Shown here in pieces: positions 1-64,000 of a stretch of DNA of 64,000 nt; position 1 is the stretch's first letter; each line of letters begins with the position of its first letter. Origin of the DNA: Gemmatales bacterium (GTDB taxonomy: Bacteria > Planctomycetota > Planctomycetia > Gemmatales > HRBIN36). The position numbers and the translations under genes are program-made. A model generated the notes under the pieces. It searched no databases and was not told where the DNA came from. It was given only the letters and a program-made list of their open reading frames with translations. The stretch covers positions 1,152,001 to 1,216,000 of the forward strand of contig JBEPZY010000001.1 of NCBI GenBank assembly GCA_041640595.1. Reading direction: 5' to 3'.

Positions 1-910
1 GGGCGAGCGCTTCGCGGACCAGGAGCACATCCTCGCCGCGAATGCCGATCAGCACAGGTGCACCGACAGCCGGATGGAAGGAGTTTGTCTGGCTCGCCTG
101 GGGCAGCGCCACGGTCAGACAGGCCCGGCCAACTCCTACCCGTACCGTGTCGCAGTCTATTGCCGCAATACGTCCCGCCAGCACCGTTTCCATGCCAACC
201 AACTGAGCGACCACGGCGTCCTTAGGCCGACTAAAAACTTCCTCAACGCAACCGGTCTGGTAAACTTTGCCGTCGAAAATAATGGCGACTTCATGGGCCA
301 GGCTCAGCACTTCTTCACGATCATGGCTGACCAGAAAAACAGGGATGGCGAATGGCTCCAGCAATTGCCGCCACTGCTGCCACAAACTCCGCCGCAGGTG
401 CAGGTCGAGCGCGGAGAACGGCTCGTCCAGGAGCAATAACCGCGGCCGCCGGGCCAGCACGCGGGCCAACGCTAACCGTTGTTGTTCCCCTCCGGAAAGG
501 CGATGCGGATATTCGTGCCGTTTTCCCTCCAGCTGCACCAGAGCGAGCATCTCGTCGGTGCGTCGGCGGCGTTCCTGACGCGGCAGAGCGTGTAAACCAA
601 AAGCGATGTTTTGCTCAGCTGTCAAATGCGGAAACAACGCATACGACTGAAACAGGAAACCAATGTCGCGCTGCTGCGGCGAAAGGCAGATCCCCTGCTG
701 GCTGTCGAACCAGATTTCCGAGCCGAACCGGATAAGTCCCTCATCAGGCCATTCCAACCCGGCAAGCAGACGGAGCCAGGTCGTTTTGCCACTTCCCGAA
801 GGGCCGAACAAAGCCGTTACATGGAACTGTCCCAGCGGAGCCGTCAATTCACCGGTAATGGTGAAACTACCGTGGCGACGCTTACTCAGCTGCGCCAGCA
901 ATTCGCTCAT
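1..910 (-). CDS. modC: ABC transporter ATP-binding subunit, molybdate (ModC)-like; 3' end runs off the window
   Basis: Not in the ORF track. Manual translation from ATG at 910 gives MSELLAQLSKRRHGSF...[28 protein letters not shown]...PQQRDIGFLFQSYALFPHLTAEQNIAFGL, with Walker A, LSGGEQQR signature, LLLDEP Walker B and a TOBE-like C-terminus. The + strand ORFs here are shadows. Confidence 0.75.
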   Translation of the reverse strand, partial: MSELLAQLSKRRHGSFTITGELTAPLGQFHVTALFGPSGSGKTTWLRLLAGLEWPDEGLIRFGSEIWFDSQQGICLSPQQRDIGFLFQSYALFPHLTAEQNIAFGLHALPRQERRRRTDEMLALVQLEGKRHEYPHRLSGGEQQRLALARVLARRPRLLLLDEPFSALDLHLRRSLWQQWRQLLEPFAIPVFLVSHDREEVLSLAHEVAIIFDGKVYQTGCVEEVFSRPKDAVVAQLVGMETVLAGRIAAIDCDTVRVGVGRACLTVALPQASQTNSFHPAVGAPVLIGIRGEDVLLVREALA

Positions 911-1005
911 GATTTTCTATCAGGGTGCGCTCAGCGTGAGATAACAGACGGGGTCAATTTCCGGTATAGCCCCCAGTCCAGAACTGGCCAGCCCATGGAC
1001 TCACC

Positions 1006-1040
1006 AAACAAAAACCGCCGGGCCAATCGTTCCCGGCGGT
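1006..1040 (-). terminator. Rho-independent terminator of the 1084-1401 gene
   Basis: Minus strand ACCGCCGGG-loop-CCCGGCGGT followed by TTTTGTTT. Confidence 0.75.
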
Positions 1041-1083
1041 GGCAAAGGTTCGGCCCGATACGAGTATTGGAAGACCGGCAGCA

Positions 1084-1401
1084 CTATTTGAAGCTGACCT
1101 TGCTCACTTTGATGACGCGCTTGCCGCCTTCCTCGGAGACGACGCCCGTCACTTCGCCTTCCTTGCCCTCTTTGCAGATTTCGCCGTGATGCTTCTTGTG
1201 AGAAGCGGCGTCGAAATAATACACGACTTCCTTGCCACCTTCCTTGACGACGATGACGGTGGCGCAGGCCTTTTCCTTCTTGAGTTCGCAGCGGGCACAG
1301 GTGATTTTGCCCTTGAGCGTAACCTCTTTGTCCGCGGCCTGCACGAAACCGACCACAGCCAGCAGGGCGATTGCCGCCAGCACCACACCGAGCAGACGCA
1401 T
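1084..1401 (-). CDS. Small secreted protein, DUF6370-like (CxxC...C...C)
   Basis: AGGAGG RBS before ATG 1401, signal peptide ending VQA-A, then KEVTLKGKITCARCELKK...CATVIVVKE...YY...HGEIC, a pattern typical of this PVC family. Confidence 0.75.
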   Translation of the reverse strand: MRLLGVVLAAIALLAVVGFVQAADKEVTLKGKITCARCELKKEKACATVIVVKEGGKEVVYYFDAASHKKHHGEICKEGKEGEVTGVVSEEGGKRVIKVSKVSFK

Positions 1402-1670
1402 GGCTTCCCTCCTTTTGTTAGAGGCCCCATTTACCCGGGCCATACGCGCTCTGCATTCCCACTCGCAGAGCTGCGATGGCCTTGCTTCTTCTTTTGTATG
1501 TTTGACCGCACCCAAGGCAAGTGTGCCATGTTGCTCCCGGGCCGGAGCCAGGCGCTCCTACGGATAAGTCGTCTTGGAACCCGCGGAATCACGCGGCGTC
1601 TGCGGTGTTTCGGGTCAGGAAGTTCAATCCGTTGGGCACGTCAACAGAAACGGTTCTTGGCCATGCAAAT

Positions 1671-1702
1671 AAAAAGCAGGGCAGTTCAAAGACCGCCCTG
1701 CT
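1671..1702 (-). terminator. Rho-independent terminator of the cytochrome c gene
   Basis: Minus strand AGCAGGGC-loop-GCCCTGCT followed by TTTTATTT. Confidence 0.7.
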
Positions 1703-1784
1703 GAAAGGCAAGCATCCGCTCGGCAGCACCTGACCAGCGCAAATGCCCTCTCAAGCGAGCCGCCTAAGAGCAGTTGCAGTCGCG

Positions 1785-2159
1785 CTAGCTCGGCTTGTGT
1801 TCCTTATGGCAGCCGGCGCAGTTGACGGCTTTCTTGTACTTTTCAATGGCGTCTTTGTCGTTGGCGACCAGGGCTTTCGCTGCTTCCACCAGAGCTTTGG
1901 TGCGTTCTTCCCAGGCCTTAGGATCACCACGAGGCGGTTTGTTGGCGGCCAGGGCCTCATAGACTTCCAAAAGTAACTTTTTCTCTTCGGGGGTAGCTTT
2001 GCCCTGCACTGCTTTGGCACACAAAGCCGGCTTACCGACATGGGCGCACTTCATCACCTCCTTGATGGTGTATTTGGGCTTCTGAGAGAAGCCCACGCCG
2101 CTTGACCAGAGCACGACCAGTGTGGCGGCCAGTGCCAGCGTCATCCAGGTCCTTTGCAT
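1785..2159 (-). CDS. Secreted monoheme c-type cytochrome (class II / cytochrome c'-like, C-terminal CxxCH)
   Basis: GGAGG RBS, signal peptide, helical Lys/Ala-rich body, NCAGCHKEHK at the C-terminus. Confidence 0.8.
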   Translation of the reverse strand: MQRTWMTLALAATLVVLWSSGVGFSQKPKYTIKEVMKCAHVGKPALCAKAVQGKATPEEKKLLLEVYEALAANKPPRGDPKAWEERTKALVEAAKALVANDKDAIEKYKKAVNCAGCHKEHKPS

Positions 2160-2623
2160 CGTACCTCCCTCCCTTAAGCGACAGGCAATCGGCAAGTGCC
2201 TGCGCCGACCTACGACGTATTCGCTACCAGCCCCGTGCTGGTTAGCTTCTCTCGAATGAGACCCTTGTCAAGACGCCCAAAGCCTCCCCGCGGTCTCCAA
2301 ACGATACAATTGCGGCTAAAAATGTACACCTTCCGTGCCGGATTGTTTTCACCTGGCACCCAGGCCATCCGTGGCAAACTTGTTTCTCATTGCGCTGGTA
2401 GGCTTTCAGGCGGGTTAGCTTGTGGGTCCTGGTTCGATGGTGGCGATACACTATACACTGGCAACAAAACGTCCAGAGTCAAGAGAAAATTTTTTGCGGC
2501 GAGGCGGTCACTTCCCGACCTTTGTTGCTCCGACTTCCACAGTCAGGCCAACTCTGCTACGCAGAACGACCGTGAACGAAACAAGTGCCACACGCTAATC
2601 CCCTGGGCGTAACATACACGAAA

Positions 2624-4018
2624 TTAGACGCCAGCATCATCGAGCCTGAACATTTCCATCAGAGAGGTAGTCGAGCTGATGCTATCCAGATTCCACAAAC
2701 CTTCCAGCAGCGTTTGAGTGCGAGTTTCACCGTAAAGAGGCACCACCAGAGAGCGGAACTTTTGTTCCAGTTCGGCATCCGTGAGGGGATTTCGGGCATG
2801 CCCACGGGGATATTCCACCTCAGCGGTCAGGGTCGTACCGTTGCGCAGCTGCACGACCACACGATTAGGAATCCCTTGCGGATACCGAGCCGAGAGATGG
2901 GCATCGCGATGTACCTGTACTCTGGCTACCAGTTGCAGTAGCCGTTCGTCGTGCAGATGGCGGTCGTCGAAACTCGCCAGCGTCACCTCGCCGTCATACA
3001 AAGCGACAGCTACGCAGTAGGGCAAACTGTGATCGGCAGTTTCGCGGGTGCGGGGCCGCCACTTTTCCGGGTCTTTGCCGATAATGTCCACCGCAGCATC
3101 GAAGGTGAAAATGTCAATGCGTTCGATATCGTCCAGATGAGGAATTTGCGAGCGGAGTTGCAACGCAGCGTCAATAGCACTCTGAGCGTGGTATTCCGCT
3201 GGCCAGAATTTGATATAAGTGCGGCGGATCATGAAATCATCGGCACCAGCGGGGGCCAGCTCGCCAGCCAGCGGCGGGAGCGTAAAAGGGCCGGTGATCA
3301 GTTTCATAAACCCCAGCTCTCCCTCGAAAATCGGCGCCGGGCCGGTCATTCCTTCCGCGGCCAATAAGGCGGCAAATACGCCGTTCCGAGCCGCATTGGC
3401 GAATGCAGCCCCTTTCCACATACTGAGTTCGCCCGCACGTGTTTGCCGCAAGGCGATGTTGCTGACGCCGGCTATGCCCAGAGCGTGTACGGTGCGACGC
3501 GGTTCGAGACCTAACAATTTGCACGCTGCCAGACACGAGGAAATCGCCCCGTAAACCACATGGTCGAACCCATGCCGGCGCAGGGAAGCGGCATCGCAGA
3601 GCCGACACTGAATCTCGTAGGCCAGCACCGTCGCAGTGATCAAATCGCGGCCGCTCGCCCCTGCCAGTTCGCCAACCGCCCAGATGGCACTAAGATTGTC
3701 GCTCGGATGGGCTGGTTCCAGTGACAGGTAGGTGTCATTGAAGTCCAGGTAGCGCACCAGCAAACCGTTGACGAAAGTGGCCCACTCCACGCTGGACTTT
3801 CCACCCCCCAGCAACGTCGCAGGTGGCAGGCTCTGAACGCGCAAGGCACACCGCCGGGCAATCCGCGGCGCATCCGCCGACCAGGCACCCACGGCAGTCG
3901 CAAAAGAATCAATAAATCGCCGCTTCACTTCGTGCACTACCCCGGCGGGCAGGTCCTCGTAACGAAGACGGCAAGCATATTCAGCCAGTCGTTCGGCTAA
4001 GTAATTGCTGTGCGACAT
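2624..4018 (-). CDS. prpD: MmgE/PrpD family protein (2-methylcitrate dehydratase)
   Basis: RYLDFNDTY..EPAHPSDNL, GELSMWKG, KFWPAEYHAQ, RETADHSLPY and PRGH motifs. Confidence 0.9.
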   Translation of the reverse strand: MSHSNYLAERLAEYACRLRYEDLPAGVVHEVKRRFIDSFATAVGAWSADAPRIARRCALRVQSLPPATLLGGGKSSVEWATFVNGLLVRYLDFNDTYLSLEPAHPSDNLSAIWAVGELAGASGRDLITATVLAYEIQCRLCDAASLRRHGFDHVVYGAISSCLAACKLLGLEPRRTVHALGIAGVSNIALRQTRAGELSMWKGAAFANAARNGVFAALLAAEGMTGPAPIFEGELGFMKLITGPFTLPPLAGELAPAGADDFMIRRTYIKFWPAEYHAQSAIDAALQLRSQIPHLDDIERIDIFTFDAAVDIIGKDPEKWRPRTRETADHSLPYCVAVALYDGEVTLASFDDRHLHDERLLQLVARVQVHRDAHLSARYPQGIPNRVVVQLRNGTTLTAEVEYPRGHARNPLTDAELEQKFRSLVVPLYGETRTQTLLEGLWNLDSISSTTSLMEMFRLDDAGV

Positions 4019-4205
4019 AGCCCGAGGCTTTTGCCAAGATTTGCTGCACCAGGGACAATTCCGGTAGCAGGAACCAGAGGCAATGTATCTGACAGCGTCG
4101 GTTGGCGTCTAAATTACCGGCATAGGGAAAAATTCGCACACACTTACGGTTGCTTTCTGTTCCAATGCAGGCGTGTGTATGGAAAATCCCGGCACGTTTT
4201 TAAGG

Positions 4206-4236
4206 AAAAGGCCGCCGGTTAATAAGGCCGGCGGCC
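4206..4236 (-). terminator. Rho-independent terminator closing the ~150-nt 3' UTR of the CxxU gene
   Basis: Minus strand GGCCGCCGG-9 nt-CCGGCGGCC followed by TTTTCCTT. Confidence 0.75.
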
Positions 4237-4292
4237 AAGGCTGCTGAACGCTGGGCCAGTTCACCGACCCAGCTACATCCGGCTCACAATCG

Positions 4293-4332
4293 GTGCTGAC
4301 TGTCTCCAGCCACGGAGACTTCGTCAGTGCAC
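4293..4332 (-). promoter_or_regulatory. 3'-UTR stem-loop with GAA/A internal loop (candidate archaeal-type SECIS)
   Basis: Minus strand GUG CA CUGAC GAA GUCUCC GUGGCU GGAGAC A GUCAG CAC, 50 nt after the stop codon of a gene with an in-frame UGA. The structure is seen; the function is inferred. Confidence 0.45.
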
Positions 4333-4382
4333 GAAGGCAGAGGCAATGAGCGGGCTGTCTCGCAAGCCTTTTCAGCAAGTCG

Positions 4383-4937
4383 TTATTGTAACTTGCTGAG
4401 ATCGGCGATAATTGCCTCTACCGTCTTGGCGTTCAGCCCGCCAGCGGGCACGGCATGGTTAGCCACGACTTTGTTGCTCTTGTAGAAAACTGCCGTGACT
4501 TCAGCTTCCTTGGCGATATTCCAGCCTTTCGGGCCGGCCGGGTTGTCTATACCGAAGCTGACGTTCTTGATCCCCTCTTTTTCCACCAGGGACTTGATAC
4601 GCTTTTCCAACTCCGGATCGTCCGACAGGAACACAACGCAGGCTTTGATGGACTTGTTGCCGGCAACCGCCCCGTCCAATTTCTTGACCAGACTGGTCAA
4701 GCCGTCGCTCAGCTCACGGGCGAAGATGAGCGCGACGGGAGCGCCGCCGAACTGTCAGACAAAGCAATTCTTCTGACCGTTCTTGGCCGGCTGATCCACA
4801 TTGATGACGTTGAGCGGATGGAATGCTCCGCCACGATTCTGCCCGACCTGCGGGCCGGATTTCAGGCTACCCTGGGCCAGCACCAGACTGCATGCCAGTA
4901 CCGTCGCCAGGCTAGCCCCAAAGACGCGAATGCGCAT
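4383..4937 (-). CDS. Secreted thioredoxin-like protein with CxxU motif; probable selenoprotein (184 aa, U61)
   Basis: AGGAGG RBS and ATG 4937, signal peptide, then ...GQKNC-F-V-TGA(4755-4757)-QFGGAPVALIFARELSDGL, continuing in frame into ORF 4383..4700. The two ORF-track pieces are one reading frame split by a single TGA. Confidence 0.8.
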
Positions 4938-5746
4938 GGCTAACCTCCTTCTGGTTGCCTTGCATCGGGGCGTGTTTCGGCAGGCCACAGTGCCCATCCG
5001 CCATCGCTCCTCCGCCCCGTTTTCAGGAGCGACGCGGCATTTGTTCGGTTCCGGTAAATTTCGGCTCGAAAATCGTTCCCAAGGTATTGGGTGATGCCAG
5101 CTTCCCGCTCACTGGTATATGCCCTGGTTGCGATTCTAGCAATACCGCGGATGCAAGCAGTCGTCTCGCTCAGGACTTATTTTGCGGGACCACTGACAAA
5201 ATTGTAGGGTCAGCATTGATTATTGCTTTTACCCGCAGGGCCTCGTGCAGTGATCCGGATGGATGGAAGCCTCAAGAAAGGCGTCAATAGAGAGCAGTTT
5301 CAGGCAGGCTCGAGGCAGGGAGTTTCCAGCGGTTATCGCTTCCGATTATATCGGCCAGCCACCGCAGCGTCCACTATCTTAGACACCGAATTCACAATAA
5401 GGCACCGCTGAAACGCTATCCGCGCATTCGGCTTTCGCCGAAAAACCAACGGCAATCGGCGGAACTCGGGCTTGCAGTCTCTTGCAGCATTGCGGCCTGG
5501 CAACTTGTCAATGCTTGTGCGGCGCTCACGCTTCCTGCTGGAGAAATCCAGCTCGGTAAGTCCGCGTCAAAGTGCCAAAACGACGCCAGGCATCCCTTTG
5601 ACAAAAGTTATAGATGCCGGAGCTAACGAGTTGTTTACGCCATCTGGACAGTCCTCCCGGGCTCCAAACAGCTATTGGCTTGTCTTGAGCGGCGGAGCCG
5701 CCTGATTCAAGGCGGCCTTGCTGAGACAACGCACACGAGCGGTTTG

Positions 5747-7390
5747 CTAGCGGGGCGGGTCATCCAAAGAGTCATCCGGATCGAGCAAGAAGCGAGCGGC
5801 TACTATGTAACCTTCATCGCAGGGCTGAACCCGCAAGATGCTCGCTGGCAGAGCAATGGCCCTGTCGGAGCTTTCACCGGCAGGAACGATGTGCACCGGC
5901 TCTTCCGGTAAGGGGACGGGCGAAAGGAACCGAATGCCCGTGGATGAAACGTCCTGACCGATCACGGTTATTTCCTGGCGTGTCTGGCCGTCCGGCAAGC
6001 CGTAAATGACGCGGAGAGGTTCGGTGTATGGGAACCGTTCATGCTCGCGGCGTTCCGGAGTGGCCATCAAGTATGAACGAAGTTGTTCCAGGAAAATGGG
6101 TCCGATTTGCTCCAGGATTTGCCGGGCCTGGCGGGGGAATTTACCCACATATTCCATCTCAATACGCACTCTCGTCATGCCTGACCAGGCAGGTTCGAAC
6201 CAGAGCCGTACCTCGATGATATCGTTGGAGACAGGAACAAGTTTCTGCCACCAGCTTTCACTGCCGATCAGCCGAACCACGATCTGGAAACCATCAAGCA
6301 GCAAGATGCGCACGGGCCAGGTCTGCAAAAATCCCATGACTTTTTCCCAGGCCACGCCAGGTGCAAGCACAGCAGCGCAGGTGTGTTCCAAAATTCCTTT
6401 CTGGTTGTAGCGGTAACGCATACCGCGATACTCACGCACCTCCAGACCCTGACTGGCCAGGTGAACAAGTCGGCTGACTTGATTGTGCAGTTGGCGGCTG
6501 AACCAGGGTGCGGACAGGTCGAACTCCATCTGACCGGGCAGGATTAGTTTTGCGCGGTGGTTGGAAACGGCTTCAACGCGTCGGGGGGCTTCCTGTAAAG
6601 CACGTACAAAGTCCGAACAATTCGCAAACCGATCGGCGGGATTACGAGCCAGAGCACGTGCTACTGCCTCCCGGTCACCAGCGGGCAAAGGTTCCAGGTC
6701 CGGCTCGTGCCAGCTTTCACCGGTCAGATCACGTAAACGAGCGACACGAAACGGATGAGCGCCGGTAAGGAGCTCCTGATAAATCGTCGCCAGACTGAAT
6801 TGGTCGCTGCCCCAGGTAGGCCGACCGGCAAATACCTCCGGAGCTGCGTATCGGGGACTGTACTGGGCCGGGGAACATTGCAGCGGCACCAGGAGCAGCT
6901 CGACGATGCCATAATCGCTGACGGCAGCCTGTCCATTTCGCAACCAGAGCACCCGCGGACTCAAACCCAGATGCATCAGGGCATGTTCTCGCCGCAAATA
7001 ATCCAGCGCTTGCGCTACCTGGCCCAGCAAGCTCAGCAACCGTTGTCGGCGTAAACCATAGGGGCCCTCCAGAGGAGTGGTGCGAAAATACTCTGCCCAG
7101 GTGCATTCGGCCGATTCGCTGACAATGACCACCCGGCCTCCTTCGGGGATCACTGCTTCCACTCCGAGCAAATGTGGATGTCGAACCGCCGTCAATCGCT
7201 GCTCTGCCAGCTGTGGGATGGAACTTTCAGGCTCGCGGCCCAGGAATCCTTTGACGTAAGTAACGAGTCGGCGTTTGCCTTCCGGGCCGACGGCGAGCCA
7301 GACTTCGCGCAGTCGGCCCTCTTCCAGGCAACGCTCAAAGCGTAGCCGCGTCAGCACTGCGGATTTGCGATCATGCAACTCCGCTGGCAC
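5747..7390 (-). CDS. Ser/Thr kinase-like (degenerate catalytic loop) protein with C-terminal PilZ domain
   Basis: Kinase fold remnants (RHPHLL, HLGLSPRVL, DYG, YAAPE, SDQFSLA, ALARNPADRF). PilZ motifs RREHER and DVSSTG. GTG start at 7390 after GGAGG. Confidence 0.8.
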   Translation of the reverse strand: MPAELHDRKSAVLTRLRFERCLEEGRLREVWLAVGPEGKRRLVTYVKGFLGREPESSIPQLAEQRLTAVRHPHLLGVEAVIPEGGRVVIVSESAECTWAEYFRTTPLEGPYGLRRQRLLSLLGQVAQALDYLRREHALMHLGLSPRVLWLRNGQAAVSDYGIVELLLVPLQCSPAQYSPRYAAPEVFAGRPTWGSDQFSLATIYQELLTGAHPFRVARLRDLTGESWHEPDLEPLPAGDREAVARALARNPADRFANCSDFVRALQEAPRRVEAVSNHRAKLILPGQMEFDLSAPWFSRQLHNQVSRLVHLASQGLEVREYRGMRYRYNQKGILEHTCAAVLAPGVAWEKVMGFLQTWPVRILLLDGFQIVVRLIGSESWWQKLVPVSNDIIEVRLWFEPAWSGMTRVRIEMEYVGKFPRQARQILEQIGPIFLEQLRSYLMATPERREHERFPYTEPLRVIYGLPDGQTRQEITVIGQDVSSTGIRFLSPVPLPEEPVHIVPAGESSDRAIALPASILRVQPCDEGYIVAARFLLDPDDSLDDPPR

Positions 7391-7535
7391 CGTCTTCCTC
7401 CGCCTGTTGGGCCTGGCGGCACCGCTGCTCCAGTTTACCGGGCAGCAGTGCCTATCCACTCGAAGGTTGCGTCTGCCGCAATTTGCGATTGTCAGCATCT
7501 CCAGCTCGCCCGAACCAATCGAATTTGCGGACGAC

Positions 7536-7647
7536 CCTGACAATCCCTATGCGATCCTTGCGGGTGATTCTGGGACGGGCGGCTGGGACCGGTCTTCTTC
7601 ATCACCGTCCTGACAATCCTTTTGCGGTGTTTGCGGGCGAGTCGGGT
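7536..7647. repeat. Imperfect direct repeat (2 x 39 bp, 30/39 identical) with 34-bp unique spacer
   Basis: cctgacaatccctatgcgatccttgcgggtgattctggg (7536-7574) versus cctgacaatccttttgcggtgtttgcgggcgagtcgggt (7609-7647). Confidence 0.7.
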
Positions 7648-7876
7648 GTTTACAAGCCTAGCTTTGAACTGCTGGCCTGTCAAAAAGCCCGCGCATAAAA
7701 AGGGCGAGAGAGGGTCCCCTCAGAAGCTCCATGCTCTCCCTCTCTCGCCTGGTACTGACGCCCCTCCCCAAAGGCGTCAGACCGCCAAAGAGCAGGGACC
7801 ATGCACAGTTGGCTGCGCCTCTCTTTGGTCGCACAAATTTAGGTCGCGAATCGCTCCCTGTCAAACGGAGAAGACC

Positions 7877-9334
7877 ATGCCCCCTGGGGCGAAACTTCCT
7901 GATACTGGCATCCGTTACCGTGTGCTCGCCTTTTTGTGTCTGCTCTCCATGATCACGTACCTGGACCGAGTCGCTATGGGGGCAGCCGCACCGGCGATTG
8001 CCAGTGCCCTGTTCGGACCGGGAACTGGTGTCGAGGTGTTGAAGTGGGCGTTCACTGCTTTCACGTTCGCTTACGCCACTTTCGAAGTGCCTAGCGGTTG
8101 GCTTGGGGACGTCTTCGGACCGAAACGCACGCTAATCCGCATTGTGCTGTGGTGGTCTGCATTCACCGCCCTGACCGGACTCACAGCCTGGGAAATCACC
8201 AACGGCTGGCATGTGTTCGGCACCGGCACCGTCGCTCTGGGCTGGCTGATCGCCATTCGCTTTTTATTCGGCGTGGGAGAAGCAGGAGCCTATCCGAATA
8301 TCACCCGTGCCCTGCACAACTGGATGCCGTTTAGCGAACGGGGTCAGGCCCAGGGAGCGGTATGGTTCAGCGGCCGACTCATGGGCGGGCTCACGCCGTT
8401 ATTGTGGGTCGTGCTGGTGGAATGGTTGTTGGGACGCGGTTTGGGCCTTCACGAGGACAGTAGCTGGCGAGTTGCTTTCTGGATTTTTGGTGGCATCGGT
8501 GTGCTCTGGTGCGTGGCTTTCGCCCTGTGGTTCCGCGATCGTCCCGAAGAACATCCCGGCGTCAGTCCGGGAGAGCTGGAGCGCATCCGTTTCGGTCGCC
8601 TGGAGGAAGAAACAGCACACAGCGGCGTGCCCTGGCTGCGATTACTTACCGACCGCAATCTGTGGGCGCTGTGCCTGATGTATTTCTGTGCCGCCTTCGG
8701 CTGGTACTTTCACATCACCTATTTGCCCGGTTTTCTGGAACGACATTACGGGGTGGCGCGCGAGAGTCTATTGGGCGGGTTGTTCAAAGGTGGGCCTCTC
8801 ATTTTCGGTGCACTCGGTTGCATCATTGGTGGCTGGCTTACTGACCGCTGGATTCGCCGTACCGGTGACCGCAAATGGGGACGCCGGCGGTTCGGTATTC
8901 TAGGCCATCTGCTTTGTGCGGCCTGCTTTCCGTTATGCATCGTGGCCCCGTGGGCCTGGCTGTTTGCGTTGTGCATCTCCCTGGCGGCTTTCTGGAACGA
9001 CATTACTATGGGGCCCAGCTGGGCCGTTTGTCAGGACATCGGCAAGCGTTACGCTGCTATTGTGGCCGGCTGCATGAACACCATCGGCAATCTGGGAGGT
9101 GCGGCTGCCAATTTGGTAACCGGCACGGTGGTGCAATGGGCAAAATCGTATTACGCCACCACACATTCCGAACTCGCAGCCGAGCGTATCGGTTACGATC
9201 TCAATTTCGGTCTGTTCGCTCTGGTTTACCTCACTGCCGCCGGGCTGTGGTTCTTCATAGACGCCACCCGACCGGTCGCCGGGCAGCTTGAAGAATTTCC
9301 CGGGCCAACAACTTGCAGTGGTTCGTCCGAGTAG
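7877..9334 (+). CDS. MFS transporter (anion:cation symporter / sugar-acid type)
   Basis: ITYLDRV, FEVPSGWLGDVFGPKR, RFLFGVGEAGAYP, ERGQAQG and MNTIGNLGG motifs; about 12 hydrophobic segments; GGAG RBS before ATG 7877. Confidence 0.9.
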   Translation: MPPGAKLPDTGIRYRVLAFLCLLSMITYLDRVAMGAAAPAIASALFGPGTGVEVLKWAFTAFTFAYATFEVPSGWLGDVFGPKRTLIRIVLWWSAFTALTGLTAWEITNGWHVFGTGTVALGWLIAIRFLFGVGEAGAYPNITRALHNWMPFSERGQAQGAVWFSGRLMGGLTPLLWVVLVEWLLGRGLGLHEDSSWRVAFWIFGGIGVLWCVAFALWFRDRPEEHPGVSPGELERIRFGRLEEETAHSGVPWLRLLTDRNLWALCLMYFCAAFGWYFHITYLPGFLERHYGVARESLLGGLFKGGPLIFGALGCIIGGWLTDRWIRRTGDRKWGRRRFGILGHLLCAACFPLCIVAPWAWLFALCISLAAFWNDITMGPSWAVCQDIGKRYAAIVAGCMNTIGNLGGAAANLVTGTVVQWAKSYYATTHSELAAERIGYDLNFGLFALVYLTAAGLWFFIDATRPVAGQLEEFPGPTTCSGSSE

Positions 9335-9538
9335 CCTCGCGGCGAGCGATAGCCGGGCGACTCAGCCTGACGCACAGGGCTGATGCACTCGGTATCGGTT
9401 TCGCCATGCGATAGATCGCCGGGCGATGTTGGCCAGCACGGTTAGTGAGCCGGGCTTTGGACGGCGGGAAGGCTTGTCTGTATAACACGATGGAGGCACC
9501 CAGCAAACTCGGCCAGCAACTCGAATGGAAGCTCAACC

Positions 9539-10174
9539 GTGAATGGCCGCGTAGAGTCCGACCTGCAAGCTCTGATTGTTCGCTGGCAACAAGGCGACCT
9601 GAGTGCTGCCAACTCTCTTATCCAGTGTACCTGCGACCGCCTGGAAGAGCTAACGCGGCGACTTTACCATCGCGGTTTCGAACACGTCCACCGTTGGGAG
9701 GACACGCACGACATTTTGCAGCGAGCCCTGATGCGTTTGTGGCGGAGTTTACTCCAATCGCCTCCGGCCAGCCTGGCCGACTATTTCTGCCGTGCTGCCA
9801 CGGCCATTCGACGCGAATTGATTGACCTGTGTCGCCATTACTATGGACCGCAGGGAATGGCCAGCCACCACGACACGGGAAAATTCGTGGTTACCGATAC
9901 GGGCAAAGTAAAAACGCTCGTCGAAGAAACCGCCTCTCCCGAAAACGAGCATCCCCCGCTTCTATCCGAACTCACCGAGTTCCATCAGCAGGCCCAGCAG
10001 TTACCGGAACCGGAACGGCAGGTTTTCGACTTGCTGTACTATAATGGACTGACCGCCGCCCAGGCAGCAGCTATTCTGGGCATCAGCAAACGCACGGTCT
10101 TTCGCCGGTGGGAATCGGCGCGTGCTCTGCTGGCGCGCTACTGGCGGGGATCAGCGCCACCCGGAACGGCATGA
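9539..10174 (+). CDS. ECF RNA polymerase sigma-70 factor (planctomycete type)
   Basis: Region 2 (DILQRALMRLW...IRRELIDLCR) and region 4 (LPEPERQVFDLLYYNGLT..QAAAILGISKRTVFRRW). Confidence 0.85.
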   Translation: MNGRVESDLQALIVRWQQGDLSAANSLIQCTCDRLEELTRRLYHRGFEHVHRWEDTHDILQRALMRLWRSLLQSPPASLADYFCRAATAIRRELIDLCRHYYGPQGMASHHDTGKFVVTDTGKVKTLVEETASPENEHPPLLSELTEFHQQAQQLPEPERQVFDLLYYNGLTAAQAAAILGISKRTVFRRWESARALLARYWRGSAPPGTA

Positions 10175-11214
10175 CCACGGTAACTAACCCATTGGATGCT
10201 GGGCCAATTATTGAAACCCACGGCCTGACCAAAATCTATCGCGTTTATCAGAAACAGGAAGGCTTGCTGGGAGCAATCCGGGGTTTATTCCGCAGGCGGT
10301 ACCGGGAAGTTCGTGCCGTGGACGGTATCAGTTTCCGCATCGAATCCGGCGAAATCGTTGGCTTTTTAGGACCCAACGGTGCGGGTAAAACCACCACCCT
10401 GAAAATGCTCTCCGGCCTCATTTATCCCACCTCGGGCACAGCGCGAGTGCTCGGCTTCGTTCCCTGGGAACGGGCCAATGCCTTCCGCCGACAACTGGCC
10501 CTGGTCATGGGGCAGAAGAACCAACTGTGGTGGGACCTCCCCGCTGCTGACAGTTTTGCCCTGCACCGGGCCATTTATTCTCTGCCTCTCGATCAATTTC
10601 AGCAGACGCTGGACGAATTAACCGACCTTTTTGGCGTCGCCCATCTGCTGCGTCAACCGGTTCGTGAGCTGTCCCTGGGCGAACGCATGAAAATGGAACT
10701 CATCGCAGCATTGTTGCACCAGCCTCGCCTGCTGCTGCTGGATGAGCCGACCATCGGTCTGGATGTCGTTGCCCAGGTAAGTATCCGGCGCTGCTTGCGT
10801 GAATACAATCGTCGCCGGGGCGTTACCATCCTGCTCACCAGCCATTACATGAAAGATGTCGAAGCGTTGTGTGAACGAGTGATGGTAATCAGGCATGGCC
10901 AGCTGATCTACGACGGCCCACTCGCCGGCATCATCGAACAGTTCAGCCAATCCAAACTGGTGAAACTCCAGCTGGCCGAAGAAGCTGACCCTGTACCCTT
11001 TCGCCGCTACGGCGAAGTGGTCCACGCGGATGGCCCCCTGATCGAGTTACGTGTGGAACGGCGACGGTTGCCGGAGGTGCTCGCCGCTATCCTCGACCAT
11101 CACCGCGTCCTCGACCTGAATGTTCAGGATCCGCCTCTGGAACAGGTCATTGCCCGCGTCTTCGAAGAGCCGCTAACAGCCCATGAAACCGACTCTCAGC
11201 TCACTATCGTTTGA
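10171..11214 (+). CDS. ABC-2 type transporter ATP-binding protein
   Basis: GPNGAGKTT, LSLGERMK, LLLDEPTIGLD, LTSHYM; ATGA overlap with the sigma gene. Confidence 0.9.
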   Translation: MTTVTNPLDAGPIIETHGLTKIYRVYQKQEGLLGAIRGLFRRRYREVRAVDGISFRIESGEIVGFLGPNGAGKTTTLKMLSGLIYPTSGTARVLGFVPWERANAFRRQLALVMGQKNQLWWDLPAADSFALHRAIYSLPLDQFQQTLDELTDLFGVAHLLRQPVRELSLGERMKMELIAALLHQPRLLLLDEPTIGLDVVAQVSIRRCLREYNRRRGVTILLTSHYMKDVEALCERVMVIRHGQLIYDGPLAGIIEQFSQSKLVKLQLAEEADPVPFRRYGEVVHADGPLIELRVERRRLPEVLAAILDHHRVLDLNVQDPPLEQVIARVFEEPLTAHETDSQLTIV

Positions 11215-12088
11215 GCAAGCCGACCGCTCGGACGATTCTGGTAATGTCTGGCCACGTGCCTCCTTTTTGCTCGAGGCAGGCAAATATGGCCGGATTCTCC
11301 GCATCGCTCTGGTGGAACGTCTGGCCTATCGGCTCGACTTTATCCTGAGCACCTTGCTGCGTTTTTTGCCGATGCTGACCACCATTCTGCTCTGGCTGGC
11401 CGTTTACGCCGGCGCCGGACGATTGTCTGAGGGAGAACTGGGCGGATTTAGCCTCAATGAGATGATCTCCTATCTGCTGCTGGTGCACATCAGCCGGATG
11501 TTTTCGAGCATGCCGGGATTGGCGCAGGGAATTGCCCGTGATATCCGCGACGGCAACCTGAAAAAATATCTGTTGCAGCCCATCTCGCTGCTACCTTATC
11601 TCCTGGCATACCGGGCCGCGCACAAAGTGGCCTACATCACCATGACCGCCGTTCCCTATGCCGTGCTCTTTTTCCTTTGCCGCGACTTTTTCGCAGGCTG
11701 GCCCAGCGCTCCGGTGCTGCTGGCGTATGCGCTTTCGCTGGTTCTTGGATTCCTGGTCGGCTTTTTCTTTGAGGCTGCCCTGGGAATGCTCGGCTTCTGG
11801 TTTCTGGAGGTATCGTCCTTTCTTTACGTGGTCGGCACACTGAATTTCTTTCTGTCCGGACACATGTTTCCGTTCGATTTGCTCCCGGCTACGTTCGCAC
11901 ATATCCTGAAAAACCTGCCCTTCCAGTATCTGGCTTATTTCCCGGCGGCGATCTTTCTGAACAAGGTGCCGCAGGACATGCTGTTTTCAGCACTGGCTAC
12001 CGAGGCGGCATGGGCGATCGCTCTGGCGCTGCTGGCTGGTTGGCTATACCGTTGCGGTCTGCGTCGCTATAGCGCTTACGGAGGCTGA
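11183..12088 (+). CDS. ABC-2 family permease (DUF990-type)
   Basis: About 6 TM segments, IRDGNLKKYLLQP, FLSGHMFPFDLLP, C-terminal GLRRYSAYGG; start uncertain. Confidence 0.85.
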   Translation: MKPTLSSLSFEQADRSDDSGNVWPRASFLLEAGKYGRILRIALVERLAYRLDFILSTLLRFLPMLTTILLWLAVYAGAGRLSEGELGGFSLNEMISYLLLVHISRMFSSMPGLAQGIARDIRDGNLKKYLLQPISLLPYLLAYRAAHKVAYITMTAVPYAVLFFLCRDFFAGWPSAPVLLAYALSLVLGFLVGFFFEAALGMLGFWFLEVSSFLYVVGTLNFFLSGHMFPFDLLPATFAHILKNLPFQYLAYFPAAIFLNKVPQDMLFSALATEAAWAIALALLAGWLYRCGLRRYSAYGG

Positions 12089-12090
12089 AG

Positions 12091-12900
12091 ATGCGTGCCC
12101 TGCTGCATTACGCACGGGTCTGGCTGGCGTTTGCCCGTTTCGGATTGATGCGCGAGCTTTCCTTTCGTGGCAACTTTTTGATCAAAGTCAGCGTTGAAAT
12201 ACTCTGGCTGGCCATCCTGCTCATCTTTTACGACATGGTCTTCACCCATACCCGCGTTGTCGCCGAATGGAGCCGGGACGAATACCTCTTTTTCGTCGGT
12301 TGCTACTACGCTCTTGGCGGGGTCATCGAAACTTTCTTCCTGATCAACTGCAGCGAGTTTTCCGAACTCGTACGCACCGGTGATTTGGACTTCTACCTGC
12401 TTTTACCGGCGAATGAACAGTTCCTCATTACCACCCGCGATCTCGACTGGGCGACTTTGCCCAACATCTTTCTGGGAGCGGGCGTCAGTATCGTGGCGCT
12501 GGAGCGGCTCGGCTGGCCAGTCGAGCTGGGGCGTTTGCTCTTGTTCCTGATACTTTTCGGCTGCGGTGTAGCCCTTGCGTACAGTTTTCTGGTACTTTTG
12601 ACGGCAGCTTCCGTCTGGCTGGTGCGCAATCAAAGTCTGTACGAGGTGTGGTGGCTCTTTACTACCTTCATGCGCTATCCGCGGGAAATCTTCACCGGAC
12701 GCTGGGCGTATCCGATCGGCTGGTTCTTTAGCTTCGTCGTACCGTTGATCATCGTCACCAACGTGCCGGCGCGGGTGATGGTGAAAGCCCTGGAACCGGA
12801 ACTGGCCGTTTATACCGTGCTCGCCAGCGTTGTGCTGGTGGCAATCAGTGGCAAAATCTTTCGCCTGTCTTTACAACACTACCGTAGCGCCAGTAGCTGA
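12091..12900 (+). CDS. ABC-2 family permease (second subunit)
   Basis: VRTGDLDFYLLLP, MRYPREIF, C-terminal YRSASS; about 6 TM segments. Confidence 0.85.
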   Translation: MRALLHYARVWLAFARFGLMRELSFRGNFLIKVSVEILWLAILLIFYDMVFTHTRVVAEWSRDEYLFFVGCYYALGGVIETFFLINCSEFSELVRTGDLDFYLLLPANEQFLITTRDLDWATLPNIFLGAGVSIVALERLGWPVELGRLLLFLILFGCGVALAYSFLVLLTAASVWLVRNQSLYEVWWLFTTFMRYPREIFTGRWAYPIGWFFSFVVPLIIVTNVPARVMVKALEPELAVYTVLASVVLVAISGKIFRLSLQHYRSASS

Positions 12901-12995
12901 ATGCACATGTGCTCGTGGCCCCAACTTGCAAAAATGCGTCGGGATTTGGCGTAACCGTGTCGAGATCACGTCGAGATCACCTGGAGGAAGACCGC

Positions 12996-14411
12996 ATGGT
13001 ACAAGCAAACCGGCACGCCCGGCTGCGATCGGCGAGCTTTCGGCATGGAACGTGTTTCACGCCCGCAGGTCTTGCTTTGGTTATTGGCCTGGCGTGCTGG
13101 CTGGGAATACTTCCTGTCAGCAGTCAAGAGAAAAATTCCTCGGCCGAGCGGGTACTGGTTGGTGCTGCGGCAGTAGCATTGCAGGCCGATGACAGTATGG
13201 TCATCGGCGGAAGCATTTTCCCCGGGCGTGCTTCCGGTCAGGAGGGAGAATTGCGGGCAGTTGCCGTGGTACTCGAAAAACCAGGCCAGGGCCGACTGGC
13301 GATCGTCTCCTGTGATGTTCTGATGTTGACGCGGGACTTGCTCGATCCGGTGGCGGAACAGGTTGCCAGGGAGTTTGATATCCCCGCAGATCGGTTGCTG
13401 ATCCACGCCACGCACACTCACCACGCTCCCAGTACCGTGACCGTACACGGCTACGAGCGCGATGAGGTTTTCTGCCGGCGAGTACAGGAAGGGATTCGGT
13501 CGGCTCTGGCCAAAGCGGTTGCGCAACGGGCTGAGGCGGAGTGTTATTTTGCCCTTGGTCAGGAAGCTACGGTTGGACAGAACAGCCGACTGCTGCTGAG
13601 CGACGGTACGATTTACTGGATCGGACCGCGAGAAGATGCAGTGCGACCGACGGGGCCTTTTGATCCCGACCTGCCAGTGTTGGCGTTTCGCCGTCAGGAT
13701 CGCTGGGTGGCTGTGCTTTTCAATCATTCAACGCACACCATCGGCACACGCAAGCCGGGCGTGCGTTCGCCTTCTTTTTACGGTCTGGCAGCACAGGAAC
13801 TCGAACAGGAGCTGGGAGGCATCGTGTGTTTTCTGGAAGGCGCCTCCGGCTCAACGCACAATCTGAACGTGCCATGTCACGAGGCGGTTTACCGTATCAA
13901 GTCGGCAGTGCGGGCCGCGCTGCATGATGCGCGACCGATCCCGATTGCCAGGCTGCGTGGCGTCCGCAAACCGTTCCGCTTTCGCATCCGCCACTTTGAT
14001 GAAATGCAGGAAGAGCAAGCGGTTTTGCGCTATTGCCGTCGGCGTGCCGAGAAAAATGCCGAGGCCATCGCTGCGGTCTTCCGCAAACAGCGCCAGATTC
14101 TGGCTCCGCTGCAAGGGCAGGAACGCACTACCTGGTTGCAGGTGCTCCAGATAGGCGACATCACGCTGGCCGGTGTGCCTGGCGAGTTTTTCACCAAACT
14201 CGGGCTGGACATCAAACGCCGTTCGCCTTTCCGTTACACCTACATTGCCGAGCTGGCCAATGATTGGATCGGTTATTTGCCCGATCGGGAGGCTTTCAAG
14301 CTGGGTGGCTACCAGACCTGGACGGGCCTGCACAGCTATGCCGAGCCCGGAACCGGCGAACGCATCGTGGACGAGATCGTCAACTTGCTCACCGCTTATC
14401 ACCAGCATTAA
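12996..14411 (+). CDS. Neutral/alkaline ceramidase-like metalloamidohydrolase
   Basis: HATHTHHAP, GPFDPDL, GVPGEFF and ELANDWIGYLP..EAFKLGGY motifs; GGAGG RBS before ATG 12996. Confidence 0.75.
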   Translation: MVQANRHARLRSASFRHGTCFTPAGLALVIGLACWLGILPVSSQEKNSSAERVLVGAAAVALQADDSMVIGGSIFPGRASGQEGELRAVAVVLEKPGQGRLAIVSCDVLMLTRDLLDPVAEQVAREFDIPADRLLIHATHTHHAPSTVTVHGYERDEVFCRRVQEGIRSALAKAVAQRAEAECYFALGQEATVGQNSRLLLSDGTIYWIGPREDAVRPTGPFDPDLPVLAFRRQDRWVAVLFNHSTHTIGTRKPGVRSPSFYGLAAQELEQELGGIVCFLEGASGSTHNLNVPCHEAVYRIKSAVRAALHDARPIPIARLRGVRKPFRFRIRHFDEMQEEQAVLRYCRRRAEKNAEAIAAVFRKQRQILAPLQGQERTTWLQVLQIGDITLAGVPGEFFTKLGLDIKRRSPFRYTYIAELANDWIGYLPDREAFKLGGYQTWTGLHSYAEPGTGERIVDEIVNLLTAYHQH

Positions 14412-14895
14412 ACGACGCCGGTTCGCGTTGACAGGCATCTGGGCACAATGGCCTCCACATCGCATATATCCGGGCCACGGTTGGAAACCAACCGGGCATT
14501 GCCTGGTGTCATTGTGTTGCGCACTCACGCCATTTCAAAACCGTAAATCGGTGGGGCTAAGCAAGACGGCGTGCGTTGTCGGCAATAATGCACATAACGC
14601 CGCATCAGCACATGGCCCGTTAGTTTCGACTGCTCTGCGACAGGCTGAAAGAGTAGCTGGCAGCAGCAGAGCTATTTCACGGGTTATGTCGGTGGGTTGG
14701 GCAGGCCAGAAGGGCAATCGGCGAGCGCTTGGCAGGATTTTTGAGATCGGCGGAGGAGAGCGTAAAATATGGCACAGAAGGTGTGGGGATGGAGACAGGC
14801 CGGTCGAATCTGACTTGTACACGGGGAGGACTCGCAACAATCGGCAATAAGGAAAATTCGAAGGAGCGGCTGACGCAGGTCGGCCAGCATACGCT

Positions 14896-15858
14896 ATGCC
14901 TCTAACGCTCGAAGAGTATGCGGAATATCTGGACAAGCGTGGGGACTTAAGCTGGCCTGCTCCGCCCACGCTTGCACCGCGGAAAGCCCGTCCCCACCTG
15001 GTTGGCCTGCCCGGAATACGTGGTGTGGTGTGGAGTTGTTACGGTGTGCTGGTGGCCATCAGTGGCGGCGAGCTGGTCTGGCTGCCGCAAGATAAGTTTG
15101 TTGCGGAATTGGCCTTCGAGAAACTCGTGCGGGAATTCAAGTTATGGCAGGCGATGACCCGCCGACCGGGAAACCCGGCCGAACATCTCCGCGTTATGTA
15201 TCAAACCGCCCTGGATGAACAGCAATTCCAGGCCGGCGGTCGTGATCGCTATCCGGAGGTGCGAGCCGAGAAGGTCTGGGAAGCCGTGTTCAAGAAACTC
15301 AAACCGAGCGAATTCAATTTCGATCCGCTTTTTTACGGCAGTCTCGACGAGTTCTGCCTGAAGGTGGCCTACTTTTACCAACGCAGCATCCAGGGCACCC
15401 AGGCCATGCCGGGAGCACTGGCCATGCTGCAGTGGGTATCGGAACACTTGGAGTTTCAGGGGTTGCTTGCCGATGGGCAGGCCTTCAGCTGGCTGCATAT
15501 TCAGCGTGGATTGCAGGAGGAAGGTTGGAAAAGGCCCCTGGAAGATCTGCTGCCGCAGCGCTGGCAGGTCTGGTCTTATCAAGTGGGTGGGCGCAAACCC
15601 TCGGAACGGTTGTTTCGGGAAATGCTGGATCGCCTGCAGCAAGCCGGCCTGGAGCCAGCCGAGGTTCTGCTCGTGGGTTGCCGCATCGAAGAAGACATAG
15701 CCCCAGCGCGTCGGTGGGGATTTCGCACGGCGCTGTTTGTCGGCGATAAGCAAGCCGTTCGCGCCAAAAGTACACAACTCGCCGATCCCCGTTTGCGGCC
15801 CGATGTGCTCCTAACTGACCTTACTCAACTGCGCGAGTGTCTCGCCGGCAATACGTAA
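14896..15858 (+). CDS. HAD-like fold protein with degenerate catalytic motifs
   Basis: RKPSERLF, EVLLVGCRIEEDIAPARRWGFRTALF, PDVLLTDL; motif I reads WSCYGVLV. Confidence 0.7.
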   Translation: MPLTLEEYAEYLDKRGDLSWPAPPTLAPRKARPHLVGLPGIRGVVWSCYGVLVAISGGELVWLPQDKFVAELAFEKLVREFKLWQAMTRRPGNPAEHLRVMYQTALDEQQFQAGGRDRYPEVRAEKVWEAVFKKLKPSEFNFDPLFYGSLDEFCLKVAYFYQRSIQGTQAMPGALAMLQWVSEHLEFQGLLADGQAFSWLHIQRGLQEEGWKRPLEDLLPQRWQVWSYQVGGRKPSERLFREMLDRLQQAGLEPAEVLLVGCRIEEDIAPARRWGFRTALFVGDKQAVRAKSTQLADPRLRPDVLLTDLTQLRECLAGNT

Positions 15859-15931
15859 TCGTTTCGTCCTGCCAACCGCTGGTCATTTTTCCGCCACGTG
15901 TCATCTGCGAGCTAACACGTGTCTCCAACCG

Positions 15932-18229
15932 TCATTTGCGGTTCTGCTGCAGGTGTAGCAAAGTCTGCTTGAGCTGTTCGATGGTGATCGGTTTGGCGAG
16001 GACATGGCAGATATTGGAAGACGGTGCTTTGCCGTGCTGTACTTGTTCGCCCCAACCAGTTAGCAGAATTACGGGAATGTCGGGATTATGCCGGCTTACT
16101 AGCTCGGCGACCTGCTGGCCGTTGAGTTTGGGCATGCCGAAATCCGTAATGACCAGGTCGTAATGCTTGCGTTCCAGTTGTGCCAACGCTTGCTCGGCAT
16201 CGGAAAAAGCATCGGGACTATGGCCCAGGTGCAGTAAACATTGCCGCAGAAAGGTGAGAACGTGCGGTTCATCATCCACCACCAGTACCCGCATCGTTTG
16301 CGAAACCGCAGGTACCGGCCGGAAAGCATCCCGGTTGGCTTGCACGGAAACCTCGCGGGGTAACGGCAGGCGAATCGTGAACGTGGAACCGCGTCCCGGT
16401 TCGGATTCCACCGTGATCTCGCCCCCATGACGCTTGATGATGGCGTAGGAAATACTCAGGCCCAGCCCTGTGCCACGCTCTTTCTTGGTGGTGAAAAACG
16501 GTTCGAACAGCCGTTGCCGAACTTCCGGCGACATGCCGAGCCCGGTGTCGCTGACACGAATGGTAACCGCCTGAGCATCGCTTGCCGTGGCAATGGTAAT
16601 TCGACCTCCCTGGGGCATCGCATCTACGGCATTGAAGATCAGATTGGTCAGCACCTCGCGCAGTTCGGTGGCGTTAGCGAGAACGGGATGCTGGGCCTGC
16701 AGATCGAGTTGCACTTCAATAGATTGACCACTGGCTCGAGCTGCGTTATGCCAGCGGGGTCGGGTTAACTCAACCACCTGACGAACCAGGTCGTTGACCA
16801 GCAACAGCTCCGCTGCTTGCAAGCCGCGATCCCAGCGCGTGAAATCCTGGACGCGCCGAACAGTAGAAGCGGCGTCCAGAGCGCAGGTATGCGCCATTCG
16901 CAGCACTTCGCCGATATGAGTCGGTAATTGTGGATCCTTGAGCGCCAGCTCCAGAAATCCAAGCGTGCCGCATAGCGCGTTGTTGAAATCATGGGCCATG
17001 CCACTGGCCATTTCACCCAGCGCACGCATTTTCTCGGCATTGACCAGTTGCTGCTGGAGCTTTTGCAACTGCTCATAGGCCTGTCTCAGTCGCTCGGTCA
17101 GCTGCAAGCTGTGAATCATGGGGCCGAGTAAATCGGCAACCGTGTGCGCCAGCTGAATCTGCACGCGCGTGAACCCCGCAGTCCGTGTCGAAAGCAAAAC
17201 CAAAACACCGACGGTTTCGCTACCAGCCAGTAAAGGCAGGGCGACACCAACAGCAAAGCCAAGTTTGCCCCAATTCTGCAACTCCGTCGAAGAGTGTGCG
17301 GATAAATTGTCCACGTAAAGAATTCGCCGCTCATTTACGACAGGTGCCAGGGCAGTATTCTCCAGGGCCAGCTCGGTCGGTAAACTTTGCCAGCGAAGCC
17401 AAAAGGAGTCCGAGCGTTTCTTCGAAGCCGAGGTCAGCAAATCGCCGCACGCAGCCAATTGCAAGCGCGCTGGGGGAGCGGTCTGAAGAGTCCAGATAGT
17501 AGCGAGGGTACCGGGAAGGTATCGGCTCAACTCGCGTAATGCGAATTGCAATGTACGCTGCAGGTCTTTCTGGCTCCCAGCATACTGAGCCACTTGCGTC
17601 AGCAACCGCACTTGCACGAACAGCTGGTTCTCATCGAGATCGGACGTTTCCTGCCAGAGTTTGGCCAGCCGGATCAAAATGGCGGCTTCCTTCGCGGTAA
17701 AGGCTGGCCGGCCAGGCAGACGCAATAAGCTGAAGACGAGGCGATCCTGCCGGCTCAGGTCGAGAGTAAATGCCAGCAACGAGCCCGGCAACGATACGCC
17801 CAATTCCGCGGCCGAACACGCCTTCCCGCTACCCGAGCCGATTTGCTGTTGGGCGATTCGCAGCACCAATTCCTGCCAATCAGGCCAATCATCCCAAGAA
17901 TAGGCAGCTCCGTCGTGGGAAAAGCAGCGGACCTGCTCCTGCACCCGGCCTTCGGAATTTGTGCTGGCCACTATCACCTGGTCACTCTCCGTAGCCAGGC
18001 ACATCAACTCCACCAGACAATCTGGCAGCGAAGCGCGTTCCGCGCAAAATCCCGGAACCTCGGGACTGGTGAGACATCTCCATACCGTTTTCTCTGAACC
18101 GCTGTTCGTAGAGCAGCACTGATTCAGCACCGACCGAGCCGAAGCGGTACACCCTTGCAGATTGGTGATAGCGGCTTCCTCGCCGTTACCCTGACACGAA
18201 TCTGTCGCCGTCAATTGTTCTCGCGTCAT
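15932..18229 (-). CDS. Hybrid sensor histidine kinase (GAF-HisKA-HATPase-REC)
   Basis: AHDFNNAL H-box, NLIFNAVDAM, DTGLGM, FEPFFTTK, GTGLGL; receiver VLVVDDE...ITDFGMP...KP; start may be 18304. Confidence 0.9.
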   Translation of the reverse strand: MTREQLTATDSCQGNGEEAAITNLQGCTASARSVLNQCCSTNSGSEKTVWRCLTSPEVPGFCAERASLPDCLVELMCLATESDQVIVASTNSEGRVQEQVRCFSHDGAAYSWDDWPDWQELVLRIAQQQIGSGSGKACSAAELGVSLPGSLLAFTLDLSRQDRLVFSLLRLPGRPAFTAKEAAILIRLAKLWQETSDLDENQLFVQVRLLTQVAQYAGSQKDLQRTLQFALRELSRYLPGTLATIWTLQTAPPARLQLAACGDLLTSASKKRSDSFWLRWQSLPTELALENTALAPVVNERRILYVDNLSAHSSTELQNWGKLGFAVGVALPLLAGSETVGVLVLLSTRTAGFTRVQIQLAHTVADLLGPMIHSLQLTERLRQAYEQLQKLQQQLVNAEKMRALGEMASGMAHDFNNALCGTLGFLELALKDPQLPTHIGEVLRMAHTCALDAASTVRRVQDFTRWDRGLQAAELLLVNDLVRQVVELTRPRWHNAARASGQSIEVQLDLQAQHPVLANATELREVLTNLIFNAVDAMPQGGRITIATASDAQAVTIRVSDTGLGMSPEVRQRLFEPFFTTKKERGTGLGLSISYAIIKRHGGEITVESEPGRGSTFTIRLPLPREVSVQANRDAFRPVPAVSQTMRVLVVDDEPHVLTFLRQCLLHLGHSPDAFSDAEQALAQLERKHYDLVITDFGMPKLNGQQVAELVSRHNPDIPVILLTGWGEQVQHGKAPSSNICHVLAKPITIEQLKQTLLHLQQNRK

Positions 18230-18281
18230 CGCATCGCTTCCTTGAAATCGCCCTGCAAAGCCAGCGCCCGAATCTTTTGCA

Positions 18282-19517
18282 CTATATCTCACAGGCTTCA
18301 ACATCGGACTGGTTTACGGTTGGCTCGCCGGGTTCAGAAACGGTCAGAGTTTGACACACATGCTGGCAAAACGACTGTCCGACACCACCCGGTCGAATGG
18401 CCAGGAGTGCATCGCGTGCCGCCAGCAACGCCTGAACCACCTGCGGATCCCATTTGCTGCCGCTCTCAGCAAGCAGTCGCTTTTCGACTTCGCTGACACT
18501 TACCGGCGACCGATCCCAGTAGCCGGTGCTCCAGGCGTCGTAGGCATCGGCCACGGCAATAATGCGGGCCAGGATCGGAATTGCCTCGGACCGGAGTCCA
18601 TCGGGATAACCGCTACCATCGTAGTGTTCGTGATGATGCAAAACTGCCAGTGCGATCTGCCGCAACTTCGGCAAGTCTGCCAGGAAACTGTAGCCGATCT
18701 GCGTGTGTCGCCGAAACTGTTGCCAGTCCTGAGTGCTCCATGCCGTCGTCTTGTGGAAGAGGTACTCCGGTACGCCAATTTTGCCGATGTCGTGCAACAA
18801 CCCGGCCAGGTAAACTTCCCCCAGATCAATCTCCGGAAGCGAAAGTTGGCGGGCGATTTCGACGGCAATCCGCGCGGTGCGCTCGCTGTGACCCGCGCGA
18901 CGAGGGTCTTTGGCATCTACCGCTGCCGTCAATGATCGGGCGAATCCCAGCAGGAGCTGTTGCATTTCATGAGCCTGGCTCACGCTCTGGTCATAGAGAC
19001 GCACCAGGCTGGCAAACGGTGCCAGGAGAGCGGCATCGGTATGGCGGAAACCTTTTTCCGATCCCTTGTTCGCCGCCACCATCCAGCCCAGAGGTCGGGT
19101 ATCTGCCACGTAAATGGCCAAAAGCTGGCGGATTTGCGGAAATTCCCGGTGCCAGGCCGTCTCGGCCGCGTGATTACACAGATAGGTCGGCTCAGCTTTC
19201 CAGTCGTTTTCCCGAGAAATGAGCGCAATCAGGCGAGCGCAGCCCGCTTCCTTCAATAGATTGTTCCCGACTCCGCAGAAGGGCAGTTCCGATTCTCGCG
19301 GGAACCACAACAGAGCTTCGGCATGGATAATGGGAGCCACGCCGGTCAGAATCAACTGCAGGTAACGCCGGGACGGGCGCCCCAACCGCAGCCGTTGCAT
19401 TACCCCATCCACAGTCAGCAAAGCTTCCCAGGGTGTGAGGTCTGGATGCTGGAGAGCCTCGGACGATGGAAGAACGGTCGGTGCAGCCATCTCCAGTTGG
19501 TGTTCCGAAGAAGCCAT
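18282..19517 (-). CDS. GAF-like + HD-GYP domain cyclic-dinucleotide phosphodiesterase
   Basis: GHSER, LLHDIGK, HHEHYDGSGYPDGL, ARIIAVADAYDA; start placed at ATG 19517 after AGGAG (ORF opens at 19697). Confidence 0.88.
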   Translation of the reverse strand: MASSEHQLEMAAPTVLPSSEALQHPDLTPWEALLTVDGVMQRLRLGRPSRRYLQLILTGVAPIIHAEALLWFPRESELPFCGVGNNLLKEAGCARLIALISRENDWKAEPTYLCNHAAETAWHREFPQIRQLLAIYVADTRPLGWMVAANKGSEKGFRHTDAALLAPFASLVRLYDQSVSQAHEMQQLLLGFARSLTAAVDAKDPRRAGHSERTARIAVEIARQLSLPEIDLGEVYLAGLLHDIGKIGVPEYLFHKTTAWSTQDWQQFRRHTQIGYSFLADLPKLRQIALAVLHHHEHYDGSGYPDGLRSEAIPILARIIAVADAYDAWSTGYWDRSPVSVSEVEKRLLAESGSKWDPQVVQALLAARDALLAIRPGGVGQSFCQHVCQTLTVSEPGEPTVNQSDVEACEI

Positions 19518-19754
19518 GCGCATCTCCTGAACGAGGCTGGCCGCGGTGCTCCAGTCCAGGAGCCACCCCGCAGTGGGACGCCGAGCAGGCACTGCCTCCT
19601 GCAGCCCGCCATTTGCTCGGTTCATATTCCAGGCCAGGACGAATTCGTTTTCCTGAACGCTCGTGCAAACATAGCTCATGGTTTTCACCCATGCCAAAGC
19701 CGGTACGCTTTTTCGTGCAGCAGATCATCTTTGCTCTGACGTAAACTGATTCGT

Positions 19755-20909
19755 ATGCCTCAATCCAAACACCAGAAGCTGCCTGCTCTCTATTTGCATA
19801 CCCTACCCGGTCTGGAAAAATTGGCGGCAGAGGAAGTGGAGCGTGTGCTAGGAGGCGAAATTAAACGCGTCGCCAAAGGGCTGGTCGTATTTCGCCTACC
19901 GCACCTGGACCGCTCGATTTTCCGATTGCGGCTGGCCGAGGATGTGTTTTTGTTACTCTGGGGCAGCGACCAACTCAGTTATCGCGCGAAGGACCTCGAA
20001 CTCATTGAGCGGTGGACGGCTCACGAACCGGACTGGGAAACAGCCTGGTTCTGGCATCACCAGCTGCGCCCTAAACCCAGAGGCAAGCCAACCTATCACC
20101 TGGTATGCCAGATGTTCGGCGAGCACGGTTACCGCCGCGTGGACGCTCTCGAAGCCCTGGTGAAGGGACTGCGCGGCAGAATCCCGGCCTCCTGGCGAGC
20201 GGTCGAGGAAGACGCAGCCGTGGAAATCTGGCTCACCATCCGCGGTAAAACTGCCGTTTGCGGTCTGCGCCTCTCCGACCGAACCATGCGGCATCGCGAT
20301 TACAAAGTCGAACACCTGCCCGCTTCGTTGAGACCGGTGGCAGCGGCGGCGCTGATCTGGTTGGCCCAACCGCAATCACACGAGGTGGTACTCGATCCCA
20401 TGTGCGGGGCTGGCACTATCCTGGCCGAGCGACTGGCTTTTGACCGCCACGGACTCATTCTCGGTGGTGATCGCGACTGGACAGCACTGCGAGCTGCTGC
20501 CGCGAACCTGCAATTCTTCGCCTCGCATATCTCCGACCGGGAACATCGGGACGAAGGCAACCAAACCTGGCCACTGGTACGCTGGGATGCTCGCCAGCTT
20601 CCGTTGCGCGATGTCAGTATCCCGGTAATCGCTTGCAATCCACCTTTCGGCAAGCAAATCGGCGCGGGCGAGGATGTCGGCTTGCTTTACCGCGAACTGG
20701 TGCCCGAATGGGACCGCGTGCTGCAACCTCATGGCCGTGTGGCAGTCGTCGTTGCCGACTGGCAGGCATTTGCTCGGCCCGCTCAAAACTGCCGCTGGCA
20801 ATGCCGCCGGAAGTTTTCCGTTCTCTTGCTGGGTCAGGAAGTCTGGCTGTCGCTCTGGGTCAAGCCAGGAGATTCGCACGGGGAAGCTCAGCGTGCCAGG
20901 CGAAACTGA
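19755..20909 (+). CDS. THUMP-type RNA (guanine-N2) methyltransferase, UPF0020 family
   Basis: T.PGLE, ASLRPVAAAAL, LDPMCGAGTI and NPPFG motifs. Confidence 0.85.
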   Translation: MPQSKHQKLPALYLHTLPGLEKLAAEEVERVLGGEIKRVAKGLVVFRLPHLDRSIFRLRLAEDVFLLLWGSDQLSYRAKDLELIERWTAHEPDWETAWFWHHQLRPKPRGKPTYHLVCQMFGEHGYRRVDALEALVKGLRGRIPASWRAVEEDAAVEIWLTIRGKTAVCGLRLSDRTMRHRDYKVEHLPASLRPVAAAALIWLAQPQSHEVVLDPMCGAGTILAERLAFDRHGLILGGDRDWTALRAAAANLQFFASHISDREHRDEGNQTWPLVRWDARQLPLRDVSIPVIACNPPFGKQIGAGEDVGLLYRELVPEWDRVLQPHGRVAVVVADWQAFARPAQNCRWQCRRKFSVLLLGQEVWLSLWVKPGDSHGEAQRARRN

Positions 20910-20933
20910 GACTGGCCAGTCGGCAGACACATC

Positions 20934-23900
20934 TCAACGTAACTCCCAGCGCTGCGGAGAAACCAGCAACCGTGTTTTCCCTTTATGCTGATCGTAAACG
21001 CGATGCATCTCTTCCAGGGAATCAAACCAGCCGACAATATAGGCCGCTCCGAAAGTTTCCCCGGCTTTCACAGGTCGGCCATGCAGCTCCTGAATCATGC
21101 AAATGTAACCGCGACGATGACACCAGGCCTCATACACCACCGATGGTTCCAAGGTCATCCCCGCTAACCACGGGCCCGGTTTTTCTCCGGAGCGAACCTG
21201 ATATGCACGAATAAAGCGCTCCGGAATTTTCTCGCCGTGCCGTTGATAAAGAAATTTCTCGTCCGGGCCGAAATTTTCTGCAAACTCTTTCGCCGGAATC
21301 AGACCCCGGTAGCTCAGGTACACCTGCAGCCAATCCGGCTGGCCCGACTGAGGCATTCGGATATGGCCAGGCATGTCGATTCGGTAAAACACGTTGGGCA
21401 ATGTGTTGGCACTGACGATCTCTTCCGCGGAATAAAAATACCGCTGGCCGGGCACGAACACGAGCGTTTGCGTCCACTGGGAGCCGGCCCGGTAACCAGC
21501 GCCGGGTTGCGTGAAGGTGAAACGAAGCCGTACCGCCACGAAATCCGCCCCGCGAATGATCTCCGGCTGAAGTTGCCTCGCCTGCGTGCAGATTTGTGGC
21601 CCTTCCACATAGTGCTTGGCGAGCCGGCCATGAATTTTCGGATCGCGTGGGTAACCATCCTCCCGCCAGCCTGGTGCCAGCAGGAAGTCCATAATGTGCA
21701 GGCCAAACCCTAAATCGCGAGCTCCCGTCTTTTTGTCCAGAAAACTACCTCCCGCCACGCCGCTCACATAGCCCTTTTTGTTGATGCGGGCCTGGAGACA
21801 ATCGGTGTCAATCACAATGTGGTCTTCCCGATCCTCGATGCGAATGGCCAGCGGCTTGTCATCGCCCGCGGGCAGGCTGACGTAACGCCAGTTCTTCAAA
21901 AACGCGAGCAAATCCGCCATCTGCTCAATCGTGATCTCTTTTTCCAACCCCTCCGGCATCAAGGAAAGCCCCGTAGATTGAATCTCCTCAATTTCCGAAC
22001 GGAGCACCGTGTCGGTTTGGTTTTCCGCGCGTTTGAGCGTAATACTGGTAGGCGATTCCGCCGCGATGATGCCGGTCAATGTTCGCCCACTCCTGGTGGT
22101 GACCACGTACTGAACGTAGTTGCCATCAATAGCCGCGTTAGGAAGCAGGATGTCATGGAGTAATTGCTCCGGCGATTTGGTGCGCAGGTCGGAGATGTCC
22201 GGGCCGACATTGGTGCCAATCCCTGCGACTCGGTGGCAGCTGGCACAGTGTTTTTGAAAAACGGCGCGGCCTCGTGCAACGTCGCCGGGTCGGGCCAGCG
22301 CTGCTCGATACGTCTGCAAAACCTGCCAGCGCTCGCGGGGTGTGCTGGCCGAGAGCACCTGGCTGGCGCGTTTGCGAATTGTCTCATCGCGGTGTTGCAG
22401 AAGTTGCCGCACACGAACCGGGTCCAGCTCGCCAGGTTTGATTCGGCCTTGTTCCACGGCTTCCAGCACCGCCAAGGTGCGATCGCGGTTTTGCAACAAC
22501 GCTTCGAGTAATTCCCTTCGCAACATCGGCGTGGCTCCGGGCCAGAGGCTCAGTAATGCCGTGGTAACTTCTGTTCCGGGATGCTGGGCCAAACCGCGCA
22601 CCGCACCCAGGCGGATTTGCGGATCGCGATCTTCCATCGCCAGTTGCTGCAAAATCGCCGTATTTCGCTTATCCGGCAACTGCGCCAGCAGGTGGATCGC
22701 TTGCAGGCGTTCAGCGCTCGACGCCTCGCTGCTGGCGGCTCTGGCTTGCGCTTGCTGGATGTAGTGATCCAGCCAGGAGGCCAGCTGAGGTTCCTGGCTG
22801 TGCAGGTGAGCCACCCATTGTGCGAGCCGATTGCCTCGTCGGCGCATACCATCGGCAAGTCCGAGCAATATAGCCTGCGCTTCCGCATCGCCCCGACGTT
22901 GCTGCGTCAGGGGTCGAATCGCCTCCGTAATCCGTCGTAAATCCGAACTCGCCCCTATGACGGCGGCCGCTTCTCGCAACAGCTCTCGCCGACCAGCTGG
23001 CGAAGCAGCAGGCTGGCGGGCATTCCACCATTGCACCAGTAAATGGTCCAGACCGTCCCCGGCCGCAATCAGCACCGCTAACCGCACCCAGGAATCATCA
23101 CAAAAGGCTATACCCATCCGGCTGAGGATGGACAACCGATCTGATTTCGGAAATGACGCGAGTGTCAGAACCGTTTGCAGAAGCAGGCGTCCTTTCCTCT
23201 CCTCCTGGGAAAGAGCATCCCCGGCGCTACCTTTGCTTTGAATAGGCTCGTCGCTCGTTCGCAGGAATTGACGTGCCAGGTCCAAAACAGCCTGGCGGAT
23301 TTCCGGTTTCTCCAGGTGAGCTTCGCTAATTTTTACCGCCTGCTGCCGCACCCCCACATGGGCATCGGTGAGCGCTGCCTTCAGCGTGGCGGAGTCCAGT
23401 TGACCGGAATGTTCCAGCAACCATAGCGCCAGGACTCGCGCTTGCGGCGACGGCGAGGTTCTCACAAGCCGTTGCAATTCCGATTTCAACTGCTCCTCGA
23501 CTGGCACAGCTTGCAAAAGCAACCGAAACGCCGTTTGCCGATGCCAGCCATTGCGATGTTCCAGCAACTTGACCCAATCCTTCGGATCGCGGCCACCCAG
23601 ACCATCCACGGGTCGGCGATTCGGCCGGTTTGTCCTTGACGTGATTCTCCAGATCCGCCCCTTCTCTTTGCCCCACAGAAGGTCTGGCCGCTTGCGCAAT
23701 TCGGGTGGCATGTATTCGGGATGTTCGATTACGGCCCGATACATGTCCACGACGTAAAGCGCTCCATCGGGACCTTCGGTCAAAAAAACCGGCCGAAACC
23801 AGTCGTCGGACGAAGCCAGGAATTCTTTGCCGTCGTACATCGGTTTAGCGCTCAACGTTGCCCCATTGGGGTAAAGCCTCTCAGCATGCACGAGATTTCC

Positions 23901-24977
23901 GGGCGGCTCGCATGTCAACACGACACCAGCGTATTCTGCGGGTAAAGCATCGCCGGTATATACGTGAATCCCACAGGCAGCACTGAAGTGTCCCGCGTGC
24001 AAAGAAGAAGTCGTGAAATTGCGGCTGATCGGGTAAACACGTCCACCAGCACCCGCCGGATTTTCCTGCTGATCCAGAACGGAAATGTCCAGCAGCAACG
24101 ATGGCGGCACCAGGTTCGGTTGATGCCGTAAATAGCGTTGCTCGAAGACCACCAGACGCAGATGGTGGCGGTTGTCGCAGACGAATCGTTCGCCCCAGTC
24201 GTCAAAGGTGAGTCCATACTGGCCCGGTCCCGTCAAAGCTTCGTAACGTTCCGGTTTGCGTGGGTCGAACCGGAAATCCATGTTGTTCAACGAAACCGCA
24301 GGCCCAACGGGGCGACCCTGCTGGTCGAGTCGCACCGCCTGGCCGCCTCGCAGACCGTTGGCGCAGTAAATCCAACCATCCATTCCCAGAGTGGGAAAAC
24401 TCAGGCGTAGCTGTGGATTTTCCGCCGCGAATCCCCGATACCAAACCTCGCGTCGCTCGGCCCGGCCAGCTCCTTGCGTATCTGCCAGATACAGTAATTC
24501 CGGAGCCTGGGTTACGAACACACCCTGTTTCCATAACTGCAAACCATTCGCAAAAAGCAGCCTGTCGGCAAAGACGCTGGCCGTCTCGTAGATGCCATCT
24601 CCATCGCGATCGGTGAGTATCTTGATGCGGCCTTCCGGTGGCTGTCCCGGAGGCGGGCCGTTAGGATAATCGGGCATTTCCACGACCCAAATCCGGCCGT
24701 GTTCGTCGAACGCCATCGCCACCGGGCTCTGGATAGTGGGTTCACTGGCCACCAGTTCGATTGTCAAACGATTGTCGGCGAGTTGAAAAAGCTTGAGCGC
24801 CTGTTCCGGCGAATACGGACCATTTTGTGCCGGCAGAGGTACCTGGTTGGTACTGGCCTCGGTATTGCCTGGTGGTGCTTGGCGCTGAGCTAAACTACCC
24901 GTCATCCAGAACCCTGTTATCCCTGTGCTAAGAGCTAGCAAAATCGCCCCAAACCACCGCGCAGCTTTACCGGTCAT
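20934..24977 (-). CDS. PVC-type membrane-bound dehydrogenase domain + HEAT repeats + CxxCH heme-binding domain, with an extra C-terminal domain
   Basis: ELVASEP..SPVAMAFDEHGR, WFRPV..GPDGALYVVDMYR, HEAT-like repeats, GRAVFQKHCASCH, GPDIS, SLMPEGLE, then about 310 additional aa. Confidence 0.88.
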   Translation of the reverse strand: MTGKAARWFGAILLALSTGITGFWMTGSLAQRQAPPGNTEASTNQVPLPAQNGPYSPEQALKLFQLADNRLTIELVASEPTIQSPVAMAFDEHGRIWVVEMPDYPNGPPPGQPPEGRIKILTDRDGDGIYETASVFADRLLFANGLQLWKQGVFVTQAPELLYLADTQGAGRAERREVWYRGFAAENPQLRLSFPTLGMDGWIYCANGLRGGQAVRLDQQGRPVGPAVSLNNMDFRFDPRKPERYEALTGPGQYGLTFDDWGERFVCDNRHHLRLVVFEQRYLRHQPNLVPPSLLLDISVLDQQENPAGAGGRVYPISRNFTTSSLHAGHFSAACGIHVYTGDALPAEYAGVVLTCEPPGNLVHAERLYPNGATLSAKPMYDGKEFLASSDDWFRPVFLTEGPDGALYVVDMYRAVIEHPEYMPPELRKRPDLLWGKEKGRIWRITSRTNRPNRRPVDGLGGRDPKDWVKLLEHRNGWHRQTAFRLLLQAVPVEEQLKSELQRLVRTSPSPQARVLALWLLEHSGQLDSATLKAALTDAHVGVRQQAVKISEAHLEKPEIRQAVLDLARQFLRTSDEPIQSKGSAGDALSQEERKGRLLLQTVLTLASFPKSDRLSILSRMGIAFCDDSWVRLAVLIAAGDGLDHLLVQWWNARQPAASPAGRRELLREAAAVIGASSDLRRITEAIRPLTQQRRGDAEAQAILLGLADGMRRRGNRLAQWVAHLHSQEPQLASWLDHYIQQAQARAASSEASSAERLQAIHLLAQLPDKRNTAILQQLAMEDRDPQIRLGAVRGLAQHPGTEVTTALLSLWPGATPMLRRELLEALLQNRDRTLAVLEAVEQGRIKPGELDPVRVRQLLQHRDETIRKRASQVLSASTPRERWQVLQTYRAALARPGDVARGRAVFQKHCASCHRVAGIGTNVGPDISDLRTKSPEQLLHDILLPNAAIDGNYVQYVVTTRSGRTLTGIIAAESPTSITLKRAENQTDTVLRSEIEEIQSTGLSLMPEGLEKEITIEQMADLLAFLKNWRYVSLPAGDDKPLAIRIEDREDHIVIDTDCLQARINKKGYVSGVAGGSFLDKKTGARDLGFGLHIMDFLLAPGWREDGYPRDPKIHGRLAKHYVEGPQICTQARQLQPEIIRGADFVAVRLRFTFTQPGAGYRAGSQWTQTLVFVPGQRYFYSAEEIVSANTLPNVFYRIDMPGHIRMPQSGQPDWLQVYLSYRGLIPAKEFAENFGPDEKFLYQRHGEKIPERFIRAYQVRSGEKPGPWLAGMTLEPSVVYEAWCHRRGYICMIQELHGRPVKAGETFGAAYIVGWFDSLEEMHRVYDQHKGKTRLLVSPQRWELR

Positions 24978-25208
24978 TGATTCGCCTCCATATAGTTGCC
25001 ACCTCACTGCTTAGGTTATGCGCCGTCAACGCTTCTCCAATCCCGCTGCGGCCGGCCAGTATCCTTGATGCCGAAAATTGATTCGGGTCAACACAGAAAT
25101 TTGTCACCCAACCGTTGCATATTCGCAGCCTGCGCCATAAACCAATAATCGCACGCAAACCGAACTGCCTGTGATTCCGCCAATGCACTCAAGAACAGGA
25201 GGCCTTCC

Positions 25209-26207
25209 ATGCGAACGCTGCTCAGTTGCGTAACCGTAGTAGCGCTGTGCGGCTGGCTCAGCTTGGCTGCCCAACAGCAACCAGCCCAGGTCAAAGTGGC
25301 TACCGACCCGGCTCAAGCTGGCCCGGACTTTCCGTTTCAGGGCGAATATGTCGGTGAAACCGCCAGCAAGCAACGCCTCGGTGCCGAAGTGATCGCCCTT
25401 GGCGACGGTAAGTTCCGCGTCAATTTCCTTCCCGGTGGCTTGCGCGGCGAAGGTGGAAACTACGAGAAGCGCGTCGAGGCCAGTGCCCAGCGCGACGGAG
25501 ATAAGGTGAAAATCGCCAGTAAGGACGGTAAATGGTCCGCCACTATCGAAAATGGCCGCATGTCCGGTACCACTGCTGACGGTAGCCGCTTCGAGTTGAA
25601 ACGAGTCATCCGCGAGAGCAAAACCCTTGGCCAGAAACCACCGGCAGGTGCCGTGGTGCTCTTCGATGGTTCCAATGCGGAAAACTGGGAACCGAAGAGC
25701 CGGGTTCAAGTCGTGGATGGCGCCCTGGTTGGCAACGACATCGCCAGCAAGCAAAAATTCCGCGACCACAAAGTTCACCTGGAGTTTCGCCTGACTTTCA
25801 TGCCTTATGCTAGCGGTCAGGGACGCAGCAACAGCGGTGTTTATATCCAGCATCGCTACGAAATACAGGTGCTCGATAGCTTCGGTTTGCGCGGCGCGAA
25901 TAACGAATGCGGCGGAATTTATGGTCAATACGCTCCCCTTATCAATATGTGCTATCCACCGTTGCAGTGGCAGACTTATGACGTCGAGTTTAAGGCAGCC
26001 CGTTTCGACAGCACCGGTAAAAAAATTGCCAACGCCGTCATGAGCGTCTGGCACAATGGCGTGCTCATCCATGATAAAATCCAGCTCAAGGGACCGACTG
26101 GTGGCGGTCAACCCGAGACGGATACACCCGGCCCTCTTTTCTTGCAGGGGCACGGTGGCCAGGTCCGCTATCGCAATATCTGGGTGGTCGAGACTAAGTC
26201 CGACTAA
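25209..26207 (+). CDS. DUF1080 / 3-keto-disaccharide hydrolase family secreted protein
   Basis: Signal peptide, AVVLFDG, HLEFR, NSGVY, YEIQVLDS, WQTYDV, LQGHG..VRYRNIW. Confidence 0.88.
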   Translation: MRTLLSCVTVVALCGWLSLAAQQQPAQVKVATDPAQAGPDFPFQGEYVGETASKQRLGAEVIALGDGKFRVNFLPGGLRGEGGNYEKRVEASAQRDGDKVKIASKDGKWSATIENGRMSGTTADGSRFELKRVIRESKTLGQKPPAGAVVLFDGSNAENWEPKSRVQVVDGALVGNDIASKQKFRDHKVHLEFRLTFMPYASGQGRSNSGVYIQHRYEIQVLDSFGLRGANNECGGIYGQYAPLINMCYPPLQWQTYDVEFKAARFDSTGKKIANAVMSVWHNGVLIHDKIQLKGPTGGGQPETDTPGPLFLQGHGGQVRYRNIWVVETKSD

Positions 26208-26226
26208 CAGCTAACTCCTAAACTCA

Positions 26227-26940
26227 ATGCCGGACATACCCATCCTCCGAGTCCTGCATGTTTATAAGTATTACATCCGCGGCGAGGAGCGGATAGAGGT
26301 TCTGCAGGACTTATGCTTAGAGGTCCCGTCAGGCGAGTTTATCGCCATTATGGGGCCGAGTGGCTCTGGTAAAACCACTTTGCTTAATCTAATCGCCGGT
26401 TTAGATCGCCCCAGTGAAGGCGAGGTCTGGGTCGGACAGCGCCTTATCTCCGCCATGTCGGAATCTGAACTTACCCGCTGGCGCACTCGCAACATTGGTT
26501 TTATTTTCCAGTTCTATCACCTCATTCCAGTTCTAACTGCCTACGAAAATGTTGAGTTGCCGCTGTTGCTGTTGCCGCTCAGCGCTGCCGAAAGGCGAGA
26601 GCGCGTGGAATTAGTCTTAGAACTGGTCGGACTGGCCGATCGCATGCGCCACCGTCCTGGTCAGCTTTCCGGTGGACAGCAACAGCGCGTCGGGATTGCT
26701 CGCGCAATCGTTACCGACCCGACCCTGATCGTTGCCGACGAACCAACCGGTGATCTCGATGCACGTTCCGCTCGGGAAATTCTCGACCTCATGCAGGAAT
26801 TGCATCAAACGTTAGGAAAAACCATTATCCTGGTCACTCACGATCCCCGGGCCGCCGAACGGGCCCAGAGAATTGTCCACCTGGAAAAAGGTCGGCTTGT
26901 CGCTGTCGAAAAACACGACGCCCTTTCCAGCCGATTCTAA
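26227..26940 (+). CDS. ABC transporter ATP-binding protein (LolD/MacB-type)
   Basis: [41 protein letters not shown]. Confidence 0.9.
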
Positions 26941-26949
26941 ATCCTAACC

Positions 26950-27831
26950 ATGACTACCAGCAAGGAACACTTTTCCTGCCACGTGGCCATTATCACGGTA
27001 AGTGATACCCGTACCGAAGCAACCGATACAAGTGGTCAGTTTTTGCGCCAGCTATGCACCCAGGCTGGACATCAAGTTAATTTCTATGCTATCGTCCCCG
27101 ATGATCCGCAGCGCATTCAGCAAATCTTTTCCGATTTAGATCAGCGCACCGATATAGATGTTATTTTGCTGACTGGCGGCACCGGCATCTCCCCGCGCGA
27201 CCAGACTTACGAGGCGGTAATTGCACTATTGGAGAAACGTTTAGATGGGTTCGGTGAGCTTTTTCGCTACCTGAGCTACCAAGAAATTGGAGCAGCAGCG
27301 ATGCTTTCGCGGGCAGTTGCCGGGGTTTGGCACGGGCGTTTAGTTTTTAGCCTCCCAGGCTCCCCGGCAGCGGTGCGCCTGGCCATGGAACAACTTATCT
27401 TGCCGCAACTTTCCCATGCACTGGCGCTAGTGCGTGGCCAAACTACTCATCATCCTCCATGCCGGCACCACCATACATCGGAGCCAACCTCTTCCGATAA
27501 ACCGCCGACACAGCCTATCTTTCTTCGACCGAACCAACACGCTCAGTTTAGCTCTAATAAAATGGCGAAAGTTACACTCTATCAAAGTGAACGGTTCTTC
27601 CTTGGTTTGAACTGTCTTGAACCCGGTCAGGAGCACCAGCTTCATTCGCACCCCGGTCAGGATAAAGCCTATCTCGTATTACAGGGTCAGGGCTTGTTCC
27701 TGCTGCCCCAGGGCGAGCAACCTATGCAGGAAGGTGATATGTTAGTAGCCCCCGCTAATGTTCCGCACGGCATTCGTAATACAGGCAAGCAAGGCCTTAT
27801 CGTGCTGGTACTGATGTCTCCCCCGCCATAG
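26950..27831 (+). CDS. moaB: Molybdenum cofactor biosynthesis MoaB/Mog domain fused to a cupin domain
   Basis: ITVSD, TGGTGISPRD.T.EA, GFGELFR, AMLSRA, LPGSP; C-terminal LHSHPGQDK...PANVPHGIRN cupin. Confidence 0.85.
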   Translation: MTTSKEHFSCHVAIITVSDTRTEATDTSGQFLRQLCTQAGHQVNFYAIVPDDPQRIQQIFSDLDQRTDIDVILLTGGTGISPRDQTYEAVIALLEKRLDGFGELFRYLSYQEIGAAAMLSRAVAGVWHGRLVFSLPGSPAAVRLAMEQLILPQLSHALALVRGQTTHHPPCRHHHTSEPTSSDKPPTQPIFLRPNQHAQFSSNKMAKVTLYQSERFFLGLNCLEPGQEHQLHSHPGQDKAYLVLQGQGLFLLPQGEQPMQEGDMLVAPANVPHGIRNTGKQGLIVLVLMSPPP

Positions 27832-27850
27832 CAACGAACTTGACGCCGAT

Positions 27851-29329
27851 ATGGATAGTTACGTGCCCACCTGGAATGCTGGATCTAAGATCAATAGCGT
27901 TTCCGATCGCCAATACGCCGATGTTATCATCGTCGGTGGGGGCATTTCTGGACTAAGTCTGGCCTGGCGTCTCACGCAAATAGCGCCAGCGCTGCGGATT
28001 AGGGTTTTGGAAGCTGCCGATCGCCCGGGCGGCACTGCCTGGACGGATTACGAAAATGGTTTCCTTGTGGAACATGGCGCCAATGGCTTTCTCGCTAATA
28101 AAACGAGTACCTGGGATTTAGTGCGGGAATTAGGCTTGGCCAACGAACTGGTTGCCGCTAACCAGACCGCACGGTATCGGTATGTTTTGGACAAGCAAGG
28201 ACTATATCTGTTGCCCAACGGCTTATGGTCATTGTTTAGGTTTCCGCTATTAAGTTGGCGGGCTAAATGGGCCATTCTAACGGAATACTGGCGCCATTCC
28301 GCATCTTCCGAAGACGATGAATCAGTATATGAGTTTATATCGCGCCGCACGAATTGGGAGGTAGCTGATTTATTTGCCGAACTGCTGGTGACTGGCATCT
28401 ATGCAGGCAATCCACACGAACTGAGTATGGCCGCCTGTTTTCCACGGGTCGTCCAAATGGAAAGGCGAGCCGGTAGCGTTACTGCCGGCTTTTTCCAGGA
28501 ACGACGGGAACAAAAACGACACCATCAACAACCCGCGCAAGCTCCTGTAAAGCGATCGCAACTGTATTCCTTGCGGCGAGGGATGCGTCAGCTCATCGAA
28601 ACCCTGGCCCAACGATTAGCTCCAGTGCTACATTTAGCTTCACCGGTACACCGTATTGAGTACGTTGACAGCGAAGCAACGCATCGCTGGCGAGTATCTT
28701 GCCAGGAAACAACCTGGCACTGCCGGGAGTTAGTCCTTGCCTGCCCTGCCTATGTGCAGGCACAATTATTAGAACCCCTTTGTAGCGAATTGGCCCGTGA
28801 AGTTAAAACTATCCCCTATGTTCCTGTCGCGGTTATCGCTCTGGGGTACCGCGAAAATCAATTAGGCAAACGGCTTGTCGGGTTCGGTTACCTGACAACC
28901 TGGAGGTCGCAAAGTCGTATGCTCGGTGCGCAATGGTGTTCCTCTATATTTCCAGATAGGGCTCCCGAGGGTCACGTTCTTATGCGTTATATGGCCGGAG
29001 GCAGTCGCCGGCTCCAAGTATTAGAACAACCGGATGATCTCCTGGTCAGCGAAGCGCATGATGAAGCCAGGCGACTTTTAGCGATTCAGGGAGCGCCTTG
29101 TTATAGCAGAGTCATTCGCTGGCCCCGAGCTATCCCTCAATACACACTAGGCCATCAAAAACGCCTTGCCAGGATACGAAACCTCCTAAGCCGATGGCCA
29201 GGCCTGCATTTGACAGGAAATGCCTATGAGGGTGTCAGCCTGAATGATTGCGTCGAGCGTTCTAATCAACTCGCCACCTATTTAACTCAGCGGCTAAACG
29301 CGGTTCTAGCGACTCAGGACTCGGCGTAA
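27851..29329 (+). CDS. hemY: Protoporphyrinogen/coproporphyrinogen oxidase (HemY-type)
   Basis: GGGISGL FAD motif, EHGANGF, GIYAG.P..LS, GFGYL, RWPRAIPQYTLGH, GNAYEGVSLNDC. Confidence 0.9.
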   Translation: MDSYVPTWNAGSKINSVSDRQYADVIIVGGGISGLSLAWRLTQIAPALRIRVLEAADRPGGTAWTDYENGFLVEHGANGFLANKTSTWDLVRELGLANELVAANQTARYRYVLDKQGLYLLPNGLWSLFRFPLLSWRAKWAILTEYWRHSASSEDDESVYEFISRRTNWEVADLFAELLVTGIYAGNPHELSMAACFPRVVQMERRAGSVTAGFFQERREQKRHHQQPAQAPVKRSQLYSLRRGMRQLIETLAQRLAPVLHLASPVHRIEYVDSEATHRWRVSCQETTWHCRELVLACPAYVQAQLLEPLCSELAREVKTIPYVPVAVIALGYRENQLGKRLVGFGYLTTWRSQSRMLGAQWCSSIFPDRAPEGHVLMRYMAGGSRRLQVLEQPDDLLVSEAHDEARRLLAIQGAPCYSRVIRWPRAIPQYTLGHQKRLARIRNLLSRWPGLHLTGNAYEGVSLNDCVERSNQLATYLTQRLNAVLATQDSA

Positions 29330-30733
29330 CCAATCTTGAAAGGCACTGGTGCCATCGAAAAGGAACAACTCCTGCATATCATAGTTGGGCCAGGGCGAAC
29401 GATCGGTAAAGGGCTGGCTTTCGTCTTGGAGTAACCGCATCCAGCCACGTTTCAGCATGGGATGCATATATTGATAGCCAGGCAAGGGTGCAATATAGGT
29501 TCTAAGTCCGAAAGCTAGCCCTTCGTATAAAGCAGTCGAAAACACCCCGACTTGAATGCTCGAACAAGCCTGCAGATCGTAAATTGAAGTTCTAACGTCA
29601 GCAATCTCGACACCGTGATCCAGCAAGTCTCGTTGCCGCTCTGGTGGAAAGTATTCGGAAGGGTGAGGCCGAAATATCACTCGAAATGCTCGTGGTGCAG
29701 CTCGGGCCAGTCGAATCGCCCACTGAGCCAGTGCATTACCACAGCCCGGCTGCGATAAGACGAGCACGCTCGGTTGCCGTGCCGGACACTCCGACTGCTG
29801 CACCAACGATTGAAAAAACGGAAAGCCCACCTCAACGGCATTATCCTGCGCTACGGGTAAATCCATAACCTTGCGCCAATAAGGACCAAAGAGTAGTGCA
29901 TAGTCAGGATATGTTTTCTGTCTAATCCCCGGCGGTGTAGTATAGGTGAGATCGTATGGTCCGATAAGGCCGTGCTGCATCTCAGCGGTTACTATACCTA
30001 GGTCGCGGCATGCTTCCACAAACGCCCGCTCGGCAGGATTAATCGCCACGATAATACCCAAACGAGGACGAATTCGACGCAACAAATCCCGATATAATCC
30101 GCGTAAACAACGGCGTGCCGCCAGGTACGTCCGCCCCAGCTCAGCAACAGGCACCTCCATCCGAAACCTGGCTTGCAAAGCCGATTCTAGACCTAACAGC
30201 CACCGTTCTACCCTGCCAGAAATTCCCCACATTGTTCGGCGATAACAGGCGGCCAATCCAGCCAGAAGGTCGGTGTAGTAAACATGCTTAGTTCTGGTGG
30301 GCTGAACATGTCGGCCACCTTCGGGGCGTTCCAGGTAAATGTAAGACCCATTTAGATTATCGAGAAACGGGTCTAAATACGGGTCGTGCCAGCAGAACTC
30401 TCGCCATACTCTGCGAGCAATACCCAGACAGACAACAGGACGCGACGGCGCAAAATAAGGATTCGCAGCGAACATTCCACGTAGCAAACCCGGATCTGCT
30501 ACCCGCCATATCAAGGGCCTGGGTACGGGTGACAACGATTCCATAAAGCCACTTAGTTCCTGTAATTTCAGAAATACGGGTACCCGGACATATTCCCAGA
30601 GGGGAACTTGATCTTCAAAAAAGTCCCAGGCGCCGACCTGCCACTCCCAATCGAGGAAGCCCGACCACAACTCTTCCCAGCGATTTGCCTCAGCTAAAAA
30701 GTCGCCCAAAGGAAGGCGAGTAGATGCCTGCAT
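29306..30733 (-). CDS. Polysaccharide biosynthesis protein (GT-B-like, possible nonulosonic acid transferase)
   Basis: EMQHGLI, PDYALLFGPYW, VLSQP, FRPHPSE and GVFSTALYEGL motifs; in operon with wzm/wzt. Confidence 0.6.
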   Translation of the reverse strand: MQASTRLPLGDFLAEANRWEELWSGFLDWEWQVGAWDFFEDQVPLWEYVRVPVFLKLQELSGFMESLSPVPRPLIWRVADPGLLRGMFAANPYFAPSRPVVCLGIARRVWREFCWHDPYLDPFLDNLNGSYIYLERPEGGRHVQPTRTKHVYYTDLLAGLAACYRRTMWGISGRVERWLLGLESALQARFRMEVPVAELGRTYLAARRCLRGLYRDLLRRIRPRLGIIVAINPAERAFVEACRDLGIVTAEMQHGLIGPYDLTYTTPPGIRQKTYPDYALLFGPYWRKVMDLPVAQDNAVEVGFPFFQSLVQQSECPARQPSVLVLSQPGCGNALAQWAIRLARAAPRAFRVIFRPHPSEYFPPERQRDLLDHGVEIADVRTSIYDLQACSSIQVGVFSTALYEGLAFGLRTYIAPLPGYQYMHPMLKRGWMRLLQDESQPFTDRSPWPNYDMQELFLFDGTSAFQDWLRRVLSR

Positions 30734-30745
30734 GAGTCCGGCCTG

Positions 30746-31504
30746 CTAAGCTGCGCTCCGCTGGTTAGATGTCATATACTCTCTGTAGGCTTCCACAACA
30801 GTTTGCGGATCGCCTTGCATGACAATTTCTCCATGATCCAGCCAGACCATGCGCGTGCAAAGTTTCGGCACGGTGACCGTGTCGTGCGTGGCAATGACCA
30901 GCAACCGCGATTGATGTATCAGTTCCATAATACGTCGGTGTGCTTTTTCCTGGAAACTTAAGTCCCCCGCACTAAGTATTTCATCAATCAACAAGATTTC
31001 CGGTTCAATCTCGGTGGCTATAGAGAAACAGAGACGCACTAACATTCCGCTACTATAAAATCGAACCGGGATGTTGAGAAACTCTCCCAGCTCACTAAAT
31101 TCAGCAATGCGTGGTCGGCGTTGGCGTACCTCCCTGGGAGTCAAACCTTGAAGGTAGCTACGATAAGCTATATTGGCCCAGCCCGTGGCATCGGACTCGA
31201 TACCGACACCGATATCAAGTAGGGTAGAAACTCGTCCCTCCACCTCCAGGTGTCCGGAGGTGGGAGGATAAATTCCCGCAAGTAGTTTCAAGAGTGTAGT
31301 TTTGCCAGCACCGTTGTGACCGATGACACCGACTCGCTCTCCCTCGCGGATTTCCAGATTGACGTTCTTGAGCGCATGCACTTCCATAACCGGATTGACT
31401 GAACGACGGAAAAATCCTCCCAAGAGAAATTGCTTCAGGGGAATGCGCTTGTGCCGGCGAACGCGGAAAGTAAGGTGCACATTGCTTAGACGGATATGCA
31501 CCAT
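30746..31504 (-). CDS. wzt: Polysaccharide ABC exporter ATP-binding subunit
   Basis: GHNGAGKTT, FSELGEFLNIPVRFYSSGM, LIDEILSAGD. Confidence 0.88.
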   Translation of the reverse strand: MVHIRLSNVHLTFRVRRHKRIPLKQFLLGGFFRRSVNPVMEVHALKNVNLEIREGERVGVIGHNGAGKTTLLKLLAGIYPPTSGHLEVEGRVSTLLDIGVGIESDATGWANIAYRSYLQGLTPREVRQRRPRIAEFSELGEFLNIPVRFYSSGMLVRLCFSIATEIEPEILLIDEILSAGDLSFQEKAHRRIMELIHQSRLLVIATHDTVTVPKLCTRMVWLDHGEIVMQGDPQTVVEAYREYMTSNQRSAA

Positions 31505-31541
31505 AGTTGAGGACTCCCTACGCGCTTGCCCGTGGAGGTTA

Positions 31542-32348
31542 TTAGAGGCTGAAAATGATTTTCCGCTCGTTGGTTACCAGCAGGAAAATAGCAAGGCCAG
31601 CTAGCACGACCACGGTGTTGATGGCTATAAGAAAATCAGCCAGCGGAGGAATGCGGCCATACAGGACCGGTTCTCTTACCAGCTCTACGATATAACCGAG
31701 CGGATTATAGGTCAAAATCGTAACAAGCACTCCTCGTTGAGCGAACATTTGCTTAGGATAAAAAACCGGCGTAAGATAATAAATCAACTGAAGCAAAATG
31801 CCGGCAAGATGATGCGTATCTGGGAAATGCACATTGATGATACCGAAAATGGTCGTCAAAGCCCAGCTAAAAAAGAAAAGCACCACCAATATGGGCACTA
31901 AGATCGGCAAAGCCGCAAGGTTTGCAAAACCCCGAATCATCCAGCTTAGCAGGATGGTGAATGCCAACAGGATCAAGAAATGTAGTGCCACGCTCAGAGC
32001 AGTGCGCAATGAATACATGGCGAGTGGCGCGGGGTAAGAGCGGATATACTTTTCGCCGACGAGTATGCTATGGCATCCTTCGAGAACGGAGTTAGAAATA
32101 AAACCCCAGATAGCGACACCAGTAAACACATAAGGGGCATACTCGCCCAAGTTCGTTTCTACGAATATCTGACTAAAAACCAAGCACATGACCGTAGTAT
32201 AAGCCAGGGGTTGCAGCAATGCCCAGGCAATTCCCAGAAACGACCGGCGATAACGCGCATCGAGATCCAGCTTGACCAAGGCCAGCCAGAAATAGCGGCG
32301 TTTCCAGATTTCAGAGAGATAATGTGCGGTGTAAGAAAGGGCAGCCAT
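31542..32348 (-). CDS. wzm: Polysaccharide ABC exporter permease
   Basis: RYRRSFLGIAWALLQPL, YYLTPVFYP, YNPL; about 6 TM segments. Confidence 0.88.
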   Translation of the reverse strand: MAALSYTAHYLSEIWKRRYFWLALVKLDLDARYRRSFLGIAWALLQPLAYTTVMCLVFSQIFVETNLGEYAPYVFTGVAIWGFISNSVLEGCHSILVGEKYIRSYPAPLAMYSLRTALSVALHFLILLAFTILLSWMIRGFANLAALPILVPILVVLFFFSWALTTIFGIINVHFPDTHHLAGILLQLIYYLTPVFYPKQMFAQRGVLVTILTYNPLGYIVELVREPVLYGRIPPLADFLIAINTVVVLAGLAIFLLVTNERKIIFSL

Positions 32349-32523
32349 AGAATGCGTCCCAGTGTGCTCCGGTTTCTATATCCACAATTGGCCGAATCCT
32401 AGCAAAAGATGCAATGAGGCGGAAGGCCAGATTACAAGCATCCAGTGGCCAGCTCGAGGAACGCAGCAAATGTCGTTGTTACGGGGCCTGAACGATTGGT
32501 GCCTGGCTGGCCGGTGGAAACGG

Positions 32524-33192
32524 TTACAGATACGGTTCATGGACCTCGCGGCTGCGAACAATGCGAGCGGGAAGACCGTAAGCGACGACCTGATCGGGCA
32601 GGTCTTCGACCACCAGGGCCCCTGCTCCAACCACGGTGGCCTTACCAATTCGTCGTCCGTGAAGCACGCAAGCACCCAGGCAGATAGCAGCGTAGGCGCC
32701 CACACAAACACCGCCGCCCAGACACGCATGAGGGCCCAGGCTGGCGAACTCGCCCAGTCGGCAGTCGTGATCCACCGAACAATGCGTGTTCAATATGCAC
32801 CCCGGCCCAATCTCCGCACCGGCATTGACGATGGCTCCAGGCAAAACCACCGTACCGGTTCCCAGTCTGGCAAAAGGCGAGACCCAAGCCGTGGGATGCA
32901 CCGCGCTGACAGGCTGCCAGTGCGGAAAACGTTGCAGTATCCGTTGCGTTAGTTGCCAGCGTTGCCAGTTGTCGCCGATACCGATCACAAAGCCATCAAT
33001 GCGAAATTGCTCCGCCAAACGCGGCAGGTCGGCGTCGTTTCCCAGTATCGGCACGCCCAAAAGCGAAGTGCCCGGTGCCAGCCGGGGATCAATGATGCCG
33101 GTAACCTGCACGCGATCCTCAGCGAGCAGCGTATCGAGCACGACCCGGGCGTGACCGCCGGCTCCGAAAAGCAAGACGTTGAGACGCGACAT
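32524..33192 (-). CDS. NeuD/PglD family sugar O-acetyltransferase
   Basis: GAGGHARVV, IGIGDN..R, HPTA, hexapeptide repeats with VDHDC, G.PAR. Confidence 0.85.
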   Translation of the reverse strand: MSRLNVLLFGAGGHARVVLDTLLAEDRVQVTGIIDPRLAPGTSLLGVPILGNDADLPRLAEQFRIDGFVIGIGDNWQRWQLTQRILQRFPHWQPVSAVHPTAWVSPFARLGTGTVVLPGAIVNAGAEIGPGCILNTHCSVDHDCRLGEFASLGPHACLGGGVCVGAYAAICLGACVLHGRRIGKATVVGAGALVVEDLPDQVVAYGLPARIVRSREVHEPYL

Positions 33193-33456
33193 AGGATGGT
33201 CGCTGTATCAAGCCGGGAATGGTACCGTTCGGCCAAACAAGGGAGATACCAGAACCGGAAGTGTGCGCGAAGTCCAAATTTACCAGCTCCGCACGGACTC
33301 GCTTTGGGCTCCCGTGATCCGCATGGTGACGTCCAAAAACCCTCTTGCTGACCAGCCTGGCAGGGAAATTTCGTATTGCTCTTGACCTCGGGCCCGAGGC
33401 GGGTATGGCAAGGTTGATGGTTCCGGATATCGAACAGCCGAGAATTGGAGGGGCGC

Positions 33457-33942
33457 ATGCGCTGGCAAATCACGGCGGCACTGGTTCTAGGAATGGCCTT
33501 GGGCTGGTGCCTTGGTGGCGAGTGGTTCCGAGGCGGCAACGTGCGAGCCGGCAACGACCGCTGGCAGGAATTTGCTCTGGCCACCGGTGCCATTCTGGCC
33601 GGCCCGGTCGGACACGATCAGGATGGCGTCTGGCTGCTCGATTCCAAAAACGGCAAGCTCCTCGCTTCGGCTGTGAGCCGAACCACAGGCCGTATCTTAC
33701 CCTGGGCTGAAGTAGATCTTTCGCGGGAGTTCGGACTTGCCTCGCCTGCTCAGGGACAATTCCTCATGACTACCGGTCAGGTTGGCCGCGGAGCTTCCGT
33801 CTTATTCGTCGCCGAGGTCACCAGTGGTCGGCTGGCAGTTTATTCCATGAGCCTGGCGGAAGGACAAAATCCCGGCGTAGTCGTGCGCCGACACGACCTG
33901 GTGGCATTTCGTCCCGGCTCGGTGCGTAGCTCTCCTAACTGA
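33457..33942 (+). CDS. Secreted hypothetical protein
   Basis: GGAGG RBS, N-terminal hydrophobic signal, FLMTTG and LFVAEVTSGRLAVY segments. Confidence 0.7.
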   Translation: MRWQITAALVLGMALGWCLGGEWFRGGNVRAGNDRWQEFALATGAILAGPVGHDQDGVWLLDSKNGKLLASAVSRTTGRILPWAEVDLSREFGLASPAQGQFLMTTGQVGRGASVLFVAEVTSGRLAVYSMSLAEGQNPGVVVRRHDLVAFRPGSVRSSPN

Positions 33943-34141
33943 TTCCCTGTCGTGCGATTTCCTGCAACAGCTGCCGCGCCACTTTGTAGGCGTGGCGGAT
34001 GGTGACGGCACGAGCTTCGATTTGTTCTGGCGTGTAGTACCGGCCGGGCTCTGCTCGTGGAAGTCCGGCCAATTCGAGCACCAGGGGAAGCAAGGTTACG
34101 AATTCCCGAGCCCGTTGCTGTTGCAATTCCAGTTCAGTCAT
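33935..34141 (-). CDS. Small hypothetical protein (68 aa)
   Basis: AGGAG RBS; helical protein-like sequence (EFVTLLPLVLELAGLP...YYTPEQIEARA...AYKVAR). Confidence 0.65.
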   Translation of the reverse strand: MTELELQQQRAREFVTLLPLVLELAGLPRAEPGRYYTPEQIEARAVTIRHAYKVARQLLQEIARQGIS

Positions 34142-34290
34142 GGCTAAGCTCCTTGGCGTGCCTGCCAGCGAATAACCTCACCGGTGGCCAAGCCGATTTT
34201 CGGGTTTGCCTGCTGCCAAACGCCTCGCTTTTTCTTAGCATACCCGAAAATGCGTCCGAGTAAAATAGCCAGGCTACTGGAGGATGCGCC

Positions 34291-34515
34291 ATGACTAGCC
34301 TTCCCGACCCTTCCAACCCCGCTCCACGATGCATCCACTTGTGCTGCAAGTCCATGCTCACCTACGGGGAACAATTCCAAGAAGACCCTGAATTTCAGGC
34401 CGGACTGGTGGATTTCTGGTGTGTGCTTACCGCACGATCCACGGGGCCAGACGGCGGTGACGTAAGCTGGCAGGCCTGCTGCGACCCAAACCGCACCTGT
34501 TACCGCGAATATTGA
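34291..34515 (+). CDS. Small Cys-rich protein (74 aa)
   Basis: GGAGG RBS; CIHLCCKSM...WCVLT...GPDG...CCDPNRTCY. Confidence 0.7.
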   Translation: MTSLPDPSNPAPRCIHLCCKSMLTYGEQFQEDPEFQAGLVDFWCVLTARSTGPDGGDVSWQACCDPNRTCYREY

Positions 34516-34746
34516 TGCAGGAAACCGCGGCAATCGCTGACGGCGTTCTATACTACTCAAGAGCCAAAGCGCTTCGTCCTGTTCCATCGGCAAACCGAAT
34601 ACTTCCCAACTTGGATGGACGCGTCCTGACCCACACAAAGCGGTGCAAGATAATATCTGCATCACTGGCACCCGACTGGAATTTCACGTCTTTTGGGCGC
34701 TGGAAAGTGATGAAGAAAATTTCGCCTCGCATCCTGGCGGATTAGC

Positions 34747-35859
34747 ATGCGACTACTTTGCCCCCACTGCCGCAAAGAAGTACAAGTTGGCGACCACCTT
34801 GCTGGGCAGGTTTCCACTTGCCCGCTGTGTCAGAAGCCATTCCGCGTGCCTGTGCCACCTTCGGCTTCGGCTGGGACGAGTCAAGCGGCCACCGCGCCCC
34901 CATCGGTCGCCCCTTCGACCTCCAGCGTACCGCCGCCCAGTGCGGGAGCGGCAGGCTGGGATACCGCAGCACGGGGAGTGGCACCGAGTCCAGGTGTCCC
35001 GACTTCCGCGCCGCCTGCCCCAGGCTACACGCCAACGTTTTCCCCTTCGACTGCAACGCCGCCTTACGTTCCTCCAATCTCGCCTCAGCCGCCGATAAGC
35101 AGTCCGTTAGGCGCTACGGGCCCGGCTGCGCCCTCGCTCCCGGTCTCCCCTGGCGTAGCTGCATCGCCCACGCTACCGCCCCCTGTGCCTTCTCCGGGCT
35201 ACTCGGACTCCATCCAGCTTCTAGTTCTTTCGCCTGTAAAATTGCAGTTCCTGCAATTTCTGGGAATGCTTCTGTTGGCAGTGCTTCTGTTTTTTCCCTG
35301 GCTTCGCGTGCCTCCCGGCACCGGGATTCTCTTCCAGCAAAACGGGTTTCAGCTAGCGTTTGGTCGCGGAACCGGCGAGCTAAAAGACAAAATCGAACCC
35401 GGCGTCTCGCCTTTGGGGATAATTTTTTTCTTTTTAGCCCTCTTCTCCGCGATCCTGAGCGGTCTTTTGCTATTAGCCGCGAAGCTGGACTGGCCGGAAT
35501 TAAGACCCTACCTGCGTTTCCGCCATTTGCTGACCGGCGGACTGATTTTGCTCCTTGCCACAATATTGTCGTTACAGGTTCTTATAGGCTTCCCCTTGAA
35601 TGCCGCCTGGACAGCAACTGCTAAGCTTTCCGATGAGGATGCGAAAAAAGTATATCAAGCCGTCGAAACCGCACAGGTTTCGTGGTTAGATGTATTAGCT
35701 CGTTCCGTAATTAAAAACCCGGAAGAGCATATAGGGTGGGGCTGGGGACTATACGGAACATGCCTGTTAGTGATTTTGCTCGTAGCTCTGGCACTGTTGG
35801 ATTTCTGGCAGCAGCGTCGCGGCAGTCCCCTTCCGCCTCGTCTATTATTAGAAAAATAA
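34747..35859 (+). CDS. Membrane protein with N-terminal Zn ribbon and Pro-rich linker
   Basis: CPHC...CPLC, about 120 aa Pro/Ser/Ala-rich linker, about 4 TM segments. Confidence 0.75.
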   Translation: MRLLCPHCRKEVQVGDHLAGQVSTCPLCQKPFRVPVPPSASAGTSQAATAPPSVAPSTSSVPPPSAGAAGWDTAARGVAPSPGVPTSAPPAPGYTPTFSPSTATPPYVPPISPQPPISSPLGATGPAAPSLPVSPGVAASPTLPPPVPSPGYSDSIQLLVLSPVKLQFLQFLGMLLLAVLLFFPWLRVPPGTGILFQQNGFQLAFGRGTGELKDKIEPGVSPLGIIFFFLALFSAILSGLLLLAAKLDWPELRPYLRFRHLLTGGLILLLATILSLQVLIGFPLNAAWTATAKLSDEDAKKVYQAVETAQVSWLDVLARSVIKNPEEHIGWGWGLYGTCLLVILLVALALLDFWQQRRGSPLPPRLLLEK

Positions 35860-36416
35860 GTTCCCGCATGAACGCAGGCTTACCCAATGGCTCGACGTTT
35901 GACATGTCCCGATCGGCAAGCTAAGTTTCAGCGGGCGCACCGACACTCGCGGACAAAGTCAGGCTAGGCTCTGTCACGCATTCGGCAGCGTTATGTTATA
36001 ACTTTATAGCCACAGGGCTGTCGTGAGGAAATCGAATTGGGGCAATCCAGGAGGCTGGGAGGCCATGCGCTACATGATCACGGATGAAATGTGGGTGGTT
36101 ATCGAGGAATGTTTGGCCCAAGCGAAGATAGAAAAACGGGGCCGACCCGCAGAGATTTCCGACCGCAAGTTCCTCGAGGCCTTGCTCTCCTTGCTCTACG
36201 TGGCGCGAACGGGGATTCCCCGACGGGATTTGCCCAGGGAATTTGGGAAATGGGATGCGATTTACAACCGGTATCGCCGCTGGCTCAAAAACGGTACGCT
36301 GCAGAGGCTGTTTGAGTTGCTCACTGCCCACCCAGAGTTAGCGGCCATCAGACGCATCCTGATAGATGCCACGAATGTGCGAGCCCATCGGTGCGCGGCA
36401 GGGGCACCGAAAAAAG

Positions 36417-36517
36417 GGTCTGCCTCCGAGCAGGGTCCGCGTGGGAGTCGGCAGTTGTAAGTGGTCGGACAAGCGAAGTTCCGGTCTGCCTCCGAACAGG
36501 GTCTTGGTCGGAGTCGG
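36417..36517. repeat. Repeat-spacer-repeat unit inside the transposase (35 bp x2, 30/35 identical, 31-bp insert)
   Basis: ggtctgcctccgagcagggtccgcgtgggagtcgg / cagttgtaagtggtcggacaagcgaagttcc / ggtctgcctccgaacagggtcttggtcggagtcgg. Confidence 0.85.
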
Positions 36518-36681
36518 GGTGGATTCTCGACGAAGATGGTGCTCACTGCCCTAGATGAGAACACACCGGTGGCCGTAGAGCTGTTACCTGGTCAGGTGCA
36601 TGAAGCAACGCAGGTCGAGAAGATGCTTGATGCGAGCCAAGCACGTCTTCCTCAGATTGAGGAAGCGGTGGTGGATAAGGG

Positions 36682-36848
36682 GTTTGACGGTGAGCCACAG
36701 CGGGCAGCTATGGTCGCTCTTGCATGCATTGTTGGCCCCCCTGTGCGGAGTTTGACGGTGAGCCTCAGCGGCAAGCGATGTTGTGAGTTCGCCTGCGCCT
36801 CCGGGTCGTTGTCCGCGTTTGACGGTGAGCCACAGCGGCAAACCATGG
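36682..36848. repeat. Three 32-bp repeats with 36- and 35-bp unique inserts inside the transposase (mini-array-like)
   Basis: gtttgacggtgagccacagcgggcagctatgg (36682), gtttgacggtgagcctcagcggcaagcgatgt (36750), gtttgacggtgagccacagcggcaaaccatgg (36817). Confidence 0.9.
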
Positions 36849-37087
36849 CAAGTCGGAACATCCGGCCGGTGATTCCCTATCGAGCCAATCGGCAAAAAGG
36901 GGGGGCGACTAAACCGGAAGGCGTATGCGGAGCGTAACAAGATAGAACGGCTGATTGGCAAGTTGAAAGAGTTTCGTCGCATCGCCACACGATATGACAA
37001 GTTGAAAGAGACATTTCTTGGCATCATTCAACTGGCTCTCGCATACATTTGCCTAAAAGCTAAGTTAATCGTCAACAGAGCCTAATT

Positions 37088-37594
37088 ATGACAGCATTAG
37101 CGACTGGATTTTCTCTAAGCACGGCAACAAGCCTGACGCTGGTTACGGGATACTGGCCAGGTTCCGGTCTGGGAGGCGTGCTGGTGTTTGCAGTGAGCTT
37201 TGCTGCATTCTGGGGATTCAGTATGTTAGTTGGGGCGCTGAGCCGGAGCAGTGCTGCCGTGCTGGTTGCGAATGTCCTATTGTGGTTGGTAAGCTACGCG
37301 GTGAACGTTTCGCACTTATGCCAGACCTCGTATCCGAGCGAGCACATCACTGCTTCAGTTTTGGCCCGGCTACCTTACTGGTGCTTGCCGAAACCGGCCG
37401 ACTTGTTGATACTGTTGAGCGACCTCATCGGTGCAGGCCAACATTTCGCCAGCTTCCCGGAACTACTGGATTCCCGAAACGTGGCTGAGTTTAACCCATG
37501 GTGGAGCGTTGGAAGCAGTTTAGGCTTCGGTCTGACCATGGCTGTCCTGGCCGGCTGGGAGTTACGCCGGGCGGAAACAGAAGTCTTTTCATAA
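37088..37594 (+). pseudogene. C-terminal fragment of an ABC-2-type membrane permease, truncated at the IS end
   Basis: Hydrophobic ORF starting directly at the IS right end, with YWCLPKPADL...WWSVGSSLGF...WELRR resembling a permease C-terminus; no RBS or N-terminal half visible. Confidence 0.55.
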
Positions 37595-37652
37595 GTTGCC
37601 ACTTCAGCAAGCCTTATGAAAACAGGAAAAAAGGAAACATTTTTACGCGGCT

Positions 37653-37684
37653 ATACTTGACGAAAAAGTAAACGTTCCTAGAAT
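37653..37684 (+). promoter_or_regulatory. Sigma70-like promoter of the suf operon overlapped by an IscR/Rrf2-type half site
   Basis: TTGACG-16 nt-TAGAAT; ATACTTGAC matches the first half of the IscR type-1 motif. Confidence 0.55.
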
Positions 37685-37711
37685 ACTGGCAGCCACGAAC
37701 GGTAGCTGACC

Positions 37712-38287
37712 ATGAAAATTTCCGCCCAGGAAGAGTATGGCTTGCGGTGTCTTTTGCAGCTAGCGGTCGCTCCGGATCACACCCGGACGATCGCCGAAAT
37801 AGCTGCCGCGGAGGGTCTGTCGCAACCGTACGTCGCGAAACTGCTGGCGGTGTTGCGTCAGGAAGGGCTGGTGGAAAGCGTGCGTGGTCGGACTGGCGGC
37901 TACCGGCTCACGGAGCGACCCGAAAAAATTCAGCTTGGTCGGGTGCTGCGGGCTCTAGGCCAGCCACTATACGATGAGCCGGACTACTGCCGCCGGCACG
38001 CCGGCACAGAAACCGAGGGCAGCTGTGTTCACAGCCTGCAGGCCTGCAGTCTGCGAGCCTTGTGGCAGACTTTGGAGACCTGGCTCCGCCACGCCCTGGA
38101 TCAGCTGCACTTGAGCGATCTGTTGCAGTCACCCTGTGATTTAGCTCAGCGACTCAGGCAACGCCTGGAACAAGCGATCCAGGAACTACCCGCGGCTACG
38201 GAATCGTCCCTGATTTCCGGCATTGACACCACTAAATTGCAAAGACGCCCTGCGGAACTTAGTCATGCCTGGCCTGCGGACTCCTAA
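37712..38287 (+). CDS. Rrf2 family (IscR-like) transcriptional regulator
   Basis: [30 protein letters not shown], three Cys (YC...SC...AC..RALW); heads the suf operon. Confidence 0.88.
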
Positions 38288-38382
38288 ACACTCTAATTAG
38301 TCTCGTTAAGCAAGCGCGGAACAATCAGCTTTTCCCCTTAGCATCCCGAATTCATGCGAGCCTGAACAAACGGAGATTCGCT

Positions 38383-39831
38383 ATGCCGACGGATACAGCA
38401 ACGATTGCCCAGCTCACTCAGCGCGAATACGAGTGGGGCTTTTATACTGACATTGAAGAGGAGAAAGTCCCTAAGGGACTTAACGAGGATATTATTCGCA
38501 CCATTTCTCGACTCAAAGGCGAGCCGGATTGGTTGTTAGAATGGCGTCTCAAAGCATATCGGCACTGGTTGACGATGGAAGAACCGAGGTGGTGGCCCCA
38601 CATCCAATACAGTCGCATTGATTATCAGGATATCCACTATTACGCAGCACCGAAGCGACGTAAACCGCTGGCCAGCTTAGACGAAGTGGACCCGGAAATC
38701 CGCCGTACTTTTGAAAAACTAGGCATCCCACTCGAGGAGCAAAAACGCTTAGCCGGGGTTGCAGTGGATGCGGTTTTCGATAGCGTCTCCGTGGCTACCA
38801 CCTACAAAGAAAAGCTCAAGCAATTGGGCATTATCTTTTGTTCCTTCTCCGAAGCCGTAAGGGAGTACCCGGACTTGGTGCGACAGTATCTCGGTTCCGT
38901 GGTTCCTTATAACGACAACTTTTTCGCTGCCTTGAATTCTGCCGTATTCAGCGACGGATCATTTGTTTATGTTCCTCCGGGAGTGCGATGCCCTATGGAA
39001 CTTTCGACCTATTTCCGGATCAATGCACGGGAAACCGGTCAGTTCGAGCGTACCTTGATTATTGCGGATCGCGGCAGCTATGTGAGCTACCTCGAAGGTT
39101 GCACTGCTCCGATGCGAGATGAGAACCAGTTGCACGCGGCGGTGGTAGAACTTATTGCGCTCGACGAAGCCGAAATCAAGTATTCCACAGTGCAGAACTG
39201 GTATCCGGGTGATAAAGAGGGGCGCGGCGGGATTTACAACTTCGTCACCAAACGCGGTGCATGTCGAGGACGTCGCTCGAAAATCTCCTGGACGCAGGTC
39301 GAAACCGGTTCGGCAATCACCTGGAAATATCCGAGTGTCATCCTTCAAGGAGATGAATCCGTAGGCGAATTCTATTCCGTAGCCGTTACCAATAACTATC
39401 AACAGGCCGACACCGGTACGAAGATGATTCATATCGGTAAGCATACACGCAGCACAATCGTTTCAAAAGGTATTAGCGCGGGGCATGGGCAAAATACCTA
39501 TCGAGGCTTGGTCAAGGTGATGAAAGGGGCGGCGTATGCCCGCAATTATTCCCAGTGCGATTCCCTGCTCATCGGGGACAAATGCGGCGCCCACACCATG
39601 CCCTATATCGAGGTTCGCAATTCGACAGCCCGTGTCGAGCATGAGGCCTCGACCTCGAAAATTGGGGAAGACCAGATCTTCTATTGTCGCCAGCGGGGCC
39701 TTTCAACTGAAGACGCCGTAAACATGATCGTCAACGGATTTTGCAAACAGGTGCTCTTGAATTTGCCTATGGAATTTGCAGTGGAAGCCCAAAAGTTGCT
39801 GGGAATCAGTTTGGAAGGAAGTGTCGGCTAA
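38383..39831 (+). CDS. sufB: Fe-S cluster assembly protein SufB
   Basis: [55 protein letters not shown]. Confidence 0.97.
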
Positions 39832-39864
39832 AAATCAATGTGTAAATAGTGCGAGGAGCTAAAG

Positions 39865-40635
39865 ATGCAACCCATGCTAGAAATCCGTGATCTCCATGTG
39901 CAGGTGGAGGGAAAAGAAATCCTCAAGGGGGTAAATTTAGTACTGCCCGTTGGCCAGGTACATGCGATAATGGGGCCGAACGGCTCCGGTAAGAGCACCC
40001 TGGCTGCTGTATTAGCGGGGCGAGAGGATTATGAAGTTACTCAGGGGGAAATCCTCTATCAAGGGCGATCGCTACTGGAACTTGACCCCGAAGAACGTGC
40101 CCGGGAGGGAGTTTTCCTGGCGTTCCAATATCCGGTAGAAATACCCGGTGTAACAAATATGTATTTCCTCCGGGCTGCGGTTAATGCGATTCGTAAGCAT
40201 CGCGGCCTGCCGGAACTTGATGCTATGGACTTTCTCCAGCTGGTACGCGAAAAGTTGCGTCTTCTGCGCATGGACGAATCCCTCTTGAAACGCTCCGTTA
40301 ATGAGGGATTCAGCGGTGGCGAAAAGAAACGCAACGAAATTTTGCAGATGGCGATATTAGAGCCGAAACTCTGCATCATGGACGAAACCGATTCCGGTCT
40401 TGATATAGATGCTTTACGTGTCGTAGCCGATGGTGTTAATTCTCTTCGTTCGCCAGAGCGTAGCATACTGGTGATCACGCATTATCAACGCCTGCTCAAC
40501 TATATCATTCCCGATCAGGTACATGTATTAGTAGATGGCCGAATCGTTCGCAGTGGTCCCAAAGAACTGGCTCTGGAACTGGAAGCAAAAGGTTATGGCT
40601 GGCTAGAACAGCAGCTGGCAACGAGCAAACTCTAG
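39865..40635 (+). CDS. sufC: Fe-S cluster assembly ATPase SufC
   Basis: [51 protein letters not shown]. Confidence 0.97.
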
Positions 40636-40659
40636 CAAATCACTAATAATGGGTGCGCT

Positions 40660-41988
40660 ATGCTGAAGACACGCGGGCCAGGAAGTAAAATCACCCAGCA
40701 ATGGTCGGCTTTCTTGAGAGGTCAGCCGACACAAGAACCTCGTTTCGTCGTAGCCGCCAGGCAAGCGGCAGAAGCTGCTTTTTCAGAACTTGGCTATCCA
40801 CTGCGTAGAAATGAAGACTGGAAGTACACCAACGTCGCCGCCGTTGCCCAGACCGCATGGCAACCAGCACCACCGGCACAACTGGTGCGCCAGTTTGATT
40901 GGGAAGCAGTTCGGGTCATCATCGCCAACGGTCGCGTACTTGATGTACACGTACCGCCTGCCTCGGCCAATAAACTTCGCATTATGAACTGGCATGACGC
41001 ATCTCAAAAGCATGTCGATTTCCTGGAAAGCCATTGGAATCGGACAGCACGCTGGTCTCAGCATGCCTTTGCCGCGCTTAATGCTATGCTTTTCGAGGAT
41101 GCGGTTATAGTGCATGTGCTGCCGAATCAAGACCTTGATTTGCCGGTGCATATAGAAATATATCAGCAAGCAAATGAGCAACTGGAACCACAGGCGGTGT
41201 TTCCCCGCATCCTGTTCGTTCTGGGGCAAGGAAGCCGTGCCAGTCTGGTCGAGAGCTACAGTGGCGGTTCTGAGCGGTGTTTCACCTGCGGAGTGGTAGA
41301 ACTTATCCTGGAGCGCGGCGCTCACCTTAGTTACTATAAGGTTCAGCAGGAGCACCCAAATAGCATTCATATCGTTCAAGCCTATGCGCGATTGGCACAG
41401 CAGGCAGAATTACAAGCTTACATTGTTTCCCTCGGTGGAGGACTGGTGCGAAACGAGTGTGATGTAAGGCTGGAAGGCGAATACGGTTCTTGCACTTTGA
41501 ATGGCCTTTATTTAGCGCGGGGCAAGCAACATATTGACAACCATACCGAAATCGAACATCTGGCACCCGCCTGTACCAGTTACGAATTGTATAAGGGGAT
41601 ACTTAGCGAACGAGGTCACGGCGTTTTTCAGGGCAAGATTTACGTACATCCGGGAGCTCAAAAAACCGATGCCAAGCAGACGAATCAGGCCCTGTTGCTT
41701 TCCGACGACGCCGAAGTGGACTCTAAGCCTCAATTAGAAATCTACGCCGATGACGTTCGCTGCACTCATGGAGCGACAGTCGGCCAGTTAGACGAACAAC
41801 AGCTCTTTTACCTGCAGACCCGGGGGATCGGCAGGGAACAGGCACGAAGCCTGCTGATTTATGCTTTTGCCGAAGACATCGTCTCTCGGATTCAAGTCGA
41901 GCCGGTGCGTCTCCAGCTCGAGGACCTCCTCCTGGCCGAGGAAGGCTTGCCGCTGGAGCGCGAACTCAGGAGATTGTCGCTGCCATGA
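40660..41988 (+). CDS. sufD: Fe-S cluster assembly protein SufD
   Basis: EDWKYT, GVFQGKIYV, AQKTDAKQ, KPQLEIYADDVRCTHGATVG. Confidence 0.95.
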   Translation: MLKTRGPGSKITQQWSAFLRGQPTQEPRFVVAARQAAEAAFSELGYPLRRNEDWKYTNVAAVAQTAWQPAPPAQLVRQFDWEAVRVIIANGRVLDVHVPPASANKLRIMNWHDASQKHVDFLESHWNRTARWSQHAFAALNAMLFEDAVIVHVLPNQDLDLPVHIEIYQQANEQLEPQAVFPRILFVLGQGSRASLVESYSGGSERCFTCGVVELILERGAHLSYYKVQQEHPNSIHIVQAYARLAQQAELQAYIVSLGGGLVRNECDVRLEGEYGSCTLNGLYLARGKQHIDNHTEIEHLAPACTSYELYKGILSERGHGVFQGKIYVHPGAQKTDAKQTNQALLLSDDAEVDSKPQLEIYADDVRCTHGATVGQLDEQQLFYLQTRGIGREQARSLLIYAFAEDIVSRIQVEPVRLQLEDLLLAEEGLPLERELRRLSLP

Positions 41989-43253
41989 CCCGCATCACAT
42001 CTGTACCGGCAGCCCAGAAGAGCATGCTCCGCTCCTGGACACCTGAGACTTTGCGGGCGGAGTTTCCTATTCTGCTACGCCCGGTGCGGGGAAAGACGCT
42101 GCACTACCTGGATAACGCTGCCACCACCCAGAAACCGCGGGTTGTTATCGAGTCGCTGGTGCGGTATTATGAGGAATGGAACGCCAATGTGCATCGCGGC
42201 ATTCATTATCTAAGCGAACAGGCGACACATGCCTTCGAACAAACACGTACGACCGTGCAGCGGTTTATAGGTGCTCGTAGTTCGCGCGAGATCATCTTTA
42301 CACGCGGAACAACAGAAAGTATCAACCTCGTAGCCTGGTCGTTTAGTCGTCGCTTTATGCAGGCGGGTGACGAAATTATTATTACGCACTTGGAACATCA
42401 TTCTAATATCGTGCCCTGGCAGATGGTTTGTGAAGAGCGCGGTCTGAAGTTGCGTGTTGTTCCGTTGACACCGGAAGGAGAGTTAGACTGGAAAGTTTTC
42501 GAGCGTCTGCTGAGCCCGCGCACGCGACTGGTAGCCGTAGCGCATGTTTCTAATGTGCTTGGGACAGTAAATCCGGTGCAAAAAATTGCTGAGCTGGCCC
42601 ATGCTGCCGGAGCACGGGTTCTTGTAGATGGTGCACAAGCCGCACCGCATTTGCCGGTCAATGTCCAGGAGCTCGATTGCGACTTTTATGCGTTCTCAGC
42701 CCATAAGATGTATGGACCGACGGGCGTAGGCGTGCTTTACGGGAAAGAAGAATTATTAGAGGCTATGCCACCTTATCAAGGTGGTGGTGATATGATCGCT
42801 TCGGTAACCTTTGAAAAAACGACCTACAATGTGCTACCCTATAAGTTTGAAGCTGGCACGCCGAATATAGCGGACGTGGTTGCATTCAAGGCGGCTCTGG
42901 ATTTTCTGAATCAGCTGGGTATGGAAGAAGTAGCCGCCCAGGAGGAGAAGTTGATGGAGTATAGCTTACAAGCATTACGCGAGATACCCGGGTTGACTAT
43001 TTACGGCAATCCGGCATGGCGATGCGGTGCCATTGCTTTCAATTTAGACGGCGTCCATCCACACGATTTGGGAACTGTACTTGATCAGCAGGGTATCGCC
43101 ATACGCACAGGACATCACTGTGCCCAACCGTTAATGGAGTGGTTAGGAGTCCCAGCTACCGCACGGGCCTCGCTCGGCATTTACAATACTGCAGAAGATA
43201 TAGATGCCCTGGTTGCCGGATTGTACCAGGCCCGAGAATTTTTCCGCATGTGA
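41985..43253 (+). CDS. sufS: Cysteine desulfurase SufS
   Basis: YLDNAATTQKP, FSAHKMYGPTG, RTGHHCAQP. Confidence 0.96.
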   Translation: MTRITSVPAAQKSMLRSWTPETLRAEFPILLRPVRGKTLHYLDNAATTQKPRVVIESLVRYYEEWNANVHRGIHYLSEQATHAFEQTRTTVQRFIGARSSREIIFTRGTTESINLVAWSFSRRFMQAGDEIIITHLEHHSNIVPWQMVCEERGLKLRVVPLTPEGELDWKVFERLLSPRTRLVAVAHVSNVLGTVNPVQKIAELAHAAGARVLVDGAQAAPHLPVNVQELDCDFYAFSAHKMYGPTGVGVLYGKEELLEAMPPYQGGGDMIASVTFEKTTYNVLPYKFEAGTPNIADVVAFKAALDFLNQLGMEEVAAQEEKLMEYSLQALREIPGLTIYGNPAWRCGAIAFNLDGVHPHDLGTVLDQQGIAIRTGHHCAQPLMEWLGVPATARASLGIYNTAEDIDALVAGLYQAREFFRM

Positions 43254-43272
43254 AATCAGGATAGCCACTAAC

Positions 43273-43734
43273 ATGTCTGATTTGCGAGACCTTTATCAGG
43301 AGGTGATTCTCGATCACCAGAAGCATCCGCGAAACTTTCGGGTGCTTGCCGAGGCAACGCGGCGTCAGGAAGGATATAATCCCCTCTGCGGAGACCGCCT
43401 GACGCTGTATATAAAGCTAAGCAACAATCGTATCGAGGACATCGCTTTCCAGGGCAGTGGCTGTGCAATCTCTATGGCGTCTGCGTCGGTCATGACTGAG
43501 GCGGTAAAAGGCAAAACCGTAGAAGAAGCCGAGGCACTTTTTCACGCCTTCCATGAGCTCGTGACAGGCCAGGAATCTCCAGAAGCTGCGTCAGCCGCAC
43601 GGCCACCGCTAGGTAAACTGGCGGTTTTCTCCGGAGTGCGAGAATTTCCGGTACGGGTCAAATGCGCCACACTACCCTGGCACACCCTTCACGCTGCCCT
43701 GCAAGGCCGGCAGGAAACTGTTTCCACCGAATAA
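43273..43734 (+). CDS. sufU: SUF system sulfur-transfer protein SufU
   Basis: LYQEVILDH, NPLCGD, GCAISMASAS, RVKCATLPWH. Confidence 0.93.
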   Translation: MSDLRDLYQEVILDHQKHPRNFRVLAEATRRQEGYNPLCGDRLTLYIKLSNNRIEDIAFQGSGCAISMASASVMTEAVKGKTVEEAEALFHAFHELVTGQESPEAASAARPPLGKLAVFSGVREFPVRVKCATLPWHTLHAALQGRQETVSTE

Positions 43735-43795
43735 ATAAAATATCTCGCTATCTTGAAGTACGCAGCACTTTGATTGCTCCCGATGGGATATACCT

Positions 43796-44191
43796 ATGAG
43801 CAACAATGACAAGACACTAAATTCCCAGACTGACAGCGAAACTCAGGAATCGCACTGTGCAACACCGAGCGAACAAATAAATCACCTTGAACTAGAACAG
43901 CAGGTGATTCGCGTGTTGCGATCTATTTTCGACCCGGAAATACCCGTGAACATATATGATCTTGGGCTGATTTATAAGCTGGAGGTGCAGCCCACGGGGG
44001 AAGTTTATATCCGGATGACGCTCACATCACCGATGTGTCCGTCGGCTGCGACGCTTCCGTACGAAGTGGAGCAGAAGGTGCGTCAGGTACCTGGTGTCAA
44101 GGAAGTTAAGCTGGAGCTGGTCTGGGACCCGCCCTATCATCCCTCTATGATGTCTGACGCCGCGCGTATTCAGCTCGGATTTTTTGATTGA
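43796..44191 (+). CDS. sufT: DUF59 Fe-S assembly protein SufT
   Basis: DPEIPVNIYDLGLIY, MTLTSPMCP, LVWDPP. Confidence 0.9.
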   Translation: MSNNDKTLNSQTDSETQESHCATPSEQINHLELEQQVIRVLRSIFDPEIPVNIYDLGLIYKLEVQPTGEVYIRMTLTSPMCPSAATLPYEVEQKVRQVPGVKEVKLELVWDPPYHPSMMSDAARIQLGFFD

Positions 44192-44246
44192 ATTGCGTAA
44201 CTTCCGGTCACGTAGTCGCTAAATGGCGATCTAATCTCCAAGCTAC

Positions 44247-44924
44247 TTAGTCAGGCTGCGTTCGCGCACGACTAACCAGCAGATGCGCTAAGCGAGTTGG
44301 TTCAGGAACGCGGTAGCCGCGACAGCATTGCATTGTCCAGAAGATAGCCTGCTCCAGATCGAGACGATGTCCTATGGAAACATAAATCGGGCGAACATGA
44401 AGCCGGGTGCGTAAAACAGCGCCCACGATCTCCTCACAGTCGTAAAGAGGCACCCACGCACCAACCTGGTCGGGCACTTCGTCATGTTTGCCAATCAAGC
44501 GGCTTTTCGCACAACCGATTGTCGGGATGTCGAGAAGCACCCCTAAATGACAGGCAATGCCAAACCGGCGGGGGTGGGCATAACCATGTCCATCTATCAT
44601 CAGCAGGTCGGGTTGCCTGTGAAGATGTTGCCAGGCATGAAGGACGCCAGGGCTTTCTCGAAAGGATAATAGCCCGGGAACATAAGGAAACGATACCGGT
44701 TGTCGCACTACTTGTTGCTCGATTACCTGATTATGCTTACGGTCCCATATAACTATAGCCGCCACGAGATGACGGTCACTGCGAGTGTAAGCGACGTCCG
44801 CTCCGGCAACATAGCGGCAGGAATACAACTTACCGGCGAGTTGTACCCGGCTGGCCAGTTGCTTCTGCAAAGCGATGGCCTGCTGCGGCGTAAGTTCCCA
44901 GGAATGAACCTGTCCGGCGATCAT
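44247..44924 (-). CDS. nfi: Endonuclease V
   Basis: [46 protein letters not shown]. Confidence 0.95.
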
Positions 44925-45985
44925 GCAGCTTGCAAGGCTAAACGCTTAGCTGTCTCTTGAATGATAATGGCTGCCTGTTCGGCTTGCGCTCGACTAACAT
45001 CCAGATGAGTAACTAAGCGGATACGCTGGGGGGAAACCGGTAGTACAAGAACGCGCTGTTCGGCCAGGGCGCGAGCAAAATCCGCCGCAGTACCTAATCT
45101 CGGATCAATGTCGGCATAGAGGATATTCGTTTCGATGTGCTGGGGAAACAAACGAAGCCCCGGGGTATTACGAATGGTTTGTGCCAGGATTTGGGCGTTT
45201 TGATGATCCTCGGCCAGGCGGTGGAAGTGGTGTTCGATCGCGTATAATGCAGCCGCTGCTAAGACACCGGCCTGACGCATGCCCCCGCCAAACAGCTTGC
45301 GGACACGCCGTGCCCGGCGGACAAAGTCTTTCGTACCGGCCAGTGCCGAGCCTACCGGAGCACCGAGTCCCTTGCTGAAACAGACCGAGACAGAATCGCA
45401 GGGTTCGGCCCAGTCCCGAAGCGGAATGCCGGTCGCGATAGCAGCATTCCACAATCGTGCCCCGTCAAGGTGCACGACCAGATTGTGGCGGTGTGCCCAA
45501 TTAGAAATACGGCGAATCGCCTCCAGTGGGAAAATGCTACCGCCACCGCGATTGTGTGTGTTCTCGATGCATACCAAGCGTGTACGCACCAGATGATCAT
45601 TATCCGGTCGAACTAACCCTTCGAGATGTTGCACATCGAAAATACCGCGTTCGCCCTCGATGGTGCGGCACATAACACCGCTAAGCACTGCCGGGCCGCC
45701 TGCTTCATAGTTGTACACATGGGAATTAACGTCGCATATTAGTTCGTCACCCGGCTGGGTGTGCACCTTGATGCAGATCTGGTTAGACATAGTACCCGAG
45801 GGCACGAAGAGCGCGGCTTCTTTACCTAATAACTCGGCAACGCGTTCTTCTAAACGTCGCACAGTGGGATCTTCACCGAAAACATCGTCGCCTACTTCCG
45901 CAGTAGCCATAGCCGCTCGCATGCCCGCGGTGGGACGGGTAACCGTATCGCTGCGCAGGTCAATTACCGATGTCGCTCGTCTCAT
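44921..45985 (-). CDS. ltaE: Low-specificity L-threonine aldolase
   Basis: [49 protein letters not shown]. Confidence 0.93.
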
Positions 45986-46094
45986 ATTCACACCTCGTTT
46001 CCGGATAAGCACTTTGCCAGTGCGAATCTTTTGCTGTTATATAGAGCCAGAGCACAGATTGGCGATGCTGTGACAGTGAGCAGGCAGCGCGTTC

Positions 46095-46454
46095 TCACTC
46101 GTGTTCCGTCAAGGGACTCAAGCGCACGGCTGTTCCATAGCACAAAACTTCGGTGACACCCTGCATGAACTCCGTAGCATCGTAGCGCATGGCAATGATT
46201 GCGTCGGCACCGAGTTCCCGGGCGTGGTCTATCATGCGGGCAAAGGCTTGTTTGCGTGCTTCTTCGCACACCGTAACCCAGGTTTCGATGTTGCCGCCAA
46301 CGATGGATTTCAGTCCGCCAAGAAAGCCACGGGCAATTCCCGTGGAGCGAACGACTATGCCCCGCACAATGCCGAGGTACTCCGTGATAGTGTAACCTTC
46401 GACGTGGTTGCTGGTGGTAACGATCAAATAGCCTGGTTTGCCCCCTGCACTCAT
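46095..46454 (-). CDS. YbjQ / UPF0145 family protein
   Basis: ITEYLGIVRG, KSIVGG, GADAIIAMRYD, YGTAV. Confidence 0.88.
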   Translation of the reverse strand: MSAGGKPGYLIVTTSNHVEGYTITEYLGIVRGIVVRSTGIARGFLGGLKSIVGGNIETWVTVCEEARKQAFARMIDHARELGADAIIAMRYDATEFMQGVTEVLCYGTAVRLSPLTEHE

Positions 46455-46576
46455 ACGTTGTGCCCTCAGTGGTAAGCATGCGAAGTTTTTCAGGCGTGAA
46501 TTAGTTTATATCAGAGGCTGGGAAACGGCAGTAGAATATCGTGGTCGGAGCATGTAGCACATTCCTGGGAGAACCA

Positions 46577-47707
46577 ATGGCTGGTAATACCTTCGGATTG
46601 CTCTTTCGCGTCACTACGGCCGGTGTCAGTCACGGCCCTGGCTATGTCTGCATCGTGGACGGCTGCCCGCCGGGATTACCTCTTTCCGAGCAAGATCTGC
46701 TGCCAGACCTGGCACGCCGACGGCCGGGCCAGTCGAAACTGGTGACGCAACGCGATGAGCCGGATTACCCGGAAATATGGTCTGGCGTCTTCGAGGGCAA
46801 AACCGACGGCACGCCGATTGCTATCTTGTTCCGTAATCAGGATCAGCGGAGCCAGGATTATAGCGAGTTGCGCGACAAATATCGTCCCGGACATGCGGAC
46901 TTCACTTACGATGCCAAGTATGGTTTTCGGGACTACCGCGGCGGTGGTCGGTCGAGTGCTCGTGAAACGATTTGCCGGGTTGCCGCCGGTGCGATTGCCA
47001 AAAAAATACTTGGACAACTCGGCATCCGCGTTGTCGGTTACGTGAAACAGATTGGCGACGTGGTGGCTAATGTAACCGACCCCGCCAGCGTTCGTCTGGA
47101 AGATGTAGAAGCCAACCCCGTGCGCTGCCCGGACCCAGTCGCTGCGGAACACATGATGGCCCTGATTGATCAGGTGCGCCGTGAACTGGATTCGATTGGC
47201 GGAGTGTGTGAAATTGTGGCCACCGGTGTGCCACCTGGACTGGGTGAACCGGTCTTCGACAAGCTGAAGGCCGACCTCGCCCACGCTTTTTTATCGCTGC
47301 CCGCGGTGACCGGGTTTGAATACGGTGCCGGTTTCGCCGTCGCCCGAATGCGTGGCAGCGAAAATAACGACGCCTTTATTCGCAAGCCGGACGGCCGCAT
47401 CGGCACCGAGACCAATCGGCACGGTGGTATCCTGGGCGGGATTTCTACTGGTGAGCCGATCGTGTGTCGGGTAGCGCTCAAACCGACTTCCAGCATTCCG
47501 CAACCTCAGCGCACCGTGACTCGAAACGGCGAACCGACCACGATCCTGGTCAAAGGCCGACATGATCCGTGCCTGTTGCCGCGTTTCGTGGTCATGGGTG
47601 AGGCAATGCTGGCCCTGGTCCTGGTGGATCACTGGTTGCGCTGGCGAGCCCAGTGTGGTAGCATCCCTTCTCTCGAAGTGCCTGCTGTCTTCCCCCATCG
47701 GACTTGA
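46577..47707 (+). CDS. aroC: Chorismate synthase
   Basis: [47 protein letters not shown]. Confidence 0.96.
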
Positions 47708-47718
47708 CCAAGGCCAGG

Positions 47719-48342
47719 CTAACGCGGTTCCTGGCTGTCATCCGGAAGATGAATGCGCAAGATACGCCGGGGACTTGCGACTGGCGGAGTTGCCGTCGGC
47801 TGATGCAACGGTAGCGGCTTCGCCGACAGAGCAGTGAACGCCTCGCCCGGCACTGCCGGCAGCTCAACAGCGTCCGACGCCAAATCATGCGGTTCCCGGA
47901 CGCGAATAGCGGAAGATGCCGGAAATCCAGGTGCTGTCACCGGTGCCGCTGGAACCAATGGTGGCGTCCCCGTCATTGCTGAACCAGGACTAACCGGTAC
48001 ATTTTGGACCGTTCTTATGGGATACACCAGACCGCCGGGGATAGCGTTAGAGTGCGTTGATGGCACTATCCGTGAACCCATAGCTGGTTCAATGGGGCTG
48101 CCAGGCGTGGTGTAGCCACTTATCACGGGACCTGTAATGCTCACGGGGCCTGTAGTTGTTGCAGCGTTACCTGGCCAGGGGCGCCAGCTGGTCGGGAAAT
48201 AACCATAATAGCCACCGAAAGAACTAAGTCGCGGAGCGGGAGCCGCTAAACCTAATTTTTCCCCTAGCTGTGCCCTTATCGCCTGCGGTGAGCCTAACAG
48301 CACCAATCCGGTCAGCCAGCAAGCGATTAGTAATCGCGCCAT
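47719..48342 (-). CDS. Secreted Pro-rich hypothetical protein
   Basis: GGAGG RBS, signal peptide, YYGYFPTSWRPWP motif, then a low-complexity Pro-rich tail. Confidence 0.65.
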   Translation of the reverse strand: MARLLIACWLTGLVLLGSPQAIRAQLGEKLGLAAPAPRLSSFGGYYGYFPTSWRPWPGNAATTTGPVSITGPVISGYTTPGSPIEPAMGSRIVPSTHSNAIPGGLVYPIRTVQNVPVSPGSAMTGTPPLVPAAPVTAPGFPASSAIRVREPHDLASDAVELPAVPGEAFTALSAKPLPLHQPTATPPVASPRRILRIHLPDDSQEPR

Positions 48343-48373
48343 CTTAACAGCCTCCCGAATTGCATCGAAGCGC

Positions 48374-48784
48374 TTAGCGATAAGGTATTGCCCACACTCT
48401 GCGAGTTGCCGCTGAGGAAACACTCGGCGTGGGCGAGATCGGCCCCTGACGTGGCCCGACATTAAAATACCAGCCGGTGTTCATGAAATAAGTTGGATGG
48501 CCGGTCGCAGGCATGGTCTCCTGCTGCTGCAAAATTTCCTGCTGTCGGCGAAGGTCGCCTAAACTAAGTTGCATCTGGCGAACGGTCTTTCGCATCTCTA
48601 ATTCCGGTCGCACCAGTGTAAAGTAGTTAAACCCGGGTCCGCCACCCCGACGCAGGAGGTTGAGATAAGGACTTACAGCAGGTGGCGAAGGGCGATTGTT
48701 CGGCACCTGCGCCATCGTGTCACTATGGGCAAGTTCAACCGCTGCGATAAGAAGGATGGCATTTCTTAGAAGTGTCCGCCTCAT
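48374..48784 (-). CDS. Secreted hypothetical protein (planctomycete-type SPYLNL motif)
   Basis: Signal peptide, PAVSPYLNLLR..NYFTLVRP, TGHPTYFMN..YF. Confidence 0.7.
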   Translation of the reverse strand: MRRTLLRNAILLIAAVELAHSDTMAQVPNNRPSPPAVSPYLNLLRRGGGPGFNYFTLVRPELEMRKTVRQMQLSLGDLRRQQEILQQQETMPATGHPTYFMNTGWYFNVGPRQGPISPTPSVSSAATRRVWAIPYR

Positions 48785-48858
48785 ATAAAGTTCCCCCTTA
48801 CATGGAGATTCGGTTGCCGATAAAAGTATAGCCGGGCGTCGCGTGGCAATGCAAGGTA

Positions 48859-49962
48859 TTAGAATCCAGTGCCGCTGGCGTTACGGTTATTACCATTGCC
48901 TACCGCACGAATAGTTGCGTTGCCTAGCAAGGTGACACCAAAGAGCCGTTCAATGGGGGTGAGGATTTTAGCCAGTGTATTATCCAGCGTGATCCAGTGA
49001 TCAGCCTGGACATAGATGCGATCGCCTGGCAATATCTGGTAATTAGTTGCCGTGCACCCGCGCATGGTGATGGCTTCCCAATTGACTGGCAAAATTTGTT
49101 CACCCCCTGCTTCCGGCGGTGCCGGGCGTGCGATCCAGATGTGTTTATTAGAGGCCTGGAAGGGTAACCCGTTCACCTTGGCAAGGGCATCTAAGACTGT
49201 CTCATTGCCGGTTATCGGCAAGGGGATAATTTGCTGACCATAACCACCGCCGTCGAAAATGACGTAATAGACTTTGCTGTTATAAGCGAGCACATCCACG
49301 GAAACTTCGGGATCCTGCAAAAATTTAGAAAGATGGCGTTCGATGGCGAGTTTAGCTTCGGCGAGGGTCATGCCGGCCACATAAACACTACCATAAGTGC
49401 CCAGGCCAATCGTGCCATCGGGCCGGACTAAGTGTTCGCCACGAATTTGCTGGAGTGCCCGCGATTCTGCCAAGCTCACGGTAACCCGCGGGTCTTTGAG
49501 AATCCTGCGAAGGTAAGATTCGATGGTCTGGCGAGCTTCTTCGAGGGTCTGACCGGCAACGCGAACCGAACCGTAACTTGGACCGAGCAGAATTGTCCCA
49601 TCCGGGTCCACACGGTACAACCCTGCAATAGGTTCATCCGGCAGCGTGCCTAACACCTGTATGAACAGCACATCCAGAGGCTCGATGCGATAGGGCGGCA
49701 ACGGAATGACCCGTACCGCGTCAATCAGCAAAATGTCCGGCGGCTCGATTACGTAGCTGGGCAACGACACTTTTTGCAGCTCGCGCGGCAGGTCGGGAAA
49801 AAACGGCTGGCTCATGCGAGTGTCAGCACAACCAACAAGCCACAGCGCTGCGCACATCAGGAGCGTTCCGGTTGCGCTTGGGCGCGACTGCAACCGAGAT
49901 TTTCTCCCAGGCGCCACTGGAATCGCGCAGCTAGTCGGACTGAAGCAAGCTGGCCCCGTCAT
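48859..49962 (-). CDS. wza: Polysaccharide export lipoprotein (Wza / poly_export family)
   Basis: Lipobox LVGC; two poly_export repeats (YVIEPPDIL, VRPDGTI.LG.YGSV.VAG.T); NYQILPGDRIYV; start uncertain. Confidence 0.8.
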   Translation of the reverse strand: MTGPACFSPTSCAIPVAPGRKSRLQSRPSATGTLLMCAALWLVGCADTRMSQPFFPDLPRELQKVSLPSYVIEPPDILLIDAVRVIPLPPYRIEPLDVLFIQVLGTLPDEPIAGLYRVDPDGTILLGPSYGSVRVAGQTLEEARQTIESYLRRILKDPRVTVSLAESRALQQIRGEHLVRPDGTIGLGTYGSVYVAGMTLAEAKLAIERHLSKFLQDPEVSVDVLAYNSKVYYVIFDGGGYGQQIIPLPITGNETVLDALAKVNGLPFQASNKHIWIARPAPPEAGGEQILPVNWEAITMRGCTATNYQILPGDRIYVQADHWITLDNTLAKILTPIERLFGVTLLGNATIRAVGNGNNRNASGTGF

Positions 49963-50727
49963 GTCTCCCCGCGCAAAAAGCTGGCATGGATATAACCGGC
50001 TGGCCAGGAAATGCTAGTCCAGCTTTCACATCGCTAACGTTTGTGCAGCCGCAGTTTCGTTCAGTAAGCGGCCAGTCGAACCGCATCATGGAAGCGATCG
50101 CTGGCGTTCGCTCAAAAGCAAGTTCAGCCAAAGTCAGCGTTGCCGCGGTTCGGCGAAAGCAGGTTATTGCGGTTTGTCCGATACAACTTCGGGAAGGGTC
50201 AGCAATTCGCCGCGAGGTAAGTGGGCGGGTTGGATGACCTCAGCTATTGGCAGGCAAAACAGGTCGCGTTACAAAGGCTGGAAATGCTCGCCCCAACCGA
50301 AACCATCTCTGTCTTCTATCCACCAGCGGCAGGTTCCATGAGCTCGAAATGCTTGCACAAGGCAAAGATGGCTGGACAAGTTTACAGTTTTCGGTCGGTC
50401 CTGGCCGTGTTTTTCAGCGAGGCTGTTGTTCGAGGACAGGGGGCGATAACTCACGTGCCAACCGGACATTGTGAAACGTTGCCGAGTCAAGATCACCTGC
50501 CTACCGAGCCGAACAACTGGTCTCGTCAAGCCGATGGCTTTGTGATACAAGGGGCGAGCCGAATCGCTGACCCGCATCGCTCATAAGGCTTGCTGCTAAG
50601 GAAGTGCCCGGAAAAATTGGCAGCTTCGCGGCAAGGGCTGGTGAGCCCGCATAACCGCGTGAGGCAAACTACTTCGCCGGGGGTCAGCAAACTCGGTGTC
50701 GCCGCCAGGTGAGCGGCTAGCTAAACC

Positions 50728-52332
50728 ATGCGGGGCTGGCGGATCCGCCACAAACTGATTGCCGGGCTGACTCTCGTCGTCAGCTGCGTCGGGGTGTTAC
50801 TGACTGGCACCCTGTGGGGGTTATTTTCGTATCGCGCCACGATGAAAAGCATTGATAGCAAACTTGCCGAACTGCGTACCGCCCAGGAAGTGCAAGAGGC
50901 GGTGATGGCCCTGGCGGCACTGGCGGAAACCGAACAGGCCGTCACCATCTCGGAATTTGCCCGACGGCTCGAACAAGCCCGACAAGCGTTAGCAGCTTAC
51001 CAGCAGCAACTCGAATACAGCGTTGCCCTGGGTCGCGATCCGGATCGCGGCCAGGATGAACGCGATGTCGTGGATGCCTTCAGGGCACTGCTGGCAGAAT
51101 TGGACCAGCTAATCGGGCAGACGGAACCGGCGGTGATGAGCGTGGGAGGGGGCGAAGTTCGGCCACTGCAGGAAAAAGCCCTGACCGTTTTGCAACGGCT
51201 ACGCCAGCTAGCTCCGGAACTGCGGGAGGTAATTCATAGCGATCTGAACCGACGTATCCATGCGGCCCGGCACGATTATCGAAATAGCCTGCTGGCCGTG
51301 TCGCTTGCTTCCGGCCTGGCCGTGTTGCTGGTCTTAGCGCTGGGCTTGCTGGCTTACCGCTGGATCATGGCACCCATTCGTGAATTGCACCAGAAAGTCA
51401 TGCGATTGGCCCAGGGAAACTTCGACAGTCACATCTCGGTGCAGAGCCACGATGAAATGCGTGACCTGGCGCAGGCCTTCAATCACATGATAGACCGCCT
51501 GCGGGAGATTTACCGCGACCTGGAACGCCAGGTTCAGGAACGCAGCCGACAACTGGTGCGTTCGGAACGCCTGGCAGGCATTGGTTTCCTTGCCGCAGGC
51601 GTAGCCCACGAAATCAATAATCCGCTGGCCAGTATCGCCTTTTGCTGCGAAGCTCTGGAAAGACGCCTGACCGACCTGCTGGGCGACAAACAGGACCATC
51701 CTGATTACGCCACCGTTTTCCAGTACCTGCGGATGATGCAACAGGAGGCTTTCCGTTGCAAAAAGATCACGGAAAAGCTCCTGGAGTTCAGCCGCGTTGG
51801 TGAAAAGCATCGAGAAGTTACTGACCTGGCCGAACTCGTTCAATCGGTGCTGCAAATGGTGGAACACATGCCCCATCACAAAGGGAAAATCGTCCGCTTC
51901 GACATTCGCCATCGGCCGCGGGTGCTGGTGAACGCCCATGAAATCAAATCCGTGGTGCTCAACCTGGTGGTCAACGCCCTGGAAAGCATGGATGAAGGCG
52001 GGGAGCTGGTGATCACGCTGGACGCCGACCAGGACTGGGCAGTGATGACCTTCCGCGATACCGGTTGCGGCATGACACCCGAAGTGCTGGAAAACATCTT
52101 TGAGCCGTTCTTCACCCGCAGCCGCACCGGTAAGGGAACGGGGTTGGGTCTATCCATCACGCACCACATTGTAACGCAGCATGGCGGAGAAATCGAAGCC
52201 CACAGCGATGGCCCCAACCGCGGCAGCACGTTTACCGTGCGATTGCCACTTCGTGCCTCATTGGCAACGGAACCAGCGCGCGAGCCGAAAGTAACCAACT
52301 CACACTCGCCGCTCCTGGCTAAAGCGGCTTGA
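50728..52332 (+). CDS. HAMP-domain sensor histidine kinase
   Basis: 2 TM segments, [36 protein letters not shown]. Confidence 0.92.
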
Positions 52333-52357
52333 GGATGAACCGGAGAGGAGGTCAGTA

Positions 52358-53767
52358 GTGCAGGCGACAGCAACGCGACGCTTGCGCGTGCTTTTTGCCG
52401 ACGACGAACCCCACTTGCGAGAATTGCTCCAGACCGAATTGAGCCGCCTCGGACATTACGTTACGGTTTGTCCGGATGGCCCGAGTGCTCTCAAAGCCCT
52501 GGAAAAGGGGAGTTACGACGCGGCTATTCTGGATATTCGCATGCCCGGCATGAGCGGCCTGGAAGTGCTCATGCGGATGAAACAAATTGCACCCAATACC
52601 GAGGCGATTTTGCTGACCGGCCATGCCAGCCTGGAATCGGCGGTGGAAGCGTTGCGGCTGGGAGCGTTTGAATATATCACCAAGCCGTGCAAGCTGGCGG
52701 AAATCGAAGCGGTGTTACGCCGCATTGCCGAGAAAAAAGAACTCACCCTGCACAATCTCGCCTTGCAACGCCGCCTGCGCGCTGCCGAAGGGCCGACTGT
52801 GCTCATTGGCGAATCTCCGCCCATGCAGCAGGTGCGACGCCTGATTGCAACCATCGCCCCTACCGACGCCACGGTGCTGATTTTGGGAGAGACCGGCACC
52901 GGCAAGGAACTGGTGGCCCGCATCATCTACGAACAAAGCCGGCGTGCGGCTATGCCTTTTGTTCCGGTTAATTGTGGTGCTCTTTCGGAAAACCTGGTCG
53001 AGAGCGAACTCTTCGGACATCGCAAAGGCGCGTTCACCGGTGCCGACCGCGACCATAAGGGATTATTCGAGGTGGCCAACGGGGGTACCCTGTTTCTCGA
53101 TGAAGTGGCAGAGTTGAGCAAGCACATCCAGGTGAAACTGTTACGCTTTCTGGAATCGGGCGAGATTCGCCGCGTCGGTGAAACTGAACCGTTTCGCACG
53201 GACGTGCGGGTGCTGTGTGCCACCAACCGAGACCTGCGGCAGATGGTGGAACGCGAGGAATTTCGTGAGGACCTTTACTTCCGCATCAACACTTTCGAGA
53301 TTCATCTCCCACCGTTACGGGAGCGACGAGCGGATATTCCGGAGCTAGCCCGGCATCTTCTGGCGCGGGCAGCACGCAAACCGGTGGAACAGGTGGCGGA
53401 ATTGCTGCGTCCAGAAACACTTGACGCCTTGCTGGAGCACGATTGGCCTGGCAATGTTCGCGAACTGGCCAACGCCATGGAGCATGCCTGGATCGTTTCC
53501 GGTGGCGGGATGATTACTCCCGATCACCTGCCGCGGCACGTCGTGGAACGTGCTGCCGGGGTCAGTCTGGCCACAGTTCGACAGCACGGTCCTGGAGAAC
53601 CCCCGCAGCCACGCACCCTGCGCGAAGTGGAAATGGAACACGTGCTCCGCGTTCTGGAAAAACATGGCGGTAACAAACCCGCGGCCGCTGCTGAACTCGG
53701 CATCAGTCTGAAAACACTTTACAATAAACTGCATCAGCTCGAGGCCGAGCGCAAACAGGCGGGCTAG
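52358..53767 (+). CDS. Sigma54-dependent response regulator (NtrC/AtoC family)
   Basis: REC domain, [31 protein letters not shown], Fis-type HTH. Confidence 0.95.
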
Positions 53768-53939
53768 CCCATTTCCATGGGGCTATCAACCTAAAAGTCT
53801 GCCCAGCAACGACGGCACATACACGGAGCATCTGTCCAGCCTGTACGCCTCATCGCTCTTTTTGAGGACAGAGCGGTCAAACTTTTCGGGTTAGAAGACC
53901 GGCCAGCGACGGGCAACATTTTCCACAGGATACGTGGCC

Positions 53940-54380
53940 ATGTCGAGCGAAGCTGTTAGCCGCACCACGCCGGCAACTGCTGGCCAGAATCGGGGCGAAG
54001 TATCAGCACGTCCACCGCGACGCTGGCGGGATAAGTTCGCCGATGCTTTCCGCGGTCTCAAGCTGGGAATCCGTGGGCAGTCCAGCTTTTTCGTACATTT
54101 TTTCGTGGCCGCCGCTGCCCTGGCTGCTGCTTGGGTAATGGCCCTGGACTGGGTCAGCTGGTGCTTGCTGCTGTTATGTATCGGCATGGTTTTGACAGCT
54201 GAGATGTTCAACAGCGCCCTGGAGACGTTTTGTCGCGGTCTGGACGAACCCAGCCGTAACCGTTGTGCCCCGGCTCTGGATATTGCCGCAGGGGCAGTGC
54301 TTTTAGCGGCGAGCACGGCAATTCTTGTCGGGGGAGCAATTTTTCTGGTTCGGCTGGCTGTTTTGCTGCACTGGTTCTAA
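53940..54380 (+). CDS. Diacylglycerol/undecaprenol kinase family (DgkA-type)
   Basis: F..AFRGL, AEMFNSALE, ALDIAAGAVL; 3 TM segments. Confidence 0.85.
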   Translation: MSSEAVSRTTPATAGQNRGEVSARPPRRWRDKFADAFRGLKLGIRGQSSFFVHFFVAAAALAAAWVMALDWVSWCLLLLCIGMVLTAEMFNSALETFCRGLDEPSRNRCAPALDIAAGAVLLAASTAILVGGAIFLVRLAVLLHWF

Positions 54381-54446
54381 AAGAGCCGCACCGTTGACTA
54401 AAATAATCGAGGCGAGGACGGAAACTCATCCTGGAGAGGGCTGCTT

Positions 54447-55169
54447 ATGCGCGTCCTGGTGGCTATTCCCGTATATAACGAAGAGCGGAACGTTGTGACG
54501 GTGTTGCGACAGGTTCGGGAATGGGTGAGCGAAATCCTGGTGGTCAATGACGGTTCGACCGATGGCACAGCCGATTTGCTGGCCCGGGAAAAAGACCTGC
54601 ATTTGATCACACACCGGCAGAATCGGGGTTACGGAGCGGCGATCCGCTCGGCCATGGCGTTTGCCCTGGCGCATCGTTACGAGGTGCTGGTGACCATGGA
54701 CTGCGATGGCCAGCACGAACCGCACCGGATTCCCGTGTTGCTGGAAGCCCTCAGCGAGGAAATCGAGCTGGTCTCCGGCTCACGTTACCTGCGCCGTTTT
54801 CATCATGACGACGAACCGCCACACGACCGCAGACACATCAATCAAGTCATCACCCAGGAGCTCAACCAGCGACTTGGTTTGCAAATCACGGATGCTTTTT
54901 GCGGTTTCAAAGCCTATCGGGTGCGTGCGCTCAAAGACCTGGACCTCGACGAAGATGGCTGGGGCATGCCTTTGCAACTGTGGGTACAGGCAGCGTTTTT
55001 AGGCTGGCGAATCCGCGAAGTGGCTGTCCCGCGCCTCTACCTTGACCCCCATCGAGCTTTTGGCGGTACGTTGAACGATCCCGAGGTGCGGCTGGCTTAT
55101 TATCGCAGTGTCCTCGAACGGGAACTAACCCGCTGTCTCATTGGCTGGCGGGGAGGCTACCGCGGATGA
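54447..55169 (+). CDS. Glycosyltransferase family 2 (DPM-synthase-like)
   Basis: IPVYNEE, VNDGSTD, NRGYGAA, MDCDGQH, ITDAFCGFKAYR. Confidence 0.9.
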   Translation: MRVLVAIPVYNEERNVVTVLRQVREWVSEILVVNDGSTDGTADLLAREKDLHLITHRQNRGYGAAIRSAMAFALAHRYEVLVTMDCDGQHEPHRIPVLLEALSEEIELVSGSRYLRRFHHDDEPPHDRRHINQVITQELNQRLGLQITDAFCGFKAYRVRALKDLDLDEDGWGMPLQLWVQAAFLGWRIREVAVPRLYLDPHRAFGGTLNDPEVRLAYYRSVLERELTRCLIGWRGGYRG

Positions 55170-56869
55170 ATGCCGCCAGATGGCATGCCCCGCAGGAAGA
55201 CGGTGGCACACTCATCGAACCACCACCGTCCAACTGGCCTGAATGTGTAAAGACCAACGCCGAGTGTTTCCGGACAATCGAGACGCGATTCTGTGGCATT
55301 TCGTTGGCCGATTGGCGCAGCGAACTGCGCACCCTGGTTGCGCAATTGGCAAGTGTTCAGCTTCAGCGCTGGGGCGAAAATGTCCGCTGGCCCGAGGGAG
55401 GATTTCTGGTAACCGGCCATCAACCGGAATTGTTCCATCCCGGCGTCTGGGCCAAGTGCTTTGCCCTTGCCGAGGCTGCACCAAAAATCGGATTAGTCCC
55501 ACTGAATTTGATCGCCGACCACGACCAGCCGAAGCCTCTGGCCATTCGTGTCCCAGTCCGCAATGAACGGGGGCTGACTACGGAGTGGGTTCCGTTCTGC
55601 GATGCCAGCCCTGCCCTGGCATGGGAAGAATACGCTGTTAGCTGGGGACAGGAATACTCGTTACCAACACTGCAGGCACAACTTCAATCGAGCCCGCCTA
55701 TCCCCACACAGTCGGCACCAAACTTGTGTTCGGAAGAACGTTTTCAAAATTTCCCCAAACAGGTCGTGCGAATATGTGGTGATTTGTTACCGGAGATGAT
55801 TCTGCCGGACTTCTGGTCGTTAGCGATGGAGCTAGCGGCGCGACTCAATCCCCCGGCCTGCCTCGCGGAGACTTTGTCCGGAGCCAGAAGGCTCTGGGAA
55901 CAGCGCTGGGGTTATCACAACGCCGAATTGCGAGTCTCGGCCCTGTCAGATACGGAACCGTTTCATGCGTTTGTCGTCACGTTGCTCGATCAATTGCCGA
56001 GCTTTGTCCAGCAACACAACGCCGAACTGTACGCTTTTCGACGCGAGAACCGTCTGCGCAGTCGCACCCATCCGGTGCCTCCATTGCGGAGCGCTGAGGG
56101 TTGGTGCGAATCTCCTTTCTGGGCGTGGACGCGTGGCCAACCGCGACGACCGTTATGGTGGTCTGCTCGGAACGATGGCTGGCAATTGCGTTTGGGGGAA
56201 GCCGGCCCAATTCTTCACGTCCGCGCCGTTCGACGTCGGGAAGATTTATCAGTCTGGCGGCAGGCACTTCAGCAGGCCGGGTGGAAAATTCGTCCCCGCG
56301 CACTGACCCTGACACTTTTCGTCCGCCTTTTCCTTGCTGAGCTGTTTGTGCACGGCATCGGTGGAGCAATTTACGACCGGTTTACCGACCGACTACTATG
56401 GCGTGTGTGGGGAATCAAGCCGCCGCACTACACGGTGGTTTCGGCAACGTTGCGGTTACCATTGCCGCGTCCGGCAGTACCCTCGTGGAACCGTGCGGAG
56501 TTATTACAGCGTGTGCGCGATTGCCAGTTTAACCCCGACCGCGTCTTACCACCGCAAGCCCTGGCGCTACCGCAAGTGCAATCGCTGGTAGCGCGCAAAC
56601 GAGCTCTTCTGCAGCAATGGGCTGAGGCTAGCCGAGAGCAACGACCGGTCCTGCATCGGCAGCTTGCAGAAATCCGCGAGGCTTTGCGGCCTATGACGCG
56701 GCAGGTCGAGGCAGAGCTACGCCAGCGACTCAATATGCTCGCCCATTATCAGGCACAATCGGCTCTGGTAACGGCTCGCGACTGGGCTTTCGTCTTATAC
56801 AGTGACAGCGCGTTGACACACCTGGTGGAAATCGTCCGGCAAAAATTCTCGGTGTTGCGAGGCGTTTGA
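55166..56869 (+). CDS. Hypothetical protein, distant BshC-like
   Basis: VTGHQPELFHPGVWAK, D.D, RPRALTLT...FVHGIGG..YD, C-terminal coiled coil; ATGA overlap with the GT2 gene. Confidence 0.6.
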   Translation: MNAARWHAPQEDGGTLIEPPPSNWPECVKTNAECFRTIETRFCGISLADWRSELRTLVAQLASVQLQRWGENVRWPEGGFLVTGHQPELFHPGVWAKCFALAEAAPKIGLVPLNLIADHDQPKPLAIRVPVRNERGLTTEWVPFCDASPALAWEEYAVSWGQEYSLPTLQAQLQSSPPIPTQSAPNLCSEERFQNFPKQVVRICGDLLPEMILPDFWSLAMELAARLNPPACLAETLSGARRLWEQRWGYHNAELRVSALSDTEPFHAFVVTLLDQLPSFVQQHNAELYAFRRENRLRSRTHPVPPLRSAEGWCESPFWAWTRGQPRRPLWWSARNDGWQLRLGEAGPILHVRAVRRREDLSVWRQALQQAGWKIRPRALTLTLFVRLFLAELFVHGIGGAIYDRFTDRLLWRVWGIKPPHYTVVSATLRLPLPRPAVPSWNRAELLQRVRDCQFNPDRVLPPQALALPQVQSLVARKRALLQQWAEASREQRPVLHRQLAEIREALRPMTRQVEAELRQRLNMLAHYQAQSALVTARDWAFVLYSDSALTHLVEIVRQKFSVLRGV

Positions 56870-56889
56870 ACCCATAGCGGTTCACCGGA

Positions 56890-59145
56890 CTAGGCCGCTT
56901 GGCTGTGCGACCAGCAACAGGAGGACGCCTTGCCCACTGCATTCAAGGTACGTTTACGCTCCGCCACTTCGTAAAAGATATCGAGCAGAGCCCGGTACAA
57001 ATGATCCATCGTCCAGTCTGCGGCAGCACGACGAGCATGCAGGGAACATTGCCGGCGGATATCTGGTTGGGAGAGCAAATCCAGATACTCCGCCAGTCTC
57101 CAGTAATCATGCGGGTCATCCAGCACGAAACCGTTCAGCGGCGGGGTCAACAATTCGGCGGCGCCGTTGTAGCAGGTGGTGATGACGGGCAAACCGCAGG
57201 CCAGGGCTTCCATGACTACCAGCGAACAGGGATCGTAAAAGGTGGGATGCACGACAAAATCCGCAGCGAAGAAGCAGCGTCGCACGTCCGCTTGGTAGCC
57301 GAGAAAATGTACCTGTTCACTCACGCCCAACCGGTGAGCAAGTTGTCGGTAAGCGACATCCTTCCGACTGCCGCAAACCAGCAACCGCAATGGTTTGCCG
57401 CGAAGAACCTGCATGGCCTGGAGAAGTGTCCCCAGCCCTTTGAGGGGATAGTTGTGGCCGACGAACAACGCCACCGGGACATCGGGGGCGATGCCCAGGC
57501 GTTGCCGCATTTCCTGCCGCAGATTTTCCCGCTGGTCCTCGGCGAATCGCTGAGGATCAATGGCGGCATGCAAAACACGAATTTGGTCGGCAGGAAGATG
57601 GTAATAGCGTTGACAATGGCGTTTGACCATATCGCTTACCGCGATGATCAACGGTCGGCGTCCGCGACAAAACTGTTTGCGCTCCAGCAGTAAATACGAC
57701 CAGTAGCAGATGTCCAGCATGCGCCACACTCGAGCTATCCCCCGTCGCCACCAACTGCGATAGCGCAGGATGTTGTGGTCGGCGTTGGCCACATGCAAAC
57801 CGCCTCCGAGAATGATTACGTCCTGGTGCCAGGTTTTGACAAAGCCGACCGTAACGTCAAAATGCTGTTGTCGCAGGGCATCTTCGCAGGATTGTGCGAA
57901 ATACCACGGCCGCAAAAACCGCGGCATCCACCGCATCGGCAAACGGTGGAAAATGAGGCTGTCTGGCAAAGCCTCCGCATCCCGCTGCCAGGCAAAGAGG
58001 TGAACCTCGTGACCGTCTCGTATCAGTCGGCGAATCAGATCCACGATAAAGACTTCCATGCCCCCACGGGCCGGATACACTTTGTCGTAACACAGCGCAA
58101 TCCGCAGCGGTACTGGATGGCAGGGCAGAATGGACGAAGAACTGTTCCCGCTACTCCAGACACGAAGGCCTGCCGCCCGACCTCCACTGCTCTCCGACGG
58201 CGTTTCGATTGTTGGCGTGGACGGTTGGTCAGATCGTGATGAACTCGTTGTCGCCTCAGTATGTATCCACCAGTTTCGCTTGGATTGTACACCGGCGTGA
58301 TGGGCATTTTGCCGGCGATAGCGTTCGGCTTTGCGCAGGACTCGACGCAATAGGCGCAGGTCGCATGGGTTTAGCTGGTCGCGATTCAGGTAGGAGCGGA
58401 AGAAGATCATCCAGTCGTCCGGCTCCAGGCCCGGTACGGACATGGAGAATGCTAATTGTGCTAAATCCTTGGTTCGCCAGCGCCAAACGAGCCAGTTATG
58501 CTGTCGCATCCGGTGCAGGTCAATCAGATAGATCCGGTCGCGCAATTCTGCATCGGGGCGCAAACACTCAGCGGGCAGGAAAAAGTGGCACAGGTACAAA
58601 TCCTTGTGGAATCGTTGGGCAGCATGTAAGCGACGCACCAGCTGACCCAGATGCTGGAGCAAGCACGTTTTCCAGTGCTGAAACTCCTGCGGAGTAAGCA
58701 TTCGCCAGGCAAGCGGTATAGCCTGGTGCAACGGAAGCATGTCTTGGAGCTCGCGCACCGCCAGGAAACTTTGCAGACGCAAGCCCGGTCCAAAATGTTC
58801 TCCTGCGGCCAGGGCTTCAGGGACAGCCAATCCCGCTGCTTTCGCCCATTGCAGGTTTCGCCATTCCTGCATGGCACTGGATTCCCCGAACCCACATAAC
58901 ACCGTCAGACGCTGCCACAACGGTAACCAGTAGTGGCGTTTCAAAAAAAGAGTCAATTGACCGTCGGGGCCGCTCACGGTCAACTTCCCCACCGAACGCC
59001 CTTGCTTGGAACTGGCGATTTCCTGCACCGACCACCGCAGCACATCTTGCACGGCAGCCTCGCCGAAGTAGCGCCGCCAGGTCGGTGTGCTTTCCACCAC
59101 GACTTTTCCTCGCCGCCAGCGTTGCCACCATGCATACCAGCTCAT
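56890..59145 (-). CDS. LPS kinase (Kdo/WaaP family) fused to a GT4 glycosyltransferase
   Basis: FLKRH, EWRNL, HKDLYLCHF, LIDLHR; Ser/Thr-rich linker; GGME, FVGHNYPLKG, PTFYDPCSLVVMEALACGLPVITT. Confidence 0.88.
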   Translation of the reverse strand: MSWYAWWQRWRRGKVVVESTPTWRRYFGEAAVQDVLRWSVQEIASSKQGRSVGKLTVSGPDGQLTLFLKRHYWLPLWQRLTVLCGFGESSAMQEWRNLQWAKAAGLAVPEALAAGEHFGPGLRLQSFLAVRELQDMLPLHQAIPLAWRMLTPQEFQHWKTCLLQHLGQLVRRLHAAQRFHKDLYLCHFFLPAECLRPDAELRDRIYLIDLHRMRQHNWLVWRWRTKDLAQLAFSMSVPGLEPDDWMIFFRSYLNRDQLNPCDLRLLRRVLRKAERYRRQNAHHAGVQSKRNWWIHTEATTSSSRSDQPSTPTIETPSESSGGRAAGLRVWSSGNSSSSILPCHPVPLRIALCYDKVYPARGGMEVFIVDLIRRLIRDGHEVHLFAWQRDAEALPDSLIFHRLPMRWMPRFLRPWYFAQSCEDALRQQHFDVTVGFVKTWHQDVIILGGGLHVANADHNILRYRSWWRRGIARVWRMLDICYWSYLLLERKQFCRGRRPLIIAVSDMVKRHCQRYYHLPADQIRVLHAAIDPQRFAEDQRENLRQEMRQRLGIAPDVPVALFVGHNYPLKGLGTLLQAMQVLRGKPLRLLVCGSRKDVAYRQLAHRLGVSEQVHFLGYQADVRRCFFAADFVVHPTFYDPCSLVVMEALACGLPVITTCYNGAAELLTPPLNGFVLDDPHDYWRLAEYLDLLSQPDIRRQCSLHARRAAADWTMDHLYRALLDIFYEVAERKRTLNAVGKASSCCWSHSQAA

Positions 59146-59246
59146 CCTGGTCTCCGGTTCTTCCGTAAAATCTTCGCTCAGCCAGTCTCTCGAATCGCCC
59201 GAGGTCACGCAGCTAGCCAACTTGCGCTGTGGCAAGTTTCAGACAA

Positions 59247-60086
59247 TCACGCGTCAGCATAAAGGAGGCAATCCTGGAGAGCTACCTGCCAGCGCCGCTT
59301 GCGTACCACCGTTTCACGGCAACGCTCAGCTTCGCGCCGCACAGCTTTCCACAAAGGCAGACACCGGGCGCCAGTCGGTTGTAGTCGGTCTCCTCGTAGT
59401 TGGCCGGCGGTCAAACGCCCCAGATAGGTTTCCAGGAACTCCCGAAATTCCCCTGCTCTAGCCTGCCCTTGCGGCAGGGACGAAGCCAGTTTGGCCAGTT
59501 CGCGGATGCGTTCGGGCCAAGGGACGAACTTGTCCTGCCAGGAGCGAGCCAAATCGAGTACACCGATTTCCTGGTCAGTTAACCGCACGTAAATGTGCCA
59601 GGCATACAGATCGGGGTGGGCCAACCCGGCTCCGTGAAACTTAGCGAGCCAACTGGCCAATCGTTTCAATAGGCCTTGCCATTCCTCGGTAGAGGCTCCA
59701 ATAGCGTATTTGTCCAGTGGTACGCAATCCTGAAGTTCGGCAGTCAGCAAAAAGCCCTGCGAGCCGCGCTGCCCACAAGCCAGCACTGTTGGCACCAGAA
59801 AACCCGCCGCCTGTGCTCGGCGTAACATCCGCCATTCACGAACCGATTTGCCTACTGGTCCAAAACCATCCCACCAGTTGCGGAATTTTTCCTTGGCAGC
59901 AATGCGAAATTCTCGTTTCAGATACGCCGTCAATGGCCCCAAGCGCAGGCGTGTTACACTACGGCTACCGTTTTGCCGACGCCGCACCACCACACCTTGG
60001 CTCACCTTCAAAAAATCATCGAAGCGCAGCAGATTTTGTTCCTGCAGCAGGGTCAGGTAACCAGGATGCCGCCACAGCAATTCCAT
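59247..60086 (-). CDS. LPS kinase (Kdo/WaaP family)
   Basis: YLKRE, REW, HPDLYAWHI, LDLAR; GGAGG RBS before ATG 60086. Confidence 0.8.
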   Translation of the reverse strand: MELLWRHPGYLTLLQEQNLLRFDDFLKVSQGVVVRRRQNGSRSVTRLRLGPLTAYLKREFRIAAKEKFRNWWDGFGPVGKSVREWRMLRRAQAAGFLVPTVLACGQRGSQGFLLTAELQDCVPLDKYAIGASTEEWQGLLKRLASWLAKFHGAGLAHPDLYAWHIYVRLTDQEIGVLDLARSWQDKFVPWPERIRELAKLASSLPQGQARAGEFREFLETYLGRLTAGQLRGDRLQPTGARCLPLWKAVRREAERCRETVVRKRRWQVALQDCLLYADA

Positions 60087-60146
60087 CGGCTCGCCTCCGT
60101 GCTCGAAAAGACCTAATAATTGGCAATTGGGAAACAGCACTCGGCT

Positions 60147-60258
60147 CGCTTCCGTGCTTTCGCTGTAATCAAGGATGATAAGGCCTCGGGGCGGGCAAAT
60201 CTCGCAGTGGGGTTAGACCACCGCTTCCGTGCTTTCGCTGTAATCGAGGATGATCAGG
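60147..60258. repeat. Repeat-spacer-repeat unit (37 bp x2, 35/37 identical, 38-bp spacer), intergenic
   Basis: cgcttccgtgctttcgctgtaatcaaggatgataagg (60147-60183) and cgcttccgtgctttcgctgtaatcgaggatgatcagg (60222-60258). Confidence 0.9.
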
Positions 60259-60325
60259 AGAGGCCTGCCATCGCCTTATGGAAGCTGGTGCTTTCACGAT
60301 GCGCTTGCGAATCCGTGATCGGGAA

Positions 60326-61480
60326 TTAAGGATTCCGGTTTAGGCTAGGGATGAATGCAGCCGAGGCTTGCACAGTCTCGAGCGGGACAGTGCAAGCATC
60401 CCGCCAGCGATGCAGCCAGGAGCATGCCTGTTCAAAGACAAATTCGGGCGCCAGTTCGCGCATGCAGCGGTGATCGCGCGGGCATCGCCGCAATTGACAC
60501 GGTCCGCAGGAGACAACCTGTTGCAGGTGCAGCGAGCGCGGATGGAAAGTTTCCGTCCAGGCGATGTGAGTCGGCCCGAAGATTGTAACCACTGGACGGT
60601 CAAAAGCTACGGCAATGTGTCGCGGCCCGCTGTCCGTAGTAATCAGCATCGCCACCCGTTTCAGGCACGCCTTGACCAATCCCAGATCGATCCTTTCGTG
60701 GTGCAATCCATAGACCTGCGGATGGCTGGAGAGCTTTTCAATTTCCTGGGCAATTTTTCGCTCGGCTGGCCCACACAAGACCAGAACACCACATGCCAAT
60801 TCCCAGGCCAGCCGGCGGGCCAGTTCCGCGAAATAATCCACAGGCCAGCATTTCGCCGAACCGTAAGCCGCTCCGGGGTGTAAAGCCACCACCGGACGAG
60901 TTTGCCAATTCCGCTTCTGCCAGATGCGCTCTGCGGCCGCCTCCTGCTCTGGTGTGGTAAATAGCTGCATTTGCACTCCGGGATCGGGGCATCCCAATCG
61001 CTGAGCCAGGCGGTTATAGGCCAGCAGGACGGGATAAGGTAACCGTCGGCCCTTTTCGATGGCTGGCCAGTCGAGTGCTTCCGTGAGTAACCAGCTGCGA
61101 CCATCTCGTCGGTAACCGATACGGTTTCGGCAGCCACCCAGCCATGCCGCCAGCGCTGTCCGCAGGGAATTGGGAAATAATAAGCCCCAAGTTGCCTGCC
61201 TGGAGCGCAGTTGACGTACCATCGGCCAAAAATCGTCACTGGCAATCGCGTCGTCGAACCAGGGACATCCCGCCAGCAGTTCGGACAGATAACGCCGATA
61301 AACCGCAACGATTAACGCCTGCGGAAAATGCTGTCGCAAAGCCCTCAGCGCCGGCGTGCACATGACCACATCTCCCACCCAATTCGGCAAAAACACCGCC
61401 AGCACCGGTTTGGCGTCAGGCTTCGTTCCGGCAACCAGGCGAACCCCACCGGTGGTTTCGTCGAGCATCGGGGTGGTCAT
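60326..61480 (-). CDS. waaF: LPS heptosyltransferase II (GT9)
   Basis: PNWVGDVVM, FPNSLR, HPGAAYGSAKCWP, TDSGPRHIA, FGPT. Confidence 0.88.
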   Translation of the reverse strand: MTTPMLDETTGGVRLVAGTKPDAKPVLAVFLPNWVGDVVMCTPALRALRQHFPQALIVAVYRRYLSELLAGCPWFDDAIASDDFWPMVRQLRSRQATWGLLFPNSLRTALAAWLGGCRNRIGYRRDGRSWLLTEALDWPAIEKGRRLPYPVLLAYNRLAQRLGCPDPGVQMQLFTTPEQEAAAERIWQKRNWQTRPVVALHPGAAYGSAKCWPVDYFAELARRLAWELACGVLVLCGPAERKIAQEIEKLSSHPQVYGLHHERIDLGLVKACLKRVAMLITTDSGPRHIAVAFDRPVVTIFGPTHIAWTETFHPRSLHLQQVVSCGPCQLRRCPRDHRCMRELAPEFVFEQACSWLHRWRDACTVPLETVQASAAFIPSLNRNP

Positions 61481-61626
61481 GGCCGAACGAAACCTGCGGC
61501 TGCGCTGCAAATGGGACAGCCAGCACAGTTCTCGTGACTGAGCTGAACAAACTTATCTCCAGCAAGTGCCGTCTTTCGAGGAAGCAAGCTCCACACTGGT
61601 TCTGTCCTCCCTGGAAAGCGGACGAC

Positions 61627-63177
61627 CTAAGCCGCGCGGCTAACGGTCGCAGTCATCAACCGATGAATTAAAGCGGTGGTGCTGAACCCGTCATGGTACG
61701 CGGCAATATGGACACGCCCACCGTAAGATTGCACGAAATCGGCTCCGATTACTTCCTGGGGCCGGTAATCACCTCCTTTGACAAGCACATCGGGCCGAAT
61801 CCGGCGGATCAGTTCCAGAGGTGTGGCGTCGTCGAAGACCACCAGAAAATCCACCGCCTCCAGTGCCGCCAGGACGGCCAGCCGGGCTTCGCACGGTTGC
61901 ACCGGCCGATTCGCTCCTTTCAATTGCCGAACGCTGGCATCGCTATTGACCGCCACAAACAGGACATCTCCCTGAGCTTTGGCTTCCTGCAAATAACGCA
62001 CATGGCCCACGTGTAACAAATCAAAACAACCGTTGGTGAAAACGATACGCAGACCCGCCTGGCGGCAACGCTCGACTACGGCAGGGATTTCCTCGCTACT
62101 CAGGATTTTGCGAGGCGTAAGTCCCGCAGATTTTCGCCAGGAATTTCCGAACTGGCAGGCAGATTCCATTTCGCGGAGGTCCTGCAAAATTTCGTCGCGT
62201 GTTACGGGAGCAACACCGATCCGCTCGACTTCCAGTCCACCGGCCACATTGGCCAGACGGATAGCCTCGGGATAATCCGCTCCGGCCGCCAGTGCCATTC
62301 CCAGCATGCTCAAAACCATGTCGCCAGCTCCGGTAATGTCATACACCTGCCGGGGACGTGTCGGAAAATGCGATCGGCGGCCACTGCGGTCAGCCAGAAC
62401 CATGCCGTCCTTGTCGAGGGTGACAATGCACGCTTCCAGTCCCAGCCAGTCCAGCAACTGTCCGGCGGCAGCCAGTGCCTGCGGTACCGTAGTCGTCGCC
62501 AGTCCGGTCGCCAACGCAGCTTCGAGACGATTGGGCGTCAGGGCTGTGCAGCCCCGGTATTTTTCGTACACGTGGTTCTCGGCGGAACTCTTGCAACGCA
62601 CCGGGTCTGCCAGGATTTGTTTGCCTCTCGTTTTTGCTTCTGCCACCACCCAGGCCAACAGCGACGGCGTGCAAACGCCCTTGTCGTAATCGCTAACCAG
62701 AACGAGATCGGCCCGACCTATCCGCGGACGCAAAAGCTCACGCAACCGCGATTCGATACCGGAACCGATCCACTCACGGCTTTCGTAATCCACACGCAGC
62801 ATCTGCTGCGGATGGCGTTGCTGGGCCCGACCCATGTAACGTTCTTTGACGGTAGTGGGTCGGTCGGAGTCCACCAGCACAGCTTCGCGTTCCACTCCCA
62901 GATCATCGAGAAGCTGGCAAACACGGCGAGCATCGGCATCCTCACCAATAACTCCGGCCAGCATTACTCGAGCTCCCAGCGCACGTAGCAGGGTCGCCAC
63001 ACTACTGGCACCACCCAACCGTTCTTCCTTGCGATCCGCATGCAATAGCACCACCGGAGCTTCCTGACTGATCCGTTCAGCGTTGCCCCAGATGTAGCGG
63101 TCGAGCATGATGTCGCCCACTACAAGAATTTCCGGTTGACCCAATCGCTCCACCAGTGCTATCAGGTCGTTGGTCAT
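61627..63177 (-). CDS. hldE: Bifunctional heptose-7-P kinase / heptose-1-P adenylyltransferase
   Basis: GDIMLDRY, ISQEAPV, SDYDKG, DITGAGD; FTNGCFDLLHVGH, LVKGGDY. Confidence 0.93.
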   Translation of the reverse strand: MTNDLIALVERLGQPEILVVGDIMLDRYIWGNAERISQEAPVVLLHADRKEERLGGASSVATLLRALGARVMLAGVIGEDADARRVCQLLDDLGVEREAVLVDSDRPTTVKERYMGRAQQRHPQQMLRVDYESREWIGSGIESRLRELLRPRIGRADLVLVSDYDKGVCTPSLLAWVVAEAKTRGKQILADPVRCKSSAENHVYEKYRGCTALTPNRLEAALATGLATTTVPQALAAAGQLLDWLGLEACIVTLDKDGMVLADRSGRRSHFPTRPRQVYDITGAGDMVLSMLGMALAAGADYPEAIRLANVAGGLEVERIGVAPVTRDEILQDLREMESACQFGNSWRKSAGLTPRKILSSEEIPAVVERCRQAGLRIVFTNGCFDLLHVGHVRYLQEAKAQGDVLFVAVNSDASVRQLKGANRPVQPCEARLAVLAALEAVDFLVVFDDATPLELIRRIRPDVLVKGGDYRPQEVIGADFVQSYGGRVHIAAYHDGFSTTALIHRLMTATVSRAA

Positions 63178-63237
63178 GCACTCACACCTCGGTTTTGTGG
63201 GAAAGGCACAATCGGCTTGGCTGTTCTCTGCCCGAGC

Positions 63238-64000
63238 TTACCTTCGCAGCTGGTGCAAATGCGACACTGCTCCATCCGCTACCGGTGCTGCCAGCGCACA
63301 AATTACCGCCGCGTGCAATAACGGGATGAGGATTTCGTGATGCCCGATAATTTCGATGCTGGCATCTGCGGGTCGCTCACAAACGTTGACCCGACTGCGG
63401 TACTGCACATGCTTATCGAGGTTCACCGTGAGCAACCCCTGCAGCGAATAGCCAAGATTGCGAGCCACGCTCACGGCTTTCAGGAAAACTTCCGGCATGA
63501 TGACTGCACTGCCGAGATTCATCCAGATACCATGTGCCAAACCCGCGACCACACCGCAAAGTTTTCGGAAATCCGTAAGACTCGCTTCGCCCAGGTCGGC
63601 TCCGCGAACCTGTGGATGCATGTGCACGATATCCGTCCCCAGTGCCACATGAACGGTACAGGGAATACCGGCTTGATATGCCGTCGCTACCAGGCTGCAA
63701 TGCAGGTATGGCAAACGGTCTTCCACCATGCAGGCACCCAGGGCAGCTCCCAAGCCGATACCTTCGCGGGCAGCACGTTCGGCGGCTCGAGCGAAGATCG
63801 CTGCCGTTTCGCGGGCCATGCCGAATTTTCCCTGCGGTAATTGTGCGGCAACATCCTCGCTGGTCTTCCCGGCGCAGGCGAGCTCAAAATCGTGAATCGC
63901 CGCCGAGCCGTTCATGGCTACCGCATGCAGGATGCCGCGCTGAATCCAGTCGTTCAGGTAGGGACCGCAACCGGTCTTAACCACGTGCCCGCCAATCGCC
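63238..64000 (-). CDS. Deoxyhypusine-synthase-like conserved hypothetical protein; 5' end outside the window
   Basis: Frame is open to the window edge (..IGGHVVKTG); AMNGSAAIHDFE, TSEDV, TVHVALGTDIVH.HP, GSAVIMPEVFLKA, GHHEILIPLL. Confidence 0.75.
   Translation of the reverse strand, partial: AIGGHVVKTGCGPYLNDWIQRGILHAVAMNGSAAIHDFELACAGKTSEDVAAQLPQGKFGMARETAAIFARAAERAAREGIGLGAALGACMVEDRLPYLHCSLVATAYQAGIPCTVHVALGTDIVHMHPQVRGADLGEASLTDFRKLCGVVAGLAHGIWMNLGSAVIMPEVFLKAVSVARNLGYSLQGLLTVNLDKHVQYRSRVNVCERPADASIEIIGHHEILIPLLHAAVICALAAPVADGAVSHLHQLRR

Follow-up and report, generated by a model that had tools for sequence, protein, structure and literature searches.

Four loci in a 64,000-nt stretch of DNA (the whole stretch analysed, hereafter the window) from a hot-spring planctomycete are very probably full-site Cas1-Cas2 spacer integrations into DNA outside any CRISPR array. 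At each locus a local target sequence is duplicated around an unrelated, spacer-sized insert. About 345–350 scar loci of this kind are present in the genome, and their period spectrum has two sharp peaks, which fall at the unit lengths of the genome's two CRISPR array types. The two-peaked periods, the two cas1-cas2 sets and the presence of empty sites support off-target adaptation, the reading put forward in the initial annotation of this DNA.

A repeat search of the window gave the same four repeat-insert-repeat loci that had first been described, at 7536, 36417, 36682 and 60147, with the same spacings. As also described, the repeated sequence differs from locus to locus. The features are as follows (no strand is assigned unless given):

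7536..7573, locus 1, left target copy (38 nt, long-period class; 79% identical to the right one, at a spacing of 73)
7574..7608, locus 1, insert (35 nt, spacer-sized, unique; identity to the neighbouring periods 0.20 and 0.30)
7609..7646, locus 1, right target copy (repeat search)
36023..37085, plus strand, transposase gene of the IS5 family, interrupted by three spacer insertions at loci 2 and 3 (NF033580 matches)
36417..36451, locus 2, left copy (35 nt; 4 clustered differences from the ancestral sequence)
36452..36482, locus 2, insert (31 nt when the copies are taken as 35 nt, 36 nt when they are taken as 30 nt)
36483..36517, locus 2, right copy (ancestral sequence, identical to the paralog on contig C10)
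36682..36713, locus 3, copy 1 (31–32-nt target, first letters GTTTGACGG)
36714..36749, locus 3, first insert (about 36 nt; missing from both IS paralogs)
36750..36781, locus 3, copy 2 (repeat search and paralog comparison)
36782..36816, locus 3, second insert (about 35 nt; missing from both IS paralogs)
36817..36848, locus 3, copy 3 (ancestral sequence, running on into the downstream transposase codons)
60147..60183, locus 4, left copy (37 nt, 95% identity, spacing 75; long-period class)
60184..60221, locus 4, insert (38 nt, unique)
60222..60258, locus 4, right copy (repeat search)
60086..60158, possible further atypical event (18-nt duplication at 60086-60103 and 60141-60158, 94% identity; 37-nt insert, period 55)

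Locus 1 is flanked by a kinase-like ORF on the minus strand and a transporter ORF on the plus strand, and its insert has no second match anywhere in the genome. Locus 4 occupies the gap separating two minus-strand genes, immediately upstream of a gene start, where it duplicates the ribosome-binding region of that gene. The copies of locus 2 are 86% identical with a spacing of 66, and the insert puts a TAA stop in the transposase frame. In the repeat search, the three copies of locus 3 start at 36679, 36747 and 36814 (spacings 68 and 67; 82–85% identity to the first copy). The repeats of loci 2 and 3 had been taken for transposase coding sequence, and they are: the ORFs flanking the locus 2 insert match positions 2–118 and 112–192 of NF033580, an IS5-family transposase model, and two paralogs of the element lack insertions at both loci. 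None of the four window loci was reported by Tandem Repeats Finder, as expected, because unrelated inserts separate the repeats.

Loci 2 and 3 have exact empty sites in the two IS5 paralogs (C10:64207-65195 and C1:11913-12487). Both paralogs contain a single copy of each target and no insert, and identify the right-hand copies in the window as the ancestral sequence. A minisatellite or ordinary tandem duplication was rejected as the source of the loci: the window inserts are only 0.13–0.45 identical to their neighbouring periods, and they are wholly missing from the single-copy paralogs, so they are not the degenerate parts of tandem duplications that the initial annotation had considered. For loci 1 and 4 no empty allele was found among congeners, because these genomes are only 70–76% identical and their intergenic DNA is unalignable.

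The genome contains two Cas1-Cas2 modules and two giant arrays, with two cas1 and two cas2 genes in all, each pair adjoining a large array. The first module is type I-B (Cas4-Cas1b-Cas2), with 30-nt repeats and a period of 65–68; the genes for Cas4, Cas2 and Cas1b (425 bits to TIGR03641, cut-off 304) adjoin the array. The second consists of a group-II-like reverse transcriptase (RT), Cas1 and Cas2 beside an array of 37-nt repeats with a period of 72–76. There are 317 + 27 native copies of the 30-nt repeat, with spacers of 35–38 nt (mode 36), giving native periods of 65–68; the 247 native copies of the 37-nt repeat are separated by spacers of mostly 36–38 nt (mode 37), giving native periods of 73–75. 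The longer window periods (73–75), which the initial annotation had matched to 36–37-bp-repeat systems, correspond to the RT-linked module with its 37-nt repeat. The 66-bp class corresponds to type I-B, with 30-nt repeats and 36-nt spacers, and not to type I-C. For the native PAM, 26 of 32 alignments show CCN.

Locus-unique direct-repeat pairs with periods of 40–110 number 520 genome-wide, with 180 pairs at periods 65–68 and 191 at 72–76; the remaining 62 period bins together hold 149 pairs, about 2.4 per bin. The real genome has 1633 pairs with its native arrays counted in, and a mononucleotide-shuffled version of it has 1, which excludes a chance origin. The period peak at CRISPR unit length that this comparison had been proposed to reveal is thus present, as two peaks. 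Under a stricter scan, 60 short-period and 73 long-period pairs were found among 195. Bins 69–71, outside both peaks, also stand above background, with 7, 6 and 13 pairs. Some counts in the peaks are false positives, among them a 72-nt protein repeat (leucine-rich-repeat-like) at C4:319588 and, at C8:39404, a tandem repeat of 148 nt.

The two period classes differ in the length of the duplicated segment, with medians of 29.5 nt at periods 65–68 and 37 nt at 72–76 (Mann-Whitney p = 8e-11) and modes of 31 and 37 nt. These values match the native repeats (29.5 vs 30 nt; 37 vs 37 nt). The window duplications measure 35 and 31–32 nt at loci 2 and 3 and 38 and 37 nt at loci 1 and 4, and genome-wide the spread exceeds that of the native repeats (18–46 nt and 18–59 nt in the strict set). 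Median insert lengths are 37 nt (short-period) and 36 nt (long-period), and the most frequent native spacer lengths are 36 and 37 nt. In sequence the inserts differ from their surroundings, with identity to the neighbouring periods below 0.5 on both sides in 445 of the 520 pairs. The GC content of short-period inserts (0.549) is that of the native spacers of the 30-nt array (0.551) rather than that of their own flanks (0.585; p = 6e-8).

Same-scar paralogs aside, sources could be placed for only about four inserts. The insert at C2:174386 has a 31-nt core (1 mismatch) and its start position in common with a native spacer. The insert at C3:643266 is identical over 34/34 positions to host sequence at C1:732922-732955, where it adjoins CCC, fitting the native PAM. 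Two further inserts resemble contig C15, itself the target of 31 native spacers from the 30-nt array. Of the strand views, 39/74 and 34/70 have G as the first (5′) base of the duplication, where the genome value is 0.29 (p = 3e-5 and 5e-4). The native repeats also start with G, the 30-nt repeat on both strands and the 37-nt repeat on one. Otherwise the targets resemble the native repeats slightly and near the control level (mean best matches 12.0 vs 11.05 in the control, and 14.0 vs 13.5).

Perfect pairs are rare (7 of 180 short-period, 2 of 191 long-period), and it is on these that the case for current activity depends. Most pairs carry 2–10 mismatches, so most events are old. In all four window loci the copies agree at their plus-strand 5′ ends and mismatches lie toward the 3′ end, as the initial annotation had noted, but the pattern does not extend to the genome, where clustering is weak and the mismatch-rich side is the left in 30 and the right in 20 of 56 short-period events, and the left in 33 and the right in 22 of 58 long-period events. 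The 3′-biased divergence is not a property of the integration process; it looks like ordinary decay combined with searching by eye or by seed, which favours pairs with a long perfect run.

Among congeners, the period classes present track the Cas1 types found. In G001, where only the RT-type cas1 was found in an 87% complete genome, all 18 of 18 pairs in 242 kb have periods of 69–76 and none 65–68. In G002, likewise with only the RT-type cas1 in a 93% complete genome, pairs in 320 kb have periods of 72, 74 and 76, again with none at 65–68. In G003, which has both cas1 types, 4 of 16 pairs in 671 kb are at 65–67 and 7 at 72–75. Members of other genera carry few pairs (2 in 400 kb of G006, 1 in 208 kb of G004).

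Direct observations comprise the geometry, the match to the arrays, the empty sites, the composition of short-period inserts, where a few of the inserts come from and how period class follows Cas1 type; from these we infer the enzymes and the chemistry of integration. Cas1-Cas2 loaded with a trimmed 35–38-nt prespacer would attack ordinary chromosomal DNA by two transesterifications, staggered and on opposite strands, with both cuts preferentially 5′ of G. One native repeat length would separate the cuts: about 30 nt with the type I-B module (Cas4-Cas1b-Cas2) and about 37 nt with the RT-linked Cas1-Cas2. Gap filling would then duplicate the stretch between the cuts, leaving target copy, spacer and target copy. 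Loci 2 and 3 (periods 66, 68 and 67) would derive from the I-B module, locus 3 through two integration events, and loci 1 and 4 (73 and 75) from the RT-linked module. The scars are most likely non-functional, because the repeat sequence is not common among them; they would persist chiefly where the DNA is non-coding or was dead beforehand, and decay through ordinary mutation.

It is highly unlikely that the structures are assembly artefacts or strain chimeras that exist in no real cell. The assembly is metagenome-derived, with 42 contigs and runs of N, but contigs that Logan built independently from public runs with a different assembler, a check covering loci 2 and 3, span the junctions on which the initial annotation had made its reading depend. 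An X1 contig bridges locus 2 (36387-36512), and the whole of locus 3 is spanned by contigs from X1 (36606-37014) and X2 (36642-36941), all with 0 differences, a support not fully independent because runs X1 and X2 may be the assembly's own source. The junction of the second insert and third copy of locus 3 is also crossed by an X5 contig (36754-36850, 3 differences), which belongs to a separate study, and an artefact would not be expected to mimic two CRISPR unit lengths together with PAM-adjacent inserts. A small mobile element (MITE-like) with long target-site duplications, whose footprints or copies the scars would be, is barely credible. It would account for target duplication around an insert, which is the layout of transposition, and for scars present at two genome positions. 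However, just 34 of 371 inserts match elsewhere in the genome (337 do not), mostly as paralogous copies of one scar, flanks included, so the inserts constitute no mobile-element family. No common ends or terminal inverted repeats, which such an element would lead one to expect, were seen among the listed events, and two discrete duplication lengths equal to the native repeats would be unexpected from one element.

It is very improbable that the scars come from an error of copying or repair peculiar to this lineage (minisatellite-like slippage or template switching, for example), with no CRISPR role and a coincidental match of periods. The scars are mostly intergenic (both flanks lie outside crude ORFs at 182 of 345 loci), they decay in a neutral-like manner (1026 transitions to 883 transversions) and their targets are barely like native repeats, all of which would fit such an error. 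Against it stand two peaks at the two native unit lengths with duplicated parts of the two repeat lengths, inserts foreign to the site and missing from empty alleles, one insert that has its protospacer in common with a native spacer, another that adjoins a native PAM, and a short-period class that is missing in relatives where no I-B cas1 was found. It is very unlikely, too, that some of the scars, as true ectopic integrations, have been retained for function as young CRISPR arrays or regulatory inserts. At least three copies are present at 20 of 345 loci (at least two of these being false positives), among them C1:328961 with four copies at periods 66, 68 and 67; at three loci a short-period unit and a long-period one stand in register with each other; and the position of locus 4 at a duplicated ribosome-binding region also speaks for retention. 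Against retention, the repeats are local sequence with no common motif for a Cas6-type processing enzyme, the copies decay freely, and the scars are depleted from coding DNA, as neutral or harmful insertions would be.

Off-target integration by Cas1-Cas2 has so far been described for overproduced enzyme in E. coli and in vitro, and is known mainly from laboratory E. coli. We found no report of natural genome-wide scars of this kind in the open-access literature searched. Nivala, Shipman and Church (2018, Nat Microbiol 3:310) reportedly used the E. coli type I-E system with overproduced Cas1-Cas2 and supplied oligonucleotides; their natural cases, from two other species, are described as circumstantial by citing authors. 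The neo-CRISPR loci described there resemble the present scars in having a spacer-sized insert within a repeat-length duplication outside an array, with Cas1-Cas2 as the agent, and in that repeated hits on one site can start an array. By comparison, the accumulation here is natural and old, comprises about 345 loci in one wild genome, recurs in congeners, involves a I-B module with Cas4 and an RT-linked module in place of type I-E, and shows weak target resemblance to the native repeat. Pyrococcus furiosus Cas1-Cas2 alone catalyses full-site integration at non-CRISPR DNA in vitro, with cut spacing likewise fixed by the enzyme plus repeat features (PMC6698737). There the off-target sites were on plasmids and had specific repeat features, unlike the natural chromosomal scars described here, in which only a 5′ G preference was detected. 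The 'ectopic spacer acquisition' of Streptococcus thermophilus and S. mutans (e.g. PMC7999890) is also integration away from the leader-proximal repeat, but reportedly at internal native repeats within the array, not into unrelated chromosomal DNA with duplication of local sequence. Bacterial intergenic minisatellites (VNTR) share short direct repeats, a fixed step and a mostly intergenic location, with copy number varying between strains; a VNTR repeats its whole unit, whereas the scars repeat only 30 or 37 nt and the rest is unique, foreign-like sequence.

As a data set on natural off-target integration, about 345 scars in a wild genome give the target preferences of two integrases, show that the ruler (30 vs 37 nt) is kept without a cognate repeat, show which insertions selection tolerates, and quantify a hidden cost of adaptive immunity. 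The set also contains repeatedly hit sites, a proposed first step in array birth. The lineage may, we suggest tentatively, be a natural experiment in that process, in which two integrases, one of them RT-linked, chronically write spacers into the chromosome and the first ectopic unit makes a preferred target; this would explain why some sites have reached three or four units and why both systems used some of them in register. In that case ordinary DNA in the wild would give rise to new arrays and repeat families, and off-target integration would be a measurable mutational cost of adaptive immunity.

Annotators should treat such pairs as neither mini-CRISPRs nor minisatellites. We rejected the identification of the scars as bona fide CRISPR arrays, since every locus repeats its own local sequence and similarity to the native repeats is near control. 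The one exception seen to locus-private repeats is C3:328836, a two-repeat mini-array of a degenerate native 30-nt repeat.

We found all four repeat-insert-repeat loci of the window by repeat search, as the initial annotation had described them, with the repeated sequence differing from locus to locus.

Repeat copies at the four window loci (start positions; description)
7536 and 7609; locus 1, repeat pair of 38 nt, 79% identity, spacing 73
36417 and 36483; locus 2, repeat pair of 35 nt, 86% identity, spacing 66
36679, 36747 and 36814; locus 3, repeat triple, spacings 68 and 67
60147 and 60222; locus 4, repeat pair of 37 nt, 95% identity, spacing 75

None of the four is reported by Tandem Repeats Finder, which fits repeats parted by unrelated inserts, and the inserts match neither the rest of the genome nor its native CRISPR spacers. 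The repeat of locus 1 bears an apparent likeness (CAATCCC..TAT), spotted by eye only, to the 37-nt native repeat. Directly upstream of locus 4, an 18-nt duplication (94%) surrounds a 37-nt insert with a period of 55 (60086-60158) and takes in the ribosome-binding region of a minus-strand gene starting at 60084; it may represent a short-stagger integration.

The IS5-family transposase gene of the window (NF033580), which holds loci 2 and 3, has two paralogs, C10:64207-65195 and C1:11913-12487. In an alignment to the window gene, each paralog shows a single copy of each target, and the blocks of 66 nt (locus 2) and 135 nt (locus 3) are missing from both, so that the inserts are additions, as had been proposed, and not parts of tandem duplications. 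The right-hand copy in the window is the ancestral sequence and the changes sit in the left-hand copies; with the locus 2 insert, a stop codon enters the transposase frame. For locus 1, the congeners (70-76% identical) provide no empty site, the intergenic part being unalignable.

The stretch is found in public hot-spring and microbial-mat metagenome runs, the organism being present in roughly 18 of them besides the source run. The possibility of an assembly chimera was checked at loci 2 and 3, where the junctions are bridged by independently assembled Logan contigs. Contigs of run X1 agree with the window at every position over 36387-36512 and 36606-37014, and those of run X2 span 36642-36941; X1 and X2 are possibly the source data of the assembly, and the contigs were assembled independently. 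A contig from a different study (X5) extends over 36754-36850 with three differences, connecting the second insert of locus 3 to the third repeat copy. Contig joints with 65-67 and 135 letters left out derive from the paralogous empty IS copies. In a related strain from another metagenome (X3), 4821 other letters stand between 35967 and 37082 in place of the IS5 copy, indicating that the IS site is a variable spot among strains.

We then scanned the whole genome at all offsets from 40 to 110, retaining windows in which 23 or more of 28 positions matched and filtering out native arrays, multi-copy families and similarity runs that fill the period. The scan gave 520 locus-unique pairs, with the expected peaks at CRISPR unit length: 180 pairs fall at 65-68 (short-period) and 191 at 72-76 (long-period), and the remaining 149 are spread over the other 62 offsets (2.4 per bin). 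The shuffled genome gave a single pair. With a stricter, seed-based scan the two classes comprise 60 and 73 of 195 pairs, respectively. Chaining by register reduced the pairs to 345 loci (325 two-copy, 17 three-copy and 3 with more), and three loci join one short-period and one long-period unit. Of the loci with more than three copies, only C1:328961 seems genuine, with four copies; the other two were set aside as false positives, one being a protein repeat of 72 nt and the other a tandem repeat of 148 nt. The 148-nt higher-order tandem repeat, common to C8:39353-39800 and C1:329450-329600, has an internal 74-nt step and could be taken for a multi-unit locus of the long-period class, except that its 'spacers' recur. 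An unrelated third peak in the raw period spectrum comes from a palindromic REP-like element of ~29 nt (core GAGCGGCGGGCGTCAGCCCGCCGTGG), many pairs of which lie 88-93 nt apart genome-wide (outside the window, for example, at C2:38532-39928 and C2:228405-228901).

The genome (4.45 Mb, 42 contigs; the window is C1:1152001-1216000) contains two Cas1 genes and two Cas2 genes, the enzymes to which the scars (local target duplications around spacer-sized inserts) had tentatively been attributed. Small ORFs beside cas1 were not named Cas2 by Pfam or NCBIfam scans; the Cas2 genes were identified by a whole-genome PF09827 search. On contig C8, Cas1b (TIGR03641, 425 bits vs a cut-off of 304), Cas4, Cas3, Cas5, a type I-B Cas7 and a Cmr module adjoin an array in which a 30-nt repeat occurs 317 times, with 27 more at the end of C10; its spacers of 35-38 nt give periods of 65-68 (mode 66). 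On C1, Cas2, a group-II-intron-like reverse transcriptase (RVT_1; TIGR04416 at 241 bits, under its cut-off of 300) and Cas1 adjoin 247 repeats of 37 nt, with spacers mostly of 36-38 nt and periods of 73-75 (mode 74). The median length of the duplicated part is 29.5 nt for short-period scars vs 37 nt for long-period ones (p = 8e-11), and the insert medians are 37 and 36 nt, respectively. Thus both the period and its division into repeat and spacer copy the two native systems. A third, small array (C20:1210-1581; 30-nt repeat, spacers of 37-40 nt, periods 67-70) might account for part of the excess over the 2.4 background in bins 69-71, which hold 7, 6 and 13 locus-unique pairs.

We consider the observation confirmed and its interpretation, ectopic Cas1-Cas2 integration outside CRISPR arrays, supported. 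These tests contradict a reading of such repeats as minisatellite-like copying errors. The mechanism is of a known kind: off-target integration and "neo-CRISPR" loci are reported for E. coli with overproduced Cas1-Cas2. Citing authors term the natural off-target cases circumstantial, and the streptococcal "ectopic spacer acquisition" refers to internal array positions. We found no natural genome-wide case of such scars in the open-access literature searched; the value of the present case lies in its scale, its natural setting, the two module types and the sites hit repeatedly.

The composition and origin of the inserts bear on this interpretation. Short-period inserts have a GC content of 0.549 vs 0.551 for native spacers of the 30-nt array, and 0.585 for their own flanks (p = 6e-8). 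Of 371 inserts, no more than 34 have a counterpart elsewhere in the genome, mostly in paralogous copies of the same scar, which rules out a mobile-element family. The insert at C2:174386 has a 31-nt core (one mismatch) and the protospacer start position in common with a native spacer. The insert at C3:643266 is identical over 34/34 positions to C1:732922-732955; given a 30-nt duplication, its spacer would be 37-38 nt long and abut CCC. Two more inserts show likeness to contig C15 (L103:1-9585; 9.6 kb, GC 0.50 vs 0.576 for the genome). Matches to C15 also come from 31 spacers of the 30-nt array, mostly cas-proximal, and from one of the 37-nt array. The 31 spacers indicate that the I-B module has been highly active. 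A CCN PAM lies upstream in 26 of 32 alignments to C15, the strands are split 29 to 3, and the pattern looks like primed adaptation. A PHROGs scan matched none of the nine C15 ORFs; judged solely from spacer targeting and low GC, C15 is likely a virus or plasmid of this host. A two-repeat mini-array built on a degenerate form of the native 30-nt repeat (26/30 matches), with a spacer resembling C15, lies at C3:328836-328932, far from any cas gene and beside another scar at C3:328732.

The 5' base of the duplicated segment, read per strand, is G in 39/74 and 34/70 views vs 0.29 in the genome, and a GTTxC-like start is visible in the long-period class. We do not claim that targets mimic repeats, since their overall likeness to native repeats barely exceeds that of random genomic segments. 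Both flanks lie outside crude ORFs at 182 of 345 loci and inside at 77, crude ORFs making up 80% of the genome. The scars are mostly old and decaying, with 2-10 mismatches in most pairs (1026 transitions and 883 transversions in all) and perfect pairs in only 7/180 short-period and 2/191 long-period cases. The pattern of identical 5' ends with mismatches toward 3', noted at the four window loci, does not generalize: mismatches concentrate on the left in 30 short-period and 33 long-period events, and on the right in 20 and 22, respectively. In a scan unbiased for up to five mismatches the clustering is weak (mean span 17.1 vs 18.4, p = 0.008; 22.1 vs 23.3, p = 0.09), and C-to-T changes do not dominate. 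We therefore dropped error-prone gap filling or a prespacer flap as explanations of the end-clustered mismatches of the strict scan, and read the pattern as decay plus ascertainment, with no special mutagenic step.

The same scan (periods 40-110) was applied to sampled DNA of relatives, for which Cas1 types and native repeats were determined.

Repeat pairs in relatives (genome; relation; Cas1; DNA scanned; pairs)
G001; same genus; RT-type only (37/38-nt repeat); 242 kb; 18, all at 69-76, 0 at 65-68
G002; same genus; RT-type only; 320 kb; 7, at 72, 74, 76 and four elsewhere, 0 at 65-68
G003; same genus; both types; 671 kb; 16, with 4 at 65-67 and 7 at 72-75
G006; other genus; weak partial match; 400 kb; 2
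G004; other genus; one; 208 kb; 1
G014; other genus; one; 60 kb; 2

The period classes follow the Cas1 types found, in small numbers and among relatives that are not independent (G001 and G002 are 87% and 93% complete). Short-period scars also occur close to the leader end of the I-B array, at most a few hundred bases away, both here (C8:21408-21507) and in the congener G003 (L016 281-907).
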